DNA of 64,000 nt from Nitrospirota bacterium (GTDB lineage: Bacteria > Nitrospirota > UBA9217), in assembly GCA_963840455.1 (NCBI GenBank), contig CAWIYV010000010.1:96001-160000 (forward strand), in the 5' to 3' direction. The notes beneath the pieces were generated by a model, which made no database searches, was not told where the DNA came from, and saw nothing but the letters and a program-made list of their open reading frames with translations. A program made the position numbers and the translations under genes. Positions 1-64,000 of the stretch are shown here, in pieces; within the stretch, counting starts at the first letter, position 1, and each line of letters opens with the position of its first letter.

Positions 1-753
1 GCCTTTGTGTAGTTGAACCAGTTCGCGAAGTCTCTCCTTCCTTGCAGGCGAAAGCCCCAGGCTGTCAAGCTCCTTGAGGAGCGCGGGAAGGGAGCCTTCG
101 CCGCCCAAATAGCCGTTCACGCGTGCCACGGCGGTCGAGGCAACGAAGTCGGATGCCCGGGGATAGACCTTCCGGAGATCTTCCTCGAACTCGGGGAACT
201 GCTGGAGCGAGTGTTTCTGGTGATAGTTCTCGGCGAGCGTGAAGCCGCGGTAGGGAACGATCTCGGTATATATGGTGCTCCTCCGCTCTTTTGCAAGCCG
301 GGCCTTTGTCTCCTCAGCCAGCCTCCGCTGCTCTTCCGTGTGAAAAAAGATGATGGAGGCGTACTGGCGGTACCAGTTCCGGCGCGTGGGATCGTGGCCT
401 GTCCAGAAGACATCGAGCAATTCACGGTAGGTGATCTTCGCCGGGTCGTAGTCGACCTGGGCCGTCTCGGTGTGGTCGCCCATGTTGCGGTAGGTAGGAT
501 CAGGCTTCTCGCCGCCCGCGTACCCGACCCGCGTGCGCACGACTCCAGGCAGGCTCCCGAACCGGGAGTCAGGGCCCCAGAATCAGCCCAGGGCAAAGGT
601 TGCGGTCTCCAGCACCGCCGGAATGACGCGGTCAATGGGCGGCAGCTCCGCAGCGAATATGGTGCTTTTCATGGCATGCTCACCCCTTCCGGTAATGTAC
701 CAGCTGGCGGCCAGCGCACACAGCAGGCCGATGCAAAGGACGATGCGCTTCAC
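1..753 (-). CDS. msrA: Selenocysteine-containing peptide methionine sulfoxide reductase A; runs off the left edge
   Basis: Manual translation of the minus strand gives ...ETATFALG-TGA-FWGPDSRFG...AENYHQKH. The in-frame TGA (583-585) replaces the catalytic Cys of the MsrA GCFWG motif. Directly downstream of msrB. Start is GTG 753 or ATG 672. Missed by the ORF track. Confidence 0.88.
541..582 (-). promoter_or_regulatory. Putative bacterial SECIS hairpin
   Basis: Just after the UGA: CTCCC-GGTTC-GGGAG stem-loop with a G-starting loop, or an alternative outer pairing GACTCC...GGAGTC. Confidence 0.65.
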
Positions 754-757
754 GTCT

Positions 758-1300
758 TCACTTCCCTGCAGGCACGAACTTCAGGGCGGCTGAGTTCATG
801 CAGTACCGCTTGCCCGTGGGCGGCGGCCCGTCCTTGAACACGTGGCCAAGGTGGGCGTCGCACCGTGCACACAGCACCTCGACACGCTCCATGAACCACG
901 ACCTGTCCGTCTCGAGCCGCACGTTGTGCTCCGAGATGGGCTGCCAGAAGCTGGGCCAGCCCGTCCCGGACTCGAACTTCGCATCCGACCGGAACAGGTC
1001 CGTGCCGCAGCAGACGCACTGATAAATGCCTTTGTCCTTGGTCGAGGCATACCTGCCGGAGAAGGCCGGCTCGGTGCCTTTCTTCCGGGTGATCTTGAAC
1101 TCCTCCGGCAAGAGCAGTTTCCGCCATTCGTCGTCGGTCTTTACGACGCGGTCGACTTCCTCAACCTTGTCCGTCCGGTGGTCATAGATCAGGACCTTTC
1201 CCGTTGTGCTCATATTCTTCTCCCCCGCAATACCCGGACGCCAGGGCAGGACCAGCATGCCCAGGAGCCCTACGATGAACTGATTTCGTGTCATGGCCAT
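758..1300 (-). CDS. msrB: Peptide methionine sulfoxide reductase B with N-terminal signal peptide
   Basis: GTEPAFSG, CxxC, GTGWPSF, HLGHVFxDGP and RYCMNS motifs. Confidence 0.95.
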   Translation of the reverse strand: MAMTRNQFIVGLLGMLVLPWRPGIAGEKNMSTTGKVLIYDHRTDKVEEVDRVVKTDDEWRKLLLPEEFKITRKKGTEPAFSGRYASTKDKGIYQCVCCGTDLFRSDAKFESGTGWPSFWQPISEHNVRLETDRSWFMERVEVLCARCDAHLGHVFKDGPPPTGKRYCMNSAALKFVPAGK

Positions 1301-1489
1301 ATCCCCTTCTCCGGGCCGCTTGCCGCCCGGTATATCATCTTTTTATAATATCTCTCTTCCCGCCCGCAAAGGCAAGAAAAACAGAGGACTTTGTCCATCC
1401 CGTATAGACAGCCCCAGGGGATGCAGTAAGGCCCGGGAAGGAGCTCTCCCCGGGCCGGATGCGGTCCGTGCTATGGGTCCTGCCGCGTA

Positions 1490-2119
1490 TCAGCGGCGGC
1501 AGGACACGATCGCGCACAGGGCCCCGCTTGCGGCTTCCTGTTCCAGCAGGCCCTCTATGCCCTTGCCGTATACGGCGTCTACGGCTTTCACTAATGCCGG
1601 GGAGAGGTGTCGCGAAGGGCCCCGCCGCAAGGTATTGCACCGGAAGGCTAGCGCATCGTCGACAAGCGACAGCACTTCCTTTCCCTCGGAGAAGTTCATC
1701 GGCCAGAGCAGGCACGCCTTCGGTTTCACCTGCTCCGGCGAAAGCCCGAGCGCCTCTGCGGCTGCGTGCAGGGAACACCGGACCTTCCCGCCCGACCGGA
1801 ACGCGAGCAGGCAAAGGCCTTCGTCGTCCGTGTCGATGGCGAACAGGCCTGACTCAACCTTATCGAAGATGTTATCGTATCCGCCGCCGGTTTTGAGATG
1901 GGGACAGAACCCGGCTGCCTCGGGCAGGACCCGGATGATCCGTTCGAGCTCCGTCACGGTCACGCAGACCTCGTAGGCCGAGCAGCAGCAGAGCTCGCCG
2001 CGTAGGCATCCATCACAGGCATGATCGATGGACAGGATCGATGAGAGGTCGACGTGCAGGACGTGCGGTCGCATGCGCTTTGCTTGGGGGAGCTTCTTTG
2101 ATCTTTTCTTTGCGGCCAT
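1490..2119 (-). CDS. Cys-rich DUF3109/YkgJ-like putative Fe-S or Zn protein
   Basis: CxxC..CCC, CSLH and KPxxCxLWP pattern. Confidence 0.7.
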   Translation of the reverse strand: MAAKKRSKKLPQAKRMRPHVLHVDLSSILSIDHACDGCLRGELCCCSAYEVCVTVTELERIIRVLPEAAGFCPHLKTGGGYDNIFDKVESGLFAIDTDDEGLCLLAFRSGGKVRCSLHAAAEALGLSPEQVKPKACLLWPMNFSEGKEVLSLVDDALAFRCNTLRRGPSRHLSPALVKAVDAVYGKGIEGLLEQEAASGALCAIVSCRR

Positions 2120-2235
2120 TGTCTGAGAGGCCTGCCTTCTCGGTTACGTAGTCGCACCGTTCGGCCGAGATACTTCGCTGCTCTAGGACGTTTTTAACAG
2201 CCCGTTAACCATCTTCTCGATTTTCCAGCATTCCG

Positions 2236-2514
2236 CTAGAGCGTCATCAACACCAGTTCGTGGTCGTTCAACTCCTGGTAGATCGCATTCAGCTGGTCCC
2301 TGCTTTGGGCGGTGAAGGTGGCCGTGATAGACAGGTATTTACCGCCGCTGCTCCTCCGGCTGGTGAATGTTGCACTGTCGAGATCAGGCACATGCTTTTT
2401 GAGGATGGCGTGAACTGCCGGATATAATCCGTCGGTGTTTGCCCCCATGACCTTGAGCGGAAAGAGGCAGGGAAACTTCAGTCCACCGGCATGGGCATCA
2501 ATGGTGTCGTTCAT
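2236..2514 (-). CDS. YbeD/DUF493 family protein
   Basis: FPCxFPLKVMG and SSGGKYLSIT motifs. Confidence 0.85.
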   Translation of the reverse strand: MNDTIDAHAGGLKFPCLFPLKVMGANTDGLYPAVHAILKKHVPDLDSATFTSRRSSGGKYLSITATFTAQSRDQLNAIYQELNDHELVLMTL

Positions 2515-2545
2515 GTTACCTCGGCGCTCTCTTTTTCCGGTTACG

Positions 2546-2785
2546 TTACTTCGCTGTGTCTGTGGACTCCCGTGCGCATTGGAGATAGAGCTCTTCGACC
2601 TTTTTTCTCGCCCAGGGGGTCTTTCTCAGGAACTGCAGGCTCGACCTGATGCTCGGTTCGCTCGTGAAGCACCGGATATTCACGGACCTTCCCATCCGTT
2701 CCCAGCCGTACTGCTCCACCAGCCGGGTCAGGATCATTTCCAGGGTCATACCGTGCAGGGGGTCGTTGTTCGATGGTCCAATCAT
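2546..2785 (-). CDS. VF530-like (DUF2132) DNA-binding protein
   Basis: DPLHGxTLExIL, YGW and [13 protein letters not shown] motifs. Confidence 0.85.
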
Positions 2786-2893
2786 ATCGCTGGTCAAGCC
2801 ATCTGGTGGACGGTGATGTCCTTGGTCATAGCCTGGCCTCATTGTGTAAGGATCTCTTTCAACCTGTTGAAAAAAACTTGTATGACGTCCTAA

Positions 2894-2997
2894 TCCGTCG
2901 TCCCCGTGAAACTTATCCTCGAATGCTTTTATCGAGGAACGAGGATCCGGAAACTGTTTGAAAACCCTGGATTCCCGCCTACGCGGGAATGACGGAA
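2894..2997. repeat. REP-like CGTCATTCCCG...GGATTCCCGCCTxCGCGGGAATGACG element; related copies at ~5777-5904 and ~14243-14311
   Basis: Shared palindromic GCGGGAATGAC/ATTCCCGC ends seen by eye at three intergenic sites. Confidence 0.7.
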
Positions 2998-3022
2998 AGG
3001 GGAATGGTCATTCAAGAGTCTG

Positions 3023-3931
3023 CTATTCCTTGCCGGCGCGTACCAGCACGTTCTCGATGAGCTGCTTGGCCGCGCCACGATCCTTGACCCGCACAGCGCC
3101 GGCGAGAAATCTGCCTGTTTGCTGGACGACCACTGCACCATACAGCGGGTCAACTGCCTCCAGGGACATCCGGCCCGAAGACTCGGTCACGCGAACGTTG
3201 CTGCCCCCGGTCTTGAGATAGGCCTGGTATTGATCGAAGGCCGCGCGTGCGGCATCGGTTGACTTCTCCAGCAGGAGAAAGACCTGCGCCTCGTCGCTAC
3301 CCAAGACCGCGTCCGCGATGAGGCCGCGTCGGAAGAAATCATACCCGAGCAGACTCGAAGCGATATATCGCTCGCTCTTTTTTACTACCGCAGGGACGAG
3401 GAACGCGTCGAGCTCCTTGGGACGTGCCGTGCTCTGCGGGAGCTTCTGCGCTATGGCCTTGCCGCAGGCGAGCAGCACATCCTGGCTTATGGTCGTTGCG
3501 CCCGTGACCTGGAGCCGCACGAGATACCGGTCCTGATAGAAGAGCATTTGGGACGAGGAAATCGTACCATCGGCGCCAATCGCGGCACCGGTGGAGTTCT
3601 TCCTGCGGTAGTTGGCGAATATGCCGAAGGCGTCGAGCAGGGAGCCCATGGCATAGACATCGGCATCGAGCGCGATCTTCGGGTCCTTCCTGCTCTCGTA
3701 CCGCGCGTAGGCAAGCTTTTCGAACCCGTAAGGGAAATAGAGCTCTGATTCGCCGTTGATGCGGTCGAAGAGGCTGTCTTTGTCGTACAGCGTCACCTTG
3801 CCGTCCATGACCCAGCCATCGGCGCACGCGGGTGCGGGCAGGAGCTTGTCCATGGCCTGTTCAGCGCTCTGGACCGGAAACGAGGTGCAGAGCAGGCATA
3901 TAATTATAAGGATGATGTGGGAGATGCGCAT
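3023..3931 (-). CDS. Exported DUF6599-like protein
   Basis: Signal peptide and LFDRINGESELYFPYGF motif. Confidence 0.75.
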   Translation of the reverse strand: MRISHIILIIICLLCTSFPVQSAEQAMDKLLPAPACADGWVMDGKVTLYDKDSLFDRINGESELYFPYGFEKLAYARYESRKDPKIALDADVYAMGSLLDAFGIFANYRRKNSTGAAIGADGTISSSQMLFYQDRYLVRLQVTGATTISQDVLLACGKAIAQKLPQSTARPKELDAFLVPAVVKKSERYIASSLLGYDFFRRGLIADAVLGSDEAQVFLLLEKSTDAARAAFDQYQAYLKTGGSNVRVTESSGRMSLEAVDPLYGAVVVQQTGRFLAGAVRVKDRGAAKQLIENVLVRAGKE

Positions 3932-4419
3932 TGGTTCTGCTCACTGTGGACAAGTTCGCACGCAAAGTAACGCACACCCTCTAAAGGATTTGGATAGTAG
4001 CCCTCGATCTCCCGGAAGCAGAGAGATTCATAAAGAGCTTGCGCCTCAGCCATGCTTGGCAATGTATCCAATACCATTCTCGAATAACCTAGTTTCTGTG
4101 CGGAACGAATCCCCGATTCGGCCAGGCGCCTTCCGAGACCTACCCCACGATATTGCGGCTTGACATAGAGCCGCTTCATTTCGCAAATAACGGTGTCTCG
4201 GCTTCGGACTGCGACACAACCAACTGATTCCCTGTTTGTCCGGGCGAGCAGCAAAAATCCTAGAGGAGGGCCATAGATCATAGGCAGGCTAGCGATTTCC
4301 GCCGAGAAGTTCTGAAAGCAGAGATCAACGCCCAAGGCCATGGCGTATTCTTCGATCAGGGTTTTTCCCGCCGCATAGTCCTCAGGGCTCGTTGCTTCCT
4401 TTATTTCAGCCTGACCCAT
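3904..4419 (-). CDS. GNAT family N-acetyltransferase
   Basis: CEMKRLYV..RGxGLGRRL and LDTLPSM motifs. Confidence 0.9.
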   Translation of the reverse strand: MGQAEIKEATSPEDYAAGKTLIEEYAMALGVDLCFQNFSAEIASLPMIYGPPLGFLLLARTNRESVGCVAVRSRDTVICEMKRLYVKPQYRGVGLGRRLAESGIRSAQKLGYSRMVLDTLPSMAEAQALYESLCFREIEGYYPNPLEGVRYFACELVHSEQNQCASPTSSL

Positions 4420-4540
4420 TGTCGTTTTACCGTATCAGTGGTTGTATTGTTTCAGCCTTGATTTAAGAACCTTGGAATAGCCAAACGATCTGACAGGATG
4501 CCATGAAAGCGCTCCTCTGCCTGATCGTATCCTGCCTTCT

Positions 4541-5722
4541 CTACGCAAGCATCATCCGCGCCCGCTCCATCTTCGCCGCGATGTTCAGCCCCTTGGCGCA
4601 CTGCGCCGTGCAGACAGGACATTCCAGGCATGCGTCGGCGGACGCGTGTGCCGGAAGCTCGCGGTACGTGGACAGGGCGAGCCCGCGGTCCTGATATCCC
4701 CCTTCCGCGTACATGAGGGAACGGTTTATGGTGCTGATCTCCACGCCTTTGGGGCAGGTCCCTTCGCAGGTTCCGCAGAGGTCGCAATAGAAGCCCGCAA
4801 TAGCGGCATGGTATTTCCGCAGGATGCGCTCGTCCGCATACTGGAACGTCATGCCCATGACCGCGATGTTCTCCCTGAACTGGGCCATGTCCTTCATGCC
4901 CGGGATGGCCATAGTGACGTTCGGGTTCTGGAGCGCCCACTTGAGCGCTGCCTGGTGGGGGCTGATCTTGCCGAGCGCCTCGGTCTTGTACCCGCCCGCC
5001 TGCGTCTTCATGGCGATGATCCCGACACCTGCCTTGGCGGCGCGTGCGATCGCCTCGCCGACCTCTTTGGGGCTTTCGAAGTTGTATTTCACCAGGCAAG
5101 TGTCGAAGAACCGGTCCTTGTCGTCCACCAGCGCGTTCAGCACCTCGGTCTCGTTCTTGTGCGTTGTCACGCCGCAGAACCGCACCTTGCCCTGCTTCTT
5201 CAGGGCCGCCAGCGCCTCGCGCGTCTCGGGAACGAATATCCGTTCCTTGCCCTCGAGATTGTGGAGCTGGATCACGTCGATATGGTCGGTCTCGAGCGTC
5301 TTGAGGCTCGTCTCGACGTCGCGGATAATGTCTTCCTTCGACCGCGAGCCAGGCAGGGTTTTGGTCGCCACGTACACCTTGTCGCGCCTGCCCTTCAGGG
5401 CCTTTGCCACGATCTCCTCGTTCCTGCCATCCATGTACTTGCGTGCTGTGTCAATGTAGTTCACGCCGTTGTCAAAGGCGATCTTGAGCACCTCGGGCTC
5501 CGGCGTCAGCATGGCGCCGAAGCTCACGACCGAGATCTTGAGGCCTGTCCGTCCCAGGGTGCGGTAGAACGGCTGGGGGAAGACAAAAGGCGCGTTCTCG
5601 GCGTAGTGCACCGCTGCCTCGGCAAGGACATCACCCCCGAGGATCGCCGAGGTCGTCCCGACCAGGCCGACCTTCAGGAACTCCCTGCGGTGCATTCCTG
5701 TATTCTGCTTTCCTTTGCTCAT
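4541..5722 (-). CDS. Tat-exported aldo/keto reductase with C-terminal 4Fe-4S domain
   Basis: RREFLK Tat motif, LGRTG, DTARKY, and CxxCxxCxxxCP plus a second Cys cluster. Confidence 0.9.
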   Translation of the reverse strand: MSKGKQNTGMHRREFLKVGLVGTTSAILGGDVLAEAAVHYAENAPFVFPQPFYRTLGRTGLKISVVSFGAMLTPEPEVLKIAFDNGVNYIDTARKYMDGRNEEIVAKALKGRRDKVYVATKTLPGSRSKEDIIRDVETSLKTLETDHIDVIQLHNLEGKERIFVPETREALAALKKQGKVRFCGVTTHKNETEVLNALVDDKDRFFDTCLVKYNFESPKEVGEAIARAAKAGVGIIAMKTQAGGYKTEALGKISPHQAALKWALQNPNVTMAIPGMKDMAQFRENIAVMGMTFQYADERILRKYHAAIAGFYCDLCGTCEGTCPKGVEISTINRSLMYAEGGYQDRGLALSTYRELPAHASADACLECPVCTAQCAKGLNIAAKMERARMMLA

Positions 5723-6327
5723 AAGGACCTCCTTAATTATCAATGGTCTTATTATTATAATCTGTACATCCCACCGACCGTCATCCCCTGCTGGATTCGC
5801 GCGAGGGCGGGACCCGAGTCTCGCCCTCGAATGCTTATATCGAGGATCCTGTATTTTACAAGCTGAACCTGGACTCTCGCTCTGAACCACTGCGGGAATG
5901 ACGATAGTGAAGCCACGAATATATCTATTTTTTATAACACCATCACTAATTATTGGAAAGGAAGACCTCGCTGAAGCTTGCGGAAGTTCTGTTCCCGCCT
6001 GGGAAAAGAGTACTCTACTTTGCGGCAGGGGTCAAGTGATCGACCGCGTTGATCCCTCTTGAATCCATGAGCGAGAGCAGCATTGTTCACGATACCGTGG
6101 GCGTCCAGGAAGGTGAAGATCTTTGACACGGAAGTGGCGCATTTGTAGTACGATAACGGCGGATAAGGAAGAACACTTCGACACCCCGGAACGCAAGAAT
6201 AAGGACCTCGGGCAAGGATCATTCCCTGGGAACCACTAGGGAAAATAACAACGGCCGGAAGGATGTGCCCTCCGGCCGTTCTGTATCGTTCCGTCGCGGA
6301 CAGACCGCCCTGCTCAGTGGATCGCGG

Positions 6328-6585
6328 TCATTTCTTCGCAACGGACTCCCGCATCACGATCGGCGCGCACCGGTTGCCGATCTCCTTTGCCAGATCTTCC
6401 CCGAGAAAGAGGACCACGGCCTTCCTGACCTTGTCGCACGCCTGGGCCGCGGTAAGCTTATCGGCCGACCACTCCTCGAGAATGCCGTCGATACGTCCCA
6501 TGAAGATGTTGCTCGCCCGTCCGGCCAGGACCTCGTGGATCACCTTGCGGACCTGATCCACGCTTTCCTTTGCTGCAGGGCTCAT
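6328..6585 (-). CDS. Hypothetical protein, 85 aa
   Basis: ATG overlaps the stop of the upstream membrane gene; followed by a hairpin at ~6252-6280. Confidence 0.7.
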   Translation of the reverse strand: MSPAAKESVDQVRKVIHEVLAGRASNIFMGRIDGILEEWSADKLTAAQACDKVRKAVVLFLGEDLAKEIGNRCAPIVMRESVAKK

Positions 6586-6878
6586 AGACCGAGGTCCTCG
6601 ACGATCTTGAAGAAGAGCTTGGTGACGATGACGACGAAGATCGCGCCGGCCAGGAAGATCACGCCGACCAGGATGTCCTTGATGTCCTGCGGCAGCAACC
6701 GGAAGAACGGCGTCGACAGGTAGCCGACCGTGAACATTACGATGAGCCCGGACAGGATGTTCCACGTCTCCTTGACCTTTCCGCCCGGGATCTTGCTCTT
6801 CAAGGCAAAGGAGCTGTACAGCGCGTACAGCATGACCAGGATCGCGGCCACGCTCAGGACCAAAAACAGTGATTCCAT
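6582..6878 (-). CDS. Small 3-TM membrane protein
   Basis: Hydrophobic helices and GAGGAGG RBS. Confidence 0.8.
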   Translation of the reverse strand: MESLFLVLSVAAILVMLYALYSSFALKSKIPGGKVKETWNILSGLIVMFTVGYLSTPFFRLLPQDIKDILVGVIFLAGAIFVVIVTKLFFKIVEDLGL

Positions 6879-7072
6879 GGGTGCAACCTCCTCTAGATTG
6901 ACTTCATTACGATCATTGCAGTTCAGCTATCATACAACATTTTTTCAGAACGGGTCAACTTGTATCTGCCTCATCGGGAGATGTTGTCCCTTTCCGCCGC
7001 CTGATCATCTCCCTAGGTTGTGATATACTTGAGTAAGCGATCCGGCCAGTCCTCGTAGAGGAGGTCCTCCCA

Positions 7073-7492
7073 ATGAAAAGCATGCTCGCCGCGTTATACG
7101 CGAAACCCCTTGCCAGCTACCTCATCGCCGCGCTGATCGCGGTCTCCGCCTTCGCAACCCCCGCCGAGGCGATGCTCCTGCCCACGGGAACTCCTGCTTC
7201 TGCGCCCATCGACCGGGCGGCTGATCTCGCTCTGATCCAGAGGACGCTGGAGGCCCAGGTGCTGCAGCAGCGTTTGACGGAATACGGGCTGACGCAGGAG
7301 CAGACCCTCGCGCGGCTGAACGCCCTCTCGGACGCACAGGTCCACCAGTTCGCCTCGCGCATCGAGATGCTGCAGGCCGGAGGCAGGCACGGCACCGTCG
7401 ATGTCGAGGTGGTTCTCATCATCCTGCTCCTCGTGCTGCTCATCCTGATCATCGTCGAGAACGCCCCCGCTGACCAGGGCTACGCTGTCTGA
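7073..7492 (+). CDS. PA2779/DUF6627-like exported protein
   Basis: Signal peptide, RLxALSD..AGG and hydrophobic C-terminal tail; strong RBS. Confidence 0.8.
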   Translation: MKSMLAALYAKPLASYLIAALIAVSAFATPAEAMLLPTGTPASAPIDRAADLALIQRTLEAQVLQQRLTEYGLTQEQTLARLNALSDAQVHQFASRIEMLQAGGRHGTVDVEVVLIILLLVLLILIIVENAPADQGYAV

Positions 7493-7648
7493 TCTTCTCT
7501 CCAGATGATCGAGGCCGTGAGCAGGTTGATCCCGTTCACGGCCTTCTTATGGTCAGCCTCGCCTCCCCTCTGCAACTCTCACCATTTATGTTGCCGGATG
7601 AAAGAAAAGCCCCTTCGATCAACCGTCGCGAAAATCTAAAGGCAGAGG

Positions 7649-8194
7649 TCAGGAGGGGCCCATGAACGGTTGCAGGTCCACGTGCACGGTCTCATTGCCG
7701 TCGGATACCCAGACCTGACCGTCCTGGATAGTGTATTGCAGTTTCATCGTGCGCTGCGACATTTTTGCCAGGGCCGGGGACACGGCTGCCGGTAGATTGA
7801 TCACCGTAAGGTTCCTGGTCCGCTCAAAGCCTTTACCGACCTGGCCCCACCACACAGTGGCGCTATGACCGCTGTAGCTGTAAATGAACACCTGCCGGGC
7901 GCGGCCGCAGGCCCTGCGGACCAGTTTTTCATCGGGCTGGCCCACGTCGATCCAGAGTTCGATAGCGCCGGTGAGGTCCTTCAGCCACAAGTCTGGCTCG
8001 TCATCGTTGCCGATCTTATTGCCAAAGGCGAGGGCCTCATGGGCGTGCAGGGCGAACGCAAGGAGGCGCACCATCATGCGCTCGTCCGTCTCCGATGGAT
8101 GGCGGGCGATAGTGACGGTGTGGTCATGGTAGTAGCCGCGGTCCATGTCCGAGATCTGCAACTCAGCTTTGAAGATGGTCGATTTCAGCGCCAT
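7649..8194 (-). CDS. yaeQ: YaeQ family protein
   Basis: MALKSTIFKA, ARHPSETDERMMVRLLAF and WIDVGQPD motifs. Confidence 0.93.
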   Translation of the reverse strand: MALKSTIFKAELQISDMDRGYYHDHTVTIARHPSETDERMMVRLLAFALHAHEALAFGNKIGNDDEPDLWLKDLTGAIELWIDVGQPDEKLVRRACGRARQVFIYSYSGHSATVWWGQVGKGFERTRNLTVINLPAAVSPALAKMSQRTMKLQYTIQDGQVWVSDGNETVHVDLQPFMGPS

Positions 8195-8440
8195 AGTGAT
8201 GGCAGACTACCTGAAGAGCAGGTGAATTGCAAGATAGCAGAATTGATCGAACGTCTTCGCGGACCGCAACCGGAAACCTTGTCGTAGCGAGCGGCCGCAT
8301 TAAGCCCGAGGAATCATTTCGCATACCGCGTTTTTTTGCGGAAAGATAAGCTGTGCACTAAATTTAGCAGAGGATTATGATATGTTAAAGTAAAGAATAA
8401 GGATATTTACGAGTCCCCATGACAACGAAAGGGAACGACC

Positions 8441-8932
8441 ATGAAGATCGAGTTCTCCACCCAGGAATACCGCGATCTGCTTGACATCCTGCACGTAGCC
8501 GACGTCGTCATGTCCGGACATCGGCGTGACGAGGACGCACGCACCGAGCGTCACCGCGCGCTCATCCAGAAGTTTTATGCCCTCGCACAGGGCGAAGGTC
8601 TCGACCGGCTGTTCACCCGCATCGAAGGCACGCAGGAATATGCCCCAGCCGCGGAGTTCGAGGAAAACACGTTGTCCCATCCGTTGATCGATGAGTTCGG
8701 CGATCATCTCTTCTGGGACGAGTTGATCTCACGGCTCTCTATTAGGGACGCGGCGCTGATAACGGGCGGGATCGAGCGACTCAACACATTGGGCGACAGC
8801 GATCGCCAGCATCTGGAAGGACCCATCCGGCAGCGATATATTGAAGAATTCTCGGCGAATGGCATTGCAAACTTGGAGGTCGTAGAACGTCCCGGTACCG
8901 GCTGGGAAATGCCGGCAAAGACGTCTGACTGA
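8441..8932 (+). CDS. Hypothetical protein
   Basis: RBS, gene-like codon usage, AT-rich upstream region. Confidence 0.7.
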   Translation: MKIEFSTQEYRDLLDILHVADVVMSGHRRDEDARTERHRALIQKFYALAQGEGLDRLFTRIEGTQEYAPAAEFEENTLSHPLIDEFGDHLFWDELISRLSIRDAALITGGIERLNTLGDSDRQHLEGPIRQRYIEEFSANGIANLEVVERPGTGWEMPAKTSD

Positions 8933-9069
8933 TCGTGCTGTTCCTGCGGGAAAGACGGCAGCCGCAGCGCTGAGATCATATGGATCGAGGCAAACCGCAA
9001 CGACCGAAGCGTACTCTGTCTACGGCACGACGTAGCGAACCACCTATATAGGTATTCAACAGCCCCGGC

Positions 9070-9513
9070 TCAAAGGAACTGCTCCACCCACCGGACCATG
9101 TCGATCTTTTCCTTTGGTGCGCCGTCGATCCGGGCAAGCTGCCGACCGTTCCGGAACAGGATGAAGGTGGGCGTGGCCATGGCTTCAAACCGCTGAGCAA
9201 GGGGAAGCTCTTGCTGGATGTTCACCATGAGGACCTTGAGCCTGCCCGCCTTCCACCGGGCAAGGTCGCGCACCACGGGGTCCACCATCTGGCAGTAGCC
9301 GCACGTCGGGCTCCAGAATTCCACGAGCAGGAGTTCCCGCCAGTCATTCATTTCCAAGTCAAAGGTGGCTGCTGTGACGTTTACCGGCGCAGCAGGGTAG
9401 TTCAGGGCGGTCTTGCATTTGCCGCAGATCGGACGACTCGCGAGCTTTTCCCCAGGGACGCGATTCAGCGTGCCGCAGGATGAGCACCGAAGGATAACGG
9501 TAGTGGACGGCAT
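9070..9513 (-). CDS. Thioredoxin TrxC-like with N-terminal zinc finger
   Basis: CxxC...NRVP...CGKC zinc site and WSPTCGYC active site. Confidence 0.88.
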   Translation of the reverse strand: MPSTTVILRCSSCGTLNRVPGEKLASRPICGKCKTALNYPAAPVNVTAATFDLEMNDWRELLLVEFWSPTCGYCQMVDPVVRDLARWKAGRLKVLMVNIQQELPLAQRFEAMATPTFILFRNGRQLARIDGAPKEKIDMVRWVEQFL

Positions 9514-9631
9514 GCAAAAGGTCTCCTCCAATTGAATTCAGGTCAACAAACCCGATCTCCCCCGCATGCACCCTGCCGTTCCAGCGTGACAGCCTTCTTC
9601 CCCGGCGATCCGTGTGCTCCTTGAGGGCGGG

Positions 9632-9979
9632 TCAATATCCTAGTGGATCCCAGGTCCGGAAACCATTCACTTCTTCACCGGGGTTCGGTAGACCTGCGAT
9701 CTTCCATGCCCTGACCGGATCATTGAACTGATCAGCAACGCAAGACCGCGACTGGTGTACGTTCTTGCATATAGAGCGAATGATGGGGAAAAAATGGTGC
9801 TTCCCATAATAGGTTCGCAGGTACTTCAGGATATCGAGCTGCTCTTTTGTTAATACTTCGATGCCCTCACGTGCGGCAAGGGCAGTCGCCACCTCTTCCG
9901 TCCAATCCCCAGGCTCCTCAAGAAACCCATCGGCATCAACGGAAATCCATGCACCCTTCTGCGCGATCATGGCATGCAT
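9632..9979 (-). CDS. TusE/DsrC family protein lacking the C-terminal Cys
   Basis: VDADGFL..W.EEVA..LA..EG and AWKIAGLPNP motifs. Confidence 0.82.
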   Translation of the reverse strand: MHAMIAQKGAWISVDADGFLEEPGDWTEEVATALAAREGIEVLTKEQLDILKYLRTYYGKHHFFPIIRSICKNVHQSRSCVADQFNDPVRAWKIAGLPNPGEEVNGFRTWDPLGY

Positions 9980-10243
9980 ACCTCACTGGCTCGCAACAAC
10001 TCCCGCTCTGGGATGTCCGCGATATTGCTGAGTCGATGCCGCTCACCGTTGGCCGCAGGTTCGCTCAACTCCCTCCGGACCCCGCGCTCTATGCCGTATA
10101 TTATACCATATTCATCCGATATAAACAGCGTGCGCCTGGGCATCCGGTTCCTTACGATGCCCGGGCGCGAAATGCAGGGCAACAGGGGCCACGTAGTGTG
10201 TTGCCGCCGTTGTCACGGGGAACGACGCGCTTCTGGCACGGCG

Positions 10244-11017
10244 TCACAAGGTATTGAGGTAGGCGATAAGGTCTTCCGCCTCATCGTGGGACAGGTAAGC
10301 AAAGGAAGGCATCCGCCCGAGGGGCTGCTTGAGCTGGAACCTGATGCTCTCTGCCGTTGCCGGGTTACCGCTCACCGGGAGCTTCGGGTTCTTGAGCAGG
10401 CCCTGCAGTCCCGGACCCACGACCGTGCGCGTGCTCTTCGGATCATGGCAGGCTGCGCAGCGGGACACGAACAGCACCCGTCCGCGTTCGATGCTCCTGC
10501 GGTCGGTCCTGACCGCTCCGCTTTCAAGGCCGCCGATCTCCTTCACCGCGAGGAAGGGGCCGCTGAGCGCGTAGGAGGCGCTCCGGTCCATGGTCCGGTC
10601 CTGTCCGAGGCGGCTTACGGCAAGGTAGTAACCGGCCGATATCCCGACGAGCACGAAGCTCAGGATGCCGATAATCGTGCCGATGGCCTTCGCCTGCTCG
10701 TAGAACCGCCGGAACCGGCGCAGGAACTGCACCTTCACCATGAGCAGCGCCGCAATGGCAAGGGCCAGCAGGATATGGAGCGACGCCCGAGGGGAAGGCT
10801 CGGTCCTGGCGGCCATCGCGAATGCAGCGCAAAGGTAGGAAACGGCCAGGAAGAGGACGACAAAGACATACCCGGCAACGCGGTGGCGCCGCTTGTGCGC
10901 TGCCGCCCGATCAGCATCCGGGGTTTGGCCGAAGACGGCGTACATGGCATACATGCCGTAGACCGCCGACAGCAGCATCAGAAGGGATAAGGCAGATTTA
11001 AGGAAGAAGATCGTCAC
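10244..11017 (-). CDS. Membrane-anchored monoheme cytochrome c
   Basis: Four TM helices followed by CAACH, GPGL and MP motifs. Confidence 0.82.
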   Translation of the reverse strand: MTIFFLKSALSLLMLLSAVYGMYAMYAVFGQTPDADRAAAHKRRHRVAGYVFVVLFLAVSYLCAAFAMAARTEPSPRASLHILLALAIAALLMVKVQFLRRFRRFYEQAKAIGTIIGILSFVLVGISAGYYLAVSRLGQDRTMDRSASYALSGPFLAVKEIGGLESGAVRTDRRSIERGRVLFVSRCAACHDPKSTRTVVGPGLQGLLKNPKLPVSGNPATAESIRFQLKQPLGRMPSFAYLSHDEAEDLIAYLNTL

Positions 11018-11553
11018 GATACCGGCTCCGGGGCTCAGGAGGACTCTTGAAAGACTCTATCAGATAGCGAAGGCCCTGTCAAACAGCGACGAGAAGCAGA
11101 TCACGGTGATGCTCTGTGATGTTCTATTTCACCGTTAAACAACTGCACAATTTTCTTGCGTGCGCGTCGCGGGGTTGATGGCGGATATTCGTTTTCCATC
11201 CGCCCGAGAGTGATCATCGGCTCTCCGTGTTGCAACCTTCGTATTAAAGGTCGCGGCGCGACGCCGACAGGTGTCATTGACGCCCGCTCCATTCGGTGCT
11301 ATCCTTTAATCGAGGAGTGTAATTGTCCCGTATATATTCAAGGGAAGCAGACGGCCGGAAAGACGGATAACGCAAAAGAAAGCGCCTGTATTCAAAAAAA
11401 TCGGCACCATGAGGTAAGACCGGATGATGATAGAGAAAGCGGTACTTTTGCCCGTTGGGTGAACTCCTCATTCTAGAACCTGTCGTTATCCGACTTCTAT
11501 CCGATCTCATCAGTGTCAAACGCAGTTTTTAGGTAGAAAGGTGGTGGATTCAT

Positions 11554-12333
11554 ATGTCAGGAGCAACGATCTGGAAAGGATATATCCACTTCGGGGAAAC
11601 GGACGTGCCCGTGAAGCTGCATTCCGCGGTCAGGGAAGAACGGATCCAGTTTCACCTCCTTCATACGCAGGATCACGCGAGACTGCGGCAGCAGATGATC
11701 TGTTCGCTTGAAAAACAACCGGTGCCGGTGGAAGAGCAGTCCAAAGGGTTTGAAGTGGAGAAAGGAAAATATATCATCGTTGATCCGGAAGAGCTCGAAC
11801 AGATCGTTCCTGAAGCCAACCGCATGATCGAGGTCCACGAGTTCGTCAAGGCCGCGCAGATTGATCCCCTCTTCGTTAATCGCGTGTACTACCTGGAGCC
11901 GGACACAACGGGTATCCAGGGAAAAGGGTATGCGACACTTGTCAGGGCCATGCAGGAGCTGGACGTTGCGGGCATCTGCACCTGGACCATGAGAAAGCGT
12001 TCCTATTTCGGGGCCGTGCAAGCGAGCGGAAAGGTCCTGCGCCTGAATACGCTCCGGTATGCCGACGAAGTGGTCTCCGCGGCATCCCTTGGTCTGCAGG
12101 AAGTTCCCTTGTCCGAAAGAGAACTGGCGATCGGGAGCGAATTGGTCGATAAGTTGTCCGCTCCTTTCGATCCGCGGAAGTTCGAGGACGAACACAGGAA
12201 AAAGCTGCAGGAGATGATCGAGAAAAAAGCCCGCGGAGAGAACATCGCGGTACTGTCCCCCAGGCGCCTGAAACCCACGGAACCGGACCAGCTGCTCCAG
12301 GTCCTTGAAGCAAGTTTGAAGAAGGCCGCCTAA
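11554..12333 (+). CDS. ku: NHEJ Ku protein, copy 1
   Basis: IWKGxIxFG..VPVKL, YYLEPD and LRYADEV motifs. Confidence 0.9.
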   Translation: MSGATIWKGYIHFGETDVPVKLHSAVREERIQFHLLHTQDHARLRQQMICSLEKQPVPVEEQSKGFEVEKGKYIIVDPEELEQIVPEANRMIEVHEFVKAAQIDPLFVNRVYYLEPDTTGIQGKGYATLVRAMQELDVAGICTWTMRKRSYFGAVQASGKVLRLNTLRYADEVVSAASLGLQEVPLSERELAIGSELVDKLSAPFDPRKFEDEHRKKLQEMIEKKARGENIAVLSPRRLKPTEPDQLLQVLEASLKKAA

Positions 12334-12469
12334 GGGGAATGTTATTTTTTTGATAGGATACCAGGGTTGGCAGGATGAACAGGAGGAAGCGAAGAATCAG
12401 CTTTTATCTGAGAGTGCTGGCATCCCGCCCAGTATCGTTAGTTTCGATTTTGCAGGCAAGGAGAACGAA

Positions 12470-13255
12470 ATGGCTGTTCAGGGAATATGGAGCGGAACGA
12501 TCAGTTTCAGCCTGGTGGCGATCCCGGTTCGGCTGGTTACGGCCGTCGAGACCGGCCATGTGTCCTTTCACCTGCTCCACAGCAGGGATTACTCCCGCCT
12601 CTCGCGAAGAATGTTCTGTCCGGAAGAGAATGTGATGGTATCCCCTGATGAGATCATCAGGGGATACGAGATCGTGCCCGACAAGTACATTCTGATGACG
12701 GACGAGGAACTGGAGTCCGTGACCCCGGAGCGGAGCCGCACGATCGAGATCATCGAGTTCATCGACCTGAAGGAAGTGGACCCGATCTATTATGATCACC
12801 CCTACTATCTCGTTCCTTCGAAGGGCGGCGAAAAAGCGTATCAACTGCTGGTCGAGATCATGCGCCGGACGAACAAGGCCGGGCTCGCAAAATTCGTGCT
12901 GGCTGAACGGGAGTATCTGGTGGCGGTCTTCAGCAGGGATGGAGCGCTGGCCCTGACCACCCTTCATTACAGCGACGAAGTGCTTCCCGGTGAAGATCTT
13001 TCACCGAAGAACGGGACTGTCGAGGCTGAAGAGGAGGCTCGGATGAAAAACAGCATTGAGCGTATGATCGAAGAATTTGACCCGGGGAAATATGCGGATG
13101 GGCGAAGGAAAAGGATCATGGCCCTCCTGGAGGCAAAGGCGAAGGAAAAAGGCACGGTGCAGGCCCCAGCCGTGGATGAAGGAGAGGGAGAGGGTCCGGC
13201 TGACCTGGTCGCTGCGCTGGAGGAGAGCATGCGGAAAGTGAAGGCGAGCTCATGA
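12470..13255 (+). CDS. ku: NHEJ Ku protein, copy 2
   Basis: IWSGTISFSLVAIPVRL, IYYDHPYYL and DLVAALEES motifs. Confidence 0.9.
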   Translation: MAVQGIWSGTISFSLVAIPVRLVTAVETGHVSFHLLHSRDYSRLSRRMFCPEENVMVSPDEIIRGYEIVPDKYILMTDEELESVTPERSRTIEIIEFIDLKEVDPIYYDHPYYLVPSKGGEKAYQLLVEIMRRTNKAGLAKFVLAEREYLVAVFSRDGALALTTLHYSDEVLPGEDLSPKNGTVEAEEEARMKNSIERMIEEFDPGKYADGRRKRIMALLEAKAKEKGTVQAPAVDEGEGEGPADLVAALEESMRKVKASS

Positions 13256-14157
13256 GCCGGACATTCGTCGATATGGCAGGGAGGAGACTCCCCTTATCGA
13301 ACCTGGAAAAGGAGCTCTATCCCTCCTATGGTTTTACGAAGGCCCAGGTCCTGGAATACTACCGCGCTATCGCGCCTTTCATGCTGCCCCATTTGTCGGA
13401 CCGGGCAGTGACCTTGAAACGCTATCCAGCAGGCGTGGAAAAGGATTTCTTTTTCGAGAAGCGCTGCCCTTCGCACCATCCGGAGTGGGTGAGAACAGCG
13501 GAGGTCGCCCAGCATGACGGAGAGCCGATAGCCTTCTGTCTGGTCAATGATCTGGCAACACTGATATGGGTGGAGAACCTTGCGTCTCTTGAGCTCCATG
13601 TGCCTCTGGCCAGGGCCGGCTCGCCGCAGACGCCCGACTCCATGGTCTTCGACCTCGATCCCGGCGAAGAAGCGAACATCCTCCACTGTTCCCGGGTGGC
13701 GCTGATCCTTCGGGACCTGCTCTCCCGAATGGGGCTTGAAACGTATATAAAAACCTCGGGCAACAAGGGGCTTCATGTATTTGTCCCGTTGAACCGGAAA
13801 GGGACAACCTTTGAAGATACCAAGACGTTCTCGAAGGCCGTCGCAGGGATCATGCAAAAACATTATCCTGACCTGGTGACCGCGAACATGGCGAAGCAAG
13901 AGCGGAGAGCGAAGGTCTTTATCAACTGGTCCCAGAACGATGCTTCGAAGACGATGATCTGCGTCTATTCCCTTCGTGCCCGGGAAAAGCCATTTGTTTC
14001 GTTCCCGCTCGAATGGAGGGAGCTGGAGGAGCTGGTCGGGCTTGACGACCCGGCGAGGCTTCAGGTCATGCATGCGGAGGCCAGGATCTGGGTCGAAAGA
14101 AAGGGCGACCTTTTTCGAGAAGTGCTCGTAAAAGAGCAGAAGCTGCCGCATCTGTAA
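13252..14157 (+). CDS. ligD: LigD primase-polymerase (POL) domain, standalone
   Basis: LSNLEK, RYPxG..FFEK, FDLDP and KTSGNKGLH motifs. Confidence 0.92.
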   Translation: MSRTFVDMAGRRLPLSNLEKELYPSYGFTKAQVLEYYRAIAPFMLPHLSDRAVTLKRYPAGVEKDFFFEKRCPSHHPEWVRTAEVAQHDGEPIAFCLVNDLATLIWVENLASLELHVPLARAGSPQTPDSMVFDLDPGEEANILHCSRVALILRDLLSRMGLETYIKTSGNKGLHVFVPLNRKGTTFEDTKTFSKAVAGIMQKHYPDLVTANMAKQERRAKVFINWSQNDASKTMICVYSLRAREKPFVSFPLEWRELEELVGLDDPARLQVMHAEARIWVERKGDLFREVLVKEQKLPHL

Positions 14158-14406
14158 AGTTAGCCGAGGGCACACAGAGGTCACAGAGAAAGGCCATACT
14201 ATTTAGGCGGTTGGTGAATAAGTCATGGATGACCAATCCATTCGTCATGCCCGCAAAAACGGGCATCCAGCAAAGCTTGAAAGCCCTGGATTCCCGCCTG
14301 CGCGGGAATGATAGTAAAGGATCGAGAGAGTAGTTATTCACCAGCTTCCATGGTTTCTCTTTCCTCTGTGTTCTCGGTGACCTCTGCGGCGAAGGGTATT
14401 TTCAAC

Positions 14407-16011
14407 ATGGGACTGACTGAATACACATCGAAACGGGAATTCGGGAAAACGCCCGAACCCAAACCGGGCTCTCCCCCCGAGAAGGGCCGTCTTCTGTTCG
14501 TTGTTCACAAGCACGCGGCACGGGCGCTTCATTATGATCTCAGGCTGGAGCTGGATGGGGTGCTGAAGAGCTGGGCAGTGCCGAAGGGCCCCTCTCTGGA
14601 GCCGTCCGCAAAGAGGCTTGCCGTCATGGTTGAAGACCACCCGTTCGATTACAAGGACTTCGAGGGCGTCATCCCGGAAGGCAATTACGGCGCAGGAAGC
14701 GTCATCATCTGGGACCGGGGATTTTATCATCACCCCTCCACGCGAGATGAAGACGAGAGCGAGAAGCTTCTTCGGGACGGTTTAGAAAAAGGCGATATGA
14801 AGTTCGTCCTTCATGGGGAAAAACTTCACGGCGAATTCGCTCTGGTGAGAACCGGAAAGGGCGGGAAGTCATGGCTGCTTCTGAAGAAAAACGATCGCAG
14901 TGCTGCCAAAGGGGACATCCTCAAGGAGAACCGTTCCGTAGAGTCCCATAAGACCTTGGAGGAGATGCTCGAAGCCGGCGGGTCGAGATCCTTCCAGCAA
15001 AGGAAATTGAACCAAATCCGTGTTCACGAGGCAATGGAAAGCGAAGACCTGAAGGACGCGCCAATCAAACCGATGCCGCACGACATAGAGCCGATGCTCG
15101 CGACCGTGACCGGCGAACCGTTCGATCATCAGGATTGGATCTTTGAAGTGAAATGGGACGGGTACCGGGCAATTGCCGAGATCCGGGAGGACGGCGTTTC
15201 GCTTTATTCCCGGAATGGGATCTCGTTCCTTAGGAAGTTTTCACCAATTGCGGAGTCACTTCGGAAACTCAGATTTGACGCTGTGCTTGACGGCGAGATC
15301 GTGGTCGTGGATGACCAGGGACGCTCTGATTTTCAGGCCCTCCAGCACTACCAGGACACAAGGAGCGGCCGTTTGCTCTACTATATTTTCGATCTGCTCT
15401 ACTTCCAGGGACACGATCTGACGGGCCTGCCGCTGCAGAGAAGGAAGGAGCTGCTGAAAAAGGTCCTCCCCTCCTCTCCGAACATACGATTGAGCGATCA
15501 CGTAGGGAAAGAGGGCGTCCTGTTCTTCAGCGTCGTCAAAGACAAGGGACTGGAAGGGATCGTCGCCAAGCATGCTCAAAGTGCCTACGAAACAGGCAGA
15601 AGGAGCCGGCAGTGGCTGAAGGTTAAGACGCGGCTCACGCAGGAGGGCGTGATCGCAGGCTTTACAGAGCCGGGGGGCAGCAGAAAATATTTCGGCGCCC
15701 TTGTCCTGGGCCACTACGATGGGGACTCGCTGGTCTCCATCGGACAGGTGGGAAGCGGATTTACCGAGAAAGATCTGAAGGATATCCGCGAAAAGCTGGG
15801 GGCCCTGGTCCAGAAGAAGTGCCCCTTTCCGGCGGCGCCGGAGACCAGTGCTCCGGTCACCTGGGTAAGGCCTGAGTTGGTCTGCGAGGTTGCATTATCC
15901 GGCTGGACCGGGGATGCCGTCATGAGGCACCCGGTTTTCCTGCGGCTGCGCGAGGATAAGGCGGCCCGCGATGTGGTGCGCGAGAAGCCCGAAGGAGATG
16001 ATGATACCTGA
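14407..16011 (+). CDS. ligD: LigD 3'-phosphoesterase plus ATP-dependent ligase
   Basis: KHAARALHYDLRLE (PE domain); EVKWDGYR, DGEIV and EGIVAK (ligase). Confidence 0.93.
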   Translation: MGLTEYTSKREFGKTPEPKPGSPPEKGRLLFVVHKHAARALHYDLRLELDGVLKSWAVPKGPSLEPSAKRLAVMVEDHPFDYKDFEGVIPEGNYGAGSVIIWDRGFYHHPSTRDEDESEKLLRDGLEKGDMKFVLHGEKLHGEFALVRTGKGGKSWLLLKKNDRSAAKGDILKENRSVESHKTLEEMLEAGGSRSFQQRKLNQIRVHEAMESEDLKDAPIKPMPHDIEPMLATVTGEPFDHQDWIFEVKWDGYRAIAEIREDGVSLYSRNGISFLRKFSPIAESLRKLRFDAVLDGEIVVVDDQGRSDFQALQHYQDTRSGRLLYYIFDLLYFQGHDLTGLPLQRRKELLKKVLPSSPNIRLSDHVGKEGVLFFSVVKDKGLEGIVAKHAQSAYETGRRSRQWLKVKTRLTQEGVIAGFTEPGGSRKYFGALVLGHYDGDSLVSIGQVGSGFTEKDLKDIREKLGALVQKKCPFPAAPETSAPVTWVRPELVCEVALSGWTGDAVMRHPVFLRLREDKAARDVVREKPEGDDDT

Positions 16012-16197
16012 TCTGGTCAGGCAGGAACCGAAAATCTTAGACAGGATTATGGCCGCAGGCAACAGGCAGGATGATAAATCGGATTTCAATCTTAAATCCC
16101 GGAATCCTCTTATCCTGTTAAAAGGATTTGAGGTTGAATCTGCCCTTGTTGGTGGTTACCGGGGTGATCGGGAAATCAAAGAAAGGGGGGCCATACC

Positions 16198-16938
16198 ATG
16201 ATGAGTATCTATGCCGGCACAAGCGGATTTGCACACAAGGAATGGAAGGGAAATTTCTATCCGGAGAAGATCTCGCCCAAAGAAATGCTCCGGTTCTACG
16301 CCGGACGTCTCAACACGGTGGAGATCAACAACACCTTTTATCACATGCCCAATGCAGGCGTGCTCACGTCCTGGGCGGAGCAGGTCCCGCCTGATTTTGT
16401 TTTCGCGCTCAAAGCCCCGCAGGTCATAACGCACATGAAACAGTTGAGACAGGTGAGCTCTGAGAGCAGGTATCTCTTCAACTCGCTGTCGGTCCTGGAG
16501 CGGAAACTGGGGCCGGTCCTCTTTCAGTTTCCGGCGAGTTTTCGGGAGAACCGGTCAGTACTCGAGGATTTTCTCGCCCTGGTCCCCCGCGGTACGGCCT
16601 GCGCATTCGATTTCCGCAGCCCTTCCTGGCTCACTGCCGAAACGCTGAGCCTTCTTCGTGAAAAAGGGTGCAGCTGGTGTCTCGAGGATACTGACGAGAA
16701 ACCGGTGCTGGAGATCATCAGCACGGCGGCCTGGGGGTACCTGCGCCTCCGCCGGTCCGATTATACGGACGCTGACTTGTCGGAATGGGCGGAACGGATC
16801 CTTGCCCAGCAATGGGAGCGGGCCTTTGTTTACTTTAAACACGAGGTCAAAGGAGCAGAACTGGCGATGCGTTTCCAAGCGCTTGTCGACTCAAGGCTTG
16901 GCGGGAAAGAACTCAAGACAGCCGGGATGCGTACCTGA
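16198..16938 (+). CDS. DUF72 (YecE-like) protein
   Basis: GTSGF..W.G.FYP, VEINNTFY and LFQFP motifs. Confidence 0.9.
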   Translation: MMSIYAGTSGFAHKEWKGNFYPEKISPKEMLRFYAGRLNTVEINNTFYHMPNAGVLTSWAEQVPPDFVFALKAPQVITHMKQLRQVSSESRYLFNSLSVLERKLGPVLFQFPASFRENRSVLEDFLALVPRGTACAFDFRSPSWLTAETLSLLREKGCSWCLEDTDEKPVLEIISTAAWGYLRLRRSDYTDADLSEWAERILAQQWERAFVYFKHEVKGAELAMRFQALVDSRLGGKELKTAGMRT

Positions 16939-18861
16939 GATACAAGACGTTCGTACTTCTCCACCGAACAGCTCCACGATCCTCTGTACCAGTGCGGGCA
17001 GCGACGGGTCCCGTGCACCCATGAGAAGAACACAGTCTCCTGATCTTGCATCGGCTCGCAATCTTGTCATGAGCTCTTCGCGATCCTTGATTGCTTGTGC
17101 ATGGAATGCCACGTTACCGAGGCCGGCGATGATATTATCCGAGGATATATCCTTTTGCGCCGTGCCTCCGGCATAATAGATCGGCAGGAGATAGAGCGAG
17201 TCGTTCTGCCGGAAACACGTTCGAAAGGTTTCGATGTATTCGTCCTTCAAAAAACGTGTCGGACCGAAGCCGTGCGGCTGGTACACGGAGATGATGCGCT
17301 CCGATAGGCCCCGGCTGGCCTGGACAACAGCCGCGATCTTTGCCGGATTGTGCGCAAAGTCATCCACCACATGAACGCCCAGCTTTGTCCTGGCAACGGA
17401 AAAGCGCCGGGCAACGCCCTCGTAGTTCCTGACCGCGCCGGCAAGGACCGTTTTGTCGCATCCGAGCTCCTCGCACACACAGAGCGCTGCAGCCAGGTTC
17501 TCGAGGTTATGCTCGCCCGGAAGCGGCAGATGATACTCCGAGCCATTGCGATAGAGCTTCACCGAGGTCGCCAGAAGTTCTTCCCGGTCCGGCCGCCACG
17601 AGGCCGAACTATTCCTGCCGAAGCGGATGTCCGCGGGGAGGGAAAAAAGGAATGGATCATCGGCATTCGAGATTGTCCGACCGGACTGCGAAGCGAGCAC
17701 TGCGAACATTGCCGTTATTTCGTCCACGCTCTTGTGGTCCTTCGAGACGTTCAGGATGACCGACACCTCGGGCCAGTACTTCACGAGCGTGCCGTCGCTC
17801 TCGTCGGCCTCAACCACGAGGAGGTCCGAACCGCCGCTCCAGGCATTGCCGATCATCCCCTGCCTCTCGAGCCTCCGCAGGCCCGCGCCGCTGATGAGCG
17901 ACGGCGACTTTTCGCAGGCCGTCAGGAACTCGAAGATCATCGCGGTTACCGTGGACTTGCCGCTCGTTCCGGCGACGGCAATGGTCTTTTTCGTATCGAT
18001 GATCGCGGCGAGCAGGTCGGACCGGTGAACAATGGGAATGCGGCGGCTGGCTGCGGCAGCGATGTCGGAGTTCGTATCCTCGATGGCTGTCGAGACGCAG
18101 ACGATATCAATGTCAGCGGTCACGCCCGACCCGTCCTGGCGAGCGATAATACAGCCGAGCCCTTCGAGTGATCGCCGGATGGCGGCGGTATCCTCGCTTG
18201 TATGGAACCGGTCGGAGCCCGAGACCACTATCCCCTGGAAGCGCAGATACTGCGCCAGCGCGCTCATGCCGCTGCCAAAGATGCCGGTTAAATGGACGCT
18301 GCGGCATTGGTGTTCGCCGATAACGAGTGCCGGAGGATCGATGTAAACGAGCGTGCCTTCTTTCACCGTGTCGAACAGGCGGATCACGTCAAGATTGCGC
18401 ATGCAGACACAGCCGTGGGACAGGGGCGTGCCGACCAGGTCCTCCCGGCCGGTGCCATGGATATAGATGTAGCGCTCATAGGAATCCACGCCCGACCCCT
18501 TGTTGATCCCTTCCTCGAGGCCTTCAAGCCGCAGGATGCGGGTCAGGATGAGGTTGTCGCCGTTCTGCTTGTGGTCCCAGTCCTCTCCCGCGTCCTCGCG
18601 GTCCCGGAACACGCGGCCCGCAGGCGCGCCGGTGCCATACTTCTCGCAGAGCCGGTGAACGCCGAGCGGGGTCTTGAGCGAGTTCTCGCGGTTGCCGTTC
18701 CCGAAGCGGGACGTGGAGCAGTCGTACCGCTCCACGATGGTGTCGTTCGAGCAGATGAAGAGCACCTGCTCCTCGATGGACACGACGATATAGCGGTCCT
18801 GCGGGCTCGTAAGATGCTTCCTTATATAGGTATGAATGCGGCGCAGTCGGGATTGGTCCAT
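16891..18861 (-). CDS. L,D-transpeptidase (YkuD) fused to a MurC/Mpl-like UDP-MurNAc peptide ligase
   Basis: N-terminal IYIHGT...SHGC; C-terminal GIxGSGMSALA, GTSGKST, EADESDG and DDFAHNP, all in one ORF. Confidence 0.88.
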   Translation of the reverse strand: MDQSRLRRIHTYIRKHLTSPQDRYIVVSIEEQVLFICSNDTIVERYDCSTSRFGNGNRENSLKTPLGVHRLCEKYGTGAPAGRVFRDREDAGEDWDHKQNGDNLILTRILRLEGLEEGINKGSGVDSYERYIYIHGTGREDLVGTPLSHGCVCMRNLDVIRLFDTVKEGTLVYIDPPALVIGEHQCRSVHLTGIFGSGMSALAQYLRFQGIVVSGSDRFHTSEDTAAIRRSLEGLGCIIARQDGSGVTADIDIVCVSTAIEDTNSDIAAAASRRIPIVHRSDLLAAIIDTKKTIAVAGTSGKSTVTAMIFEFLTACEKSPSLISGAGLRRLERQGMIGNAWSGGSDLLVVEADESDGTLVKYWPEVSVILNVSKDHKSVDEITAMFAVLASQSGRTISNADDPFLFSLPADIRFGRNSSASWRPDREELLATSVKLYRNGSEYHLPLPGEHNLENLAAALCVCEELGCDKTVLAGAVRNYEGVARRFSVARTKLGVHVVDDFAHNPAKIAAVVQASRGLSERIISVYQPHGFGPTRFLKDEYIETFRTCFRQNDSLYLLPIYYAGGTAQKDISSDNIIAGLGNVAFHAQAIKDREELMTRLRADARSGDCVLLMGARDPSLPALVQRIVELFGGEVRTSCISGTHPGCLEFFPAKP

Positions 18862-19038
18862 GGCAATTGAAGGGACAGGTTCGAACCTGTCCCGAAAGGC
18901 AAGATACTGCATTTTAAGGAAAACGACAAGAGGGAATGTTCAGATAGGGGCCCGCGGGGCAGGATGGATTGGATCGTAGCGGGTGATCGGCAGGATGCTA
19001 CGCGATCGGTCGGAGCCCGGCGCAAAAGCCGGGCCGTG

Positions 19039-19257
19039 CTATTTCCGGCCTACCCCCTTCTCTTCCTCGCTCGAGAGTATCCGGGACTCTTTGGTCTTTG
19101 TGTTCACCTCGACGCAGTACTCCATCTCTTTCCCGTTCAGGTAGATCTTAGTGCGCACGTACCTGATCGTGTCGCACTGAGGGCAGAACTCCATTGGCCC
19201 GCAAAGCTTGAACTCCTGTTGTTCCATTTCACGGCCGCATTTCTCACAGGCATTCAT
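19039..19257 (-). CDS. Small zinc-ribbon protein
   Basis: CEKC...CPQC pairs; GAGG RBS. Confidence 0.6.
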   Translation of the reverse strand: MNACEKCGREMEQQEFKLCGPMEFCPQCDTIRYVRTKIYLNGKEMEYCVEVNTKTKESRILSSEEEKGVGRK

Positions 19258-19384
19258 TGTGGCCTCTGTCTATAGTGATGAAAAGGGTCTTAATAATTAA
19301 GCCTAGCCCTTGACTACCCTGGGGTCTCGTTAGAACAATTTCCCGAGGCCCAGGAACACGTCCATGTCAAGAGGAAGGCCGGGG

Positions 19385-19565
19385 AGGTTGGGTAGCCTGC
19401 CATGAGCTCATAGGTCTTCCTGCCGAACAGGAGCGTGCCCCCGGTCTTCGCATTCTCCGCGGCAAATGCACCGAGCTCCGCATCCTTGTGGACCCAGCTG
19501 ATGTCGCTGTTCATGTCCGCGAAGAAGCCATCCAGCGACAGGTTATTGAAAACAACCAGTTCCGC
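19385..19565 (-). pseudogene. Truncated DHFR/RibD-C family gene
   Basis: LVVFNNLSLDGFFAD...LLFGRKTYELMA, then the similarity ends; no clean start. Confidence 0.75.
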
Positions 19566-19629
19566 TCTCTGGTCTTTTCACGAATACGGTGATGAGGCAG
19601 CTCGGGAACTTGACTCCGCCAGGCTTCCC

Positions 19630-20541
19630 TTACTCGGCGATATACCGGGACAGTCCCGCAGGTCCTGTCAGCGGCAGCTCCAGAAGGATCTCGATCCTGC
19701 CGTCCTGCAGTTCCCGCTCGCGCACCACCGTATATCCCTTGACGAAGCCCTGGATCCGTTCAGAGTATTTCCCGCCGGCCATCATGGACCCGACGCTGCG
19801 CCCGCCGTCGATCTTGATCTGTTCGATCATTCGTAGCAGGTTTCTCTGCCCATCGGCAAGGGCCGCGCGCTGAGCCATCGCCCTAGCCGCACCGGCGTTC
19901 CCGACGTCCTTGGGCGGAGATCCGACACCGGTGGCGCGGATCTTCCCCGCAGCCCAGTCAACGCCGTCGGTGGCAACGATGGGAAGAAGAACAGCGTTCT
20001 GCCGTACCCGCTGATTCTCGGGGATCGTGACGGGTGCAACGTCCTGGGCATGTCCTGGCGCTGTCGCCCGCACTTCGTACTCGCCCGCGGGCAGGTCCCT
20101 GAACTCGTACCTGCCCTCCTGGTCAATGTGGCTGGCTGCTCGCTCCTTTCCCTCATGGATGAGCTTCACTTCGCTGTCGCGTAGCGGCGGGATGACCCTG
20201 CCTGCCAGGACCGCCTTGCCCGATCCCGGCACGATCAGAATGGACGGGATCACGGTCGTCTCTCCCGGCTTCACAACGACGTTCTCCAGGCGGATCGGGA
20301 AAGACGAGACAGGAGCTGACACCATGATCGTATAGGTCCCTGCCGCGAGCGGCAGCCTGAACTTCCCGTCCTGCCCTCCGGCGCGCGTCATAGCGATGAC
20401 CTTGCCTTCCTGGATCGCAGAGACCTGCGCCGTCGCGTCGCTCGGCACCAATGTCCCTTCGACCGCACCCTCTTGGGCGGCGCCGCCGGCAAAGGATGAA
20501 AGAACCACCAAGATGAGGATCAGCGTGATAGATATTCGCAT
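19630..20541 (-). CDS. Exported protein with carboxypeptidase-regulatory-like repeats and an LPP20-like C-terminus
   Basis: Signal peptide, LxAGxY beta motifs, and A.RAA..DG.RNLL. Confidence 0.75.
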   Translation of the reverse strand: MRISITLILILVVLSSFAGGAAQEGAVEGTLVPSDATAQVSAIQEGKVIAMTRAGGQDGKFRLPLAAGTYTIMVSAPVSSFPIRLENVVVKPGETTVIPSILIVPGSGKAVLAGRVIPPLRDSEVKLIHEGKERAASHIDQEGRYEFRDLPAGEYEVRATAPGHAQDVAPVTIPENQRVRQNAVLLPIVATDGVDWAAGKIRATGVGSPPKDVGNAGAARAMAQRAALADGQRNLLRMIEQIKIDGGRSVGSMMAGGKYSERIQGFVKGYTVVRERELQDGRIEILLELPLTGPAGLSRYIAE

Positions 20542-20767
20542 TGTTCCCTCCTTGAATAGTTCAAGTATAACACAGGCATTGCAGGGATACCGCGCACCCA
20601 TCTCTCCCCGCGGCACATCGTGGCTGGCCCTAATCCTTCCGTCGGTATGCAGAATGTGCTTTGAGCTATGAGCAGCAAGGTGTGGAAAGGAATTTCAAGC
20701 CGGGGACGTGACGCTATTGAATTTTTCTCCAGAAGATGCGTGAGATATCAGGCCTGTGGCCGAGCGC

Positions 20768-21619
20768 TTAGTCGGACAGTTCAGAAGAGGGGGATGACCC
20801 CTCGGTCGTCCGGACCGGGAATTCCGGGCTCCCGGCCGGCGCGGGCCCTGTGGTGTCCTGCTCCGGGGCGATCCCCTCCATAAGCTCCTGCTTGATGAAC
20901 TCCCGGACGAACTCCCGCTCCCGGTCGCCTATCTTCAGGAATTTCACGGCCATTCCCGGGATCTTCCGCTTGTTCTCGCCGAAGTGGCTGAACAGGACCT
21001 GCCCCTCGACCCGGATGGGCCATCCGGGTGCGTTCGGCAGGTGGAAGGTGAACGGGAGGACCATCCCGATGGACAGGGGCACCAGCGTGCTCACGAACAT
21101 CCCGCGCTCCGAGATGGCGGTGATGAGGTCGCTCCGGCCGCTATCCGCGGAACGCCCGTCCTCCAATTCCACGTCAAGCTTGGTTGTCAGCCTCAGGAAC
21201 CTGCGCGGCCGCTTCTGCGTGGCCTCGACGGTCGCATACAGGTCTTCCAGGCTGCAGGGGTGGCGCAGGAACGCCGAGCATCCTGCTGCCTCGCAGGCCT
21301 GTTGTATGTCCGGGGAGCGGTTGGAGGTATAGATGATGAAGGGGACGCCGCGCGTCCTAGGGTCGCGCCTGACCCGCGTAAGGAGCTCGAGCCCGGTCAT
21401 TTGCGGAAGGTCGTGGTTGGCGATGATGACGAGCGGGACCGTTAGGCCAAGGAACAGAACAGCATCCTCCGCGGTCTTCGCCATGATTACCTGGTAATGG
21501 AGCCGCTGCAGGAATATGCTGGTGTAGAACTGCCGCATGGGCCTGGCATCCACGACCAGGATGACCTGCTGGTTCGCCGACGTGTCCTTCGGCGCATGCT
21601 GGGGAACAGTATTGTCCAT
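20768..21619 (-). CDS. Atypical receiver domain plus PilZ protein
   Basis: ILVVD and LPQMTG receiver features; RRFLR and ISERGMF PilZ-like motifs. Confidence 0.82.
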   Translation of the reverse strand: MDNTVPQHAPKDTSANQQVILVVDARPMRQFYTSIFLQRLHYQVIMAKTAEDAVLFLGLTVPLVIIANHDLPQMTGLELLTRVRRDPRTRGVPFIIYTSNRSPDIQQACEAAGCSAFLRHPCSLEDLYATVEATQKRPRRFLRLTTKLDVELEDGRSADSGRSDLITAISERGMFVSTLVPLSIGMVLPFTFHLPNAPGWPIRVEGQVLFSHFGENKRKIPGMAVKFLKIGDREREFVREFIKQELMEGIAPEQDTTGPAPAGSPEFPVRTTEGSSPSSELSD

Positions 21620-21687
21620 GCTCTCCTCCTCCGGCTGGCCGGGCCCCCGTAGGGCCGGTTTGCGAGGGGCCGATGCATAAAAGTGCA

Positions 21688-21846
21688 TTGAAGCTCCCTG
21701 CAGCATGCTGCAGGGAATCTTCGATCCTCAAGGAATTAGCGTTATTCTGATCGCTCACCAACCCCCTGCACTCGCGGTTCCACTCGTAAACGCAGGGGGC
21801 AAGACCCCGAAGTAAACTGCGTGGATTGAGCTCTCTCCTAGGTTCA
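21688..21846 (+). mobile_element. Non-autonomous palindromic element (TTGAAGCTCCC...TTCA), locus A
   Basis: Matches the copies at 32918, 40657, 49695, 59239 and 31528 (reverse). Confidence 0.8.
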
Positions 21847-21930
21847 GTGGCTGAGGGTACTCCGGACGGAGGTTCCTGTCAACAGGTTCGATGGGACATT
21901 TTTAAGATACCCTGGGCTCGTACCGGGAGC

Positions 21931-22239
21931 TCAGCAGCGGGTGATCAGGACCGTGACGCCTGCTGCCACAGCAAGGACCGCGAGAATGACGCCGCTTCCA
22001 GTGAAGCGAACGTGCAAGAGCGACATCAGGCCGCCCGCGACCAGCCAGACCCCGAAAAGGATGCTCCCTATATGCGTACTGATCTTTTCGCTGCTGTCCG
22101 CGATGAAGAACAGGATGCCGGTCACGATGCCGAGTACGGCGAGGATGATGCCACTTTTCGAGAACGAGATGCCGCCGAGATGGACCAGTCCCGTGAGGAC
22201 CAGCCAGATGCCAAGAAGGATGTTCATCCAGGTCTTCAT
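21931..22239 (-). CDS. 102-aa 4-TM membrane protein with internal duplication, copy 1
   Basis: Intact ORF; two LLGxWLVxxGL..GxILAVL units; three more copies in the window. Confidence 0.8.
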   Translation of the reverse strand: MKTWMNILLGIWLVLTGLVHLGGISFSKSGIILAVLGIVTGILFFIADSSEKISTHIGSILFGVWLVAGGLMSLLHVRFTGSGVILAVLAVAAGVTVLITRC

Positions 22240-22392
22240 AAGGAGGTTCCGTGAGGCAAGTGATTAGCAACCGATACAAATGTTAATTATGAGGCCTGAC
22301 GCCCGATATCCGTGCCCCTTTTTGTTGTTGAAACTTTTTTTTAATGATATAATCCTCCGCAAAAGACAAAAGGGAATATCTGGCCCGCAACC

Positions 22393-23289
22393 ATGGCACT
22401 TCTTAAAAGAATAATTTTTGGATCTTTGATGGCATTAGTCGCCTGCTTCCACGGTTTTGGGGCTTCAGCAGAAGAGGCTGTAAAGGAATTCAGGGTCGGG
22501 CTCATCGGCGTGGATGCGGGACAGATCCTGCAGGATTTCGATCCCTTCGTGGAATATTTGAGAATCCGTCTCAGGCGTTCCGGGATTCGGGATGTAACGG
22601 TCTTCGTCGCAAAGGACCTTGACCAGATGCACACCCGTATACAAGAAGGAAAGCTGGACTTCATTCTCACCTCCCCTTTCCCGATTGTTGAAATGGAGCG
22701 CGATAAACTCGTACCCTCGGTCCTCGCCTGGCAGGGAGCGGCCCGTGAATACTCCGCGGTATTTTTTGTACGAAAACGGAGCTCCCTGCAAGATCTGAGC
22801 GACCTGCAGGGAAAGACGGTCGTTTTCGGGACACCTTCGTCCACAGCGGCATACGCCATGGCTAAAGCCGAACTGAAAAAGAACAAATTATCCATGAGCG
22901 AATCGACGGACGAACATGCGCCCGAATATGCGATTCGGTATGAGTTTGCCGGCGAGGCGATCAACCAGGCATTCCGGGTCATCCTGAACCGGGCGGACGC
23001 CGGCGTTTTCAGCAGCAGCGACTGGTTGGAGCTTCCCCGGAAGGAACGGTCCAAATTACGGATCATTCACCGTACAACGCCGGTCACCCACCTGCTCGGC
23101 TCGTTCCACCCGTCTTTTCCGCCGGCCCTCAGGGAAGTCGTTGAGAAAACGCTGATCGATATGTCCGGGAACGGGAAGGGACGGACTGCATTGGCCACGG
23201 CGTTGAATATGACAAAATTTGAACGGCTGACGGAGGAAGACAGGCGCTCCTTTCACCATCTTAAACAGCTTCTGTCTGCCGCGGAGTAA
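22393..23289 (+). CDS. PhnD/SsuA-like periplasmic binding protein
   Basis: Signal peptide, DLQGKT..FG..SST and ADAG motifs; upstream of a diguanylate cyclase. Confidence 0.85.
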   Translation: MALLKRIIFGSLMALVACFHGFGASAEEAVKEFRVGLIGVDAGQILQDFDPFVEYLRIRLRRSGIRDVTVFVAKDLDQMHTRIQEGKLDFILTSPFPIVEMERDKLVPSVLAWQGAAREYSAVFFVRKRSSLQDLSDLQGKTVVFGTPSSTAAYAMAKAELKKNKLSMSESTDEHAPEYAIRYEFAGEAINQAFRVILNRADAGVFSSSDWLELPRKERSKLRIIHRTTPVTHLLGSFHPSFPPALREVVEKTLIDMSGNGKGRTALATALNMTKFERLTEEDRRSFHHLKQLLSAAE

Positions 23290-23292
23290 ATC

Positions 23293-24654
23293 ATGAGGAT
23301 CAACATCAACAAGAAATACGCTCTCTTCTTCGGTATCAGCAGCGTCGCGATCATGCTGATCCTGGTCGCATCCTTCGCCTTTATTGTGGTCAAGAAAGGG
23401 GCGACGCTCAAGAAGAACATCAAAGTCAATGACGCCGTCTTTTACCGGGAGAGCCAGGGAAAAACGCTCTTCAATATCGCCCAGTACCTGAGTCAGCATC
23501 TTTTCATTCCTCTGTATCAAACCGATATCGGCGCAGTCAACCGCCTGATCAACGACATGAAGCTCGGACTGCCGTTCAAATCGTTTGTCGTGGCCGACTC
23601 GAAGGGCATGATTCTGACCGATGGGTCCCGCCAGAATAACGCTTTTGGAACAAAGCTTGACGTGAACTTGGAGCGGCTGAAGAAACAACCGATCATTGTG
23701 GAAAATACCGAGCAGGGGGAACGCATTTCTTTTGCGATTAAATCAAAAGAACACGTCGCCGGATACGGCCAGCTCATCTATTCGAACGAACCCCTGATGG
23801 CCGCGATAGCAAAAATCCACTCCCTATTCGATTCGGAATGGATGGACTTCGGGGCGGTGTTCCTGCGGATCAGCCTGATCGGCATCGCGGCATCGCTGGC
23901 TGTAGCGGCGCTGCTGAGCTTTCTGTTTTCCGGCACCATCTCCCGTCCGCTCATCCTTCTGAGGCACGCCGCAAACCGCGTCGCGCAAGGCGACCTTGAT
24001 TGCCGCGTTGAAATCGATACCCATGACGAGATAGGAGAACTGGCGGCAACCTTCAACCAGATGGTCGCGGACATGAAGCGGTCGACCGAACAGCTTCAAG
24101 AGGCCAACCGGAAACTTCACGAGGTCTCCATCACGGACGGCCTTACCGGCCTGTGCAATTACGCGCACTTCATGGACGAGCTGAAAAAGGAGGAGGCCCG
24201 GGCCCGGCGGAGCAATTCGAACTTCGGTGTCATCCTCTTCGATCTCGATCTGTTCAAGGAGGTGAACGATACCTACGGCCATGAAAAAGGGAACATCCTG
24301 CTCAGGGCGGTGTCCGACATCCTGAAGGCGAATGCACGGCGAATGGATACCGTGGCGCGCTACGGAGGCGAGGAGTTCGCCATGCTCATGCCGGACAGCA
24401 AAGGTGCGGAGCGGGAGGTGGCTGAGCGCATACGGAAAAAGATCGAAAGCACGGATTTCACGGGTATCGCAGACACCCCCCTCAGGATCACGATCAGCGG
24501 GGGCGTCTGCACCTATCCCCGGGACGCACAGAGCGTGAACGAGCTGCTCGACAAGGCTGACAAGGGATTGTATACGGCAAAGACCGGCGGCAGGAACAAG
24601 ACGTGTTATTGCGAACCGCTCGGCACCTCGCAGGGGCAGGCGGGAAGCTCCTAG
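23293..24654 (+). CDS. Membrane HAMP-GGDEF diguanylate cyclase
   Basis: DEIGELA.TFNQM (HAMP); DGLTGL, FKEVNDTYGH and RYGGEEF. Confidence 0.93.
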   Translation: MRININKKYALFFGISSVAIMLILVASFAFIVVKKGATLKKNIKVNDAVFYRESQGKTLFNIAQYLSQHLFIPLYQTDIGAVNRLINDMKLGLPFKSFVVADSKGMILTDGSRQNNAFGTKLDVNLERLKKQPIIVENTEQGERISFAIKSKEHVAGYGQLIYSNEPLMAAIAKIHSLFDSEWMDFGAVFLRISLIGIAASLAVAALLSFLFSGTISRPLILLRHAANRVAQGDLDCRVEIDTHDEIGELAATFNQMVADMKRSTEQLQEANRKLHEVSITDGLTGLCNYAHFMDELKKEEARARRSNSNFGVILFDLDLFKEVNDTYGHEKGNILLRAVSDILKANARRMDTVARYGGEEFAMLMPDSKGAEREVAERIRKKIESTDFTGIADTPLRITISGGVCTYPRDAQSVNELLDKADKGLYTAKTGGRNKTCYCEPLGTSQGQAGSS

Positions 24655-24875
24655 GCATCAGACCTTGCCGGCGATAACTCAATCTTTACGTCTGACTGTT
24701 CGCACCCCTCAACCAGCGCGCGCGATTGTCAGACTGGAGAGGTCGGCATGATGACGCTGTTAAACCACAATGGGGGCATTTGGGGGAACGTTTTTTCTAT
24801 CCATGATTTATTAGAGGTAGCGGGAGTAAAGCAATCTTAGCCTTATTGATCTGACCACGGCCTCTTGCTCGATGC

Positions 24876-25185
24876 TCAGCGGCGGGTGATCAGGACCGTG
24901 ATACCTGCTGCCACGCCAAGGACCGCGAGAATGACGCCGCTTCCGGTGAAAGCGAACGTGAAAGAGCGACACCAGGCCGCCCGCGACCAGCCAGACCCCG
25001 AGAAGGATGCTCCCTATATGCGTACTGATCTTTTCGCTGCTGTCCGCGATGAAGAACAGGATGCCGGTCACGATGCCGAGTACGGCGAGGATGATGCCAC
25101 TTTTCGAGAACGAGATGCCGCCGAGATGGACCAGTCCCGAGAGGACCAGCCAGATGCCAAAAAGGATGTTCGCCCAGGTCTTCAT
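24876..25185 (-). pseudogene. Membrane protein copy 2, +1 frameshift near 24950
   Basis: 310 bp versus 309 bp for the intact copies; extra A in GTGAAAGCG. Confidence 0.75.
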
Positions 25186-25516
25186 AAAGAGCCTCCGTGC
25201 GGGAAGTAGCCTGCCTCCAGGAGGAGCGTTCATGATGAATCGTGACACAAGGTAGGCCTCCCGATAACGTGAGAATATAGGAATTGGTTTGGTGCGTTAA
25301 CTGCTCAACGAAAATTAAAAGGCCGAGAGGTAATTCCTCCGGCCTTCTGTCAATTCAAGCAATGTGACAACTCAAGTATAAACATGAACGATGCGGTGCT
25401 GGGCAAAGATCAAACTGCACGACCTGACCCTAAGTAGTCCTTGATAACTGACTGGGGACTCTCTGATCAGGTCAATTTGGCCCGCAACGTCCCCTCTGCC
25501 TGCACAGATGAGGCGA

Positions 25517-26200
25517 TTAGAACGAGGATATTTCTCGTTCCTTACCGCGGGAAGGGTTCTGACTGACAAGGGCCTCGATGGCGCGCTGCGCAGCGGGGTC
25601 AATACGGGAGAACCGTACGCCGTAGCGGCCCCCGTCATTCCTCACGATCTCCGCCTGCATCGAGAAGGACCTCGCGGGGGCAAGGTCGAGCGAATACCGC
25701 AGCAGGTCGCCCCGGTGCAGCTCGGCATCGGCTTTGATCAGCATGCCCGTCACGCTGATGTTCTCGGTGAGGCAATCTATGGACATACGCGTGGCCCCGC
25801 TGATCCGGGCGCTGAACTGCGCGTGGAAACTGCTGCGGGCGGGAATGCTCAGGAGCTCGTTGACCTTCCGGCGAAGCACGTCTCCGCGAAGCGGCAGCGT
25901 CAGGACAGCATTGGCCCTGCACTGGGCGGCCTCCCCGAGCTCGATCTCGTTGTTGCGGCAGCACACGATGATCGAGACATCGCGCAGTTCCCCGTCATCC
26001 CGGATCTGGGTGCAGAACTGCTTGGTGCTCATGCCCGAGCCGTAGAGCTCGGTGATGATGAGGGCCGCCTTCTCCTTGCGGTGGATCTTCAGGGCGTCGG
26101 CGTTCGAATATGCCGTGAGCACCTCGAGGTCGGACAGCTCCTCGAAGAAATCAAGGCCTACGTTCTGCTTGACGCGGTCGGTGAAGATGATCTTTTTCAT
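25517..26200 (-). CDS. Degenerate receiver plus PilZ domain protein
   Basis: Receiver-like N-terminus; NISVTGM and YGVRF PilZ features. Confidence 0.78.
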   Translation of the reverse strand: MKKIIFTDRVKQNVGLDFFEELSDLEVLTAYSNADALKIHRKEKAALIITELYGSGMSTKQFCTQIRDDGELRDVSIIVCCRNNEIELGEAAQCRANAVLTLPLRGDVLRRKVNELLSIPARSSFHAQFSARISGATRMSIDCLTENISVTGMLIKADAELHRGDLLRYSLDLAPARSFSMQAEIVRNDGGRYGVRFSRIDPAAQRAIEALVSQNPSRGKEREISSF

Positions 26201-26444
26201 GACAAGTGCCTCCCCCCAAGCACGGGATATTCCCGCGTGAGTGCCGGTACGAGGCGAAGGTCTGCAAGACGAACAGGGAGATAAAGGACGAGCAGAGTGT
26301 CGAGAGCGCGCCGCATCCTGCCGTGCAGGTGTTAGAGAAATGATAACACCGATCTACTCCGCTTTCCATACAATATTTATGGTCTTTTTTTTGGACGGAG
26401 AGGCGGAGGCTGGCCGATAGACTCCGCATCAGAATCCGGAGCGC

Positions 26445-27134
26445 TCAATGCTGCGCAACGCTCGCAACTGCGTCCCCCAGGCACTCCACATCGGGCAGGG
26501 CCACCATTGCAGCCGCCTTCCTGGCATCCCTGATCTCCTGGGCATTCAACTGCCATCCGTAGGTCTTCGACCGCATCAGGTTTTCATCAGAGTCCTGGCG
26601 ATGGGGCAGGGACAAGCCGTGACCGCACTCATGGGCGGCTGTGCGCGCTGCTGGATGCCGGGCGGGATGTTCGGCAGGCCTTAGAATGGGCGTGTCGCGC
26701 ACCTGGATGTCGTGGTCGCTCCGAAAGTACCCGTTCAGACCAGTGCCTCCCTGCAGTACCGGCTTGAACCAGATGTCCATGCCCTGCTCCAGGGGCTCGT
26801 CATCCAGAACAATCTGCATTATGAAAAAGATCCCGGCCTGGGACAGCCAGATATGGTTGATCTCGTCCAGGATATCCTTGAACTCCTGCGGGTTGCGCCC
26901 GCTTTCTCCGAGATGGACGCGGAGCGGGATGCGATAGACAGGGCCCAGAGGAAACGATGGGGCAAGGCAGCCATCGATGTGGACAGAGGCCAGCTGTTGC
27001 TGGGCAGTGTCTTGCGCAGCGGATACAGCATCCAGGGAGAGCAACACAAGAACTACCATCGACAGAAGTGCGGTGTTTTTCAGGACTGCCTGAAGCCGAT
27101 CCCGATGTTGATAGTACCCCTTGACAATGATCAC
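26445..27134 (-). CDS. Zinc metallopeptidase-like exported protein
   Basis: HECGHGLSLPH (HExxHxxxxxH) and NLM Met-turn. Confidence 0.7.
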   Translation of the reverse strand: MIIVKGYYQHRDRLQAVLKNTALLSMVVLVLLSLDAVSAAQDTAQQQLASVHIDGCLAPSFPLGPVYRIPLRVHLGESGRNPQEFKDILDEINHIWLSQAGIFFIMQIVLDDEPLEQGMDIWFKPVLQGGTGLNGYFRSDHDIQVRDTPILRPAEHPARHPAARTAAHECGHGLSLPHRQDSDENLMRSKTYGWQLNAQEIRDARKAAAMVALPDVECLGDAVASVAQH

Positions 27135-27666
27135 GGTATCTCCGCCTGAAGAGGATGGTACAGCACAGGGAATGCTAACTCTGAACACGGGGATATTGCA
27201 ATACTGAAAGAAGACCTCATTCATGATGACGAGACCGGTACCTAAACATAAACAGAAGGCCGGAGAGATCATCTCTCCGGCCTTTTCATTAATACAGTAT
27301 GCGACATCTCAATAACTACGGAATAAAGTCTAAACCAACCACCACCCTGCAGCAGCCGGTGCCGGATGACTGACAGACACTGCCTTGCCGGGCGGTGCTA
27401 AGTATCAGGCCGTGAGTGGACTGACGGCCAACCGGCTTCGTATCCAATAACAGTTCCATCGTTCTCTGCATACCAAAGATTCGTCCTGCACGCAGACAGC
27501 CGCGTCTTGCCTGTCGAACGATCCCTCGCCTTCAGTATCCGCCTGAAGAGAGAAAGTCCGACGAAGTTCAACAGGCGAAGGTCGCGTATATGCTTCATGT
27601 GAACGTTCATGGGAACCACTCTTTCCTGAAAAAAGCACGCCCTGTACTACTCTTTGCCGAATGAAA

Positions 27667-27682
27667 AGCAAGACCTGTGCCA
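27667..27682 (-). promoter_or_regulatory. Sigma54 (-24/-12) promoter
   Basis: TGGCAC-AGGTC-TTGCT, a perfect consensus, upstream of a small ORF (~27398-27610). Confidence 0.6.
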
Positions 27683-27921
27683 CATGAAAACCTGGAGATA
27701 TCAGCAGGATAGCAGGAACAAGGGTAGGGGGGGAAACCGACAGGCGCGATTTGATAGGTTATATGGCCGGCTATACTGGGCCAGGAAAATTCCCTCTGAA
27801 TTCCTCACCTGATCATCGTCGGAATCAAAAAATCAATCCACTACCTCAAGCCAGACCCCGGATCGTCTATAGTAATGTCCACAGTAACGTTAAGATTTGA
27901 TCCCATATTCTTATTCTTAGC

Positions 27922-28788
27922 CTATATAATGACCTTTTGATCACGGACCCTGAGATGGGCGGTACATGTCCTTGCCACGAGCGGGTTCGCGAGTTCGGGC
28001 GGGATCCCCAGGTCCTTCAGGACGCATTCGGACAGTTCCTGCAGATCCGGATGGCTGCTCTGGTGCGAACACCGTCTGACCGCATCATGGATGCGCTGCA
28101 GGTACTCCAGGCCCGCATCCATGCGATCGTAGGCCATGGCCCCGGTGCTCGGTTCGTCCCAGGAAGGAAGAAGAAAACGGATGCCCTGCACCGCCTTCAG
28201 TCTTTTTATAGAGGCGACCGAGGCCAGGACATCCTCGTAGATCGGCAGTTCGCCCGGGACCGGGATGGCGTCTCCCGAGAAGAGCACATTGTATCCGAGC
28301 AGCAGGATGGAGAGCGAGCCTCGCGAATGGCCCGGCGTGTACAGCACGTTCAATTTCAGGCCGCAGCCCAGGTCAAAGACCTCGCCGTCTTCGAGCAGCC
28401 TGTTCACGGCAAGCGATCCGGCGACGAGCGTATCGAAATCAGGCACAGGCCGCTCCCCGGCCTGAAGCTGAACGTTCTCGATCCATGCCCTTTCCGCGGG
28501 ATGAGCTGCGACCGAGCACGCCGTTTCTCCCTTAATGGTCCTGGATGCGCCGATATGGTCCGGATGAGCATGCGTCTGGATGATCAGCGAAATATCGCTT
28601 ACTTTCCGGCCCGTACTTCGCACATAGTCGAAGATCGCCTGCTCCGCTGACGCCACGCCGGTGTCGATAAGAAAGACCCCCTGCGTGCCGTAGATGAGAT
28701 AGACGTAGACGAACCGGTCCACGAACCCCTGCGGCATCAGGATGCGGAACGGGACCTTGATAGCGTGAACGTGCCTGTCGATCTGCAA
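27922..28788 (-). CDS. MBL-fold metallo-hydrolase
   Basis: LIDTG, THAHPDHIG, TPGHS and SGDA motifs; probable TTG start. Confidence 0.9.
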   Translation of the reverse strand: MQIDRHVHAIKVPFRILMPQGFVDRFVYVYLIYGTQGVFLIDTGVASAEQAIFDYVRSTGRKVSDISLIIQTHAHPDHIGASRTIKGETACSVAAHPAERAWIENVQLQAGERPVPDFDTLVAGSLAVNRLLEDGEVFDLGCGLKLNVLYTPGHSRGSLSILLLGYNVLFSGDAIPVPGELPIYEDVLASVASIKRLKAVQGIRFLLPSWDEPSTGAMAYDRMDAGLEYLQRIHDAVRRCSHQSSHPDLQELSECVLKDLGIPPELANPLVARTCTAHLRVRDQKVII

Positions 28789-28976
28789 GGTAGTGAATGT
28801 TCTCCGCGAGCATACTATCGAATCTAATAACATTATGCAAGGCGAAACAGGAAAGGAATGAAAAGGCCGGAGAGCATATCCCTCCGGCTTTTGTCGATCA
28901 CAGCGATGTGACATCGCAATAACTACGGAATCAGGTCTGACCGCTTACGACTATTACGAATGTCCACAGCCTAGGC

Positions 28977-29284
28977 TCAGAGGCGGGTGATCAGGGCCGT
29001 GACGCCTGCTGCCACAGCAAGGACCGCGAGAATGACGCCGCTTCCGGTGAAGCGAACGTGCAAGAGCGACATCAGACCGCCCGCGACCAGCCAGACCCCG
29101 AGAAAGATGCTGCTATCTGCGTAGCGAGCTTTTCGCTTCCGTCCGCGATGAAGAACAGGATACCGGTCACGATGCCGAATACGGCGAGGATGACGCCGCT
29201 TTTCGAGAAGGAGATGCCACCGAGATGGACCAGACCCGTGAGGACCAGCCAGATGCCAAGAAGGATGTTCGCCCAGGTCTTCAT
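28977..29284 (-). pseudogene. Membrane protein copy 3, -1 frameshift near 29110
   Basis: 308 bp; similarity continues in another frame to the TGA at 28977. Confidence 0.75.
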
Positions 29285-29632
29285 AAGGAGACTCCGTGCG
29301 GTAAGTGATCAGCTTCCGGTAAGAATGTTAATTATGATGCCTGATCCTGGACGGACTTGAATCTTGTTCTTTACGCGTGCAACTTTTTTATCCTTTTCTG
29401 AATACCGTGAAAATATACCCCGTTTATTATGGGCTCTCCCTCTTGACTCCTGCTATAATTTAATCATGCAGTTTTCGGTACCCCTTAATTGATAGACCCT
29501 GACAAGGAATGCACGCGAACACAAAGAGGATGAAAGTGATTAAAATTGTTTATGGTTATGATCAGGGAGTTGTTTACCTTATATTAACCTTGCAAGCGCA
29601 TGCTTGCACATCTAACGAGTAGGAGGAAAGAA

Positions 29633-29944
29633 ATGAAGAAAGTTATTTTTTTGACAGGAGTATTAGTTCTTGGGTTGGCTTCGTTTTCGGGACAGGCCGC
29701 ACTCGCCGGCGAAACAACAGGTGAATATATCGACGATGCTACGATCACTACACAGGTTAAGGGGATAATCGCTAATGACATGGAGAGTCGTTTTTTCAAG
29801 ATCGAAGTGACGACAACAAAGGGAGAAGTTGTTCTCAAGGGATCTGTGAACAGCAATGATACCGAAGCACGGCTGGTAGGAAAGATCAAAGAGATCAAGG
29901 GCGTCAAATCCGTGAAGAGCCTCTTGAAGGTGGAAAAGAAATAA
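29633..29944 (+). CDS. BON (OsmY-like) domain protein
   Basis: DDATITTQVK, GEVVLKGSV and GVKSV motifs; AGGAGG RBS. Confidence 0.9.
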   Translation: MKKVIFLTGVLVLGLASFSGQAALAGETTGEYIDDATITTQVKGIIANDMESRFFKIEVTTTKGEVVLKGSVNSNDTEARLVGKIKEIKGVKSVKSLLKVEKK

Positions 29945-29978
29945 TGACGAAGAGGCATTCTGTGAAAGGGTAGGCTTT

Positions 29979-30030
29979 GGGGTCAGATCTTTATCGTCAA
30001 CATCGATGTCAACAATAAAGATTTGGCCCC
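29979..30030. repeat. REP-like palindrome GGGGTCAGATCTTTAT...ATAAAGATTTGGCCCC
   Basis: Inverted repeat; related palindromes at 37690-37741 and 38807-38873. Confidence 0.7.
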
Positions 30031-30209
30031 TTTTATTGAACATTTATTATGAGTGGCAGGACAAAGGAAGGAGGTGCATGTCAAACCGCAAGACTTGATC
30101 CTAATAACCGTCCTACTCCCCCAATCGTCAAAGAAAGCAGCGTAGCAACAAAGGCGATCTAGCCCTCAGATATCTCCTTCCCCTTAAGACATGTAGTTGA
30201 ATGACAAAC

Positions 30210-30310
30210 ACCGAAGTCAGGCAGGTTCACACGTTCGTCATGGTTCGTGAAAAGGACGTGCTCGATAACCTCGCGGACATGATCCTCGGCTTCTGTCACC
30301 GAAACGCCAT
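30210..30310 (-). pseudogene. GPW/gp25 baseplate-protein gene fragment
   Basis: EDHVREVIEHVLFTNHDERVNLPDFG resembles the gp25 motif L.T.PGERV..PDFG. Confidence 0.55.
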
Positions 30311-30545
30311 GCGTCCTTGGGTTCGAACACCGCCCTTTGCGGCCTGTCGTACAGGCTCTCCGCCACAAACAGGCGGAGGTGTCGCACCGGCACATATTTC
30401 TACTGGCAGCGTGAAGCTATGCCAGCATTCGGTAATCGTGTACCGCTTCTGGCGGTCGGGAAATGACCCGCCAGATCATCATGTGCTAAGCCTTGTCCGG
30501 CAACGGGAACAAGCGACGTCCTGTGCGGGCATGAGTTGGCGGCAT

Positions 30546-30628
30546 GCCCTTTCCGCGGGATGAGCTGCGACCGCACACGCCATTTTTCCCTTAATGGTCC
30601 TGGATGCGCCGATATGGTCCGGATGAGT
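30546..30628 (-). pseudogene. ~83-bp duplicate of an internal part of the MBL hydrolase gene (28486-28569)
   Basis: Near-identical sequence by eye. Confidence 0.85.
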
Positions 30629-30761
30629 TGGTCATGACCACCGGCATAGCCCGTGTTTTGCTTAAGCCCCATAGGGTCAGGGCGTCTCGGGGACGATAGT
30701 ATATCCCCTATGCCTTTTCTGACCCCCTACGTCCCCCGGCCCTCAGCCTCTTGCAGGGAGC

Positions 30762-31070
30762 TCAGAGGCGGGTGATCAGGACCATGAAGCCTGCTGCCAA
30801 GGCAAGGACCGCGAGAATGACGCCGCTCCCGGCGAAGTGTATGTGAAAGAGCGAGACCAGACCGCCCGCGACCAGCCAGACCCCGAGAAAGATGCTTCCT
30901 ATCTGCGTAGCGAGCTTTTCGCTTCTGTCCGCGATGAAGAACAGGATACCGGTCACGATACCGAGCGCGGCGAGGATGACGCCGCTTTTCGAGAAGGAGA
31001 TGCCACCGAGATGGACCAGGCCCGTGAGGACCAGCCAGATGCCAAGAAGGATGTTCGCCCAGGTCTTCAT
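30762..31070 (-). CDS. Membrane protein copy 4, intact
   Basis: 309-bp intact ORF paralogous to 21931-22239. Confidence 0.8.
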   Translation of the reverse strand: MKTWANILLGIWLVLTGLVHLGGISFSKSGVILAALGIVTGILFFIADRSEKLATQIGSIFLGVWLVAGGLVSLFHIHFAGSGVILAVLALAAGFMVLITRL

Positions 31071-31354
31071 AAGGAGCCTCCGTGCGGGAAGTAATTAGCC
31101 TCCAGTAAGAATGGACCGGTCATGTGCGAGCAGGATGGAGCGCGCCGATCCAGGCAGCAGGTAACAGCCCAGGGTAGGGTAGAGGTACAAACTATATATA
31201 GAGTAAACCTGGTACAAGTATAGCACCGCTGCAACCCGCAGAAGCTTCAGGGTATCTCTATAACAATAAAGGCCGGAGAGCTCCCTCTCTCCGGCCACTT
31301 AGGTTTCATAAAAATTAGGATCTCAATATTTAAGTCTGAACCCAGATAGACCGT

Positions 31355-31511
31355 GAGATCGATCAGCACATCGAAAAGGCTCTACCAATACGGCAGGCAG
31401 ACGATGGACCAGCAGCTCATTCAGCTTTGCAGAGACGAACCCATAACGCTCGATGAGGCAAAGCGCATCACCCGCTCAAAAGACCTTGAGCGAAAACTGA
31501 TATTCAGTTAA
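31355..31511 (+). pseudogene. PilT/PilU ATPase C-terminal fragment
   Basis: QYGRQTMDQQLIQL..ITLDEA resembles the PilT tail GMQTxDQxL..L...I..EEA. Confidence 0.55.
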
Positions 31512-31527
31512 GACGCGAAAAATAGAC

Positions 31528-31622
31528 TGAATAAGAGCGAGCGCATTCCCCGTAGCTTGGCTACGGGATTAGCGAGCGATTAGAATAACAATAACTTCCT
31601 TGCGGATCGAAGACTCCCTCAG
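31528..31622 (-). mobile_element. Palindromic element, locus B (reverse orientation, truncated)
   Basis: Reverse complement contains CTTCGATCC..AAGG..TTATTCTAATCGCTCGCTAA..GGGAATGCGCTCGCTC. Confidence 0.75.
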
Positions 31623-31625
31623 TCA

Positions 31626-32762
31626 TCATCTCGAGCCCGGTCCCGGACCGCCTCTTCTTTCGTGATGGCCGGAGGGGCACCGCCAGATCTTTTCGCCCGG
31701 GTACCAGATCATTTTCTTATAACAGACCGGGCAGGACTTCTTGTTGGCACCTGACTGGCCACCGGACCGTGATGGGCCCTTTTTCGATCCCGCGGGCTCG
31801 TTTACCATGGATGCCGGTTCGATAGAGGACGAGGCGGCCTCGTCGGTCAACCCCGGAGTCTCGGCGGGTGTCGGTGCGTCCATCGGTTCGCTCTTCTGTT
31901 CGCTCGTACCCTGGACCGCACCCGTAGATGGTTCTTCATGTCCGCAGGTAAAGCACTGCCAGATGTTCTCAAGCTCGAGCAGGTGGAACGGCCCCCCGCA
32001 CTGAGGGCATTTTCTCTGGAATTTCGAGTCCACCGGCACAGGCTCCGCCTTGATCTCGACCTTCTGCTCGCCGCCCTCCTTCTGCTTGCCGGGGGCGTCG
32101 CTTTTCACGGGAACCTTCTGAGGGCTCGTCTCCTCGGCACGCGGATTTGGCTGCTGTGCAGGCAGGGTCTGCGGTGCGGCAGTCGAGCCCGGTTGCACGG
32201 CCGAAGCTTCCGCGGGAAGCTCCTCCACCTTCTTATTGAGAGCTGCTATCTCCGCCCCAATGTTCGCAAAGAGCTCCTTCACGGTCTTCTCGACGAGCGC
32301 CAGGTACTTTCCTCGCACCGCAATGCCGGCCTGTATCAACTGTTCTTCGCTCTCGAGCTGCGCTATCCGCGCACGCAGGTTCGCCATCTCGCCTTTCAAC
32401 ATCTGAGACCTGGCTTCCATCGCCTGCAGCTCGCCGTCCCAGCCAGCGTGGGAGGGCATAAGGCCCTTCTCGAGGACCTTCAGCTCCTCAAACTGGCTGT
32501 TCATGGCATTGATGACCTCCTGCCGGCCCAACTTCGAGGTCGTGGACAATGCTTTGAGCGCGGCCTGATACCGCTGCTGCTCGTCAGGGATGATCGCGCG
32601 GAACGACTCCAGGAGCCCTTGGAATCTTCCGGACATGGTCTCTCCACTTTGGACCACTTTTCGTATCTCTTCGCCGACATTCCGGATCCTGAAGTAAAGA
32701 TCTTCGCCTTCAACCGGTCTTGCATAGAGTTCAGTAAAGATCTGGGAAAAGTTCTTGCTCAT
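31626..32762 (-). CDS. Coiled-coil protein with two C-terminal zinc ribbons
   Basis: Coiled coil, Pro-rich linker, CPQC..CFTC and CPVC..CPSGH. Confidence 0.72.
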   Translation of the reverse strand: MSKNFSQIFTELYARPVEGEDLYFRIRNVGEEIRKVVQSGETMSGRFQGLLESFRAIIPDEQQRYQAALKALSTTSKLGRQEVINAMNSQFEELKVLEKGLMPSHAGWDGELQAMEARSQMLKGEMANLRARIAQLESEEQLIQAGIAVRGKYLALVEKTVKELFANIGAEIAALNKKVEELPAEASAVQPGSTAAPQTLPAQQPNPRAEETSPQKVPVKSDAPGKQKEGGEQKVEIKAEPVPVDSKFQRKCPQCGGPFHLLELENIWQCFTCGHEEPSTGAVQGTSEQKSEPMDAPTPAETPGLTDEAASSSIEPASMVNEPAGSKKGPSRSGGQSGANKKSCPVCYKKMIWYPGEKIWRCPSGHHERRGGPGPGSR

Positions 32763-32917
32763 GCTGTTCTCCGCTTAGCTCCTTCATGCTCTCGTGCTTC
32801 AAACTCTGACTTTTTATATTATACACCCTCTCTGCCCGTTGAGAAAAGGGCATCTCCTGAAGGCGCTTGCGTGCCAGGCTCTCTTTATTGACGTTAAGAG
32901 AGCGCCTCATTGAGATA

Positions 32918-33078
32918 TTGAAGCTCCCTGCAGCATGCTGCAGGGAATCGCTCGCCCCTGGATTTAAGCTCCCTAAAGCAAAAGGCATGGAGCTTCGATC
33001 CTCAAGGAACTATTGTTATTCTAATCGCTCGCTAGCCCCACTGCAGGCTACGGGGAATGCGCTCGCTCCTGGATTCAA
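32918..33078 (+). mobile_element. Palindromic element, locus C (short unit plus full unit)
   Basis: TTGAAGCTCCC start, GGATTTAAGCTCC junction and GGATTCA end. Confidence 0.8.
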
Positions 33079-33677
33079 CTCCATCGAGGGAGGTTCAGGC
33101 CGAACTGGAATACCCGGGCTCCAAAGGCTTCCCGCTGGTTTCGAGCGTACTATAACTTCGGCAAAATGGCAATCGAAGAAACAGAAAGGCCGGAGAGCAT
33201 CTTTCTCCGGCCTTTGACTTGACAGGTTAATCGCTTCGCAACGAGTGCAGCAACGGCTTATGTAATCCGCGAAAAGTTATGCAACATAGGAAACAACATC
33301 CCCAAGATGCCCTCCCCACAACAATTCTGATAACGCGGAGTAAAGAATTAAGGGCCTGATCCCAGAAATTTCCGAGTGACAGATTGGTAGATGAACAACT
33401 TTCCAGTTTTCCGGGTCTGCCCCTCTACTGTCTTGGACCCTCAGTTGTCTGGTATGATGATCCTCCATGCGGGAAGTAATAACCCTTTAGCAGTACTGTT
33501 ATTGATAAAACCTAGCCCCAACCGGTTCTAGTGCACTAAATGCATCAACGTCCCCTATGTTTCCCCGGCGAGTTTTCGCATGTCCTTACCTGCCCTTACA
33601 TCCGACGCTGCTGTACTATGCAGCGACCTCAACTGAATTATAGCAGGAAAGACCGGAGTGATATTCGCTCAGCCCCA

Positions 33678-33706
33678 TTGACAATTCTGCAGGCTGGTGT
33701 TAGCAT
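33678..33706 (+). promoter_or_regulatory. Sigma70 promoter
   Basis: TTGACA-N17-TAGCAT with extended TG, directly before the riboswitch. Confidence 0.65.
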
Positions 33707-33732
33707 ATAAATAAAGAGGGCTTATATTGTCC

Positions 33733-33826
33733 TCATTCATCCCGAAAAGCCAAACCGTCCCTAGTGACGGCGCGGAAAGTCGCGGATCTTGAAGCAAAGA
33801 TAGCCGGATTGCCGAAGGGTGAATGA
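33733..33826 (+). ncRNA. c-di-GMP-I (GEMM-I) riboswitch
   Basis: GAAAAGCCAAACC-P2-GCGGAAAG...GATAGCCGGATTGCCGAA; P1 formed by CATTCATCCC/GGGTGAATG. Confidence 0.72.
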
Positions 33827-33979
33827 CTTCGTGCCGCGGCTATTGCTGTTTCTGTCCCCAAGGCTCGGGCAGGAGCAAGGCGGAGCACGGTTTACGGTGG
33901 GACCACATCACGGCGATGGTGACGGAAGGCCGTGTGCCCCACAGGTACTCTCACTGTTTAGAAAGAAAGGAGAACTACC

Positions 33980-34528
33980 ATGGCAAAGCAGGAAGGCAAA
34001 ATAGACATAGAGAAGATCATGGAGATCTACAAGAAGGTGGGAACTCCCGGCGAGCCTCATAAACTGCTGGCGAAGCTGGAGGGAAGCTGGACCACCAGGA
34101 CCAAGGGTTGGCTGGAAGGCAAGCCGGCCATGGAATCGATTGGCACCTGCGAACAGAAGCTGGTCCTTGACGGGCATTATCTGCAGCAGGTCTATACCGG
34201 CGATATGATGGGACAGCCCTTCAGCGGCATCAACCTCCTGGGGTACAACAACCATACGAAGAAGTATGAGTCGGTCTGGCTCGATTCGATGAGCACCGCC
34301 ATTTACTTTTTCGTTGGCCCTGCAAGCTCGGATGGCAGGACCATTACCCAGGAATGCAGCTATGACGATCCTGTCAGAGGCCCCAGCGTCTGGCGCAGCG
34401 TGACCAGGATCAAGGATGACAAGACCCTGGAGTTTGAGATGTTCATTATTCCCAGGGGAGGAAAGGAAGAGAAGATGATGGAGATGACGGTTAGCCGGAA
34501 GGAAGTCGTCGCCCGCAAGGCAGCGTAG
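33980..34528 (+). CDS. DUF1579 domain protein
   Basis: PGEPHKLL..LEGSW, FSG...GYNN and WLDSM motifs. Confidence 0.85.
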   Translation: MAKQEGKIDIEKIMEIYKKVGTPGEPHKLLAKLEGSWTTRTKGWLEGKPAMESIGTCEQKLVLDGHYLQQVYTGDMMGQPFSGINLLGYNNHTKKYESVWLDSMSTAIYFFVGPASSDGRTITQECSYDDPVRGPSVWRSVTRIKDDKTLEFEMFIIPRGGKEEKMMEMTVSRKEVVARKAA

Positions 34529-34569
34529 GGCGGACTGACAGCGTCCTGCGTCATGCGATGGAGGTCAGT

Positions 34570-34881
34570 ATGGCAACAGCAAAGAACATAAGCAAGAGCA
34601 TATGCGATGAGACCTATTCTGAGCTTGTAAATGTGAAAGACAAGATCGTTGCATTGCGCAGCCACCTTGTCCGTAACTATGCAGGCGAAGAGAAGATCCT
34701 GGGGGTCTACGAGCGTCACCTCTCTGAACTGGTCGACCAGATCGAGTGGAAACTTCAGATCATGTCCCATTCCTGCGCCTATGACTGGAAAGGCTCGAAT
34801 GAGTATGAAGAGAATTCCGTATCGGTCGGTCCGGCAGAAAAGGACGAGGAAGATTTCTCCCCTGGATACCTTGGCGGATAG
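34570..34881 (+). CDS. Conserved-looking hypothetical protein
   Basis: GGAGG RBS; IEWKLQIMxHSC and GYLGG end. Confidence 0.72.
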   Translation: MATAKNISKSICDETYSELVNVKDKIVALRSHLVRNYAGEEKILGVYERHLSELVDQIEWKLQIMSHSCAYDWKGSNEYEENSVSVGPAEKDEEDFSPGYLGG

Positions 34882-34898
34882 CGGGTGCTTCGCATCTG

Positions 34899-34963
34899 CA
34901 AAGGAAGAGAAGATGATGGAGATGGCGGTTAGCCGAAAGGAAGCCGCCGCTCGCAAGGCAGCA
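34899..34963 (+). repeat. ~65-bp direct repeat of the DUF1579 gene 3' end (34462-34525)
   Basis: AAAGGAAGAGAAGATGATGGAGATG..GTTAGCCG..AGGAAG..CGCAAGGCAGC in both places. Confidence 0.88.
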
Positions 34964-35059
34964 GAGGGTGCCTTATACCCTCTGGTTGCCCCCAGCAAAA
35001 TAAGGCCGGTGAGATTGTTCTCTCCGGCCTTTGATTTGTTTTTCGTGATTCGATATGGC

Positions 35060-35092
35060 TTGGTACATCCCGCAGCTCCTGCCACCGAACAT
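35060..35092 (-). repeat. Degenerate orphan groEL 3' tail (reads MFGGRSCGMYQ)
   Basis: Stop-equivalent lies exactly 30 nt from the hairpin at 35004-35029, as in groEL. Confidence 0.7.
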
Positions 35093-35362
35093 CAACGATG
35101 TACAACAAGTCAATAAGTCAGGCCCGATCCCAAAATGTCTCAACAGCGCCCCTTCTGGCGCCATAGCTACAGAATCAAGCCCGACCGTGCCCCCCACGCA
35201 GATATCATGGTATTATGACAGACCTCACTTGGTTAATTCACCTACTAATCACGCTAGGCCAGAACGACACTTCTCCCTAATCCCTTGATATCCGATGAAA
35301 TGTGGTTATGGCACGGCATATGCAAAAAACTAATCATAAAGTCGCAGAAGAAGGGGAAAAAT

Positions 35363-35566
35363 ATGAACAACGAGTTGATAGCACAAGAGAGGGAACAGGA
35401 GCGAGAGATCATGAGCATCCTGCTTAGCAGCTCACTCTATGGAGAGAGGTCGGCGGCTGAGCGAGAACAGTTGTTGCGCTATCTTGTTAACTCGTATAAC
35501 CAACCGCGATTAGGAGAGAATTGCCGGGCCCATCTCAGAGCGGTCCGATCCGCGTCAGGGTTGTGA
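35363..35566 (+). CDS. Small hypothetical protein, preceded by a sigma54-like site at 35309-35324
   Basis: AGGGG RBS; TGGCAC-GGCAT-ATGCA upstream. Confidence 0.55.
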   Translation: MNNELIAQEREQEREIMSILLSSSLYGERSAAEREQLLRYLVNSYNQPRLGENCRAHLRAVRSASGL

Positions 35567-36072
35567 TAGACGGCGAGATCAGGACCGGATTTGAGAAGCG
35601 AGCACATGCGAAGCGCTCTCACGTAATGACGGATAGCCTTGTGGACATACTGTCCATCAGTGCTCACGGGCCCGTGTTTCTTTCATGAATGCTTCCTGGA
35701 GTTGGTCGCAGGAGGGGAAGTGTCGAAGGCGACCGATGAGTGAACTGCTGACTACACCTAGGTAACCGCGGGCATCAAAACGGCCAACAAGTCAACGAAC
35801 CAATCCTGACTCTCTATCGTTCCAGACAAAGCGACGCACTTCAACAAGTCACAGTAATTCGTTAAATGCATCAACGTCCACTAGCAGTCCTGACTTTTTT
35901 CATTTTTCTCCCCCCTCGATCTTATGTTTAAGTACTCTTGTCCAAAATAGATTTTGGATTTATTGATTGAGGAAAAACCTCCAAGGGGGCAAATCGTTTT
36001 TGGCCAGCCAGATTCACACATGAGGAGGGTGGACTTGAGCCTCTTGGTTCTATCCGATGGGCACAGGATGAT

Positions 36073-36903
36073 TTAGAACCCCGCTGCCTTCATTTCCTCC
36101 TGCGTCCGCTCCCAGTAGGGTTTCTCGAAATAGAACTTCGCCTTCTTTTCATCGGCATACACGAAGTTGTGCCGGAAGTATCGATAAACCGCGTCTTGCA
36201 GCGTGGGATCATGGATGACGAATCTTTTCTCAGCCTTGTATTGGTCCAGGAGCTTCCGGTACGCGTCGATAGGCTCCCATCCTGCCTGCTGAAAGATGAT
36301 GCGGCCGCCAAATTCGCGAAAGAGCGCCTGGTTCACCTTCCACTGCTTCACCCACACGGCGGCTACCCGCTGCTCGGAGGCCTGCCACATCTTTTCACGG
36401 CCAGGCTCTTTCCGCTCCTGCTCTATCCGGGTATCGTGGTCGCGCAGGCTGTTCAGGGTATCGAGGTACTGCTGCGCCTGCTGGCGACGTGTCTCGGTGA
36501 TGCCCGGCGACCTGAGCTCGGCGATCAGCTCTTCCCGCTGCTTCTCGCGCCGGACCTTGTCCCTGGCCATGAACTTTTTCTGTTGCCTGATCTGCGAATC
36601 GATCTCCGCAGGCGTGGGCTCGATCTTCCGCTTCCGAGTGTAATCGCTAAAGACCGCTGACCATATCGTCGTCCGCAAGGCCTCTTCCCGCATGCGCTGT
36701 CGCCATGCCTGGTGATCGGCAGGCAAAAGCTTCGCTTTTTGCTCCACGTCCGCCTTCGGGGGAACGAGGTCATCTTCGTAGACGGCTTTGCCGAGAACGT
36801 CCGCAACGGGTTTACGTATGGCTGTATTGGCAGCAGAGAGGGTTGATGGTGTGAACCAGAGGGAGAAGGAAAGGAGAACGATAATGGAAGAATAAGATGG
36901 CAT
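36073..36903 (-). CDS. Exported helical protein, SurA-N-like
   Basis: Signal peptide; VAxVxGxxV and GGRIIFQQAG.EP motifs. Confidence 0.68.
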   Translation of the reverse strand: MPSYSSIIVLLSFSLWFTPSTLSAANTAIRKPVADVLGKAVYEDDLVPPKADVEQKAKLLPADHQAWRQRMREEALRTTIWSAVFSDYTRKRKIEPTPAEIDSQIRQQKKFMARDKVRREKQREELIAELRSPGITETRRQQAQQYLDTLNSLRDHDTRIEQERKEPGREKMWQASEQRVAAVWVKQWKVNQALFREFGGRIIFQQAGWEPIDAYRKLLDQYKAEKRFVIHDPTLQDAVYRYFRHNFVYADEKKAKFYFEKPYWERTQEEMKAAGF

Positions 36904-36956
36904 TGTGGTTTTCAGGAAATACTAGTAATAATGAGGTCTGACGTCCGGCCGCTCCC

Positions 36957-37565
36957 CTACGATGGTAGGAACCGGCGAGTCGTTTCCACATATGCCAAAC
37001 AGCGTTCGACACAGGCTTCCAGGCGCTCCCTGCCTGTATCAATGATAAGATGCTCTACGGCTATGGGATCGGCCTTTTCCTTCAGATCCGAATATAATGT
37101 GTAGGTCCTGTTGCCGGCCGGATGCGCGCCGATGAGCCGGGCGCTGTCAAGCCGATGTTCTGCAACGGCGTCATCACAGATGCATTCAACGATGACGGGT
37201 CTGCAATGCGAAGATTCGGCCCGCGAAAGGAGCTGATTTACCTGGTACGACCGGGTAAACGTTCTTCCATCGATAATAATGGTTCGCTCCGGATCCGTTT
37301 TCAGGACCTGTTCCGCTATAAGAAAGATGACCTCCATGCAGAGGTCATCCTGTTCGCGGGAATAATCGGTCGCCTCCCCGGGAAACAGCCTCGCGCGAAT
37401 GTCATCCTTGTTGAGCACCAGTGCATGCAGGCGTTTCGCGAGTTCTGCGGCAATGGTGCTCTTGCCGGTCCCGGGCAGTCCGGCCATGGCAAGCAGCAGC
37501 CGGGTGCAAACGGGGTCAGACGCGATGTTGTCGTTATTTCTTCCGTCCCGGATTAAAGGCGACAT
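36957..37565 (-). CDS. AAA_33-type P-loop kinase
   Basis: GLPGTGKST, D.IR..LF and IIIDG motifs. Confidence 0.85.
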   Translation of the reverse strand: MSPLIRDGRNNDNIASDPVCTRLLLAMAGLPGTGKSTIAAELAKRLHALVLNKDDIRARLFPGEATDYSREQDDLCMEVIFLIAEQVLKTDPERTIIIDGRTFTRSYQVNQLLSRAESSHCRPVIVECICDDAVAEHRLDSARLIGAHPAGNRTYTLYSDLKEKADPIAVEHLIIDTGRERLEACVERCLAYVETTRRFLPS

Positions 37566-37759
37566 TGACAGGATCCTGATGAACAGAGAATACTACCGCT
37601 GCCTCTCTGAGTCAATGGGGGAGCGGCTTGCGTAGAGGCGATACCCGTAGGCCTGAAGGGGTCGGGCCGATACAGTTTAGGGAATCATTGGGGTCACTTC
37701 TCGAACCTTGACATATTTGTCAATTATCAAGAAACGACCCCTTTACTTCTCTTTCTCGG

Positions 37760-38578
37760 TCAGAAATACCAGGTGAAGTTGACGTAGCTGGCCAGGTCGG
37801 TCAGATCGTACCGGTACCGCTCGTCCTCGTAGGATGGGCCCGCTGCGGTCACCGTGAGGCCCCAGTTACGGTACCGGGCCTCCAGCATGAGGCTGGCGGC
37901 GAATTTCAGGCCATAGTCTCCGTTCGAGATCGCGACCGGCGTTGTGTTCGCCGGATAATCCAGGATGATGGAACCGTCGTATTTGGCCGCACCCAGGCCT
38001 GCCCCGACGCCCAGCCGCACGTAGGCGCCCCGTCGACCATGTTCGCCTAACTGATAGAAGACCGTCGGTACAACATATGCGACCCTGCCCCGCACGCGGG
38101 TGCCGACGTCCTGGTACACGTTCTTCGCCACTTCCTGCTGGTCCATGTTGAAGGTGGTGTAATTGAACAGGAATGCGTAGCCGAAGCGGGTGCTGCGAAT
38201 GAACGACGGCCGGGTGCTGTAACTGATGAAGTAGGCCTCTTCGTCCCGCTGGGATATCTTGCCCGAAGCATTCGTGCTCTTGTCGGTGACGCGCAGGTCT
38301 GCCTGTCGCGTCCCGATCCCGACGGTCAGGCTCGCGCCGTTGTACAGGTAGTCCCATAGCCATTTCCAGAACGTGGTCGGACCGGACCGTTTCTCCGGCG
38401 CGACAGCCCCGGGTGTGGCGGATAACCCGGAACTGACCTGGGAAATAACGTGGCCCGCCTGACGGGGCTGTTCCGCACGAACGTGTCCGGAGCTCACGGT
38501 CAGGAGCGCAAGGACCGCGGCGCAGAGCATGCCGGATTGTATTCGCACGGACCATGCACGAGGAGTGCGGTAGATCAT
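37760..38578 (-). CDS. Putative outer-membrane beta-barrel protein
   Basis: Signal peptide, amphipathic strands and C-terminal aromatic residue (WYF). Confidence 0.68.
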   Translation of the reverse strand: MIYRTPRAWSVRIQSGMLCAAVLALLTVSSGHVRAEQPRQAGHVISQVSSGLSATPGAVAPEKRSGPTTFWKWLWDYLYNGASLTVGIGTRQADLRVTDKSTNASGKISQRDEEAYFISYSTRPSFIRSTRFGYAFLFNYTTFNMDQQEVAKNVYQDVGTRVRGRVAYVVPTVFYQLGEHGRRGAYVRLGVGAGLGAAKYDGSIILDYPANTTPVAISNGDYGLKFAASLMLEARYRNWGLTVTAAGPSYEDERYRYDLTDLASYVNFTWYF

Positions 38579-38740
38579 GACCGGAGGGTAGCAGGAGGGA
38601 GAAGGAATGTCAACGGGAAGCACTATCCCTCCCGGAGCACCCCATGAAGGTCATTAGAATTAAATGACAAGTTTGGAAACAAAAAGGCCGGAGAGACTTT
38701 CTCTCCGGCCTTCCAAATTCTTTCGTAACTAAACTGCTTC

Positions 38741-38797
38741 TTAGAACATCCCGTCGCCCATGCCGCCGGGCATTCCGCCCCCCTTCTCCTCGGGCAG
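38741..38797 (-). repeat. Orphan groEL 3' tail (reads [18 protein letters not shown]-stop)
   Basis: Matches the GroEL C-terminus [13 protein letters not shown]...GMY-stop; 30 nt from the hairpin at 38686-38710. Confidence 0.92.
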
Positions 38798-38909
38798 TAC
38801 CATACAGGGGGACGTTGTTGTTGATACTGCATAAGCGCGCCTAAGCGGCGCAACGCGTGCAAACAACGTCCCCGTCGTGCTCTCGGTGATCCTTGGCGAG
38901 ATTCGTCGG

Positions 38910-39233
38910 TCAATGGACGGAAATTACGCAGTTATTGGTTCCGAACGGATTGGGAACCAATTCCGAGCATTTCTGGTCCGACGCCCACGCCCCATCGACG
39001 AAGTACTTGTACTCGTACTTCCCTGGCGGCAATTTCAATTTGATCCTCCAGGTCCCGTCCTTCTCTTTTTTCATGGGCGTTGAACTCGTATCCCATGCAT
39101 TGAACTTTCCCGCGATGCAGACCGTCTTGGCTTCCGGCGCACGGCAGGTAAACTCTACCTCATGCGTGGCTTCGGTCATCTGCGGCCCGATGAGGGACCC
39201 GCTCCTCTTCTTGACAACGTCTAACACTGCCAT
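38910..39233 (-). CDS. Glycogen-binding (CBM48/AMPK-like) domain protein
   Basis: AG.FN.W, G.YEYKY.VDG.W and NPFG..N motifs. Confidence 0.88.
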   Translation of the reverse strand: MAVLDVVKKRSGSLIGPQMTEATHEVEFTCRAPEAKTVCIAGKFNAWDTSSTPMKKEKDGTWRIKLKLPPGKYEYKYFVDGAWASDQKCSELVPNPFGTNNCVISVH

Positions 39234-39267
39234 ATCAGTTACCTCCTGTTCGTGATTGTGAACTCCC

Positions 39268-40149
39268 CTACGCTGCCTTTGCCACCTTGCTCTTCCACTC
39301 CGTGGCGATCTCCTTGACGAAAGCGTCAAAGGTCCGGGGCTTGTGCTCAAGGAGCATCTGCGTCTTTTCGAGGTCTTCCTTGGAGGCGATCATCCCCTTC
39401 TCCTGGAAGAACTCGTACATAATGCGCATCTCGGGGACCATGAACTCCGGCATCAGGTTCTTCACCTTTTCTCCCCAGGCGTCCAGGTCGTCCCCGCTGT
39501 AGCGGACCTCCCGTCCCAGGTGCTTGGTGTAGACCCTGGCGGTCCCATCGCCGGTCAGGGTATCGGGTCCGTGAACCGCATACGTCTGGCTTTCGTAACC
39601 GGACCTCATGAGCGCGTTGACCGCACAGTCTGCGATGTCGCGCACATCGACCCGGTTCAGCCCCTTCCCGCCGATGGGCTGGGGATAGACGCTGTACTGC
39701 ATGATCGCGGACCGCAACCCCAGGTCGTTCTGGAAGAAGTTGTTCGGCCGCAGGATCGCGTAGGCGATCTTCGACTCCTTGATGGCCTTCTCCACCGGGA
39801 GCTTGCTCCGGAAGTGCGGTATCTTTTCCGATCCTTCGGGCATGAAGACCGACAGGTAGACGATCTTCTTGACCTTGGCCGCCTTTGCCGCGGAAACGGC
39901 AGCAAGCCCTTCATCGGTTTCGCTCAGTCCCACCGTGTTCAGCAGGAACAGGCTGTCGATGCCTTCGAATGCCTTGGGGAGCGTCTCGGGATCATCCAGG
40001 TCCGCCTTGTACCCTTCCACGCCCTTTGGCAGCTTCTTCAGTTTTTCCGGGGAATGGCTCATGACCCGGACCTTCACTCCCTCCTTCATCAGGCCGGCCA
40101 CCACCATGCTTCCGACCGTACCTGTTCCACCTATGACGAGTGTCTTCAT
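39268..40149 (-). CDS. NmrA-like atypical SDR
   Basis: GGTGTVG, LRPNNFFQN and VDVRDIA motifs. Confidence 0.9.
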   Translation of the reverse strand: MKTLVIGGTGTVGSMVVAGLMKEGVKVRVMSHSPEKLKKLPKGVEGYKADLDDPETLPKAFEGIDSLFLLNTVGLSETDEGLAAVSAAKAAKVKKIVYLSVFMPEGSEKIPHFRSKLPVEKAIKESKIAYAILRPNNFFQNDLGLRSAIMQYSVYPQPIGGKGLNRVDVRDIADCAVNALMRSGYESQTYAVHGPDTLTGDGTARVYTKHLGREVRYSGDDLDAWGEKVKNLMPEFMVPEMRIMYEFFQEKGMIASKEDLEKTQMLLEHKPRTFDAFVKEIATEWKSKVAKAA

Positions 40150-40656
40150 ACCGTACCTCCTGCCGCTGCTCACCGGAAGTCTTCATATTATGTGTTATGT
40201 AATCGAGTTGGACGAGAAGATGCTTACGTGAGGGGACTCTTTAAGTCTCGCACCGATTGGGCAGGAAGTCAATGGCGCCGCAAAATATAGTGTCTATTAG
40301 TACTACACTCATAGCGCTGACGAATGCGCTTGGGAAAAGGCAGCGGCTTCAGTTTTATGCTTTTTCGATCAGATCAATCCCTTTCGAACTTTCCAAGCGG
40401 GCGACCGAGCGAAGCGATCAGGACCTTTGACGCAGAAGAAGCGGATTTAAACGACTGATAAAGGCTGCAGGATCTTAGACACTGAGGACCTGAAGAATCT
40501 TGGAATAAAGAGAGGGACGTCAGGTCTTTTCATTCATAGCTTATGTCAGTGTCCACAGTGTCAAAACCGTTCAACGGCTTTGGGAACAGCATTTCCTACG
40601 TTGCTTTGCTAATGGTTCTTCAGAATCATAGCGGGGAAGACTTAATTATGGAGATA

Positions 40657-40815
40657 TTGAAGCTCCCTGAAGCAAGGTGCAGGGAATCTTCGATCCTCAA
40701 GGAAGTGCTATTTATTCTAATCGCTTGCTAATCCCCTGCACTCGCGGTTCCACTCGTAAACGCTGGGGGCAAGACCCCGCAGCAAGCTACGGGAATGCGC
40801 TCGCTCCTGGATTCA
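40657..40815 (+). mobile_element. Palindromic element, locus D
   Basis: Full unit with the ~42-bp internal module. Confidence 0.8.
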
Positions 40816-40920
40816 GTTACGCCGAGGAAGATTAAAGGGGAGATGGCAATCGAAGAAACAAAAAGGCCGGAGAGCTTGCTCTCTCCGGCCTTTGATTTGC
40901 TACTCGTGTTTCGGTACGAC

Positions 40921-40962
40921 TTGATACATCCCGCCGCCCAAGCCACCCATTCCGCCGGGCAT
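40921..40962 (-). repeat. Orphan groEL 3' tail (reads MPGGMGGLGGGMY, stop mutated TAA to CAA)
   Basis: 30 nt from the hairpin at 40865-40890. Confidence 0.88.
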
Positions 40963-41010
40963 CGTGAAAGGCCAACAAGTCAATAAGTCAAGCCTGGCCC
41001 CAAACTATCC

Positions 41011-41742
41011 TTAGTTCTTTTCCGGCGGTGAATCAGGTGCGTAGGTTGCCTGTATGAGCCGATACCAGACGCTGTCCACTTCCTCTCTCGTTCGCAGGAT
41101 GTACCCCTCGTTGCTGATCGTCGGGAAGAACTCATTGCCCCTCTCCCGCTCCTGAGCGGCAATAATCTTCATCATCTTGATCTGTTCATAGCAATCATCC
41201 ATAGTCAGCCCATGACCGCACCCCAGCAAATGATACCCCTCATGCACCGCTGTGCTCTCCGGATCGGCGAAGCTCAACAGCTGGTTGAGTGAACCCAACT
41301 CGACGACTGCGAAGCCCCGTGTAAATGTTTGTCCCTCAACAACGCCTAATACTTCGGGCATGATGATCCCCCAGAAAAAATCACCCGTATGTCTCCCTGC
41401 TAGACCGAAGATCCGGTCGCATGGAGGAACGAGAGGCATGTTCATGACGCCGACAAGCTGGGTACTGGACCAAAAGCCCGGCCTGTCCCACGGTGCGAGC
41501 CATGGGTACGTTACCTCTATGCCGTATAGTCGCAGCTCCTCTTGGAGTGCCGCCTTGATCTCATCCGTCCGCTCCTGGGAAATCTCCCGGTCCTTCAGGA
41601 GGCACACCCGCATTGTCGCTGGGGAGCCAAAATCGATCTCTCCCCTTTTCGCCGCGTCAGGAACACCGATGGTCGTACATCCCATGACCATTGCGGTGGT
41701 CGCGAGACAGAGCAAGCGGAGCATGACGGGGAACGTCTTCAT
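41011..41742 (-). CDS. Putative lipoprotein with an HExxH zinc motif
   Basis: VMGC lipobox and HEGYHLLGCGH. Confidence 0.7.
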   Translation of the reverse strand: MKTFPVMLRLLCLATTAMVMGCTTIGVPDAAKRGEIDFGSPATMRVCLLKDREISQERTDEIKAALQEELRLYGIEVTYPWLAPWDRPGFWSSTQLVGVMNMPLVPPCDRIFGLAGRHTGDFFWGIIMPEVLGVVEGQTFTRGFAVVELGSLNQLLSFADPESTAVHEGYHLLGCGHGLTMDDCYEQIKMMKIIAAQERERGNEFFPTISNEGYILRTREEVDSVWYRLIQATYAPDSPPEKN

Positions 41743-41743
41743 A

Positions 41744-42964
41744 TCATTGCCCCCCAGGCCCATCGCTCACGATCTGACCGCGCAGCGCTGATACGGCAGA
41801 AGTGAGTTGACGATCGATCGAGATGTCGTCGTGTTCCCACAGCTTATGTGAATGGATCCTCCGGAAAACGGCCTCTTTCTCCAGGGCCGATAGTTCGATC
41901 GTCTCATGGGGTTGTATTCCACTGTTTTCGATCGGCTCTCCGGACGCCGTCTTAATATAATGCGTCCGTATGACGAGAAGCGATCCGTCCTTAAGCTGAA
42001 AACCCGCCCTCACTTCGCCGTTGCCTGCGGTCTTTTCCCCGATGAGAAGAGCGCGCTTCTGATCGCGCAGCGCAGCCGCGAACATTTCAGCACCTGATGA
42101 CGTAGTTTCGTTAATAAGGACTGCCAGGGGAAGATCGGGATAGTGCGTCCACCCGTCTGACGTAAAGGTGAGGTCCCGCTCCGGGGTCCGACCGCTCAGC
42201 CGGCCTATGTGGGTGCCCCGTTCAAGAAAGAGCTGGACGGTTTTGGCCGCGGAGTCAACATCGTAGCTGACGTCCCTCAGATCTATGATCAGTCCCCGCA
42301 TGTTCTCCCGCAGAAGGTGTTTCACTGCACTTTTCACTTCCTCAGGGGCTTGTGCATTGAATGATCTTATCCGGAGATAGCCGATGTTCTTTTCAATGAA
42401 CTGCTCGGCGACCGGGGGCTCCCAGTCGAGGACGCCCCGGGTTATCGTGAGCTCCCTCGTTTCGCCCCCCGCGCCTGCGATCGTTACGTCGACATTGGAT
42501 CCGGGAGCGCCTTGGAGGCCTGCAATGACCATCATCGCCGAGTGCCCGTTGACGGGTTCATTGTCTATTTTGATGATCCTGTCGCCCCGCTTCAGCCCCG
42601 CACGGCGCGCTGGCGAATCCTCGATGAGCGCCTCTATCCTTGTTTCGCCATTCTTCACTCTTATGGCAATTCCGATCCCTGCCCGGAATGGATTATTGAT
42701 CTGGACAACCCTTTTCCAGCTGAGCCATTCTGCTGACGGTCCAAGCTGCGCCAGAAGCGAACCGACCTCGGGCCGTTTGCCGACATCGAGGGTGACTCCT
42801 TTTCCTGCCGCGTCGATGCAGTTCTCCTCAATAATGCTCCGTGCTTGATCAAAGACTGCGGATAGCTGCTGGGGAGGATAGGTCCTAGGATATTTGGCCG
42901 CGCAGCCGGAGACTGCAAGGATGACAGCGCAGGCCGACAATAGGGGAAAAACAATCTTCAGCAT
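41744..42964 (-). CDS. S41 (CtpA-like) PDZ peptidase paralog, lipoprotein
   Basis: PDZ domain GIGI..SPA..AGL; IGYLRIRSF, IIDLR and GIQP motifs. Confidence 0.85.
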   Translation of the reverse strand: MLKIVFPLLSACAVILAVSGCAAKYPRTYPPQQLSAVFDQARSIIEENCIDAAGKGVTLDVGKRPEVGSLLAQLGPSAEWLSWKRVVQINNPFRAGIGIAIRVKNGETRIEALIEDSPARRAGLKRGDRIIKIDNEPVNGHSAMMVIAGLQGAPGSNVDVTIAGAGGETRELTITRGVLDWEPPVAEQFIEKNIGYLRIRSFNAQAPEEVKSAVKHLLRENMRGLIIDLRDVSYDVDSAAKTVQLFLERGTHIGRLSGRTPERDLTFTSDGWTHYPDLPLAVLINETTSSGAEMFAAALRDQKRALLIGEKTAGNGEVRAGFQLKDGSLLVIRTHYIKTASGEPIENSGIQPHETIELSALEKEAVFRRIHSHKLWEHDDISIDRQLTSAVSALRGQIVSDGPGGQ

Positions 42965-43176
42965 TTTCTGGTCAGGGTTGAACCGGGTCAGACTTGATTC
43001 TGGAGTTATTGCTATTGAATACAATAAGCGCAACGTACAGGAAAGAACTGCCGCACTGCTTCTTCCGATGCTGTGAGAATATCGAAATTGGCTTGGCGAG
43101 TCAACGAAAGAATAAAAGGAAAGGCCGGAGATATCTCTCTCCGGCCTTTCAGTGATTCATCATTCGCGCTGATCAA

Positions 43177-45093
43177 TCACGCCGCATCCTTGCCCTTCAC
43201 ACCCCCCGTCATGAGTTTCGCCATGGACCGGGCAAAGGCCGCCGGGTCCTTGATCTTCGAACCCTCGAGCAGCAAGGATTGGTTGTACAGAAGATCGATG
43301 TATTCCTGCACCTGTTCCTCTGCCCCGCTCGTGAGCATGCTGTTCATGGTCTCGAACACCGGGTGACCTGGATTGATCTCCAGGATCCGCTTCTGGTCAG
43401 GGACATCCTGGCCCATGGACTTGAGCAACTTCTCCATCTGCGGGTCGAGCCCGCCCTCGTCCGCCACCAGGCAGCTTGCCGAGTCCGTGAGCCTGCCGGA
43501 CAATCGCACGTCCTTCACCTCGTCCTTGAGCCGCTCTTTGAACTTCGCAAGCAGCTTCTCGAACTTGCCCTTCTGCGCTTCCTTCTCCGAATCCGTCGTC
43601 TTATCCAGGCTCACATCGCCCTTAACCACGTTCTTGATCTTCTTGCCCTTATACTCTCCAAGGTCCAGCATGATCAGGTCGTCGATGTCGTCGGTCAGGC
43701 AGAGGACCTCATAGCCTTTCGTGCGGAAAGCCTCGAGGTAGGGCGACTGCAGGATGTTCTCGTCAGGCCTGCCGGTGATGTAGTAGATCGCGTCCTGGGC
43801 GATCGGCATGTCCCGAACATAGTCGGACAGGGTCGTGTACTTCCCTGCTTCGGTCTTGGTCGAAGAGAACAGCAGAAGATCGGCGATCTCTTCCTTCCTG
43901 CTGACATCGAAGTGGATGCCTTCCTTCAGCACCCTGCCAAACTCCTTGTGCAGCTTCTCGTAGGCAGATGCATCGTCCTTCTTCATCTCCGCGAGGGCGT
44001 CCAGCACCTTCTTGGTGATGCTCTTCCTGATCACCGCCATGTGCCGGTTGTTCTGCAGTATTTCGCGCGACACGTTCAGTGGCAGGTCGGACGAATCCAC
44101 CACGCCGCGCACGAAGCGCAGGTACTCGGGCATCAGCTCAGCACAGTGGTCCATGATCTGCACGCGCTTCACATAGAGCATCGGCCCGATCTTGAAGTCC
44201 CGGTACAGGATACCGTAGGGCGCATGCTGCGGGATGTAGAGCAGGGCCGTGAACTCCGACGTACCCTCTGCTCGGTAGTGGATCACCTTCGCAGGGTCGG
44301 TATAGTCGTGGGACACATGCTTGTAGAAGTCGTTGTACTCTTCCGGTTTGATCTCCGACGGGTCCTTGAGCCAGATCGCCTTGCGGGCGTTCAGGGTCTC
44401 TTCTTCGGTCGTCTTGATTCTCTTTTCCTTGTCAGCGGGGTCTTCCTTTTCCCGCGTCACGTCCATGACCACCGGATGCTCGATGTAGTCCGAGTATTTC
44501 TTAACAACGTCGCGGATCTCCCACTCTTCGAGATACTTCTTATCGTCGTCCCTGAGGTGCAGCACAACGTCAGTGCCCGGCTTCTCCCTCGTAGCGTCAT
44601 CGATGGTATAGGTCCCGTCAGCGGTCGATTCCCACTTGATCGCCTTGTTCGTCTTCTCCGTCGCCTTGCGCGAGATCACGGTCACCCGGTCTGCCACCAT
44701 GTAGGATGAATAGAACCCCACGCCGAACTGGCCGATGAGTCCCGGCTTGTCCTTCTGATTCGCGTCCTTGAGCGCCTGCATGAACTCCCTCGTGCCGGAG
44801 TGGGCGATGGTCCCGAGCTCGGCAACAGCCTCTTCCTTTGTCAGGCCGATGCCGTTGTCATTGATCGTGAGGGTGCCAGCTACCTTGTCCGGGACGATCT
44901 TGATCTTCCACTCCCCGCAGGCTTCCGTTATTTCCTTGTTCGTCAGGGACTCGTGGCGCGCCTTGTCGATGGCGTCCGAGGCGTTCGAGATCAGCTCGCG
45001 CAGGAATATCTCCTTGTGCGAATAGAGGGAGTGGATCATCAGGTTCAGCAGCTCTTTTACTTCGGTCTTGAACTCCATTTTCTCAACGGCCAT
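43177..45093 (-). CDS. htpG: Molecular chaperone HtpG (Hsp90)
   Basis: FLRELISNASDA, IGQFGVGFYS and LPLNVSRE motifs. Confidence 0.97.
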   Translation of the reverse strand: MAVEKMEFKTEVKELLNLMIHSLYSHKEIFLRELISNASDAIDKARHESLTNKEITEACGEWKIKIVPDKVAGTLTINDNGIGLTKEEAVAELGTIAHSGTREFMQALKDANQKDKPGLIGQFGVGFYSSYMVADRVTVISRKATEKTNKAIKWESTADGTYTIDDATREKPGTDVVLHLRDDDKKYLEEWEIRDVVKKYSDYIEHPVVMDVTREKEDPADKEKRIKTTEEETLNARKAIWLKDPSEIKPEEYNDFYKHVSHDYTDPAKVIHYRAEGTSEFTALLYIPQHAPYGILYRDFKIGPMLYVKRVQIMDHCAELMPEYLRFVRGVVDSSDLPLNVSREILQNNRHMAVIRKSITKKVLDALAEMKKDDASAYEKLHKEFGRVLKEGIHFDVSRKEEIADLLLFSSTKTEAGKYTTLSDYVRDMPIAQDAIYYITGRPDENILQSPYLEAFRTKGYEVLCLTDDIDDLIMLDLGEYKGKKIKNVVKGDVSLDKTTDSEKEAQKGKFEKLLAKFKERLKDEVKDVRLSGRLTDSASCLVADEGGLDPQMEKLLKSMGQDVPDQKRILEINPGHPVFETMNSMLTSGAEEQVQEYIDLLYNQSLLLEGSKIKDPAAFARSMAKLMTGGVKGKDAA

Positions 45094-45653
45094 GGTTCAC
45101 CTCGTGAAAAGAATAGAACATTCTCAATCGGGTCTTTGACACTGAAGAAGCAACGGTACCGAAATCGTTTCTCTGATAATGACGCAGAAAAAGAACAGGA
45201 TCTCTTTTTTGCACCTCTCCTTCGCGTCCTGAATGAAATTCTTGACCTTTCTAAGGCCACGTCCGCTCGCCCGCGCAAATTCGGCCTGTGGCCTCTGACA
45301 TGCGCGTTCGCCCCAAGGGGATGCTGCCTTTGGCCAAGACGGGTGCCCAAGAATTTCATAGGGCCGCTCCGGGGAAGTGCGGGGTTTGGGTAAAGACTTG
45401 GATATTTTCTTTTCGCTTTTCCAAAAGCCCCTGCATCCCGTGAACAGTACCGCGCACAAGCATGCGGAAGCATTTATGACCAGTGCTATCACAAGGCCAA
45501 GCAGACATGGCCGAGCTTGTCGTCCGGGCGAGGGGAAGTGCTGCTATGCTCGAACAGCTCTCTAGCTCCGACCGGCATTGCATGCCTGCGCGGACTGTGA
45601 GCCGGGGTGCAGAAAAAACTAGATTCTTTTGATAATGTATGTTGAGAGAAAAA

Positions 45654-45679
45654 GGCCGGAGAGATTGCTCTCTCCGGCC
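45654..45679 (-). terminator. groEL intrinsic terminator
   Basis: GGCCGGAGAGA-GCAA-TCTCTCCGGCC-TTTTT, 30 nt after the stop. Confidence 0.88.
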
Positions 45680-45709
45680 TCGATAATGATACGTTGCTTC
45701 GCGAATGGC

Positions 45710-47369
<1,660 letters not shown>

Positions 47370-47465
47370 TTCCTCCTTAGGGAACTTTGTTTAAATAAAT
47401 GTCGCTTGCAGGCTTACAGGCGTGTTCGCTTGCCAGCTTGCTCGCTTGTCAGCGCTACTGCATTT

Positions 47466-47732
47466 CTATACCAGGATCCCGAGGACGTCCTCTTCCTTGA
47501 TGATCAGGTACTCCTTGTTGTCGATGTTGATCTTGGAGCCCGAATACCGGTCGAACAGGATCTTGTCGCCCACCTTCAGCGCCTTCACCTCATCGCCCGC
47601 GGCCTCCACCTTGCCGCTCTGCGGCTTTTCCTTGGCGCTGTCGGGGATGTACAGACCGCCCGCAGTCTTCTCCAGCTCCTCGGTGTAGCTCACGAACACC
47701 CGGTCCTTCAACGGCTTGAATTTAACACTCAT
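47466..47732 (-). CDS. groES: Co-chaperonin GroES
   Basis: KPLxDRV, KTAGGLYIPDSAKEKP and EEDVLGI motifs. Confidence 0.96.
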   Translation of the reverse strand: MSVKFKPLKDRVFVSYTEELEKTAGGLYIPDSAKEKPQSGKVEAAGDEVKALKVGDKILFDRYSGSKINIDNKEYLIIKEEDVLGILV

Positions 47733-47772
47733 ACGCTCAACTCCTTTCTGAAATAGTAATAAGGTCAGGTGA

Positions 47773-47826
47773 TTAGCACTCGTTTTTCGAGAGTGCTAAT
47801 ATATTCCGTCGCGAGAAAAAAATCAA
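47773..47826 (-). promoter_or_regulatory. CIRCE element (HrcA operator) with overlapping sigma70 promoter
   Basis: TTAGCACTC-N9-GAGTGCTAA at 47773-47799; TTGATT-N17-TATATT on the minus strand. Confidence 0.93.
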
Positions 47827-48235
47827 GAAAAAAATTATCAATCATGAAGGCTGACTGCTAAATTATAACATATGCGCTAACTATTTGTTATATAGATGTT
47901 TTATCAATCTAATTCCTTGCGAACAGCTAAATCTTGCAGAGTCGAGCGGGGATCTGGTCAAGCTTGTAAAGCAGTCCCATACGAAAATTTCAGTCGGGCG
48001 ACCGAGTCCGAGGGTGAAGCATTTCGGATGTCCGAGCTCGGAGAGCGAATTTCCGAAATGTACCGAGGACGACCGAGTACGGCGGTGAAAAATTTTCGTC
48101 GGGTGTCCTTCTTGGGGCACCTTTCTTGGGCACGCAAGATAGGTGACAATACACGCTATGCATGTACTCTGTGCCAATAAAAAAAGGCAGGGCTCAAAGC
48201 CCTGCCTTTCATGGTAATCGGTGTACCTGGTTCAG

Positions 48236-49627
48236 CTACTTCGCTTTTTCTTTCTCCTCCGCCACCGGCGCCGGCTTGGCCGGAAGGTTCTTGAAGATGT
48301 CCCCCGTTTTCAGGAGTTCCATGGCCCTCTGGAGCTGGATATCGTCCTTGTCGTCCTTGGGTACCGCCTCCATCACGAACTCGTCCTCGCTCTTTCCCTT
48401 GCTTTCCTTCGGCTTCGCCTCCGGCTCCTTGACCGTCTCGTTCTTCAAGTGGCGCTCAAGGTCCTTCTCGCGGACGATCATATGCGCCGACTCGCCGTCC
48501 TTCACTTCCTTGACCTTCGGGAGCTTCACCTCGATGTCCGGCGCAATGCCCACGTTCTGGATGGAGCGGCCGCTGGGCGTGTAATACTTCGCCGTGGTGA
48601 GACGCATGCCCGTGTTCCCGTCGAGGGGGAACACGGTCTGGACCGAGCCCTTGCCGAATGTCTGGGTCCCGATGATGACGGCGCGCTTCGAATCCTGCAG
48701 CGCGCCCGCCACGATCTCCGAGGCGCTGGCCGAGCCCGTGTTCACGAGCACTACCACCGGGTAGTCGCGGACCATCACGCCGCCTGTGGCGAGGAAGTCC
48801 TTCCGGTCGTCCTTCCTTCGGCCCTGGATGTATACCACCAGCTTGTCCTTGGGCAGGAACAAGCTGCTCACGTCCACCGAGGAGTCGAGGAGCCCGCCCG
48901 GGTTGTTCCGCATATCGAGCACCAGCCGCTTCATGCCCTTCTCCTCGAGCTTCTTCAGCGCCTTGTCCACGTCCTTGGCCGTCAGGCCCTGGAACTGGAT
49001 GATCTTCACGTACCCGATGTCTCCCTCGAGCATCCGGGACTTCACGCTCTGGACCTTGATGACGTCGCGGGTGATGGTAACGTCCTTCGGCTTGTCCCAG
49101 CCTTCGCGGAAGAGCAGCAGGGTCACCTGGGTGCCCTTAGGGCCGCGCATCCGGTCCACGGCGTCCTCGATGCTCATGTCCTTGGTCCACTCGTCGTTGA
49201 TCTTCAGGATCTTGTCGCCGGCCGCGATGCCGGCGCGGTCGGCCGGCGTGTCTTCGATGGGCGAGATGACCGTGAGCTGCTGGTTCTTGATGCCGATCTG
49301 GATGCCGACGCCCTGGAATTCGCCCTTGATGTCCATATTGATCTCCTTGAACGCCCGCTCGGACATGTAGGACGAGTGGGGGTCGAGGCTGGAGATCATG
49401 CCGCGGATGGCTCCCTGAATGAGGTCCTTGGTGTTGGGTTCCTCCACATAATTGCTCTTGATGAGCTCGAGTGCCCGCGTAAAGGCCCTGAGGTCGTCGT
49501 ACGTATCGGACTTGGCGTGGGCCGCCTGGTGTCCGACCACGAACCCGGTCGTGAACAGCGTGATCGTGCCGATGACCAGCAGGATCAGCAGCGTGACCAG
49601 GAATCGTTTCTTGTTGATCTTGATCAT
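48236..49627 (-). CDS. ctpA: Carboxy-terminal processing protease (S41)
   Basis: LDPHS, PDZ, DMRNNPGG, SASASE and TFGKGSVQ motifs. Confidence 0.95.
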   Translation of the reverse strand: MIKINKKRFLVTLLILLVIGTITLFTTGFVVGHQAAHAKSDTYDDLRAFTRALELIKSNYVEEPNTKDLIQGAIRGMISSLDPHSSYMSERAFKEINMDIKGEFQGVGIQIGIKNQQLTVISPIEDTPADRAGIAAGDKILKINDEWTKDMSIEDAVDRMRGPKGTQVTLLLFREGWDKPKDVTITRDVIKVQSVKSRMLEGDIGYVKIIQFQGLTAKDVDKALKKLEEKGMKRLVLDMRNNPGGLLDSSVDVSSLFLPKDKLVVYIQGRRKDDRKDFLATGGVMVRDYPVVVLVNTGSASASEIVAGALQDSKRAVIIGTQTFGKGSVQTVFPLDGNTGMRLTTAKYYTPSGRSIQNVGIAPDIEVKLPKVKEVKDGESAHMIVREKDLERHLKNETVKEPEAKPKESKGKSEDEFVMEAVPKDDKDDIQLQRAMELLKTGDIFKNLPAKPAPVAEEKEKAK

Positions 49628-49694
49628 TTCGTTCTCCTCCGTGTACAGCTTCATTCTCATCTCCTTGTTCGGGAAATCGTTCTATAATACCACA

Positions 49695-49968
49695 TTGAAG
49701 CACCCTACAGCAAGCTGCAGGGTGGCTTCGATCCTCTCCTCAGGGTGGGTGTTTATCCTAATCGCTCGCTAGCCCCCTGCACTCGCCGTTCCACTCGTAA
49801 ACGCTGGGGGCAAGACCCCGAAACAAACAGCGGAGAATGCGCCCGCTCCTGGATTTAAGCTCCCTGAAGATTGCTGCATGGAGCTTCGATCCTCAAGGTA
49901 GTATGTTTTATTCTAATCGCTCGCTAACCCCGAAACAAACAGCAGGGAATGCGCTCGCTCCTGGATTC
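49695..49968 (+). mobile_element. Palindromic element, locus E (tandem dimer) between envC and ctpA
   Basis: Two units joined by GGATTTAAGCTCC. Confidence 0.8.
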
Positions 49969-49970
49969 GT

Positions 49971-51146
49971 CTACCGTTTTGCCAGCCACAGGAGGGGGTC
50001 CTCCGCCTCGCCGTTCCGCCGGACCTCGAAATAGAGCTTGGTCCCCTTGAGGCTCCCTGTGTCCCCGGCAAGGCCGACCACCTGGCCCCGCGTAACACGG
50101 TCCCCTCCCCCGACCCTGAGCTGCGAAAGATGCCCATAGAGCGTATACAGCCCCTCGCCATGGTCGATGATGACGAGCCTGCCGTATCCCTTGTACCAGT
50201 CGGCGAAGACCACCTGGCCGTCATGCACTGCCCGCACCTCATCTCCCGTGCGCGCCTCGATGTCGATCCCGCGGCGGAAGATCGCGGTGCCGAACTGCGG
50301 ATGGCGCTGCGAGCCGAAGCGGGTCAGGACCGGCCCGTTCACCGGCCAGGGGAACCGGTTCCGGTCCGCCGACGCCGGAACAGTATCGTGGACAGGCGCC
50401 TTTTTCCTGGCGGTCTTCTTCTCCCGCTCCGCCAGGCGGATCATGGCCCAGAGGTTCGATGACGACTCCTCGAGGTCCCTCAAGGTCGCCTCGTAGACGG
50501 TCTTCTCCTGCTTCACCGAGCCGAGGATCTCTCCCTTCTTCCTGCGCTGGGACTCGAGGGAGACGCGCTTCTTCTCCACGGCCTCCCGCCGGGCGAGGAT
50601 CTCGCCCGCGCGGTCCCGCACCTCTCGCTCGCGGCTGGCCAGGCGCTCCAAGACTGCGCCGTACTCGCGGATCATCCGCTTGTCGCGCTCGGCAATGATC
50701 CCCAGGTAGCGCACCCGCCGGTAAGCCGACGTGAAGTTGTCCGACGAAAGGACCGCCAGCGCGTAGCCGCCGGTCCTGCTCATCTTGTAGAGCGCCCGGA
50801 GCCGCGCCGCGTAGAGCTGCTTAAGCCGCGCGAGCTCCTGATTGGTCGCCGTGTTGCTCTGTTCGATCTCCGCAAGCGCGGCCTCAGCCTCGCGGAGCTT
50901 CCTCCGCTGGTCCGCAAGCTGGGCGCTCCCGGCCTGGATCTCGCGGTCGATCTTCTCCAGCTCGGAAAGGATTGAACGCTCGCGTTTATCGACGTGCTGG
51001 AGCTTCTGCTTCTTCTCCTGCATCTCCTTCTTGATGCGCTGGAGTTCCTGATGCTTTTCCTGGCTGTCCTCGGCGCGCACGGCCCCCGCTATTGCCAGGA
51101 ACAGAGCGAGAAGGACCGGGACAGCTATGAGCGATCGTCGTGTCAT
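49971..51146 (-). CDS. envC: Murein hydrolase activator EnvC (coiled coil plus M23)
   Basis: Coiled coil; WPV.G, GIDI, YTLYGH and LYFEVR motifs; downstream of ftsX. Confidence 0.9.
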   Translation of the reverse strand: MTRRSLIAVPVLLALFLAIAGAVRAEDSQEKHQELQRIKKEMQEKKQKLQHVDKRERSILSELEKIDREIQAGSAQLADQRRKLREAEAALAEIEQSNTATNQELARLKQLYAARLRALYKMSRTGGYALAVLSSDNFTSAYRRVRYLGIIAERDKRMIREYGAVLERLASREREVRDRAGEILARREAVEKKRVSLESQRRKKGEILGSVKQEKTVYEATLRDLEESSSNLWAMIRLAEREKKTARKKAPVHDTVPASADRNRFPWPVNGPVLTRFGSQRHPQFGTAIFRRGIDIEARTGDEVRAVHDGQVVFADWYKGYGRLVIIDHGEGLYTLYGHLSQLRVGGGDRVTRGQVVGLAGDTGSLKGTKLYFEVRRNGEAEDPLLWLAKR

Positions 51147-51443
51147 GACCGGGGTGGAAAGAAGGCGCTATTCAACGCAGATGGACGCTGATAACGTATG
51201 ATATCTATGAAACAGCAAACCTTGTTTCACCGCAGAGATCGCTGAGCACACAGAGAAAATCCTGGGCTTACTGTTATTAATTTATACAACGATCCGCCTC
51301 TATCTGTTTTAACGATCTCATCCGCCTTGATCTGTGTCCAAAAAGAGTTAAGAACCTATCTGTATTCATCTGTGGTTATTTAAGGATTATGACGCTACCT
51401 CTGCGTCCTCTGCGTTGAAAGGGTCCTTATCGTTCCACCTCGC

Positions 51444-52331
51444 CTACTCCAGGAACTTGTTCACTGACACGAGGCCTCCCGCGAAACCGAGCGCCCCGCC
51501 GCCCCCGATCATGTATGTGATCACCGGGGTCGGCAGGAAGAGCAGCCCGCCGGGGCCCGACAGGAACAGCACGATCTCCCGGGGCAGGGCGTGGAACAGG
51601 CCCGCCAGGATGCCCACCGCAAGGGAGGTCCCGAGGACCGCCACCAGCATGCCCTCCACGAGGAAGGGACCCATGATGAACCATCGCGTCGCGCCGATCC
51701 ACTGCATCAGTTCGATCTCCTGACCGCGGGAGTAGAGCGCAAGCCGCACGGAGTTGGATATGATGAAGACAACGGTGACGCCCAGCAGGACCGCCAGGGT
51801 GATCCCGCCGTAGGTCACGAGCTTGAGCAGCCGGTCCAGCACCTCGACGCCCTGCCGGCCGTAGGAAACATCCTCAACGCCGTAAAGCTTCCCGATCTTC
51901 TTCGTCAGGGCCTCTATCTTGGCAGCGTCGGCGTACTTGGCGTCCACGGTGATCTCGTAGGAGTCGGGCAGGGGATTTTCACCCAGCCCCTCCATGAGTG
52001 CTTCCTGCCCCTTCAATTCCTTCTTGAGGAGCGCCAGCGCACCTTCCTTCGAGAGGAAGACCGCCTGCTTCACCCCGGGCTCCGCCTTGATCCGCGTGAG
52101 AAGGTAATCCTGCTCCTGCGGCGTCAGGCCGCCCTTCAGGAAGACCGAGACCTCGAGCCGCTCGCCCATGGCGCTGACGGCGGCCTGCAGGTTCAGGAAC
52201 ACGACGAGAAAGAACCCGACGATCAGCATGGCCATGCTGATCGTGCCCATGGCCAGCAGGTTCACCAGGCTGTTGGACCTCAGCCCGTGGTACGCCTCAA
52301 TGACATAATAGACCGGTCCGTAGCCTCTCAT
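51444..52331 (-). CDS. ftsX: Cell division permease FtsX
   Basis: NPLPDS, EIELMxxIGAT and PFLVEG motifs. Confidence 0.93.
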   Translation of the reverse strand: MRGYGPVYYVIEAYHGLRSNSLVNLLAMGTISMAMLIVGFFLVVFLNLQAAVSAMGERLEVSVFLKGGLTPQEQDYLLTRIKAEPGVKQAVFLSKEGALALLKKELKGQEALMEGLGENPLPDSYEITVDAKYADAAKIEALTKKIGKLYGVEDVSYGRQGVEVLDRLLKLVTYGGITLAVLLGVTVVFIISNSVRLALYSRGQEIELMQWIGATRWFIMGPFLVEGMLVAVLGTSLAVGILAGLFHALPREIVLFLSGPGGLLFLPTPVITYMIGGGGALGFAGGLVSVNKFLE

Positions 52332-53035
52332 CGCATCGAAGGCTCCTGTTTGGGGGCGGTGGGGCTCATCACCGGATCCTTGGTGTCGCTCACGATCTTG
52401 CCGCGCTCCATGGCCACAATGCGGCGCTGCATCTTCTGCACCGTCTCCCAGTCGTGCGTCGCCACGAGCACCGTTGTCCCCTTCATGTTGATTTCCTTGA
52501 AGAGCCGGAACACCTCCTGGCCGGCCTGGGGATCCAGGTTGCCCGTGGGCTCGTCTGCCAGCAGGATCTGGGGCTCGTTCACCAGGGCGCGGGCGATGGC
52601 AACGCGCTGCTGCTCGCCGCCCGACAGCTTGAGCGGCGTCAGATGGTCCTTCTTGTCCATCCCCACCTTCTTGAGCGACAGGAGGGCCCGGCGCTCGATG
52701 TCGCCGTAGGGAGTCCCGATGACCTTGAGGGCCAACGCGATGTTCTGGAACACGGTCTTATGCGGGAGCAGCTTGTAGTCCTGGAACACGAATCCCATGT
52801 TGCGGCGGAGGTAGGGAATGCTGGAGGTGCTGAGCCGGAAGGTGTTCATGCCCTGGATGATGATCTGGCCTTCGTCGGCATGCTCGGCGCAGAAGAGGAT
52901 CTTGAGGAGCGTGGTCTTGCCCGCGCCGCTGGGGCCGGTGACGAACACGAACTCGCCCTTGTCCACGCTGACGGTGATCTCACGCAGGGCGGGGATGCCT
53001 TCGTAGTATTTGCTGACCCGGTAGAGATGGATCAT
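52328..53035 (-). CDS. ftsE: Cell division ATP-binding protein FtsE
   Basis: GPSGAGKTT, VFQDYKLL and LSGGEQQRV motifs. Confidence 0.95.
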   Translation of the reverse strand: MIHLYRVSKYYEGIPALREITVSVDKGEFVFVTGPSGAGKTTLLKILFCAEHADEGQIIIQGMNTFRLSTSSIPYLRRNMGFVFQDYKLLPHKTVFQNIALALKVIGTPYGDIERRALLSLKKVGMDKKDHLTPLKLSGGEQQRVAIARALVNEPQILLADEPTGNLDPQAGQEVFRLFKEINMKGTTVLVATHDWETVQKMQRRIVAMERGKIVSDTKDPVMSPTAPKQEPSMR

Positions 53036-53145
53036 AATGAAACAGTTTCGAATGCCGAATATCGAAATCCTAAATGATGTTCCGAATGATCCGTCCCCTT
53101 GGACCTATGATCATCTGGGTCAATTTCGGATCTCGCTATTCGTGC

Positions 53146-54105
53146 TCAGGATCTCCGCTCCTTTTTCTTGATCGCTTCCTTGACGCCCGCGCACAGGTCG
53201 GCCGCCGAAAGCTTGTAGTGCGCCAGCAGCCCCTCGGATTCGCCGGAGGTGCCGAACTGGTCCTTGACGCCGATACGCACGAGGCTCGCCGGCGTGGCTT
53301 CCGCCAGGACCTCGGCTACGGCGCTGCCCAGTCCGCCGATGATGGAGTGCTCTTCCGCGGTGACGATGGCGCCGCAGCGCTTCGCCGCGGCCTTGACCGC
53401 TCCCTCGTCCAGCGGCTTGATAGTGGACATATTGATGACGCCCGCGTCGATGCCTTCGGCCAGGAGCGCTTCCCGCGCCTTCAGCGCCTCGGCGACCATG
53501 ATGCCCGTCGCGATGATCGCCGCGTCCCTGCCCTCATGGAAGACGTGGGCTTTCCCGATCCGGAACTGATAGTCCGGCCCGAAGAGGACCGGCACCTTGT
53601 TCCTGCCGGTGCGCACATAGCAGGGCCCCTTATGCTCGGCCACGGCCTCGATAGCAAGCGTCGTTTCCACACCGTCGGCCGGGACGATGACCGTCATATG
53701 CGGCAGAACCCGCATCACCGCGATGTCCTCGAGGGACTGGTGGGACCCGCCGTCCTCGCCCACGGTGACGCCGGCGTGGCTGGCGACGATCTTCACGCTC
53801 AGGTTCGGATAGCAGATGGACTGCCGGATCTGCTCCCAGGCCCTGCCTGTGGCGAAGACCGCGAAGGTGCTCGCGAAAGGCAGTTTCCCGCCGATGGCAA
53901 GCCCTGCCGCAGTGCCCATCATGTCCTGTTCGGCTATGCCGATGTTGAAGAACCGTTCGGGGAAGGCCTTGGCGAACTTGGAGGTCTTCGTGGAGCCGGA
54001 AAGGTCCGCGTCCAGCACCACCACGTCGTTCCGCTTCTTCCCGAGGGCCACCAGTGCGTCCCCGTATGCGTCTCTTGTTGCGATCTTCTGTTGTGTCTGG
54101 CTCAC
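53146..54105 (-). CDS. Transketolase C-terminal subunit
   Basis: DADLSGST, GIAEQ, GEDGGSHQ and EEHSIIGGLG motifs. Confidence 0.93.
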   Translation of the reverse strand: MSQTQQKIATRDAYGDALVALGKKRNDVVVLDADLSGSTKTSKFAKAFPERFFNIGIAEQDMMGTAAGLAIGGKLPFASTFAVFATGRAWEQIRQSICYPNLSVKIVASHAGVTVGEDGGSHQSLEDIAVMRVLPHMTVIVPADGVETTLAIEAVAEHKGPCYVRTGRNKVPVLFGPDYQFRIGKAHVFHEGRDAAIIATGIMVAEALKAREALLAEGIDAGVINMSTIKPLDEGAVKAAAKRCGAIVTAEEHSIIGGLGSAVAEVLAEATPASLVRIGVKDQFGTSGESEGLLAHYKLSAADLCAGVKEAIKKKERRS

Positions 54106-54201
54106 ATTGCCTCCCGCGCGATTTCGGATTGCGGTTTGCGGATTTCGGATTTTGAGGACCGCCGTTCAATCAGCAATCTGCAATCTACAATCCGCAATTG
54201 T

Positions 54202-55041
54202 TTACTTACAGACTGCTCCATCCAGCTCTTTCAGCGCGATCTCGAGCTCTTCCTTCGACGGTGTGGTGCCGTGGAACTCGACCTTGCCTTCGAACACCTT
54301 CGAGCCTTTGCCCTTCACCGTGCGGCAGACGATGGCCGTGGGCTTGCCCTTCACGGTCTCGGCCTTGTCGAGGGCGGCTACGATCTGGGCCATGTCATGG
54401 CCGTCAATGTCCTGAACGTCCCAGCCGAAGGCCCGCCACTTGTCGGCGATGGGCTCCACGCCCATGACCTTCGCCACGGGCCCGTCGATCTGGAGCCCGT
54501 TGTTGTCCACGAGGATGCAGAGGTTGTCGAGCTTGTAGTGGGCCCCGGTCATGGCCGCTTCCCAGATCTGCCCTTCCTGCAGTTCACCGTCGCCCAGTAC
54601 CGCGTACACCCGGTTCGTCGCCTTGTCGAGCTTGTGGGCGAGTGCGATGCCGCAGGCCACGGACAGCCCCTGGCCCAGGGAGCCCGTGGAGATCTCCACG
54701 CCCGGCAGATACTTGCTGTCCGGATGGCCCTGGAGCCGCGACCCCAGCTTGCGGAGCGTGCAGAGCTCGGCGGTGTCGATGAAGCCGGCGTGTGCCAGCG
54801 TGGTATACAGGACCGGCGCGGCGTGCCCCTTGGAGAGGATGAAATAGTCGCGCCCCTTCCAGTCCGGCTTCTTGGGATCGTACTTCATCTTGTAAAAATA
54901 GAGCGCCGTCATGATGTCCGTGGCCGACAGGCTCCCGCCGGTGTGGCCCGAGCCGCACCCGTGCAGCATCTTCAGGATGTCTATGCGCATCCGGCGCGCG
55001 CGGTCCTTCAGGGCCTGCATCTGTGCCTCGTTCACTGCCAT
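54202..55041 (-). CDS. Transketolase N-terminal subunit
   Basis: GHTGGSLS, LSKGH, TGSLGQG and GDGELQEG motifs. Confidence 0.94.
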   Translation of the reverse strand: MAVNEAQMQALKDRARRMRIDILKMLHGCGSGHTGGSLSATDIMTALYFYKMKYDPKKPDWKGRDYFILSKGHAAPVLYTTLAHAGFIDTAELCTLRKLGSRLQGHPDSKYLPGVEISTGSLGQGLSVACGIALAHKLDKATNRVYAVLGDGELQEGQIWEAAMTGAHYKLDNLCILVDNNGLQIDGPVAKVMGVEPIADKWRAFGWDVQDIDGHDMAQIVAALDKAETVKGKPTAIVCRTVKGKGSKVFEGKVEFHGTTPSKEELEIALKELDGAVCK

Positions 55042-55178
55042 GGATCGAACCTCCCGGGGAAAAGATGTATCGAAAATAATGCGAACGGAAACTGTTTCGT
55101 TTCGGAGCTGCTGTGTATCAGGCTGGTAGGGTGAGGTTCCTGACTCCTGCCTTCTTCTTTCTTTTTATTTCTGAACAA

Positions 55179-55604
55179 TCACTTCTTCGATATGTCTTCC
55201 TGCTCCAGGAACTCAAGGATGATATCGTCGAGGCTCTTCTCTTTGATCTCCTCCGGCTTGGAGGGAGGAGGCGGGGTTTTCTTGACTTCCTGCGCAGGTG
55301 CCGGCGCCGCTTTCGCCGGCGCTGCAGGCGCTTCCGCAGGCGGGGCGTTGACGTTCGTCTCGAGCTTGCCCTGCATCAGGTCGCGGATCATCTGCTTGTG
55401 CTGCTCCATCATGAGCTCGCGCACCACATCGTCGAGGCAGTCGGCCCGCAGGATGTCGGCATAGCTCGTCTTCCTCCGGGCCAGGATGGCCCCTTGACGG
55501 TACATCAGCGAGGTAATGTAAGGATTGTTATGCCCCCCGTCCTCGGTCTGACAATGGTAGACCTGCCCCTCGAACTTGAAGTCCGTATTATAACCCGTCA
55601 GCAT
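55179..55604 (-). CDS. Conserved hypothetical protein
   Basis: MLTGYNT...YHxQTEDGG...KSLDDIILEFL pattern. Confidence 0.75.
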   Translation of the reverse strand: MLTGYNTDFKFEGQVYHCQTEDGGHNNPYITSLMYRQGAILARRKTSYADILRADCLDDVVRELMMEQHKQMIRDLMQGKLETNVNAPPAEAPAAPAKAAPAPAQEVKKTPPPPSKPEEIKEKSLDDIILEFLEQEDISKK

Positions 55605-55689
55605 AGCCGGAACATTATACTGGTACACCCTTGAAGTTGCAAGCCTTTTCCCTTGACAGGGACTGCTGGTGATGTTACTTTGTGGCCGT

Positions 55690-55776
55690 GCCGGCGTGGT
55701 GAAACTGGTAGACGCAGAGGACTCAAAATCCTCCGGGGGCAACTCCATGTCGGTTCGATTCCGACCGCCGGCACCA
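55690..55776 (+). tRNA. tRNA-Leu(CAA)
   Basis: GCCGGCG acceptor stem, GGTAGAC D-loop, GAGGA-CTCAAAA-TCCTC anticodon arm, long variable arm, GTTCGATT and CCA end; TTGACA-N17-TACTTT promoter upstream. Confidence 0.96.
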
Positions 55777-56060
55777 ATTATAATCTCTGAAAGATCGGCT
55801 ATCAAGCCGATCTTGTTTTGTTTTCCCCGCGGTTGGGATCGAACAAGGGGGCATGGGGGAAGGCTTCCCCCAAAGGCATCGGGGGAGCCCACGAGGGGGC
55901 CGGCCCTCCTCGTGAAGCAAGGCGCGCGTGAGATTCCGACCGCCGGCACCAATTTATTATAAAGATCGGTTTCCTTGCCGATCTTTTTTCTTTTTCCAAG
56001 GTCGGAACCGAACAAGGGGGCAAGGGGGGAAGGTTCCTATGCAGCGGGGGAGTTCACGAG
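55777..56060 (+). repeat. tRNA-linked ~175-bp repeats with a direct copy of the tRNA 3' end at 55932-55953; third unit at ~58760-58980
   Basis: GATTCCGACCGCCGGCACCAATT repeated; AAGATCGG..CCGATCTT hairpin at 55791, 55962 and 58768. Confidence 0.82.
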
Positions 56061-56127
56061 GGTGCTTGGCTCAACTGCTTTCTGCTTGTCGTCACCCGTC
56101 CCAAAACAATCACTCTTTCTGCCTAGG

Positions 56128-58275
56128 TCATTTATTGAACGTAGCTTTAACTGACCGTGCTGCGGTCATGGTCACCGTACAGGTCCCTGTGCCGGAACAC
56201 CCTTCGCCTGACCAACCGGTGAATGTCGAGGGTGGTGTGGTGCTGGAATCCGCAGTTGCGGTAAGGGTGACCAGCGTATTGTAGTTATAGGTTGCTGTTC
56301 CTTTGAGGCCGGTCTTGTCCCAGGTGAGCGCCCCAGGGTTCACCTCAACAGTACCAGTTCCTTTCCCGCTCTTCGTGACCGTGAGTTTATACGTGCGGAG
56401 CGTGAACGTGGCTTTTACGTTCCGTGCCGTGGTCATGGTCACCTTACAGGTCCCTGTGCCAGTGCACCCTTCGCCGGACCAACCGGCGAATATTGATCCT
56501 GGATCAGCAGTTGCGGTCAGGGTAACCACCGTGCCGAAAACAGTATAGGTTGCCGTGCCTGTGCTTTCGTTCCAGGCAAGTGTCCCGGTGCTCGCGGACA
56601 CCATACCACTGCCTGTGCCGTCCCTGGTGACCGTTAAGAGATAGGAGTTATACATAAAAGTGGCCGTGACATTCCGCGCTACGGTCATGAGTACCTTACA
56701 GGTCCCTGTGCCGGTGCACCCTTCGCCGGACCAGCCGGCGAATGTTGATCCTGGATCAGCAGTTGCGATCAGGGTAACCTCCGTGCCGAAAATAGCATAG
56801 GCTGCCGTGCCTGTGTTGCCGTTCCAGGTAAAGGTCCCCGTATCCGCGGAGACGATGCCGCTTCCCGTGCCGGCTCTGGTGACCGTAAGGGAATAGGTGC
56901 TGCTGAGCGTAAAGGTGGCCGTGACGTTCCGCGCTGTGGTCATGGTCACCTCACAGGGACCTGTGCCGGTGCACCCTTCGCCGGACCAGCCGTCGAACGT
57001 CGATCCCTCCGAGACTGCCGCGGTAAGAGTGACTGGCGTGCCGTAATCAGTATACGTTACCGTGCCTACGTTATTGGTCCAGGTTAGCGTCCCTGTGCTC
57101 ACTGACACAATACCGCTGCCCGTCCCGGCCTTCGTAACCATCAAGATAGGTGGTTCAGTCTTGAAGCTCCAGGAGTAGCCTTGCGAAGAGTTAGGAACGA
57201 GCAGGTTGCCCGAATCATCCCTGATCCCTGGGCCTTGCGTGTTCGTACTCAAGGTGACCACGTAATCAGTCGCGTATTTCAAACGGTTCGCGGCTGTAAA
57301 TATGGCAGTGGCGCCGCTGATGACCGATACCTGCCCCGGAACAAGCTCTCCCGACTGTTTCTCCGTGAGCAGGAAGGTGGATGGTGTAATGGAGCTCTCC
57401 AACATCGTCTCATTGAATACCGCAACGACCGGGGCATAGACGGACACGTTCGTTGCGAAATCCGCTGGAGTAATGGACACCACCGTGGGCGGCACGATGT
57501 CCTGAGACGACATCCGAGTAGTGAATTCCCACGTATAGGAGTTGCCCCACAGGGGATGGTTTCCCGCGAGGTCGGTAAGGCTGTCGGATATCATTACCGT
57601 ATAGGTTGTCGAGTCGTCCAATTGATCGGCCGGGGCAAAAATCACTGTTCTTCCGTCGTCGAACAATTCGATGCTACCGGCAACAGTGGTTGTGCCCGTG
57701 CTGACGGTAAGCGGTGATGGTGTGGCCGATATGGTGGACGCGAGCATAGGTTCGGTGAACGTTACCTTTATCGTCGTGTTCACGCTAATGTCAACAGCTC
57801 CGCGCTCGGGGGTCGTTTTTGATACGTCAGGCGCTGTACAATCTCCCTGCACTCCCGTGGTAAAAGTAAGTGTCATGGGATACCGCATGGCATTGCCTGC
57901 AATGTCCTGCACGCCCGTGGTTATCTTAAGAACATAGACCGTGAGTACCTGTAATGGTGACCGAGCTTTAAGAATTATGGTCGAACCAGCATAGGTAATA
58001 TCCCCTTCAACAGGAGTGTCGGTCATTGCATCACGGACCGAGATTGTTTCGTTCGTAACAGATGCGGGATCAATAATTTCGCTAAAGGCGATCGTGATTG
58101 CCGTGTTGATGTCGTTATTCAGAGACTGGTTATCAGGAATAGTAGAAAGGATCATCGGCGGATCGTAGTCTTCTTTGGGCGGCGGCGCCTGTCTCCCGCA
58201 GCTAACTGAAATAAGGACTGAGAGGAGGAATAAGTTTATTATGAAGGATCTATTTCGTGTAATCCACTGGCGCAT
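56128..58275 (-). CDS. Surface lipoprotein with three Ig-like (Big_5/SbsA) domains and four InlB-B-like repeats
   Basis: LISVSC lipobox, FSE/FTE/FNE Ig motifs and 4x F.GWSGEGC.GTG.C.V.M...R.V.ATF. Confidence 0.85.
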   Translation of the reverse strand: MRQWITRNRSFIINLFLLSVLISVSCGRQAPPPKEDYDPPMILSTIPDNQSLNNDINTAITIAFSEIIDPASVTNETISVRDAMTDTPVEGDITYAGSTIILKARSPLQVLTVYVLKITTGVQDIAGNAMRYPMTLTFTTGVQGDCTAPDVSKTTPERGAVDISVNTTIKVTFTEPMLASTISATPSPLTVSTGTTTVAGSIELFDDGRTVIFAPADQLDDSTTYTVMISDSLTDLAGNHPLWGNSYTWEFTTRMSSQDIVPPTVVSITPADFATNVSVYAPVVAVFNETMLESSITPSTFLLTEKQSGELVPGQVSVISGATAIFTAANRLKYATDYVVTLSTNTQGPGIRDDSGNLLVPNSSQGYSWSFKTEPPILMVTKAGTGSGIVSVSTGTLTWTNNVGTVTYTDYGTPVTLTAAVSEGSTFDGWSGEGCTGTGPCEVTMTTARNVTATFTLSSTYSLTVTRAGTGSGIVSADTGTFTWNGNTGTAAYAIFGTEVTLIATADPGSTFAGWSGEGCTGTGTCKVLMTVARNVTATFMYNSYLLTVTRDGTGSGMVSASTGTLAWNESTGTATYTVFGTVVTLTATADPGSIFAGWSGEGCTGTGTCKVTMTTARNVKATFTLRTYKLTVTKSGKGTGTVEVNPGALTWDKTGLKGTATYNYNTLVTLTATADSSTTPPSTFTGWSGEGCSGTGTCTVTMTAARSVKATFNK

Positions 58276-58989
58276 GATATCAGAACCTCGATGAATGATA
58301 ACTTAGAAGAAGAAACGATCGGGCAACAGTCGACACATGAGCACTTCCTTTGATTCCCTTGTTAAGTCGAAGAAATTTTAGGGTTTTTTATGGCGACCCC
58401 ATCCTGACCCTTTCCCGATCAATGTATATATGCTTCAATCAGTCATTCAGCATCTCGGCGCGCAACTGGATTTTGCAACCTTGCTTGCGGCGAGCAGGAA
58501 GGATCTAGTATAAATTATACCCTATGAGATAGAACTATGCGTTATTTCAAGCAACTATAATTGCGAGAATTCCGCCGCCAATCTGACGCCAAGTCCGCAA
58601 CTTCTCTCCGCCAGCCCTCCAGCGGCCGATCGGTTGGAGCACTGGGCAACAGTCACGTTAGTGCTCATATATCGTGTGTGAGGCCAATCGACCTCCGGTC
58701 TAACAGCAGGATATGTCCACTCTCCTCCTCGGACAGTCAGCCATATCAGCTGACCAAACATCTCCGAAAGATCGGTCTATCATGCCGATCTTTATTATTT
58801 CAGACGGTCGGAATCGGACAGGGGGCCGGGAGGAAAGGTTCCCCGAATACAGCGGAGGAGCCCATGAGGGGGGCTTGGCCTTGCCCTTACCCGGACCCTC
58901 TCCCGGGACGGGAGAGGGACTAGCGGGAAAGGATGGGTTTATTGAAGCAAAGCGCGTGAGATCCCGTCTACACGCACCGATTTGTTTTC

Positions 58990-59228
58990 AATAGTTTCCG
59001 ACCGTACTTCCTTGGACTCTTCTTCCTTAACCTATCCGACATCGTGTCTAAAATATGCCTGTGGATGCGATTGGGTCTTTCTTGCACTTCTTTGTGGAGG
59101 GTGATAATCGTCTCTGCGGCTGTTCTGAGGTAGGCTTTATTGATAATAGAGCAACGATCAATGAGCAAGCGTGTCTTCTGCCCTGAGAACATCATAGCCA
59201 CCTTCTCAGGCACACCCGCATGTATCAT
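58990..59228 (-). pseudogene. Tyrosine integrase C-terminal remnant
   Basis: AGVPEKVAMMFSGQKTRLLIDRCSII is a degraded form of AGVPERV.M.ISGHKT.SVFDRYNIV; truncated by the element at 59239. Confidence 0.65.
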
Positions 59229-59238
59229 CCTTAAAGAA

Positions 59239-59619
59239 TTGAAGCTCCCTGCAGCAAGCCGCAGGGATCTACGATCCTCAAGGTAGTACGTTTATCCTAA
59301 TTGCTCGCTAACTCCCTGCACTCGCGGTTCCGCTCGTAAACGCTGGGGGCAAGACCCCGCAACAAGCTGCGGCGATGCGCTCGCTCCTGGATTTAAGCTC
59401 CCTGAAGAGTGCTGCATGGAGCTTCGATCCTCAAGGAAGCATGTTTTATCCTAATCGCTCGCTAACTCCGAAACAAACAGCGGGGCATGCGCTCGCTCCT
59501 GGATTTAAGCTCCCTGAAGAGTGCTGCATGGAGCTTCGATCCTCAAGGAAGCATGTTTTATCCTAATCGCTCGCTAACTCCGAAACAAACAGCGGAGCAT
59601 GCGCTCGCTCCTGGATTCA
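59239..59619 (+). mobile_element. Palindromic element, locus F (tandem trimer, 112-bp period)
   Basis: Junctions ATTTAAGCTCC at 59391 and 59503. Confidence 0.85.
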
Positions 59620-59671
59620 CATACCGGGACGAGCACTTCTGAACGTATCCTCCGCACCACGAAAATATTCT

Positions 59672-60850
59672 TTACCAAACCTTCCCGGCAAGCGAGCGTA
59701 TGCGCTCCAGGGCCTGCTCCAGCCGGTCATCGGGTACGGTGAGCGATAGACGGATGTAGCCTTCGCCATACTGACCGTATGCGGTGCCGGGCGTCACGAG
59801 AACTCCTGCATCGTCCAGAAGCCGTTCCGCGCAATCCAGCGATGTCCGGCCATGAGGCACGGGGATCCAGAGATAGAATGTCCCGTCGCCGGGTCTCACG
59901 GGCACGCCCATCGCGGCAAAGGCGCGGAGCACCGTATCGCGCCGTCTCCGGTAGATGGCAAGCATCTTGTCTATTTCGCCGTCGCCGTCATCCATGGCCT
60001 TGATGCTGGCCAGCTGAATGGCGTTGAAGATGCCGGATGTCGTGTTCTCCTTGCACCGGCACATGGCCTGGATGATCTTCTCGGCGCCCACGGCCATGCC
60101 GATGCGCCAGCCCGTCATATTGTAGGCCTTGCTGAGGGAGTTGAACTCCACACAGATGTCCTTGGCGTCTGGGGCCTGCATGAGGCTCAGTCGCCGCCCG
60201 GGTGAAAAGACGATCTCGCTGTAGGGATTGTCGTTCATCAGCAGGATGCCGTGCGTCTTCGCCCAGGCCACCAGCCGCGTGAAGAAGTCCTTGTCCGCGC
60301 AGGCGCCCGTCGGGTTGTTGGGGTAATTGAGGAAAAAGGCCTTTGCCTTCCGGCAGACCGTTTCCGGGATCTCCTCGAAGGCAGGCAGGAACCCGTTCTT
60401 CTCGAGCAGCGGGACCTCGTAGGCCTCGGCGCCAGCCATCAGGATGTTCGCCCGGTAGGCCGGGTACCCGGGGTTCGTGACGATCACGATGTCTCCGGGG
60501 TTGACGGTGGCCATGATGAAGTGATGGATGCCTTCCTTTAAGCCGTTCAGGGCGAGCACCTCGGTCTCGGGATCGAGCTGCACCGCATACTTCCTTCCGT
60601 ACCAGCGCGAAACCGCCTCCCGAAAAACGCGCATGCCTCTGTGCTCGTCCGTCGGATACTGGTGGTTCGCCGGATCGAGAACGGCTTCCCGCAGCGCTTC
60701 GATGATGTACGCAGGTGTCGGCTCGACCGGGTCCCCGATTGCGAGGGAGATGAGGTCCACGCCCTCTGCCTGGGCCTTCCTGATCTTGTCGCGCAGCTGC
60801 ATGAACAGGTACGTGGGTATATTCTTGAGGCGGTCAGCAAGGATGTCCAT
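59672..60850 (-). CDS. Class I/II PLP aminotransferase, LL-diaminopimelate aminotransferase-like
   Basis: NYPNNPTG, D.PY and SLSKAYNMTGWRIG motifs. Confidence 0.9.
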   Translation of the reverse strand: MDILADRLKNIPTYLFMQLRDKIRKAQAEGVDLISLAIGDPVEPTPAYIIEALREAVLDPANHQYPTDEHRGMRVFREAVSRWYGRKYAVQLDPETEVLALNGLKEGIHHFIMATVNPGDIVIVTNPGYPAYRANILMAGAEAYEVPLLEKNGFLPAFEEIPETVCRKAKAFFLNYPNNPTGACADKDFFTRLVAWAKTHGILLMNDNPYSEIVFSPGRRLSLMQAPDAKDICVEFNSLSKAYNMTGWRIGMAVGAEKIIQAMCRCKENTTSGIFNAIQLASIKAMDDGDGEIDKMLAIYRRRRDTVLRAFAAMGVPVRPGDGTFYLWIPVPHGRTSLDCAERLLDDAGVLVTPGTAYGQYGEGYIRLSLTVPDDRLEQALERIRSLAGKVW

Positions 60851-60999
60851 AGAACACCGCGTTCCCTTTCACCTTTTCCCTATTAACCGGGAAAAAATTC
60901 CGACAGGGGACAGGATAAAATCGTCCAACTACAAATATTTTCAGGACCTCATCCTGTCAATCCTGATAATCCTGTTATCCTGTCAATTGGTTGGATCTT

Positions 61000-62256
61000 T
61001 TATGATTCCTGCGCCCATGCCCGGATGGCCGCTCCCAGCCGCCTGATGCTCTTCTCCCTGATCACCGGATAGACGCAGATCTCCAGGATCGAGGCTTCTC
61101 TCGGGCCGCCCTGGCCATGCGGGGTGCCGCCCTGCCCGCGGAAGGGCTCGAGCCGGGAACAGTCGGACATATCCGTGTTCTTGGTGTCGAATCCCTCTTT
61201 GAGCAGATAAGCGCGCAGATCGTTCCGCTTTGCGGGCTCTACGGTCAGGGGGTAGTAGACGTAGATGTGGTCGCCCGTGGCCGAGGACGGCACGCCGATC
61301 TTCGTTATCCCCTCCAGGCTTTCAGTGAGGACCCGGGCGTTGCGCCGCGCGCCTTCGTTGAAGGCGTCGATCCGGTCGAGTTGAATGAGGCCGATGGCTG
61401 CCTGCAGGTTCGCCAGCCGGTATACCCGGGGGTTCGATGCAGCAAAGGTGCTCAGGAGCTCGTCGCCGACCTCCGAGTCCATGAGCGGCTGGCCCAGGAG
61501 AAGCTTCAGCCGAAGGGCCGGGTACACGGTCACGCCGAAGACCTCGGGCCGGGTGAGAAGCCACAGGATCCAGATGAAGGCAGCCTTTTTCAGGACCGTC
61601 CCCGCGGCGGGCATGGGGGCATTGGCAAGGACATCCCTGGCCCGCTTCGCGATCCCTTCATCGGACGTGGCGATGGCGCCGCCGCCGAAGCAGGGCATGT
61701 TCTTGCCCTCGGCAAAGCTGTAGATCCCGAGGTCGCCGAATGTCCCCACAGAGCGTCCAGCCACGCGGACTCCCAGGGCGTGGGCGCAGTCTTCCATCAG
61801 GCGGATGTTCCGCTTCTTCGCCAGTTCGGCGATCTCCCGGATCGGGCAGGGCAGCCCGAACAGATGGGTCGCCAGGACCGCGCCGGTCCGTTCATTGATC
61901 AGGGGCTCGATCTGCTTCGGCCCGGAATTGAAGGTCACCGGGTCCACGTCACAGAATACCGGCTTGTAGCCCAGCAACTTTGCGACCATGGGCATGACCG
62001 GAAAGGTGAAGGCCGGAAAGATGATCTCTTTTCCTTTTTCCAGTCCCAGCGACTCCAGGGCCAGCTGAAAGGCGGACCTGCCTGACGCGGCCCCGAACAC
62101 ATACCGCGCGCCCAGCCAGGCGCTGAACTTCCCGGGAAATGCCTCCAGCGCCGGCCCTTCCTGAGCAGTGTTGCCCAGTGCGCTGCTGATGAGCGTGCGA
62201 AGCGCTCCCGGCGGAAGGTTGACACATCGTCGCGGGATGGTTCCGATGATCGCCAT
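61000..62256 (-). CDS. DegT/DnrJ/EryC1 family aminotransferase
   Basis: HLFG, EDCAHALG and SFAEGKN motifs. Confidence 0.88.
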   Translation of the reverse strand: MAIIGTIPRRCVNLPPGALRTLISSALGNTAQEGPALEAFPGKFSAWLGARYVFGAASGRSAFQLALESLGLEKGKEIIFPAFTFPVMPMVAKLLGYKPVFCDVDPVTFNSGPKQIEPLINERTGAVLATHLFGLPCPIREIAELAKKRNIRLMEDCAHALGVRVAGRSVGTFGDLGIYSFAEGKNMPCFGGGAIATSDEGIAKRARDVLANAPMPAAGTVLKKAAFIWILWLLTRPEVFGVTVYPALRLKLLLGQPLMDSEVGDELLSTFAASNPRVYRLANLQAAIGLIQLDRIDAFNEGARRNARVLTESLEGITKIGVPSSATGDHIYVYYPLTVEPAKRNDLRAYLLKEGFDTKNTDMSDCSRLEPFRGQGGTPHGQGGPREASILEICVYPVIREKSIRRLGAAIRAWAQES

Positions 62257-62279
62257 GCTTGTCGTTCTCCTTGGATGGA

Positions 62280-63698
62280 TCAGAATATCTTTCTGATGCC
62301 CAGAAGGCTCCAGAAAATGTTCGGGTTATGAAGATAAAACAGCCCATATCGCCGCAGATGGCGAAGGGCGAACCGCGGCCGGAACAGGTAGCGTTTGTAG
62401 AAGCTCGAACGCAGCTTCACCAGCTCGTCGGGCGACACGGCCGCCAATGAAAGGAGCGGGCGGGCGTAGTGGTAGAGCTGCTTGGAGACGGACTCGTCCA
62501 GCTGGTCCTTGTACAGGTCCCAGGCCTGCGAGCCGGGGTAGGGCGTGTAGAAGTGGACCTGGATGCTGTCGGAATCGAGCTCCAGCGCCAGCTGGATCGT
62601 CTGTTCGATCTCTTCCCGAGTCTCCGTGGGGTTGCCGATCACGTAGTAGGCGTTCGTGCCGATGCCCAGGTCCCGGGTCCAGCCGAAGGTCTGGCGGCAG
62701 AGCCCGGCCCAGGGACGGTCAACGCCCTGCTTATGCATGGCCTTGATGATCCGCTCGCTGCCCGACTCCACGCCGAGGCCGAGCATGGAGCAGCCGGCCT
62801 TCTTCATGAGGACCAGCAGGTCGTAGTTCAGCTCGTCCACGCGCACCCGCGCCATCCAGGGCATGTTCGATCCGCGCCTGATCAGCTCTTCGCAGAGGGA
62901 CTGCATGAACTTCCGGTTCGCCGAGAAACTGTCATCCTGGAACGAGCAGATGTTGACGCCCTGTTTGGCCAGGTGCTCCATCTCGTCGGCCACGCTGGCG
63001 GCAGAGCGGCTGCGCAGGCGCTTCCCGGTGCTGACGCGCATCACTTCGCTGCAGAACATGCAGCTGTGGGGGCAGCCCCGCGTGGCGATGAGATACCCCC
63101 AGACCACGCGGCGCGGGACCTGCACCGGAAAGATGGACTGATAGGCCGTCAGTTCCTCCTGCGTATAGGAAGGAAAGGCCAGGCCGTCCGGCTCCTCGAC
63201 CAGGAAGCGCTTGCCGTCGTCAAAATATTTTTGATAATCAGCTTTCCATGTCGTGGTTGCGGTTCCCCCGGCGCACATCCGGTCGAAGAGCCGAAAGAAC
63301 TCCTGCTCCGGCTCTCCCAGCAGGATGGCGTCATATTTTTGCGTTTGTTCCCGCGCCCGGTCGCGGTGGTGGTAAAAGCCCTGGCCGATCCCGACGATCA
63401 GCGGCGGATGATCGCGGGCCTTCAGGCTGTTCACATACTCGTCGGCAACGTCGATGTCGAAGCTCGACGCGGACAGGACGACCAGGTCGGGCCGGACCGA
63501 CGCCGTATGGTCAAGCAGGCCCGGGACGCTCATCGGCCTGATCCAGCAGTCCAGGAGACGGACCACAAGGTCGCGGTGCTGCTCCAGTCCTGCTTGAATG
63601 CACTTGAGCGCGTACGGCGGGTCGAAGAACTGCGGGTGTTCCACGTCCTTGTCCACGGAGGAACTGACGCGGATCAACAGAACGGTTCGGATGTTCAA
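62280..63698 (-). CDS. B12-binding radical SAM protein
   Basis: TRGCPHSCMFC, GVESGS and GxP.ET motifs. Confidence 0.9.
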   Translation of the reverse strand: MNIRTVLLIRVSSSVDKDVEHPQFFDPPYALKCIQAGLEQHRDLVVRLLDCWIRPMSVPGLLDHTASVRPDLVVLSASSFDIDVADEYVNSLKARDHPPLIVGIGQGFYHHRDRAREQTQKYDAILLGEPEQEFFRLFDRMCAGGTATTTWKADYQKYFDDGKRFLVEEPDGLAFPSYTQEELTAYQSIFPVQVPRRVVWGYLIATRGCPHSCMFCSEVMRVSTGKRLRSRSAASVADEMEHLAKQGVNICSFQDDSFSANRKFMQSLCEELIRRGSNMPWMARVRVDELNYDLLVLMKKAGCSMLGLGVESGSERIIKAMHKQGVDRPWAGLCRQTFGWTRDLGIGTNAYYVIGNPTETREEIEQTIQLALELDSDSIQVHFYTPYPGSQAWDLYKDQLDESVSKQLYHYARPLLSLAAVSPDELVKLRSSFYKRYLFRPRFALRHLRRYGLFYLHNPNIFWSLLGIRKIF

Positions 63699-64000
63699 GG
63701 TGCCATCTCCTTTTCTCCGGCCGTTGTACCGAGCGGGTCATCGCCGATGTCGGGATGGTCCCGCCAGGTCCGGAGGCCGATCGTCCTCCTGAACATCCAG
63801 ACAAGGAAGCCCAGGACGATATGCAGCCAGAAATCGATGAAGCGGTTCACGACGGTCAGGGAAACGGCGAGCGGCGAAGCGACGCCGACGAGCCGCAATG
63901 AGCCGAAGAGGGTCAATTCCACGGCGCCGGCCCCTGAAGGCGTAAAGGGAAAGACGGTGGCGATCACGGGGATCGTCATGAGGAACACCGCCTCCCCTGC
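63695..64000 (-). CDS. Lysylphosphatidylglycerol synthase/flippase-like TM protein, partial
   Basis: PFTPSGAGAVE and R.IDFW motifs; runs off the right edge. Confidence 0.75.
   Translation of the reverse strand, partial: AGEAVFLMTIPVIATVFPFTPSGAGAVELTLFGSLRLVGVASPLAVSLTVVNRFIDFWLHIVLGFLVWMFRRTIGLRTWRDHPDIGDDPLGTTAGEKEMAP

Follow-up and report, generated by a model that had tools for sequence, protein, structure and literature searches.

A groEL-derived terminator hairpin recurs through a variable gene array downstream of groES-groEL-htpG, a candidate hotspot of duplication and insertion

Introduction

Ten homologous hairpins lie downstream of groEL, and several of them stand beside detached remnants of the groEL coding end. 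How could the 3' end of a core gene come to punctuate an array of unrelated genes? We addressed this in the window, the whole 64-kb stretch of DNA analysed here, which belongs to a genome of 4.03 Mb (G000), and in five sister genomes of the genus (G001-G005). A sequence-only reading of the window had proposed serial integration at the GGM-coding tail of groEL, giving a polarised, integron-like array served by an enzyme acting in trans.

A terminator family concentrated downstream of groEL

The ten same-orientation hairpins listed by that reading, of the form GGCCGGAGAG-loop-CTCTCCGGCC, are all present (Table 1), and a T-rich run lies on the minus (groEL) strand at 10 of 10. A search with the exact 26-mer, allowing up to 3 mismatches, gave 4 matches in the window versus 0 in 100 shuffles. 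Genome-wide, the array (21688-45712, 0.60% of the genome) holds 5 of the 7 sites whose arms are free of mismatches, 8 of the 11 with up to 1 mismatch per arm (binomial P = 2.6e-16) and 9 of the 46 with up to 2; the copy at 25321, whose divergence puts it outside the arm pattern, was recovered through repeat family D6. Among the 195 strong terminator-like hairpins of the genome, this family accounts for 13 and every other family for at most 4. Local low-copy direct-repeat pairs carry a hairpin in both copies in 4 of 144 cases, two of which lie at the groEL array. The derivation of the array's hairpin modules from the groEL 3' end, and their specificity for the groEL-downstream locus, are supported by the analysis. 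Both 10-nt arms equal the consensus in 7 of the 10 G000 copies and the loops and flanks diverge, as could equally be expected if a protein, whether a sequence-specific binder or a recombinase, recognised the arms.

The array hairpins are short perfect stems of 24-26 nt with loops of 3-7 nt and U-tracts. Their folding energies lie between -17.2 and -26.2 kcal/mol (z-scores -3.6 to -6.3), a U-run follows each of them, and the ten rank top in a minus-strand terminator scan. Each copy is, by its predicted folding, a strong intrinsic terminator ending one transcription unit. Minus-strand ORFs end 30, 30 and 120 nt upstream of the hairpins at 45654, 43123 and 40865, and 199, 329 and 172 nt upstream of those at 38686, 31271 and 25321; the hairpin at 35004 closes the plus-strand DUF1579 unit, and that at 33188 is the only one without a preceding ORF. 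The earlier statement that a real gene stop is missing before most hairpins was therefore too strong. In a set of 38 hairpins from 8 genomes, both partners have changed in 8 of the 13 stem pairs, and 0 of 500 shuffles reach the observed values; judged from this comparison, the stem has been maintained through compensatory change across the genus. A groEL terminator of this hairpin type is kept in at least five genera.

The CIRCE-like repeat before groES has 0 mismatches to the consensus, with 0.01 expected by chance. The adjacency of groEL and htpG is kept in four fetched loci, three from genus genomes and one from another genus, and 4.3 kb separates the two genes in G005.

Table 1 Features of the array and its core operon, ordered from the groES side
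Feature	Position	Strand	Remarks
CIRCE-like inverted repeat	47773-47799	+	perfect; upstream of groES (heat-shock operon context)
groES	47466-47732	-	Cpn10, E 3.5e-26
groEL	45710-47369	-	sole genome copy; frame broken by one extra base near 47189
Hairpin 1	45654-45679	-	groEL terminator, 30 nt past stop; -26.2 kcal/mol
Dispersed repeat copy, ~400 nt	45187-45630		between groEL and htpG; up to 35 overlapping matches elsewhere in genome
htpG (Hsp90)	43177-45093	-	E 1e-131; first block after groEL
Hairpin 2	43123-43146	-	htpG terminator, 30 nt past stop; then promoter-like flank common to hairpin 10
S41 peptidase paralogue (41744-43033), 250-aa ORF without family match	41011-43033	-	
Orphan groEL tail 1	40921-40962 (with leader to 41010)	-	alignment; stop lost; ~45-nt leader common to tail 3
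Hairpin 3	40865-40890	-	pattern match and folding
Dispersed repeat copy	40645-40829		>200 copies genome-wide
NmrA-like (39268-40173), CBM48/AMPK-CBM (38910-39350)	38910-40173	-	
Orphan groEL tail 2	38741-38797	-	alignment; 18 residues; closest to G004 orphan tails (80%)
Hairpin 4	38686-38710	-	repeat family and folding; bridged by an independent contig
287-aa ORF (37760-38623), AAA_33 kinase (36957-37565), SurA_N_3-like (36073-36903)	36073-38623	-	
Orphan groEL tail 3	35060-35092 (with shared leader to 35139)	-	alignment; decayed
Hairpin 5	35004-35029	-	orphan 3' tails on both sides
Orphan DUF1579 3' end	34900-34968	+	90% to 34462-34530; 35 nt before hairpin 5 (repeat D17)
c-di-GMP-I riboswitch (33739-33816), DUF1579 gene (33980-34528)	33739-34528	+	
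Hairpin 6	33188-33212 (feature to 33270)	-	downstream flank common to hairpin 3
Dispersed repeat copy	32903-33085		
378-aa coiled-coil, zinc-ribbon protein	31626-32762	-	weak matches only
Hairpin 7	31271-31296 (feature to 31532)	-	adjoins conserved element 31354-31532
Small-TM copies 4 (30748-31130), 3 (28975-29344)	28975-31130 (region)		repeats D1-D3, D11
Orphan MBL fragment	30543-30627		95% to 28484-28568
BON-domain gene	29600-29944	+	
Hairpin 8	28865-28889	-	repeat family and folding
Metallo-beta-lactamase-fold (MBL) gene	27922-28914	-	
Hairpin 9	27258-27282	-	with 2 nt each side identical to hairpin at corresponding G003 place
275-aa ORF (no family), REC-PilZ (25517-26200)	25517-27272	-	
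Hairpin 10	25321-25344	-	most diverged copy; repeat family D6 and folding
Distal end: small-TM copies 1 (21917-22299), 2 (24811-25248)	21673-25248		
Phosphonate-binding protein and HAMP-GGDEF genes	22393-24654	+	
Dispersed repeat copy	21673-21847		distal end

Orphan gene tails beside the hairpins

Our alignments agree with the three orphan groEL tails described earlier. The distance from the stop-equivalent codon to the hairpin is 30 nt in all three, as in groEL itself, and a weak groEL-tail trace, GCGGATTACATAAGCC, is visible near hairpin 6 (about 33255-33270). The tail-plus-hairpin pattern has 4 matches in G000, all at this locus, and the reversed control has 0. Three orphan groEL tails plus the trace were counted in G000, three in G004 and one in G001; two degenerate ones in G005 were read by eye.

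In G002, ~50 codons of the htpG end lie orphaned beside a hairpin, 8.6 kb below the true htpG, and a DUF1579 3' end is likewise orphaned beside hairpin 5. Retained groEL tails are about 30, 33, 42 and 57 nt long; the DUF1579 tail has 69 nt and the htpG tail about 150 nt, and the duplicated lengths at the hairpin scars range from ~30 to 170 nt. Because the scar recurs at htpG and DUF1579 and the lengths vary, the shared element is the hairpin, not the GGM-coding attachment site that had been proposed.

Orphan tails show higher identity to groEL ends from other lineages, 81% (G011) and 80% (an orphan in G004), than to the groEL end of their own genome, 75% and 69%. Tail 3 and the orphan on contig C322 of G004 both lie downstream of a SurA_N_3-like gene. 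Some orphan tails are apparently common to several species and are therefore old. Pairs of orphan modules within one genome have a common non-groEL leader of ~45 nt, which has the appearance expected of an element end beside an att core.

Cargo between the hairpins

As had been noted, the hairpins bound blocks of unrelated genes across the array. The blocks, about ten in number, are 1.5-4.7 kb long and without mobility-gene remnants; they are multi-gene, occupy both strands and include one riboswitch. The domains in the earlier cargo list were matched, apart from a supposed beta-barrel (287 aa, 37760-38623) for which we found no family, and the htpG block was missing from that list. The S41 gene is 43% identical to its best family relative. 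Only two hairpin sites have promoter-like flanks that pass a promoter-type scan, whose total is no more than chance.

Four copies of a genome-wide dispersed repeat lie inside the array, together with paralogues and fragments of its own genes (small-TM four times, REC-PilZ twice, an MBL fragment and the DUF1579 tail). The repeats show the distal half of the array to have been built through local segmental duplication. Stress-type domains in the cargo comprise Hsp90, an S41 protease, SurA_N-like, BON and a weak DUF308 match and, going by domain names, the array looks like a stress island.

Hairpins join different neighbours in related genomes

Gene content and order downstream of groEL vary among all genus genomes examined, as the sequence-only reading had expected of relatives. 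To the right of the orthologous htpG hairpin lie three different flanks, one in G000, one in G004 and one in G002 and G005. These flanks recur behind other hairpins: in G000 behind those at 33188 and 40865, in G003 behind one, in G011 behind the true groEL hairpin, and in G001 behind a hairpin 170 nt past groEL. Comparison of the assembled contigs, on which the evidence for a hotspot rests, thus indicates that the hairpin copies are points joining different left and right neighbours in different genomes. In G001, a G005-type insert-htpG unit stands behind an orphan tail on another contig, and the 378-aa and DUF1579 blocks occur in reverse order in G003 and in one metagenome contig.

At the DNA level, the proximal cargo (35-43 kb) is almost without matches in the five genus genomes. 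The element at 31354-31532 beside hairpin 7 is 86-90% conserved in 5 of 5 sister genomes, and a family hairpin adjoins it in at least three of them (G002, G003 and G005). A 314-nt piece containing hairpin 10 had no match in G003, and indels distinguish G000 from G003 in the flanking chromosome too. Assemblies of the relatives are fragmented MAGs whose contigs often break at the groEL-downstream locus; consequently, some apparent rearrangements could be binning or assembly effects.

Search for a recombinase or transposase

No integrase, resolvase or transposase was found in the window, among either 73 array ORFs or 38 flank ORFs, in agreement with the earlier remark that the array holds no integrase. 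The G000 genome has no resolvase and only two intact tyrosine-recombinase genes, which we take to be XerC/D-like. The only gene for a Y1 transposase, IS200-like and broken, lies outside the array, and the hairpins flanking it are unrelated. This leaves the suggested enzyme acting in trans without a candidate in G000. Among the 43 integrase matches listed in the five sister genomes, 0 lie on array contigs, and the arrays of six genomes contain neither an integrase nor an integrase relic. The module was not found on the phages and plasmids searched, apart from one short plasmid match at chance level, and no binding protein or Rfam family matched the hairpin.

Discussion

We favour, with moderate confidence, the reading that the region downstream of groES-groEL-htpG is a hotspot where duplication and insertion go with the hairpin and require no recombinase. 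The locus would be a long-lived site of gene gain and shuffling, in which a module of ~100-170 nt, comprising the groEL coding tail, a 30-nt spacer, the GC-rich hairpin and the U-tract, has been repeatedly copied. New DNA would enter, and blocks would be duplicated, lost and re-ordered, at or beside the hairpin without a dedicated recombinase, and the blocks would have promoters of their own. Three candidate routes come into question: module copies could recombine homologously, by a single crossover or unequally; a tandem duplication could be followed by deletion from hairpin to hairpin; or replication could stall at the hairpin and switch template. Each of them would duplicate the sequence immediately upstream of the hairpin, leaving an orphan gene tail as the scar, and the present data fit all three alike. 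RecA-dependent exchange is efficient over longer homology than the 26-100 nt available here.

A purely local history, in which one or a few old segmental duplications of the groEL 3' end and adjacent DNA, with later deletion, decay and gene turnover, shaped the array and the hairpins were kept as terminators with no role in recombination, seems improbable to us. The array paralogues and fragments fit it, as do the fading of recognisable groEL tails with distance from groEL, the orphan modules that look orthologous across species (tail 3 and its G004 counterpart) and the indels in the flanking chromosome. However, such a history does not predict one hairpin with different flanks across genomes, or one flank with different hairpins, nor scars that recur independently at three genes and in no fewer than four genomes; moreover, the cargo of the proximal part is divergent and species-specific, and the orphan tails are nearer the groEL ends of other lineages than their own.

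Somewhat more doubtful still is site-specific tandem accretion of small integrative elements or cassettes whose att site is the groEL tail plus hairpin, with the recombinase elsewhere or lost. Direct repeats with the groEL 3' end do flank unrelated gene blocks, the orphan modules of one lineage adjoin different cargo in G000 and G004, and the shared leader and the unusually uniform G000 arms are in keeping with it. Strict polarity, with the newest units beside groEL, fails because htpG is conserved beside groEL and the window's orphan groEL tails all lie beyond htpG; this is not fatal to accretion, since either att copy may serve as the entry point of a new element, according to PMC5704250, which also documents tandem accretion with later loss of the integrase gene. 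What weighs against accretion is the search above, from the ORFs of the window to the phages and plasmids, together with blocks devoid of mobility-gene remnants, a duplicated segment that varies in length and source gene (groEL, htpG, DUF1579) and the variable loop length.

We give very little weight to the hairpin being a sequence-specific RNA or DNA signal, such as a regulator site or mRNA stabiliser of a co-regulated stress cluster, kept homogeneous by selection and gene conversion. The uniform arms with variable loops, the stress-type cargo and the retention of this terminator type across genera would suit it, but the compensatory changes in relatives show selection on structure and not on sequence, the orphan coding tails are left unexplained, and no binding protein or Rfam family matches. 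That the repeats come from misjoined contigs is scarcely credible: the single-base groEL frameshift in an essential gene does betray base-level errors, but the repeats are short (26-170 nt) with every copy different, contigs of four runs belonging to four studies account for 29-30 of 30 bins and in some cases bridge the hairpins at 38686, 28865 and 27258, and homologous arrays occur in five other assemblies.

Comparison with known systems

REP/BIME sequences are short GC-rich intergenic palindromes that follow genes and are associated with RAYT transposases. The groEL-array hairpins are likewise one family of such palindromes, but good copies number only ~11-16 per genome, mostly at one locus, and no RAYT accompanies them.

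Integrons and CALINs, as presented in PMC4889954, resemble the array in having one palindromic-site family between unrelated genes and, for CALINs, no neighbouring integrase. The attC sites described there have R and L boxes, an unpaired central spacer and extrahelical bases, whereas the groEL-array sites are 24-26-nt perfect stems with U-tracts; promoters are rare in integron cassettes (PMC4889954), whereas our blocks are multi-gene, use both strands and carry promoter-like flanks and a riboswitch; and the array has neither intI nor attI. The integron-like array proposed earlier is supported in part: the locus-specific modules and the variable content and order stand, but no enzyme was found and attC features are absent.

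Tandem arrays of CIMEs and integrative elements at gene 3' ends may lack integration genes, and their displaced or duplicated gene ends are matched by our orphan tails, to judge from PMC5704250. Unlike the accretions covered there, the groEL array has no integrase or relic in six genomes, its 1.5-4.7 kb blocks are ordinary regulatory and stress genes, and its duplicated segment is variable in length and drawn from three genes. The terminator hairpin is, again unlike CIME accretion, the sole shared feature of its units.

Horizontal-transfer hotspots are known beside core genes without recognisable mobile elements. The groEL locus resembles them in that species-specific genes adjoin a conserved core operon and mobility genes are absent. 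It differs in that copies of the terminator and coding tail of the core gene itself punctuate its interior, which suggests that the junctions arise by a specific process.

A hairpin family concentrated at the groEL 3' end

A hairpin, GGCCGGAGAG-ATTGCT-CTCTCCGGCC, lies 30 nt past the groEL stop codon and runs into a T-run. The nine extra downstream copies claimed in the sequence-only reading are all present at the positions it gave them. With at most one mismatch per arm, the 4.03-Mb genome holds 11 sites, 8 of them inside 21688-45712, although this stretch makes up just 0.6% of the genome (P = 2.6e-16); of the seven sites without any mismatch, five lie there. The hairpin is thus concentrated at the array and not equally frequent genome-wide, and the observation of the array is confirmed far beyond chance. 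Among 195 strong terminator-like hairpins genome-wide, 13 belong to this family and every other family has at most four members.

Intrinsic (Rho-independent) terminators combine a GC-rich stem-loop with a U-rich tract that comes immediately after it on the transcribed strand. All ten hairpins have this stem-loop and U-tract structure, with the T-run on the groEL strand. Each has a U-run, the predicted folding energies of -17.2 to -26.2 kcal/mol are much better than those of shuffled sequences, and seven are among the minus-strand sites listed in a terminator scan, where they hold the top ranks. As predicted terminators, six to eight of the ten lie 3' of a gene or operon end. The earlier picture, in which most hairpins did not follow a gene stop, has to be revised: six have a minus-strand ORF ending 30-330 nt upstream and, because of this, the hairpins look like terminators of successive units rather than free-standing sites. 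Their alignment shows perfect 10-13-bp stems, loops of 3-7 nt and no bulged bases. The stems evolve by compensatory change: eight of 13 stem pairs vary on both sides, with the observed values reached by none of 500 shuffles; the hairpins in this test were picked by a pattern with at most two mismatches per arm, which limits the visible variation. At Rfam gathering thresholds, only a tRNA and a c-di-GMP-I riboswitch were matched.

Features of the array and of related loci (window positions unless a locus or contig is named; blocks in order from groEL)
Feature	Position	Strand	Remark
groEL	ends 45710	minus
groEL-type hairpins	start at 45654, 43123, 40865, 38686, 35004, 33188, 31271, 28865, 27258, 25321	minus
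Orphan groEL tail 1	40921-40962
Orphan groEL tail 2	38741-38797
Orphan groEL tail 3	35060-35092
Block 1: htpG			terminator is hairpin 43123; missed by the sequence-only reading
Next block: S41 peptidase paralogue, 250-aa ORF
Next block: NmrA-like, CBM48
Next block: 287-aa ORF, AAA_33 kinase, SurA_N_3-like protein
Next block: c-di-GMP-I riboswitch, DUF1579, small ORF		plus
Riboswitch of this block	33739-33816	plus	45.1 bits, gathering score 35; upstream of DUF1579 gene
Next block: 378-aa coiled-coil protein	31626-32762		two zinc-ribbon-like motifs; weak family matches only
Distal blocks, in order: small-TM gene copies, BON gene, MBL-fold gene, 275-aa ORF, REC-PilZ
Last, after REC-PilZ: phosphonate-binding protein, then GGDEF protein
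Conserved stretch	31354-31532		non-coding-looking; adjoins hairpin 31271
Dispersed repeat, array copies	21673-21847, 31516-31631, 32903-33085, 40645-40829		in intergenic gaps
Dispersed repeat, further copies	49693-49968, 59237-59619
Second dispersed repeat, ~400 nt	45187-45630		one copy, 24 nt after groEL terminator
Complete NHEJ set	11554-16008		two Ku genes, LigD primase-polymerase, LigD phosphoesterase-ligase
378-aa gene, tandem copies in G003	L011 16885-17667, 17904-19037		family hairpin after each copy
Orphan htpG 3' end in G002	L002 7349-7522		~50 codons, internal stop; beside family hairpin, 8.6 kb below intact htpG
IS200-like Y1 transposase gene	C10:393728-394087		single; broken, with in-frame TAG

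Duplicated gene ends beside the hairpins

Alignment bore out the three orphan groEL ends recognised earlier, and in all three tails the codon aligned with the groEL stop sits 30 nt from the hairpin. A faint groEL-tail trace is visible around 33255-33270. The tail-plus-hairpin pattern has four matches in the genome, all in the array, and the reversed control has none. Tails 1 and 2 are not nearest to the groEL end of their own genome: tail 1 is 81% identical to the groEL end of a further relative (G011) versus 75% to its own, and tail 2 is 80% identical to an orphan in the sister genome G004 versus 69%. Orphan groEL tails adjoining family hairpins are also found in other genomes of the genus, three in G004, one in G001 and two degenerate ones, read by eye, in G005. 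Tails 1 and 3 have a ~45-nt upstream leader in common. We rejected this leader as decayed groEL, since, aligned locally to groEL, it does not outscore shuffled sequence and the gapped alignments were judged noise; leader similarity between the window's genome and G004 was not significant.

Similar scars occur at two other genes. The sister genome G002 has the orphan htpG 3' end, and the ten ORFs between it and intact htpG carry no mobility domain; these genes include a PIN/DUF6364 pair and ankyrin-repeat, phospholipase C-like and C92 peptidase genes. The window also holds a second copy of the final 67 nt of DUF1579, which ends 35 nt short of hairpin 35004 and lies on the other strand from the groEL tail, and in G001 a hairpin lies directly 3' of the DUF1579 gene. 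The duplicated stretch, ~30 to ~170 nt long, is whatever lies upstream of the hairpin. Because the scars at groEL, htpG and DUF1579 all lie beside family hairpins, the sequence comparison points to the hairpin as their common element.

Reassorted flanks and variable cargo

We compared 70 nt on either side of 35 hairpins from eight genomes and found that the left flanks sort by gene (groEL tails or htpG tails) while the right flanks sort differently. At the orthologous htpG hairpin, the right flank in the window's genome is common with hairpin 25321 (by eye, outside the compared pairs). Its counterpart in G004 is common to hairpins 33188 and 40865 of the window, one hairpin in the closest relative (G003) and the true groEL hairpin of G011, and a third flank, found in G002 and G005, is common with a hairpin beside G001 groEL.

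The variability expected from the sequence-only reading was found when groEL-downstream regions were compared among relatives: the content 3' of groEL differs in every genus genome examined. htpG adjoins groEL in G002, G004 and another genus (G009); 4.3 kb with a methyltransferase and a PAS histidine kinase, bounded by hairpins, separates the two genes in G005; and in G001 this insert-htpG unit lies on another contig behind an orphan groEL tail. Downstream of G001 groEL itself come two hairpins, spaced 170 nt apart, and beyond them other genes. G003 has the distal blocks in common at 84-93% identity. A 314-nt piece bearing hairpin 25321 and a 1.65-kb BON segment are unmatched there, and the DUF1579 and 378-aa blocks stand in reverse order; a contig of sequencing run X8 has a join consistent with the G003-type order. 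At the DNA level, five genus genomes contain next to nothing that matches the proximal cargo (35-43 kb). The S41 gene of this cargo has at most 43% identity to any gene in 64 family genomes, and the conserved ctpA sits upstream of groES, unlike this paralogue. Four short metagenome contigs match the S41 gene (one at 96% identity, 1650 nt), none of which extends to a module of tail, spacer and hairpin.

At least five genera of the family have a groEL terminator of this hairpin type. In a pattern scan of genome contigs with 77 loci, no arrays were identified outside the window's phylum (four loci in the phylum; 73 judged by titles alone); the four, which have a true groEL end and hairpin, are titled Nitrospirae, Nitrospiraceae or Nitrospiria MAGs.

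The blocks hold 1-4 genes, lie on both strands and have promoter-like flanks and a riboswitch. Two REC-PilZ genes and a GGDEF gene share the array with the c-di-GMP-I riboswitch, and G003 has the 378-aa gene in tandem duplicate. The GC content of the array (0.51-0.59 versus 0.58 genome-wide) is slightly lower and not decisive. The conserved stretch beside hairpin 31271 recurs in each of the five sister genomes with 86-90% conservation, beyond many genes of the region, with a family hairpin beside its counterpart in at least three (G002, G003, G005) and no Rfam match; it could be a small RNA or a small ORF with its own terminator. The dispersed repeat has ~80-110-nt units and the palindrome CCCTGCAGCATGCTGCAGGG. 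Its more than 200 copies, often arranged in tandem, are spread over every large contig, and each genus genome contains the repeat; its appearance is MITE-like, and a search identified no enzyme for it. For the ~400-nt repeat, as many as 35 overlapping matches exist at other places in the genome, and in the groEL-htpG gap of G002 and G009 a copy of the groES-upstream region takes its place. The NHEJ set, which is 6 kb away from the array's distal end, is unmatched on the otherwise collinear G003 contig.

Assembly of the locus

Misassembly as the source of the repeats is very unlikely, because contigs from four runs of four studies cover the array in 29-30 of 30 bins and five other assemblies carry homologous arrays. 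Some independent contigs bridge hairpins 38686, 28865 and 27258; the joints in public-run contigs (Logan) are mostly cross-matches between dispersed-repeat copies. The only groEL of the genome has one extra base near 47189 (minus strand) relative to a sister genome, which splits it into ORFs 47031-47369 and 45710-47161 and leaves an open frame of 497 aa versus 511-593 in relatives. As groEL is normally essential, this frameshift is probably a sequencing indel. On the practical side, in six of ten fetched relatives' loci (L001, L006-L010) the contig stops either within groEL or no more than ~7 kb downstream of it, which suggests that in this group the array repeats interrupt short-read assembly around groEL.

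How the junctions may have formed

What the data show is a hotspot in which the junctions fall at terminator modules. The earlier interpretation stands in its description of a cassette-like, module-bounded, variable array derived from the groEL 3' end; its serial-integration specifics probably do not. We favor recombinase-independent processes at the hairpin as the origin of the junctions, because an enzyme-driven system is disfavored and local duplication alone is insufficient. Copies of the module could exchange by homologous recombination, or a duplication could be trimmed by a deletion running from one hairpin to another. Replication could also stall and switch templates, an idea from the literature on replication-based rearrangement.

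Local duplication clearly contributes, in that the array contains four small-TM copies, two REC-PilZ genes and an MBL fragment, but by itself it leaves the flank reassortment and the species-specific cargo unexplained.

An enzyme-driven cassette system would fit the strikingly uniform hairpin arms in the window's genome and the leader common to modules within one genome, and accretion followed by integrase loss is known (PMC5704250). However, a candidate enzyme is missing. PF00589 is unmatched in the window, in agreement with the earlier statement that no integrase lies within the array, and no integrase, resolvase or transposase was found among 73 ORFs of 19.6-47.8 kb and 38 flank ORFs. Family searches revealed no hidden recombinase among the unassigned ORFs. 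The tyrosine recombinase or transposase that the sequence-only reading proposed to seek in the genome did not emerge, as there are only two intact tyrosine recombinases, neither linked nor spare, no resolvase was found, and the one IS200-like gene is broken. Of the 43 integrase matches listed for five sister genomes, none lies on an array contig. Moreover, the duplicated length, the source gene and the loop length vary, and the hairpins are unlike attC sites as described in PMC4889954. Serial integration at the GGM-coding tail by an integrase acting in trans is therefore probably wrong, with no candidate enzyme and with variable source gene and duplicated length. The IS200-like gene adjoins, by eye, an apparent tRNA gene; the hairpin that flanks it does not belong to the groEL family, and a RAYT/REP link was rejected. 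Among possible carriers, a pattern scan of viral contigs gave three matches to the module, all chance, in coding DNA without a hairpin, and a plasmid search gave one 32-nt match (E 1e-3).

We consider it unlikely that this Nitrospirota lineage has an unrecognised gene-capture system that uses the module as its recombination site, with promoter-bearing blocks inserted, excised and exchanged between strains by an enzyme outside the known recombinase families or a host factor acting on the folded hairpin. If it had, accessory stress genes would accumulate behind the heat-shock operon.

To our knowledge, most horizontal-transfer hotspots without mobile-element genes have no visible junction marks that would reveal the route of gene entry. 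Here the junctions are marked by a terminator hairpin and a duplicated scrap of the upstream gene, and because this mark recurs in several species and at three genes, the mechanism can be tested. Should the terminator hairpins be what seeds the insertions, transcription-unit boundaries would be tied to genome plasticity, and it would be explained why incoming genes already have a terminator to insulate them. Should an enzyme take part, the array would represent a new type of cassette system, distinct from integrons.

Comparison with known systems

The titles and abstracts listed by literature searches contained nothing on groEL-terminator arrays, nor on such arrays in Nitrospira. In REP/RAYT systems the palindromes are dispersed in tens to hundreds of copies, and REPs flank a cognate Y1 (RAYT) gene. 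In contrast, our family has 11 near-perfect copies, 8 in one locus, and the IS200-like gene is broken and flanked by different hairpins. With respect to integrons and CALINs, attC sites are described in PMC4889954 as imperfect palindromes with R and L boxes, an unpaired central spacer and extrahelical bases, while the hairpins have perfect stems without bulges. The array also has no integrase, and its multi-gene blocks on both strands come with promoter-like flanks and a riboswitch. A complete integron, by contrast, consists of an integron integrase and mostly promoterless single-ORF cassettes behind one promoter.

In tandem integrative elements and CIMEs, attL/attR direct repeats contain the 3' end of the target gene. 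The three orphan groEL tails, each with spacer and hairpin in direct orientation, resemble these repeats, but such elements have an integrase of matching specificity, encoded in the element itself, in its neighbour or elsewhere in the genome, and a constant crossover core. For the array neither was found, and its junction positions and source genes vary among modules. We would class the array with the known accretion hotspots, as a variant of them; what is new here, and its distinguishing mark, is that a gene's own terminator and coding tail form the recurring junction.
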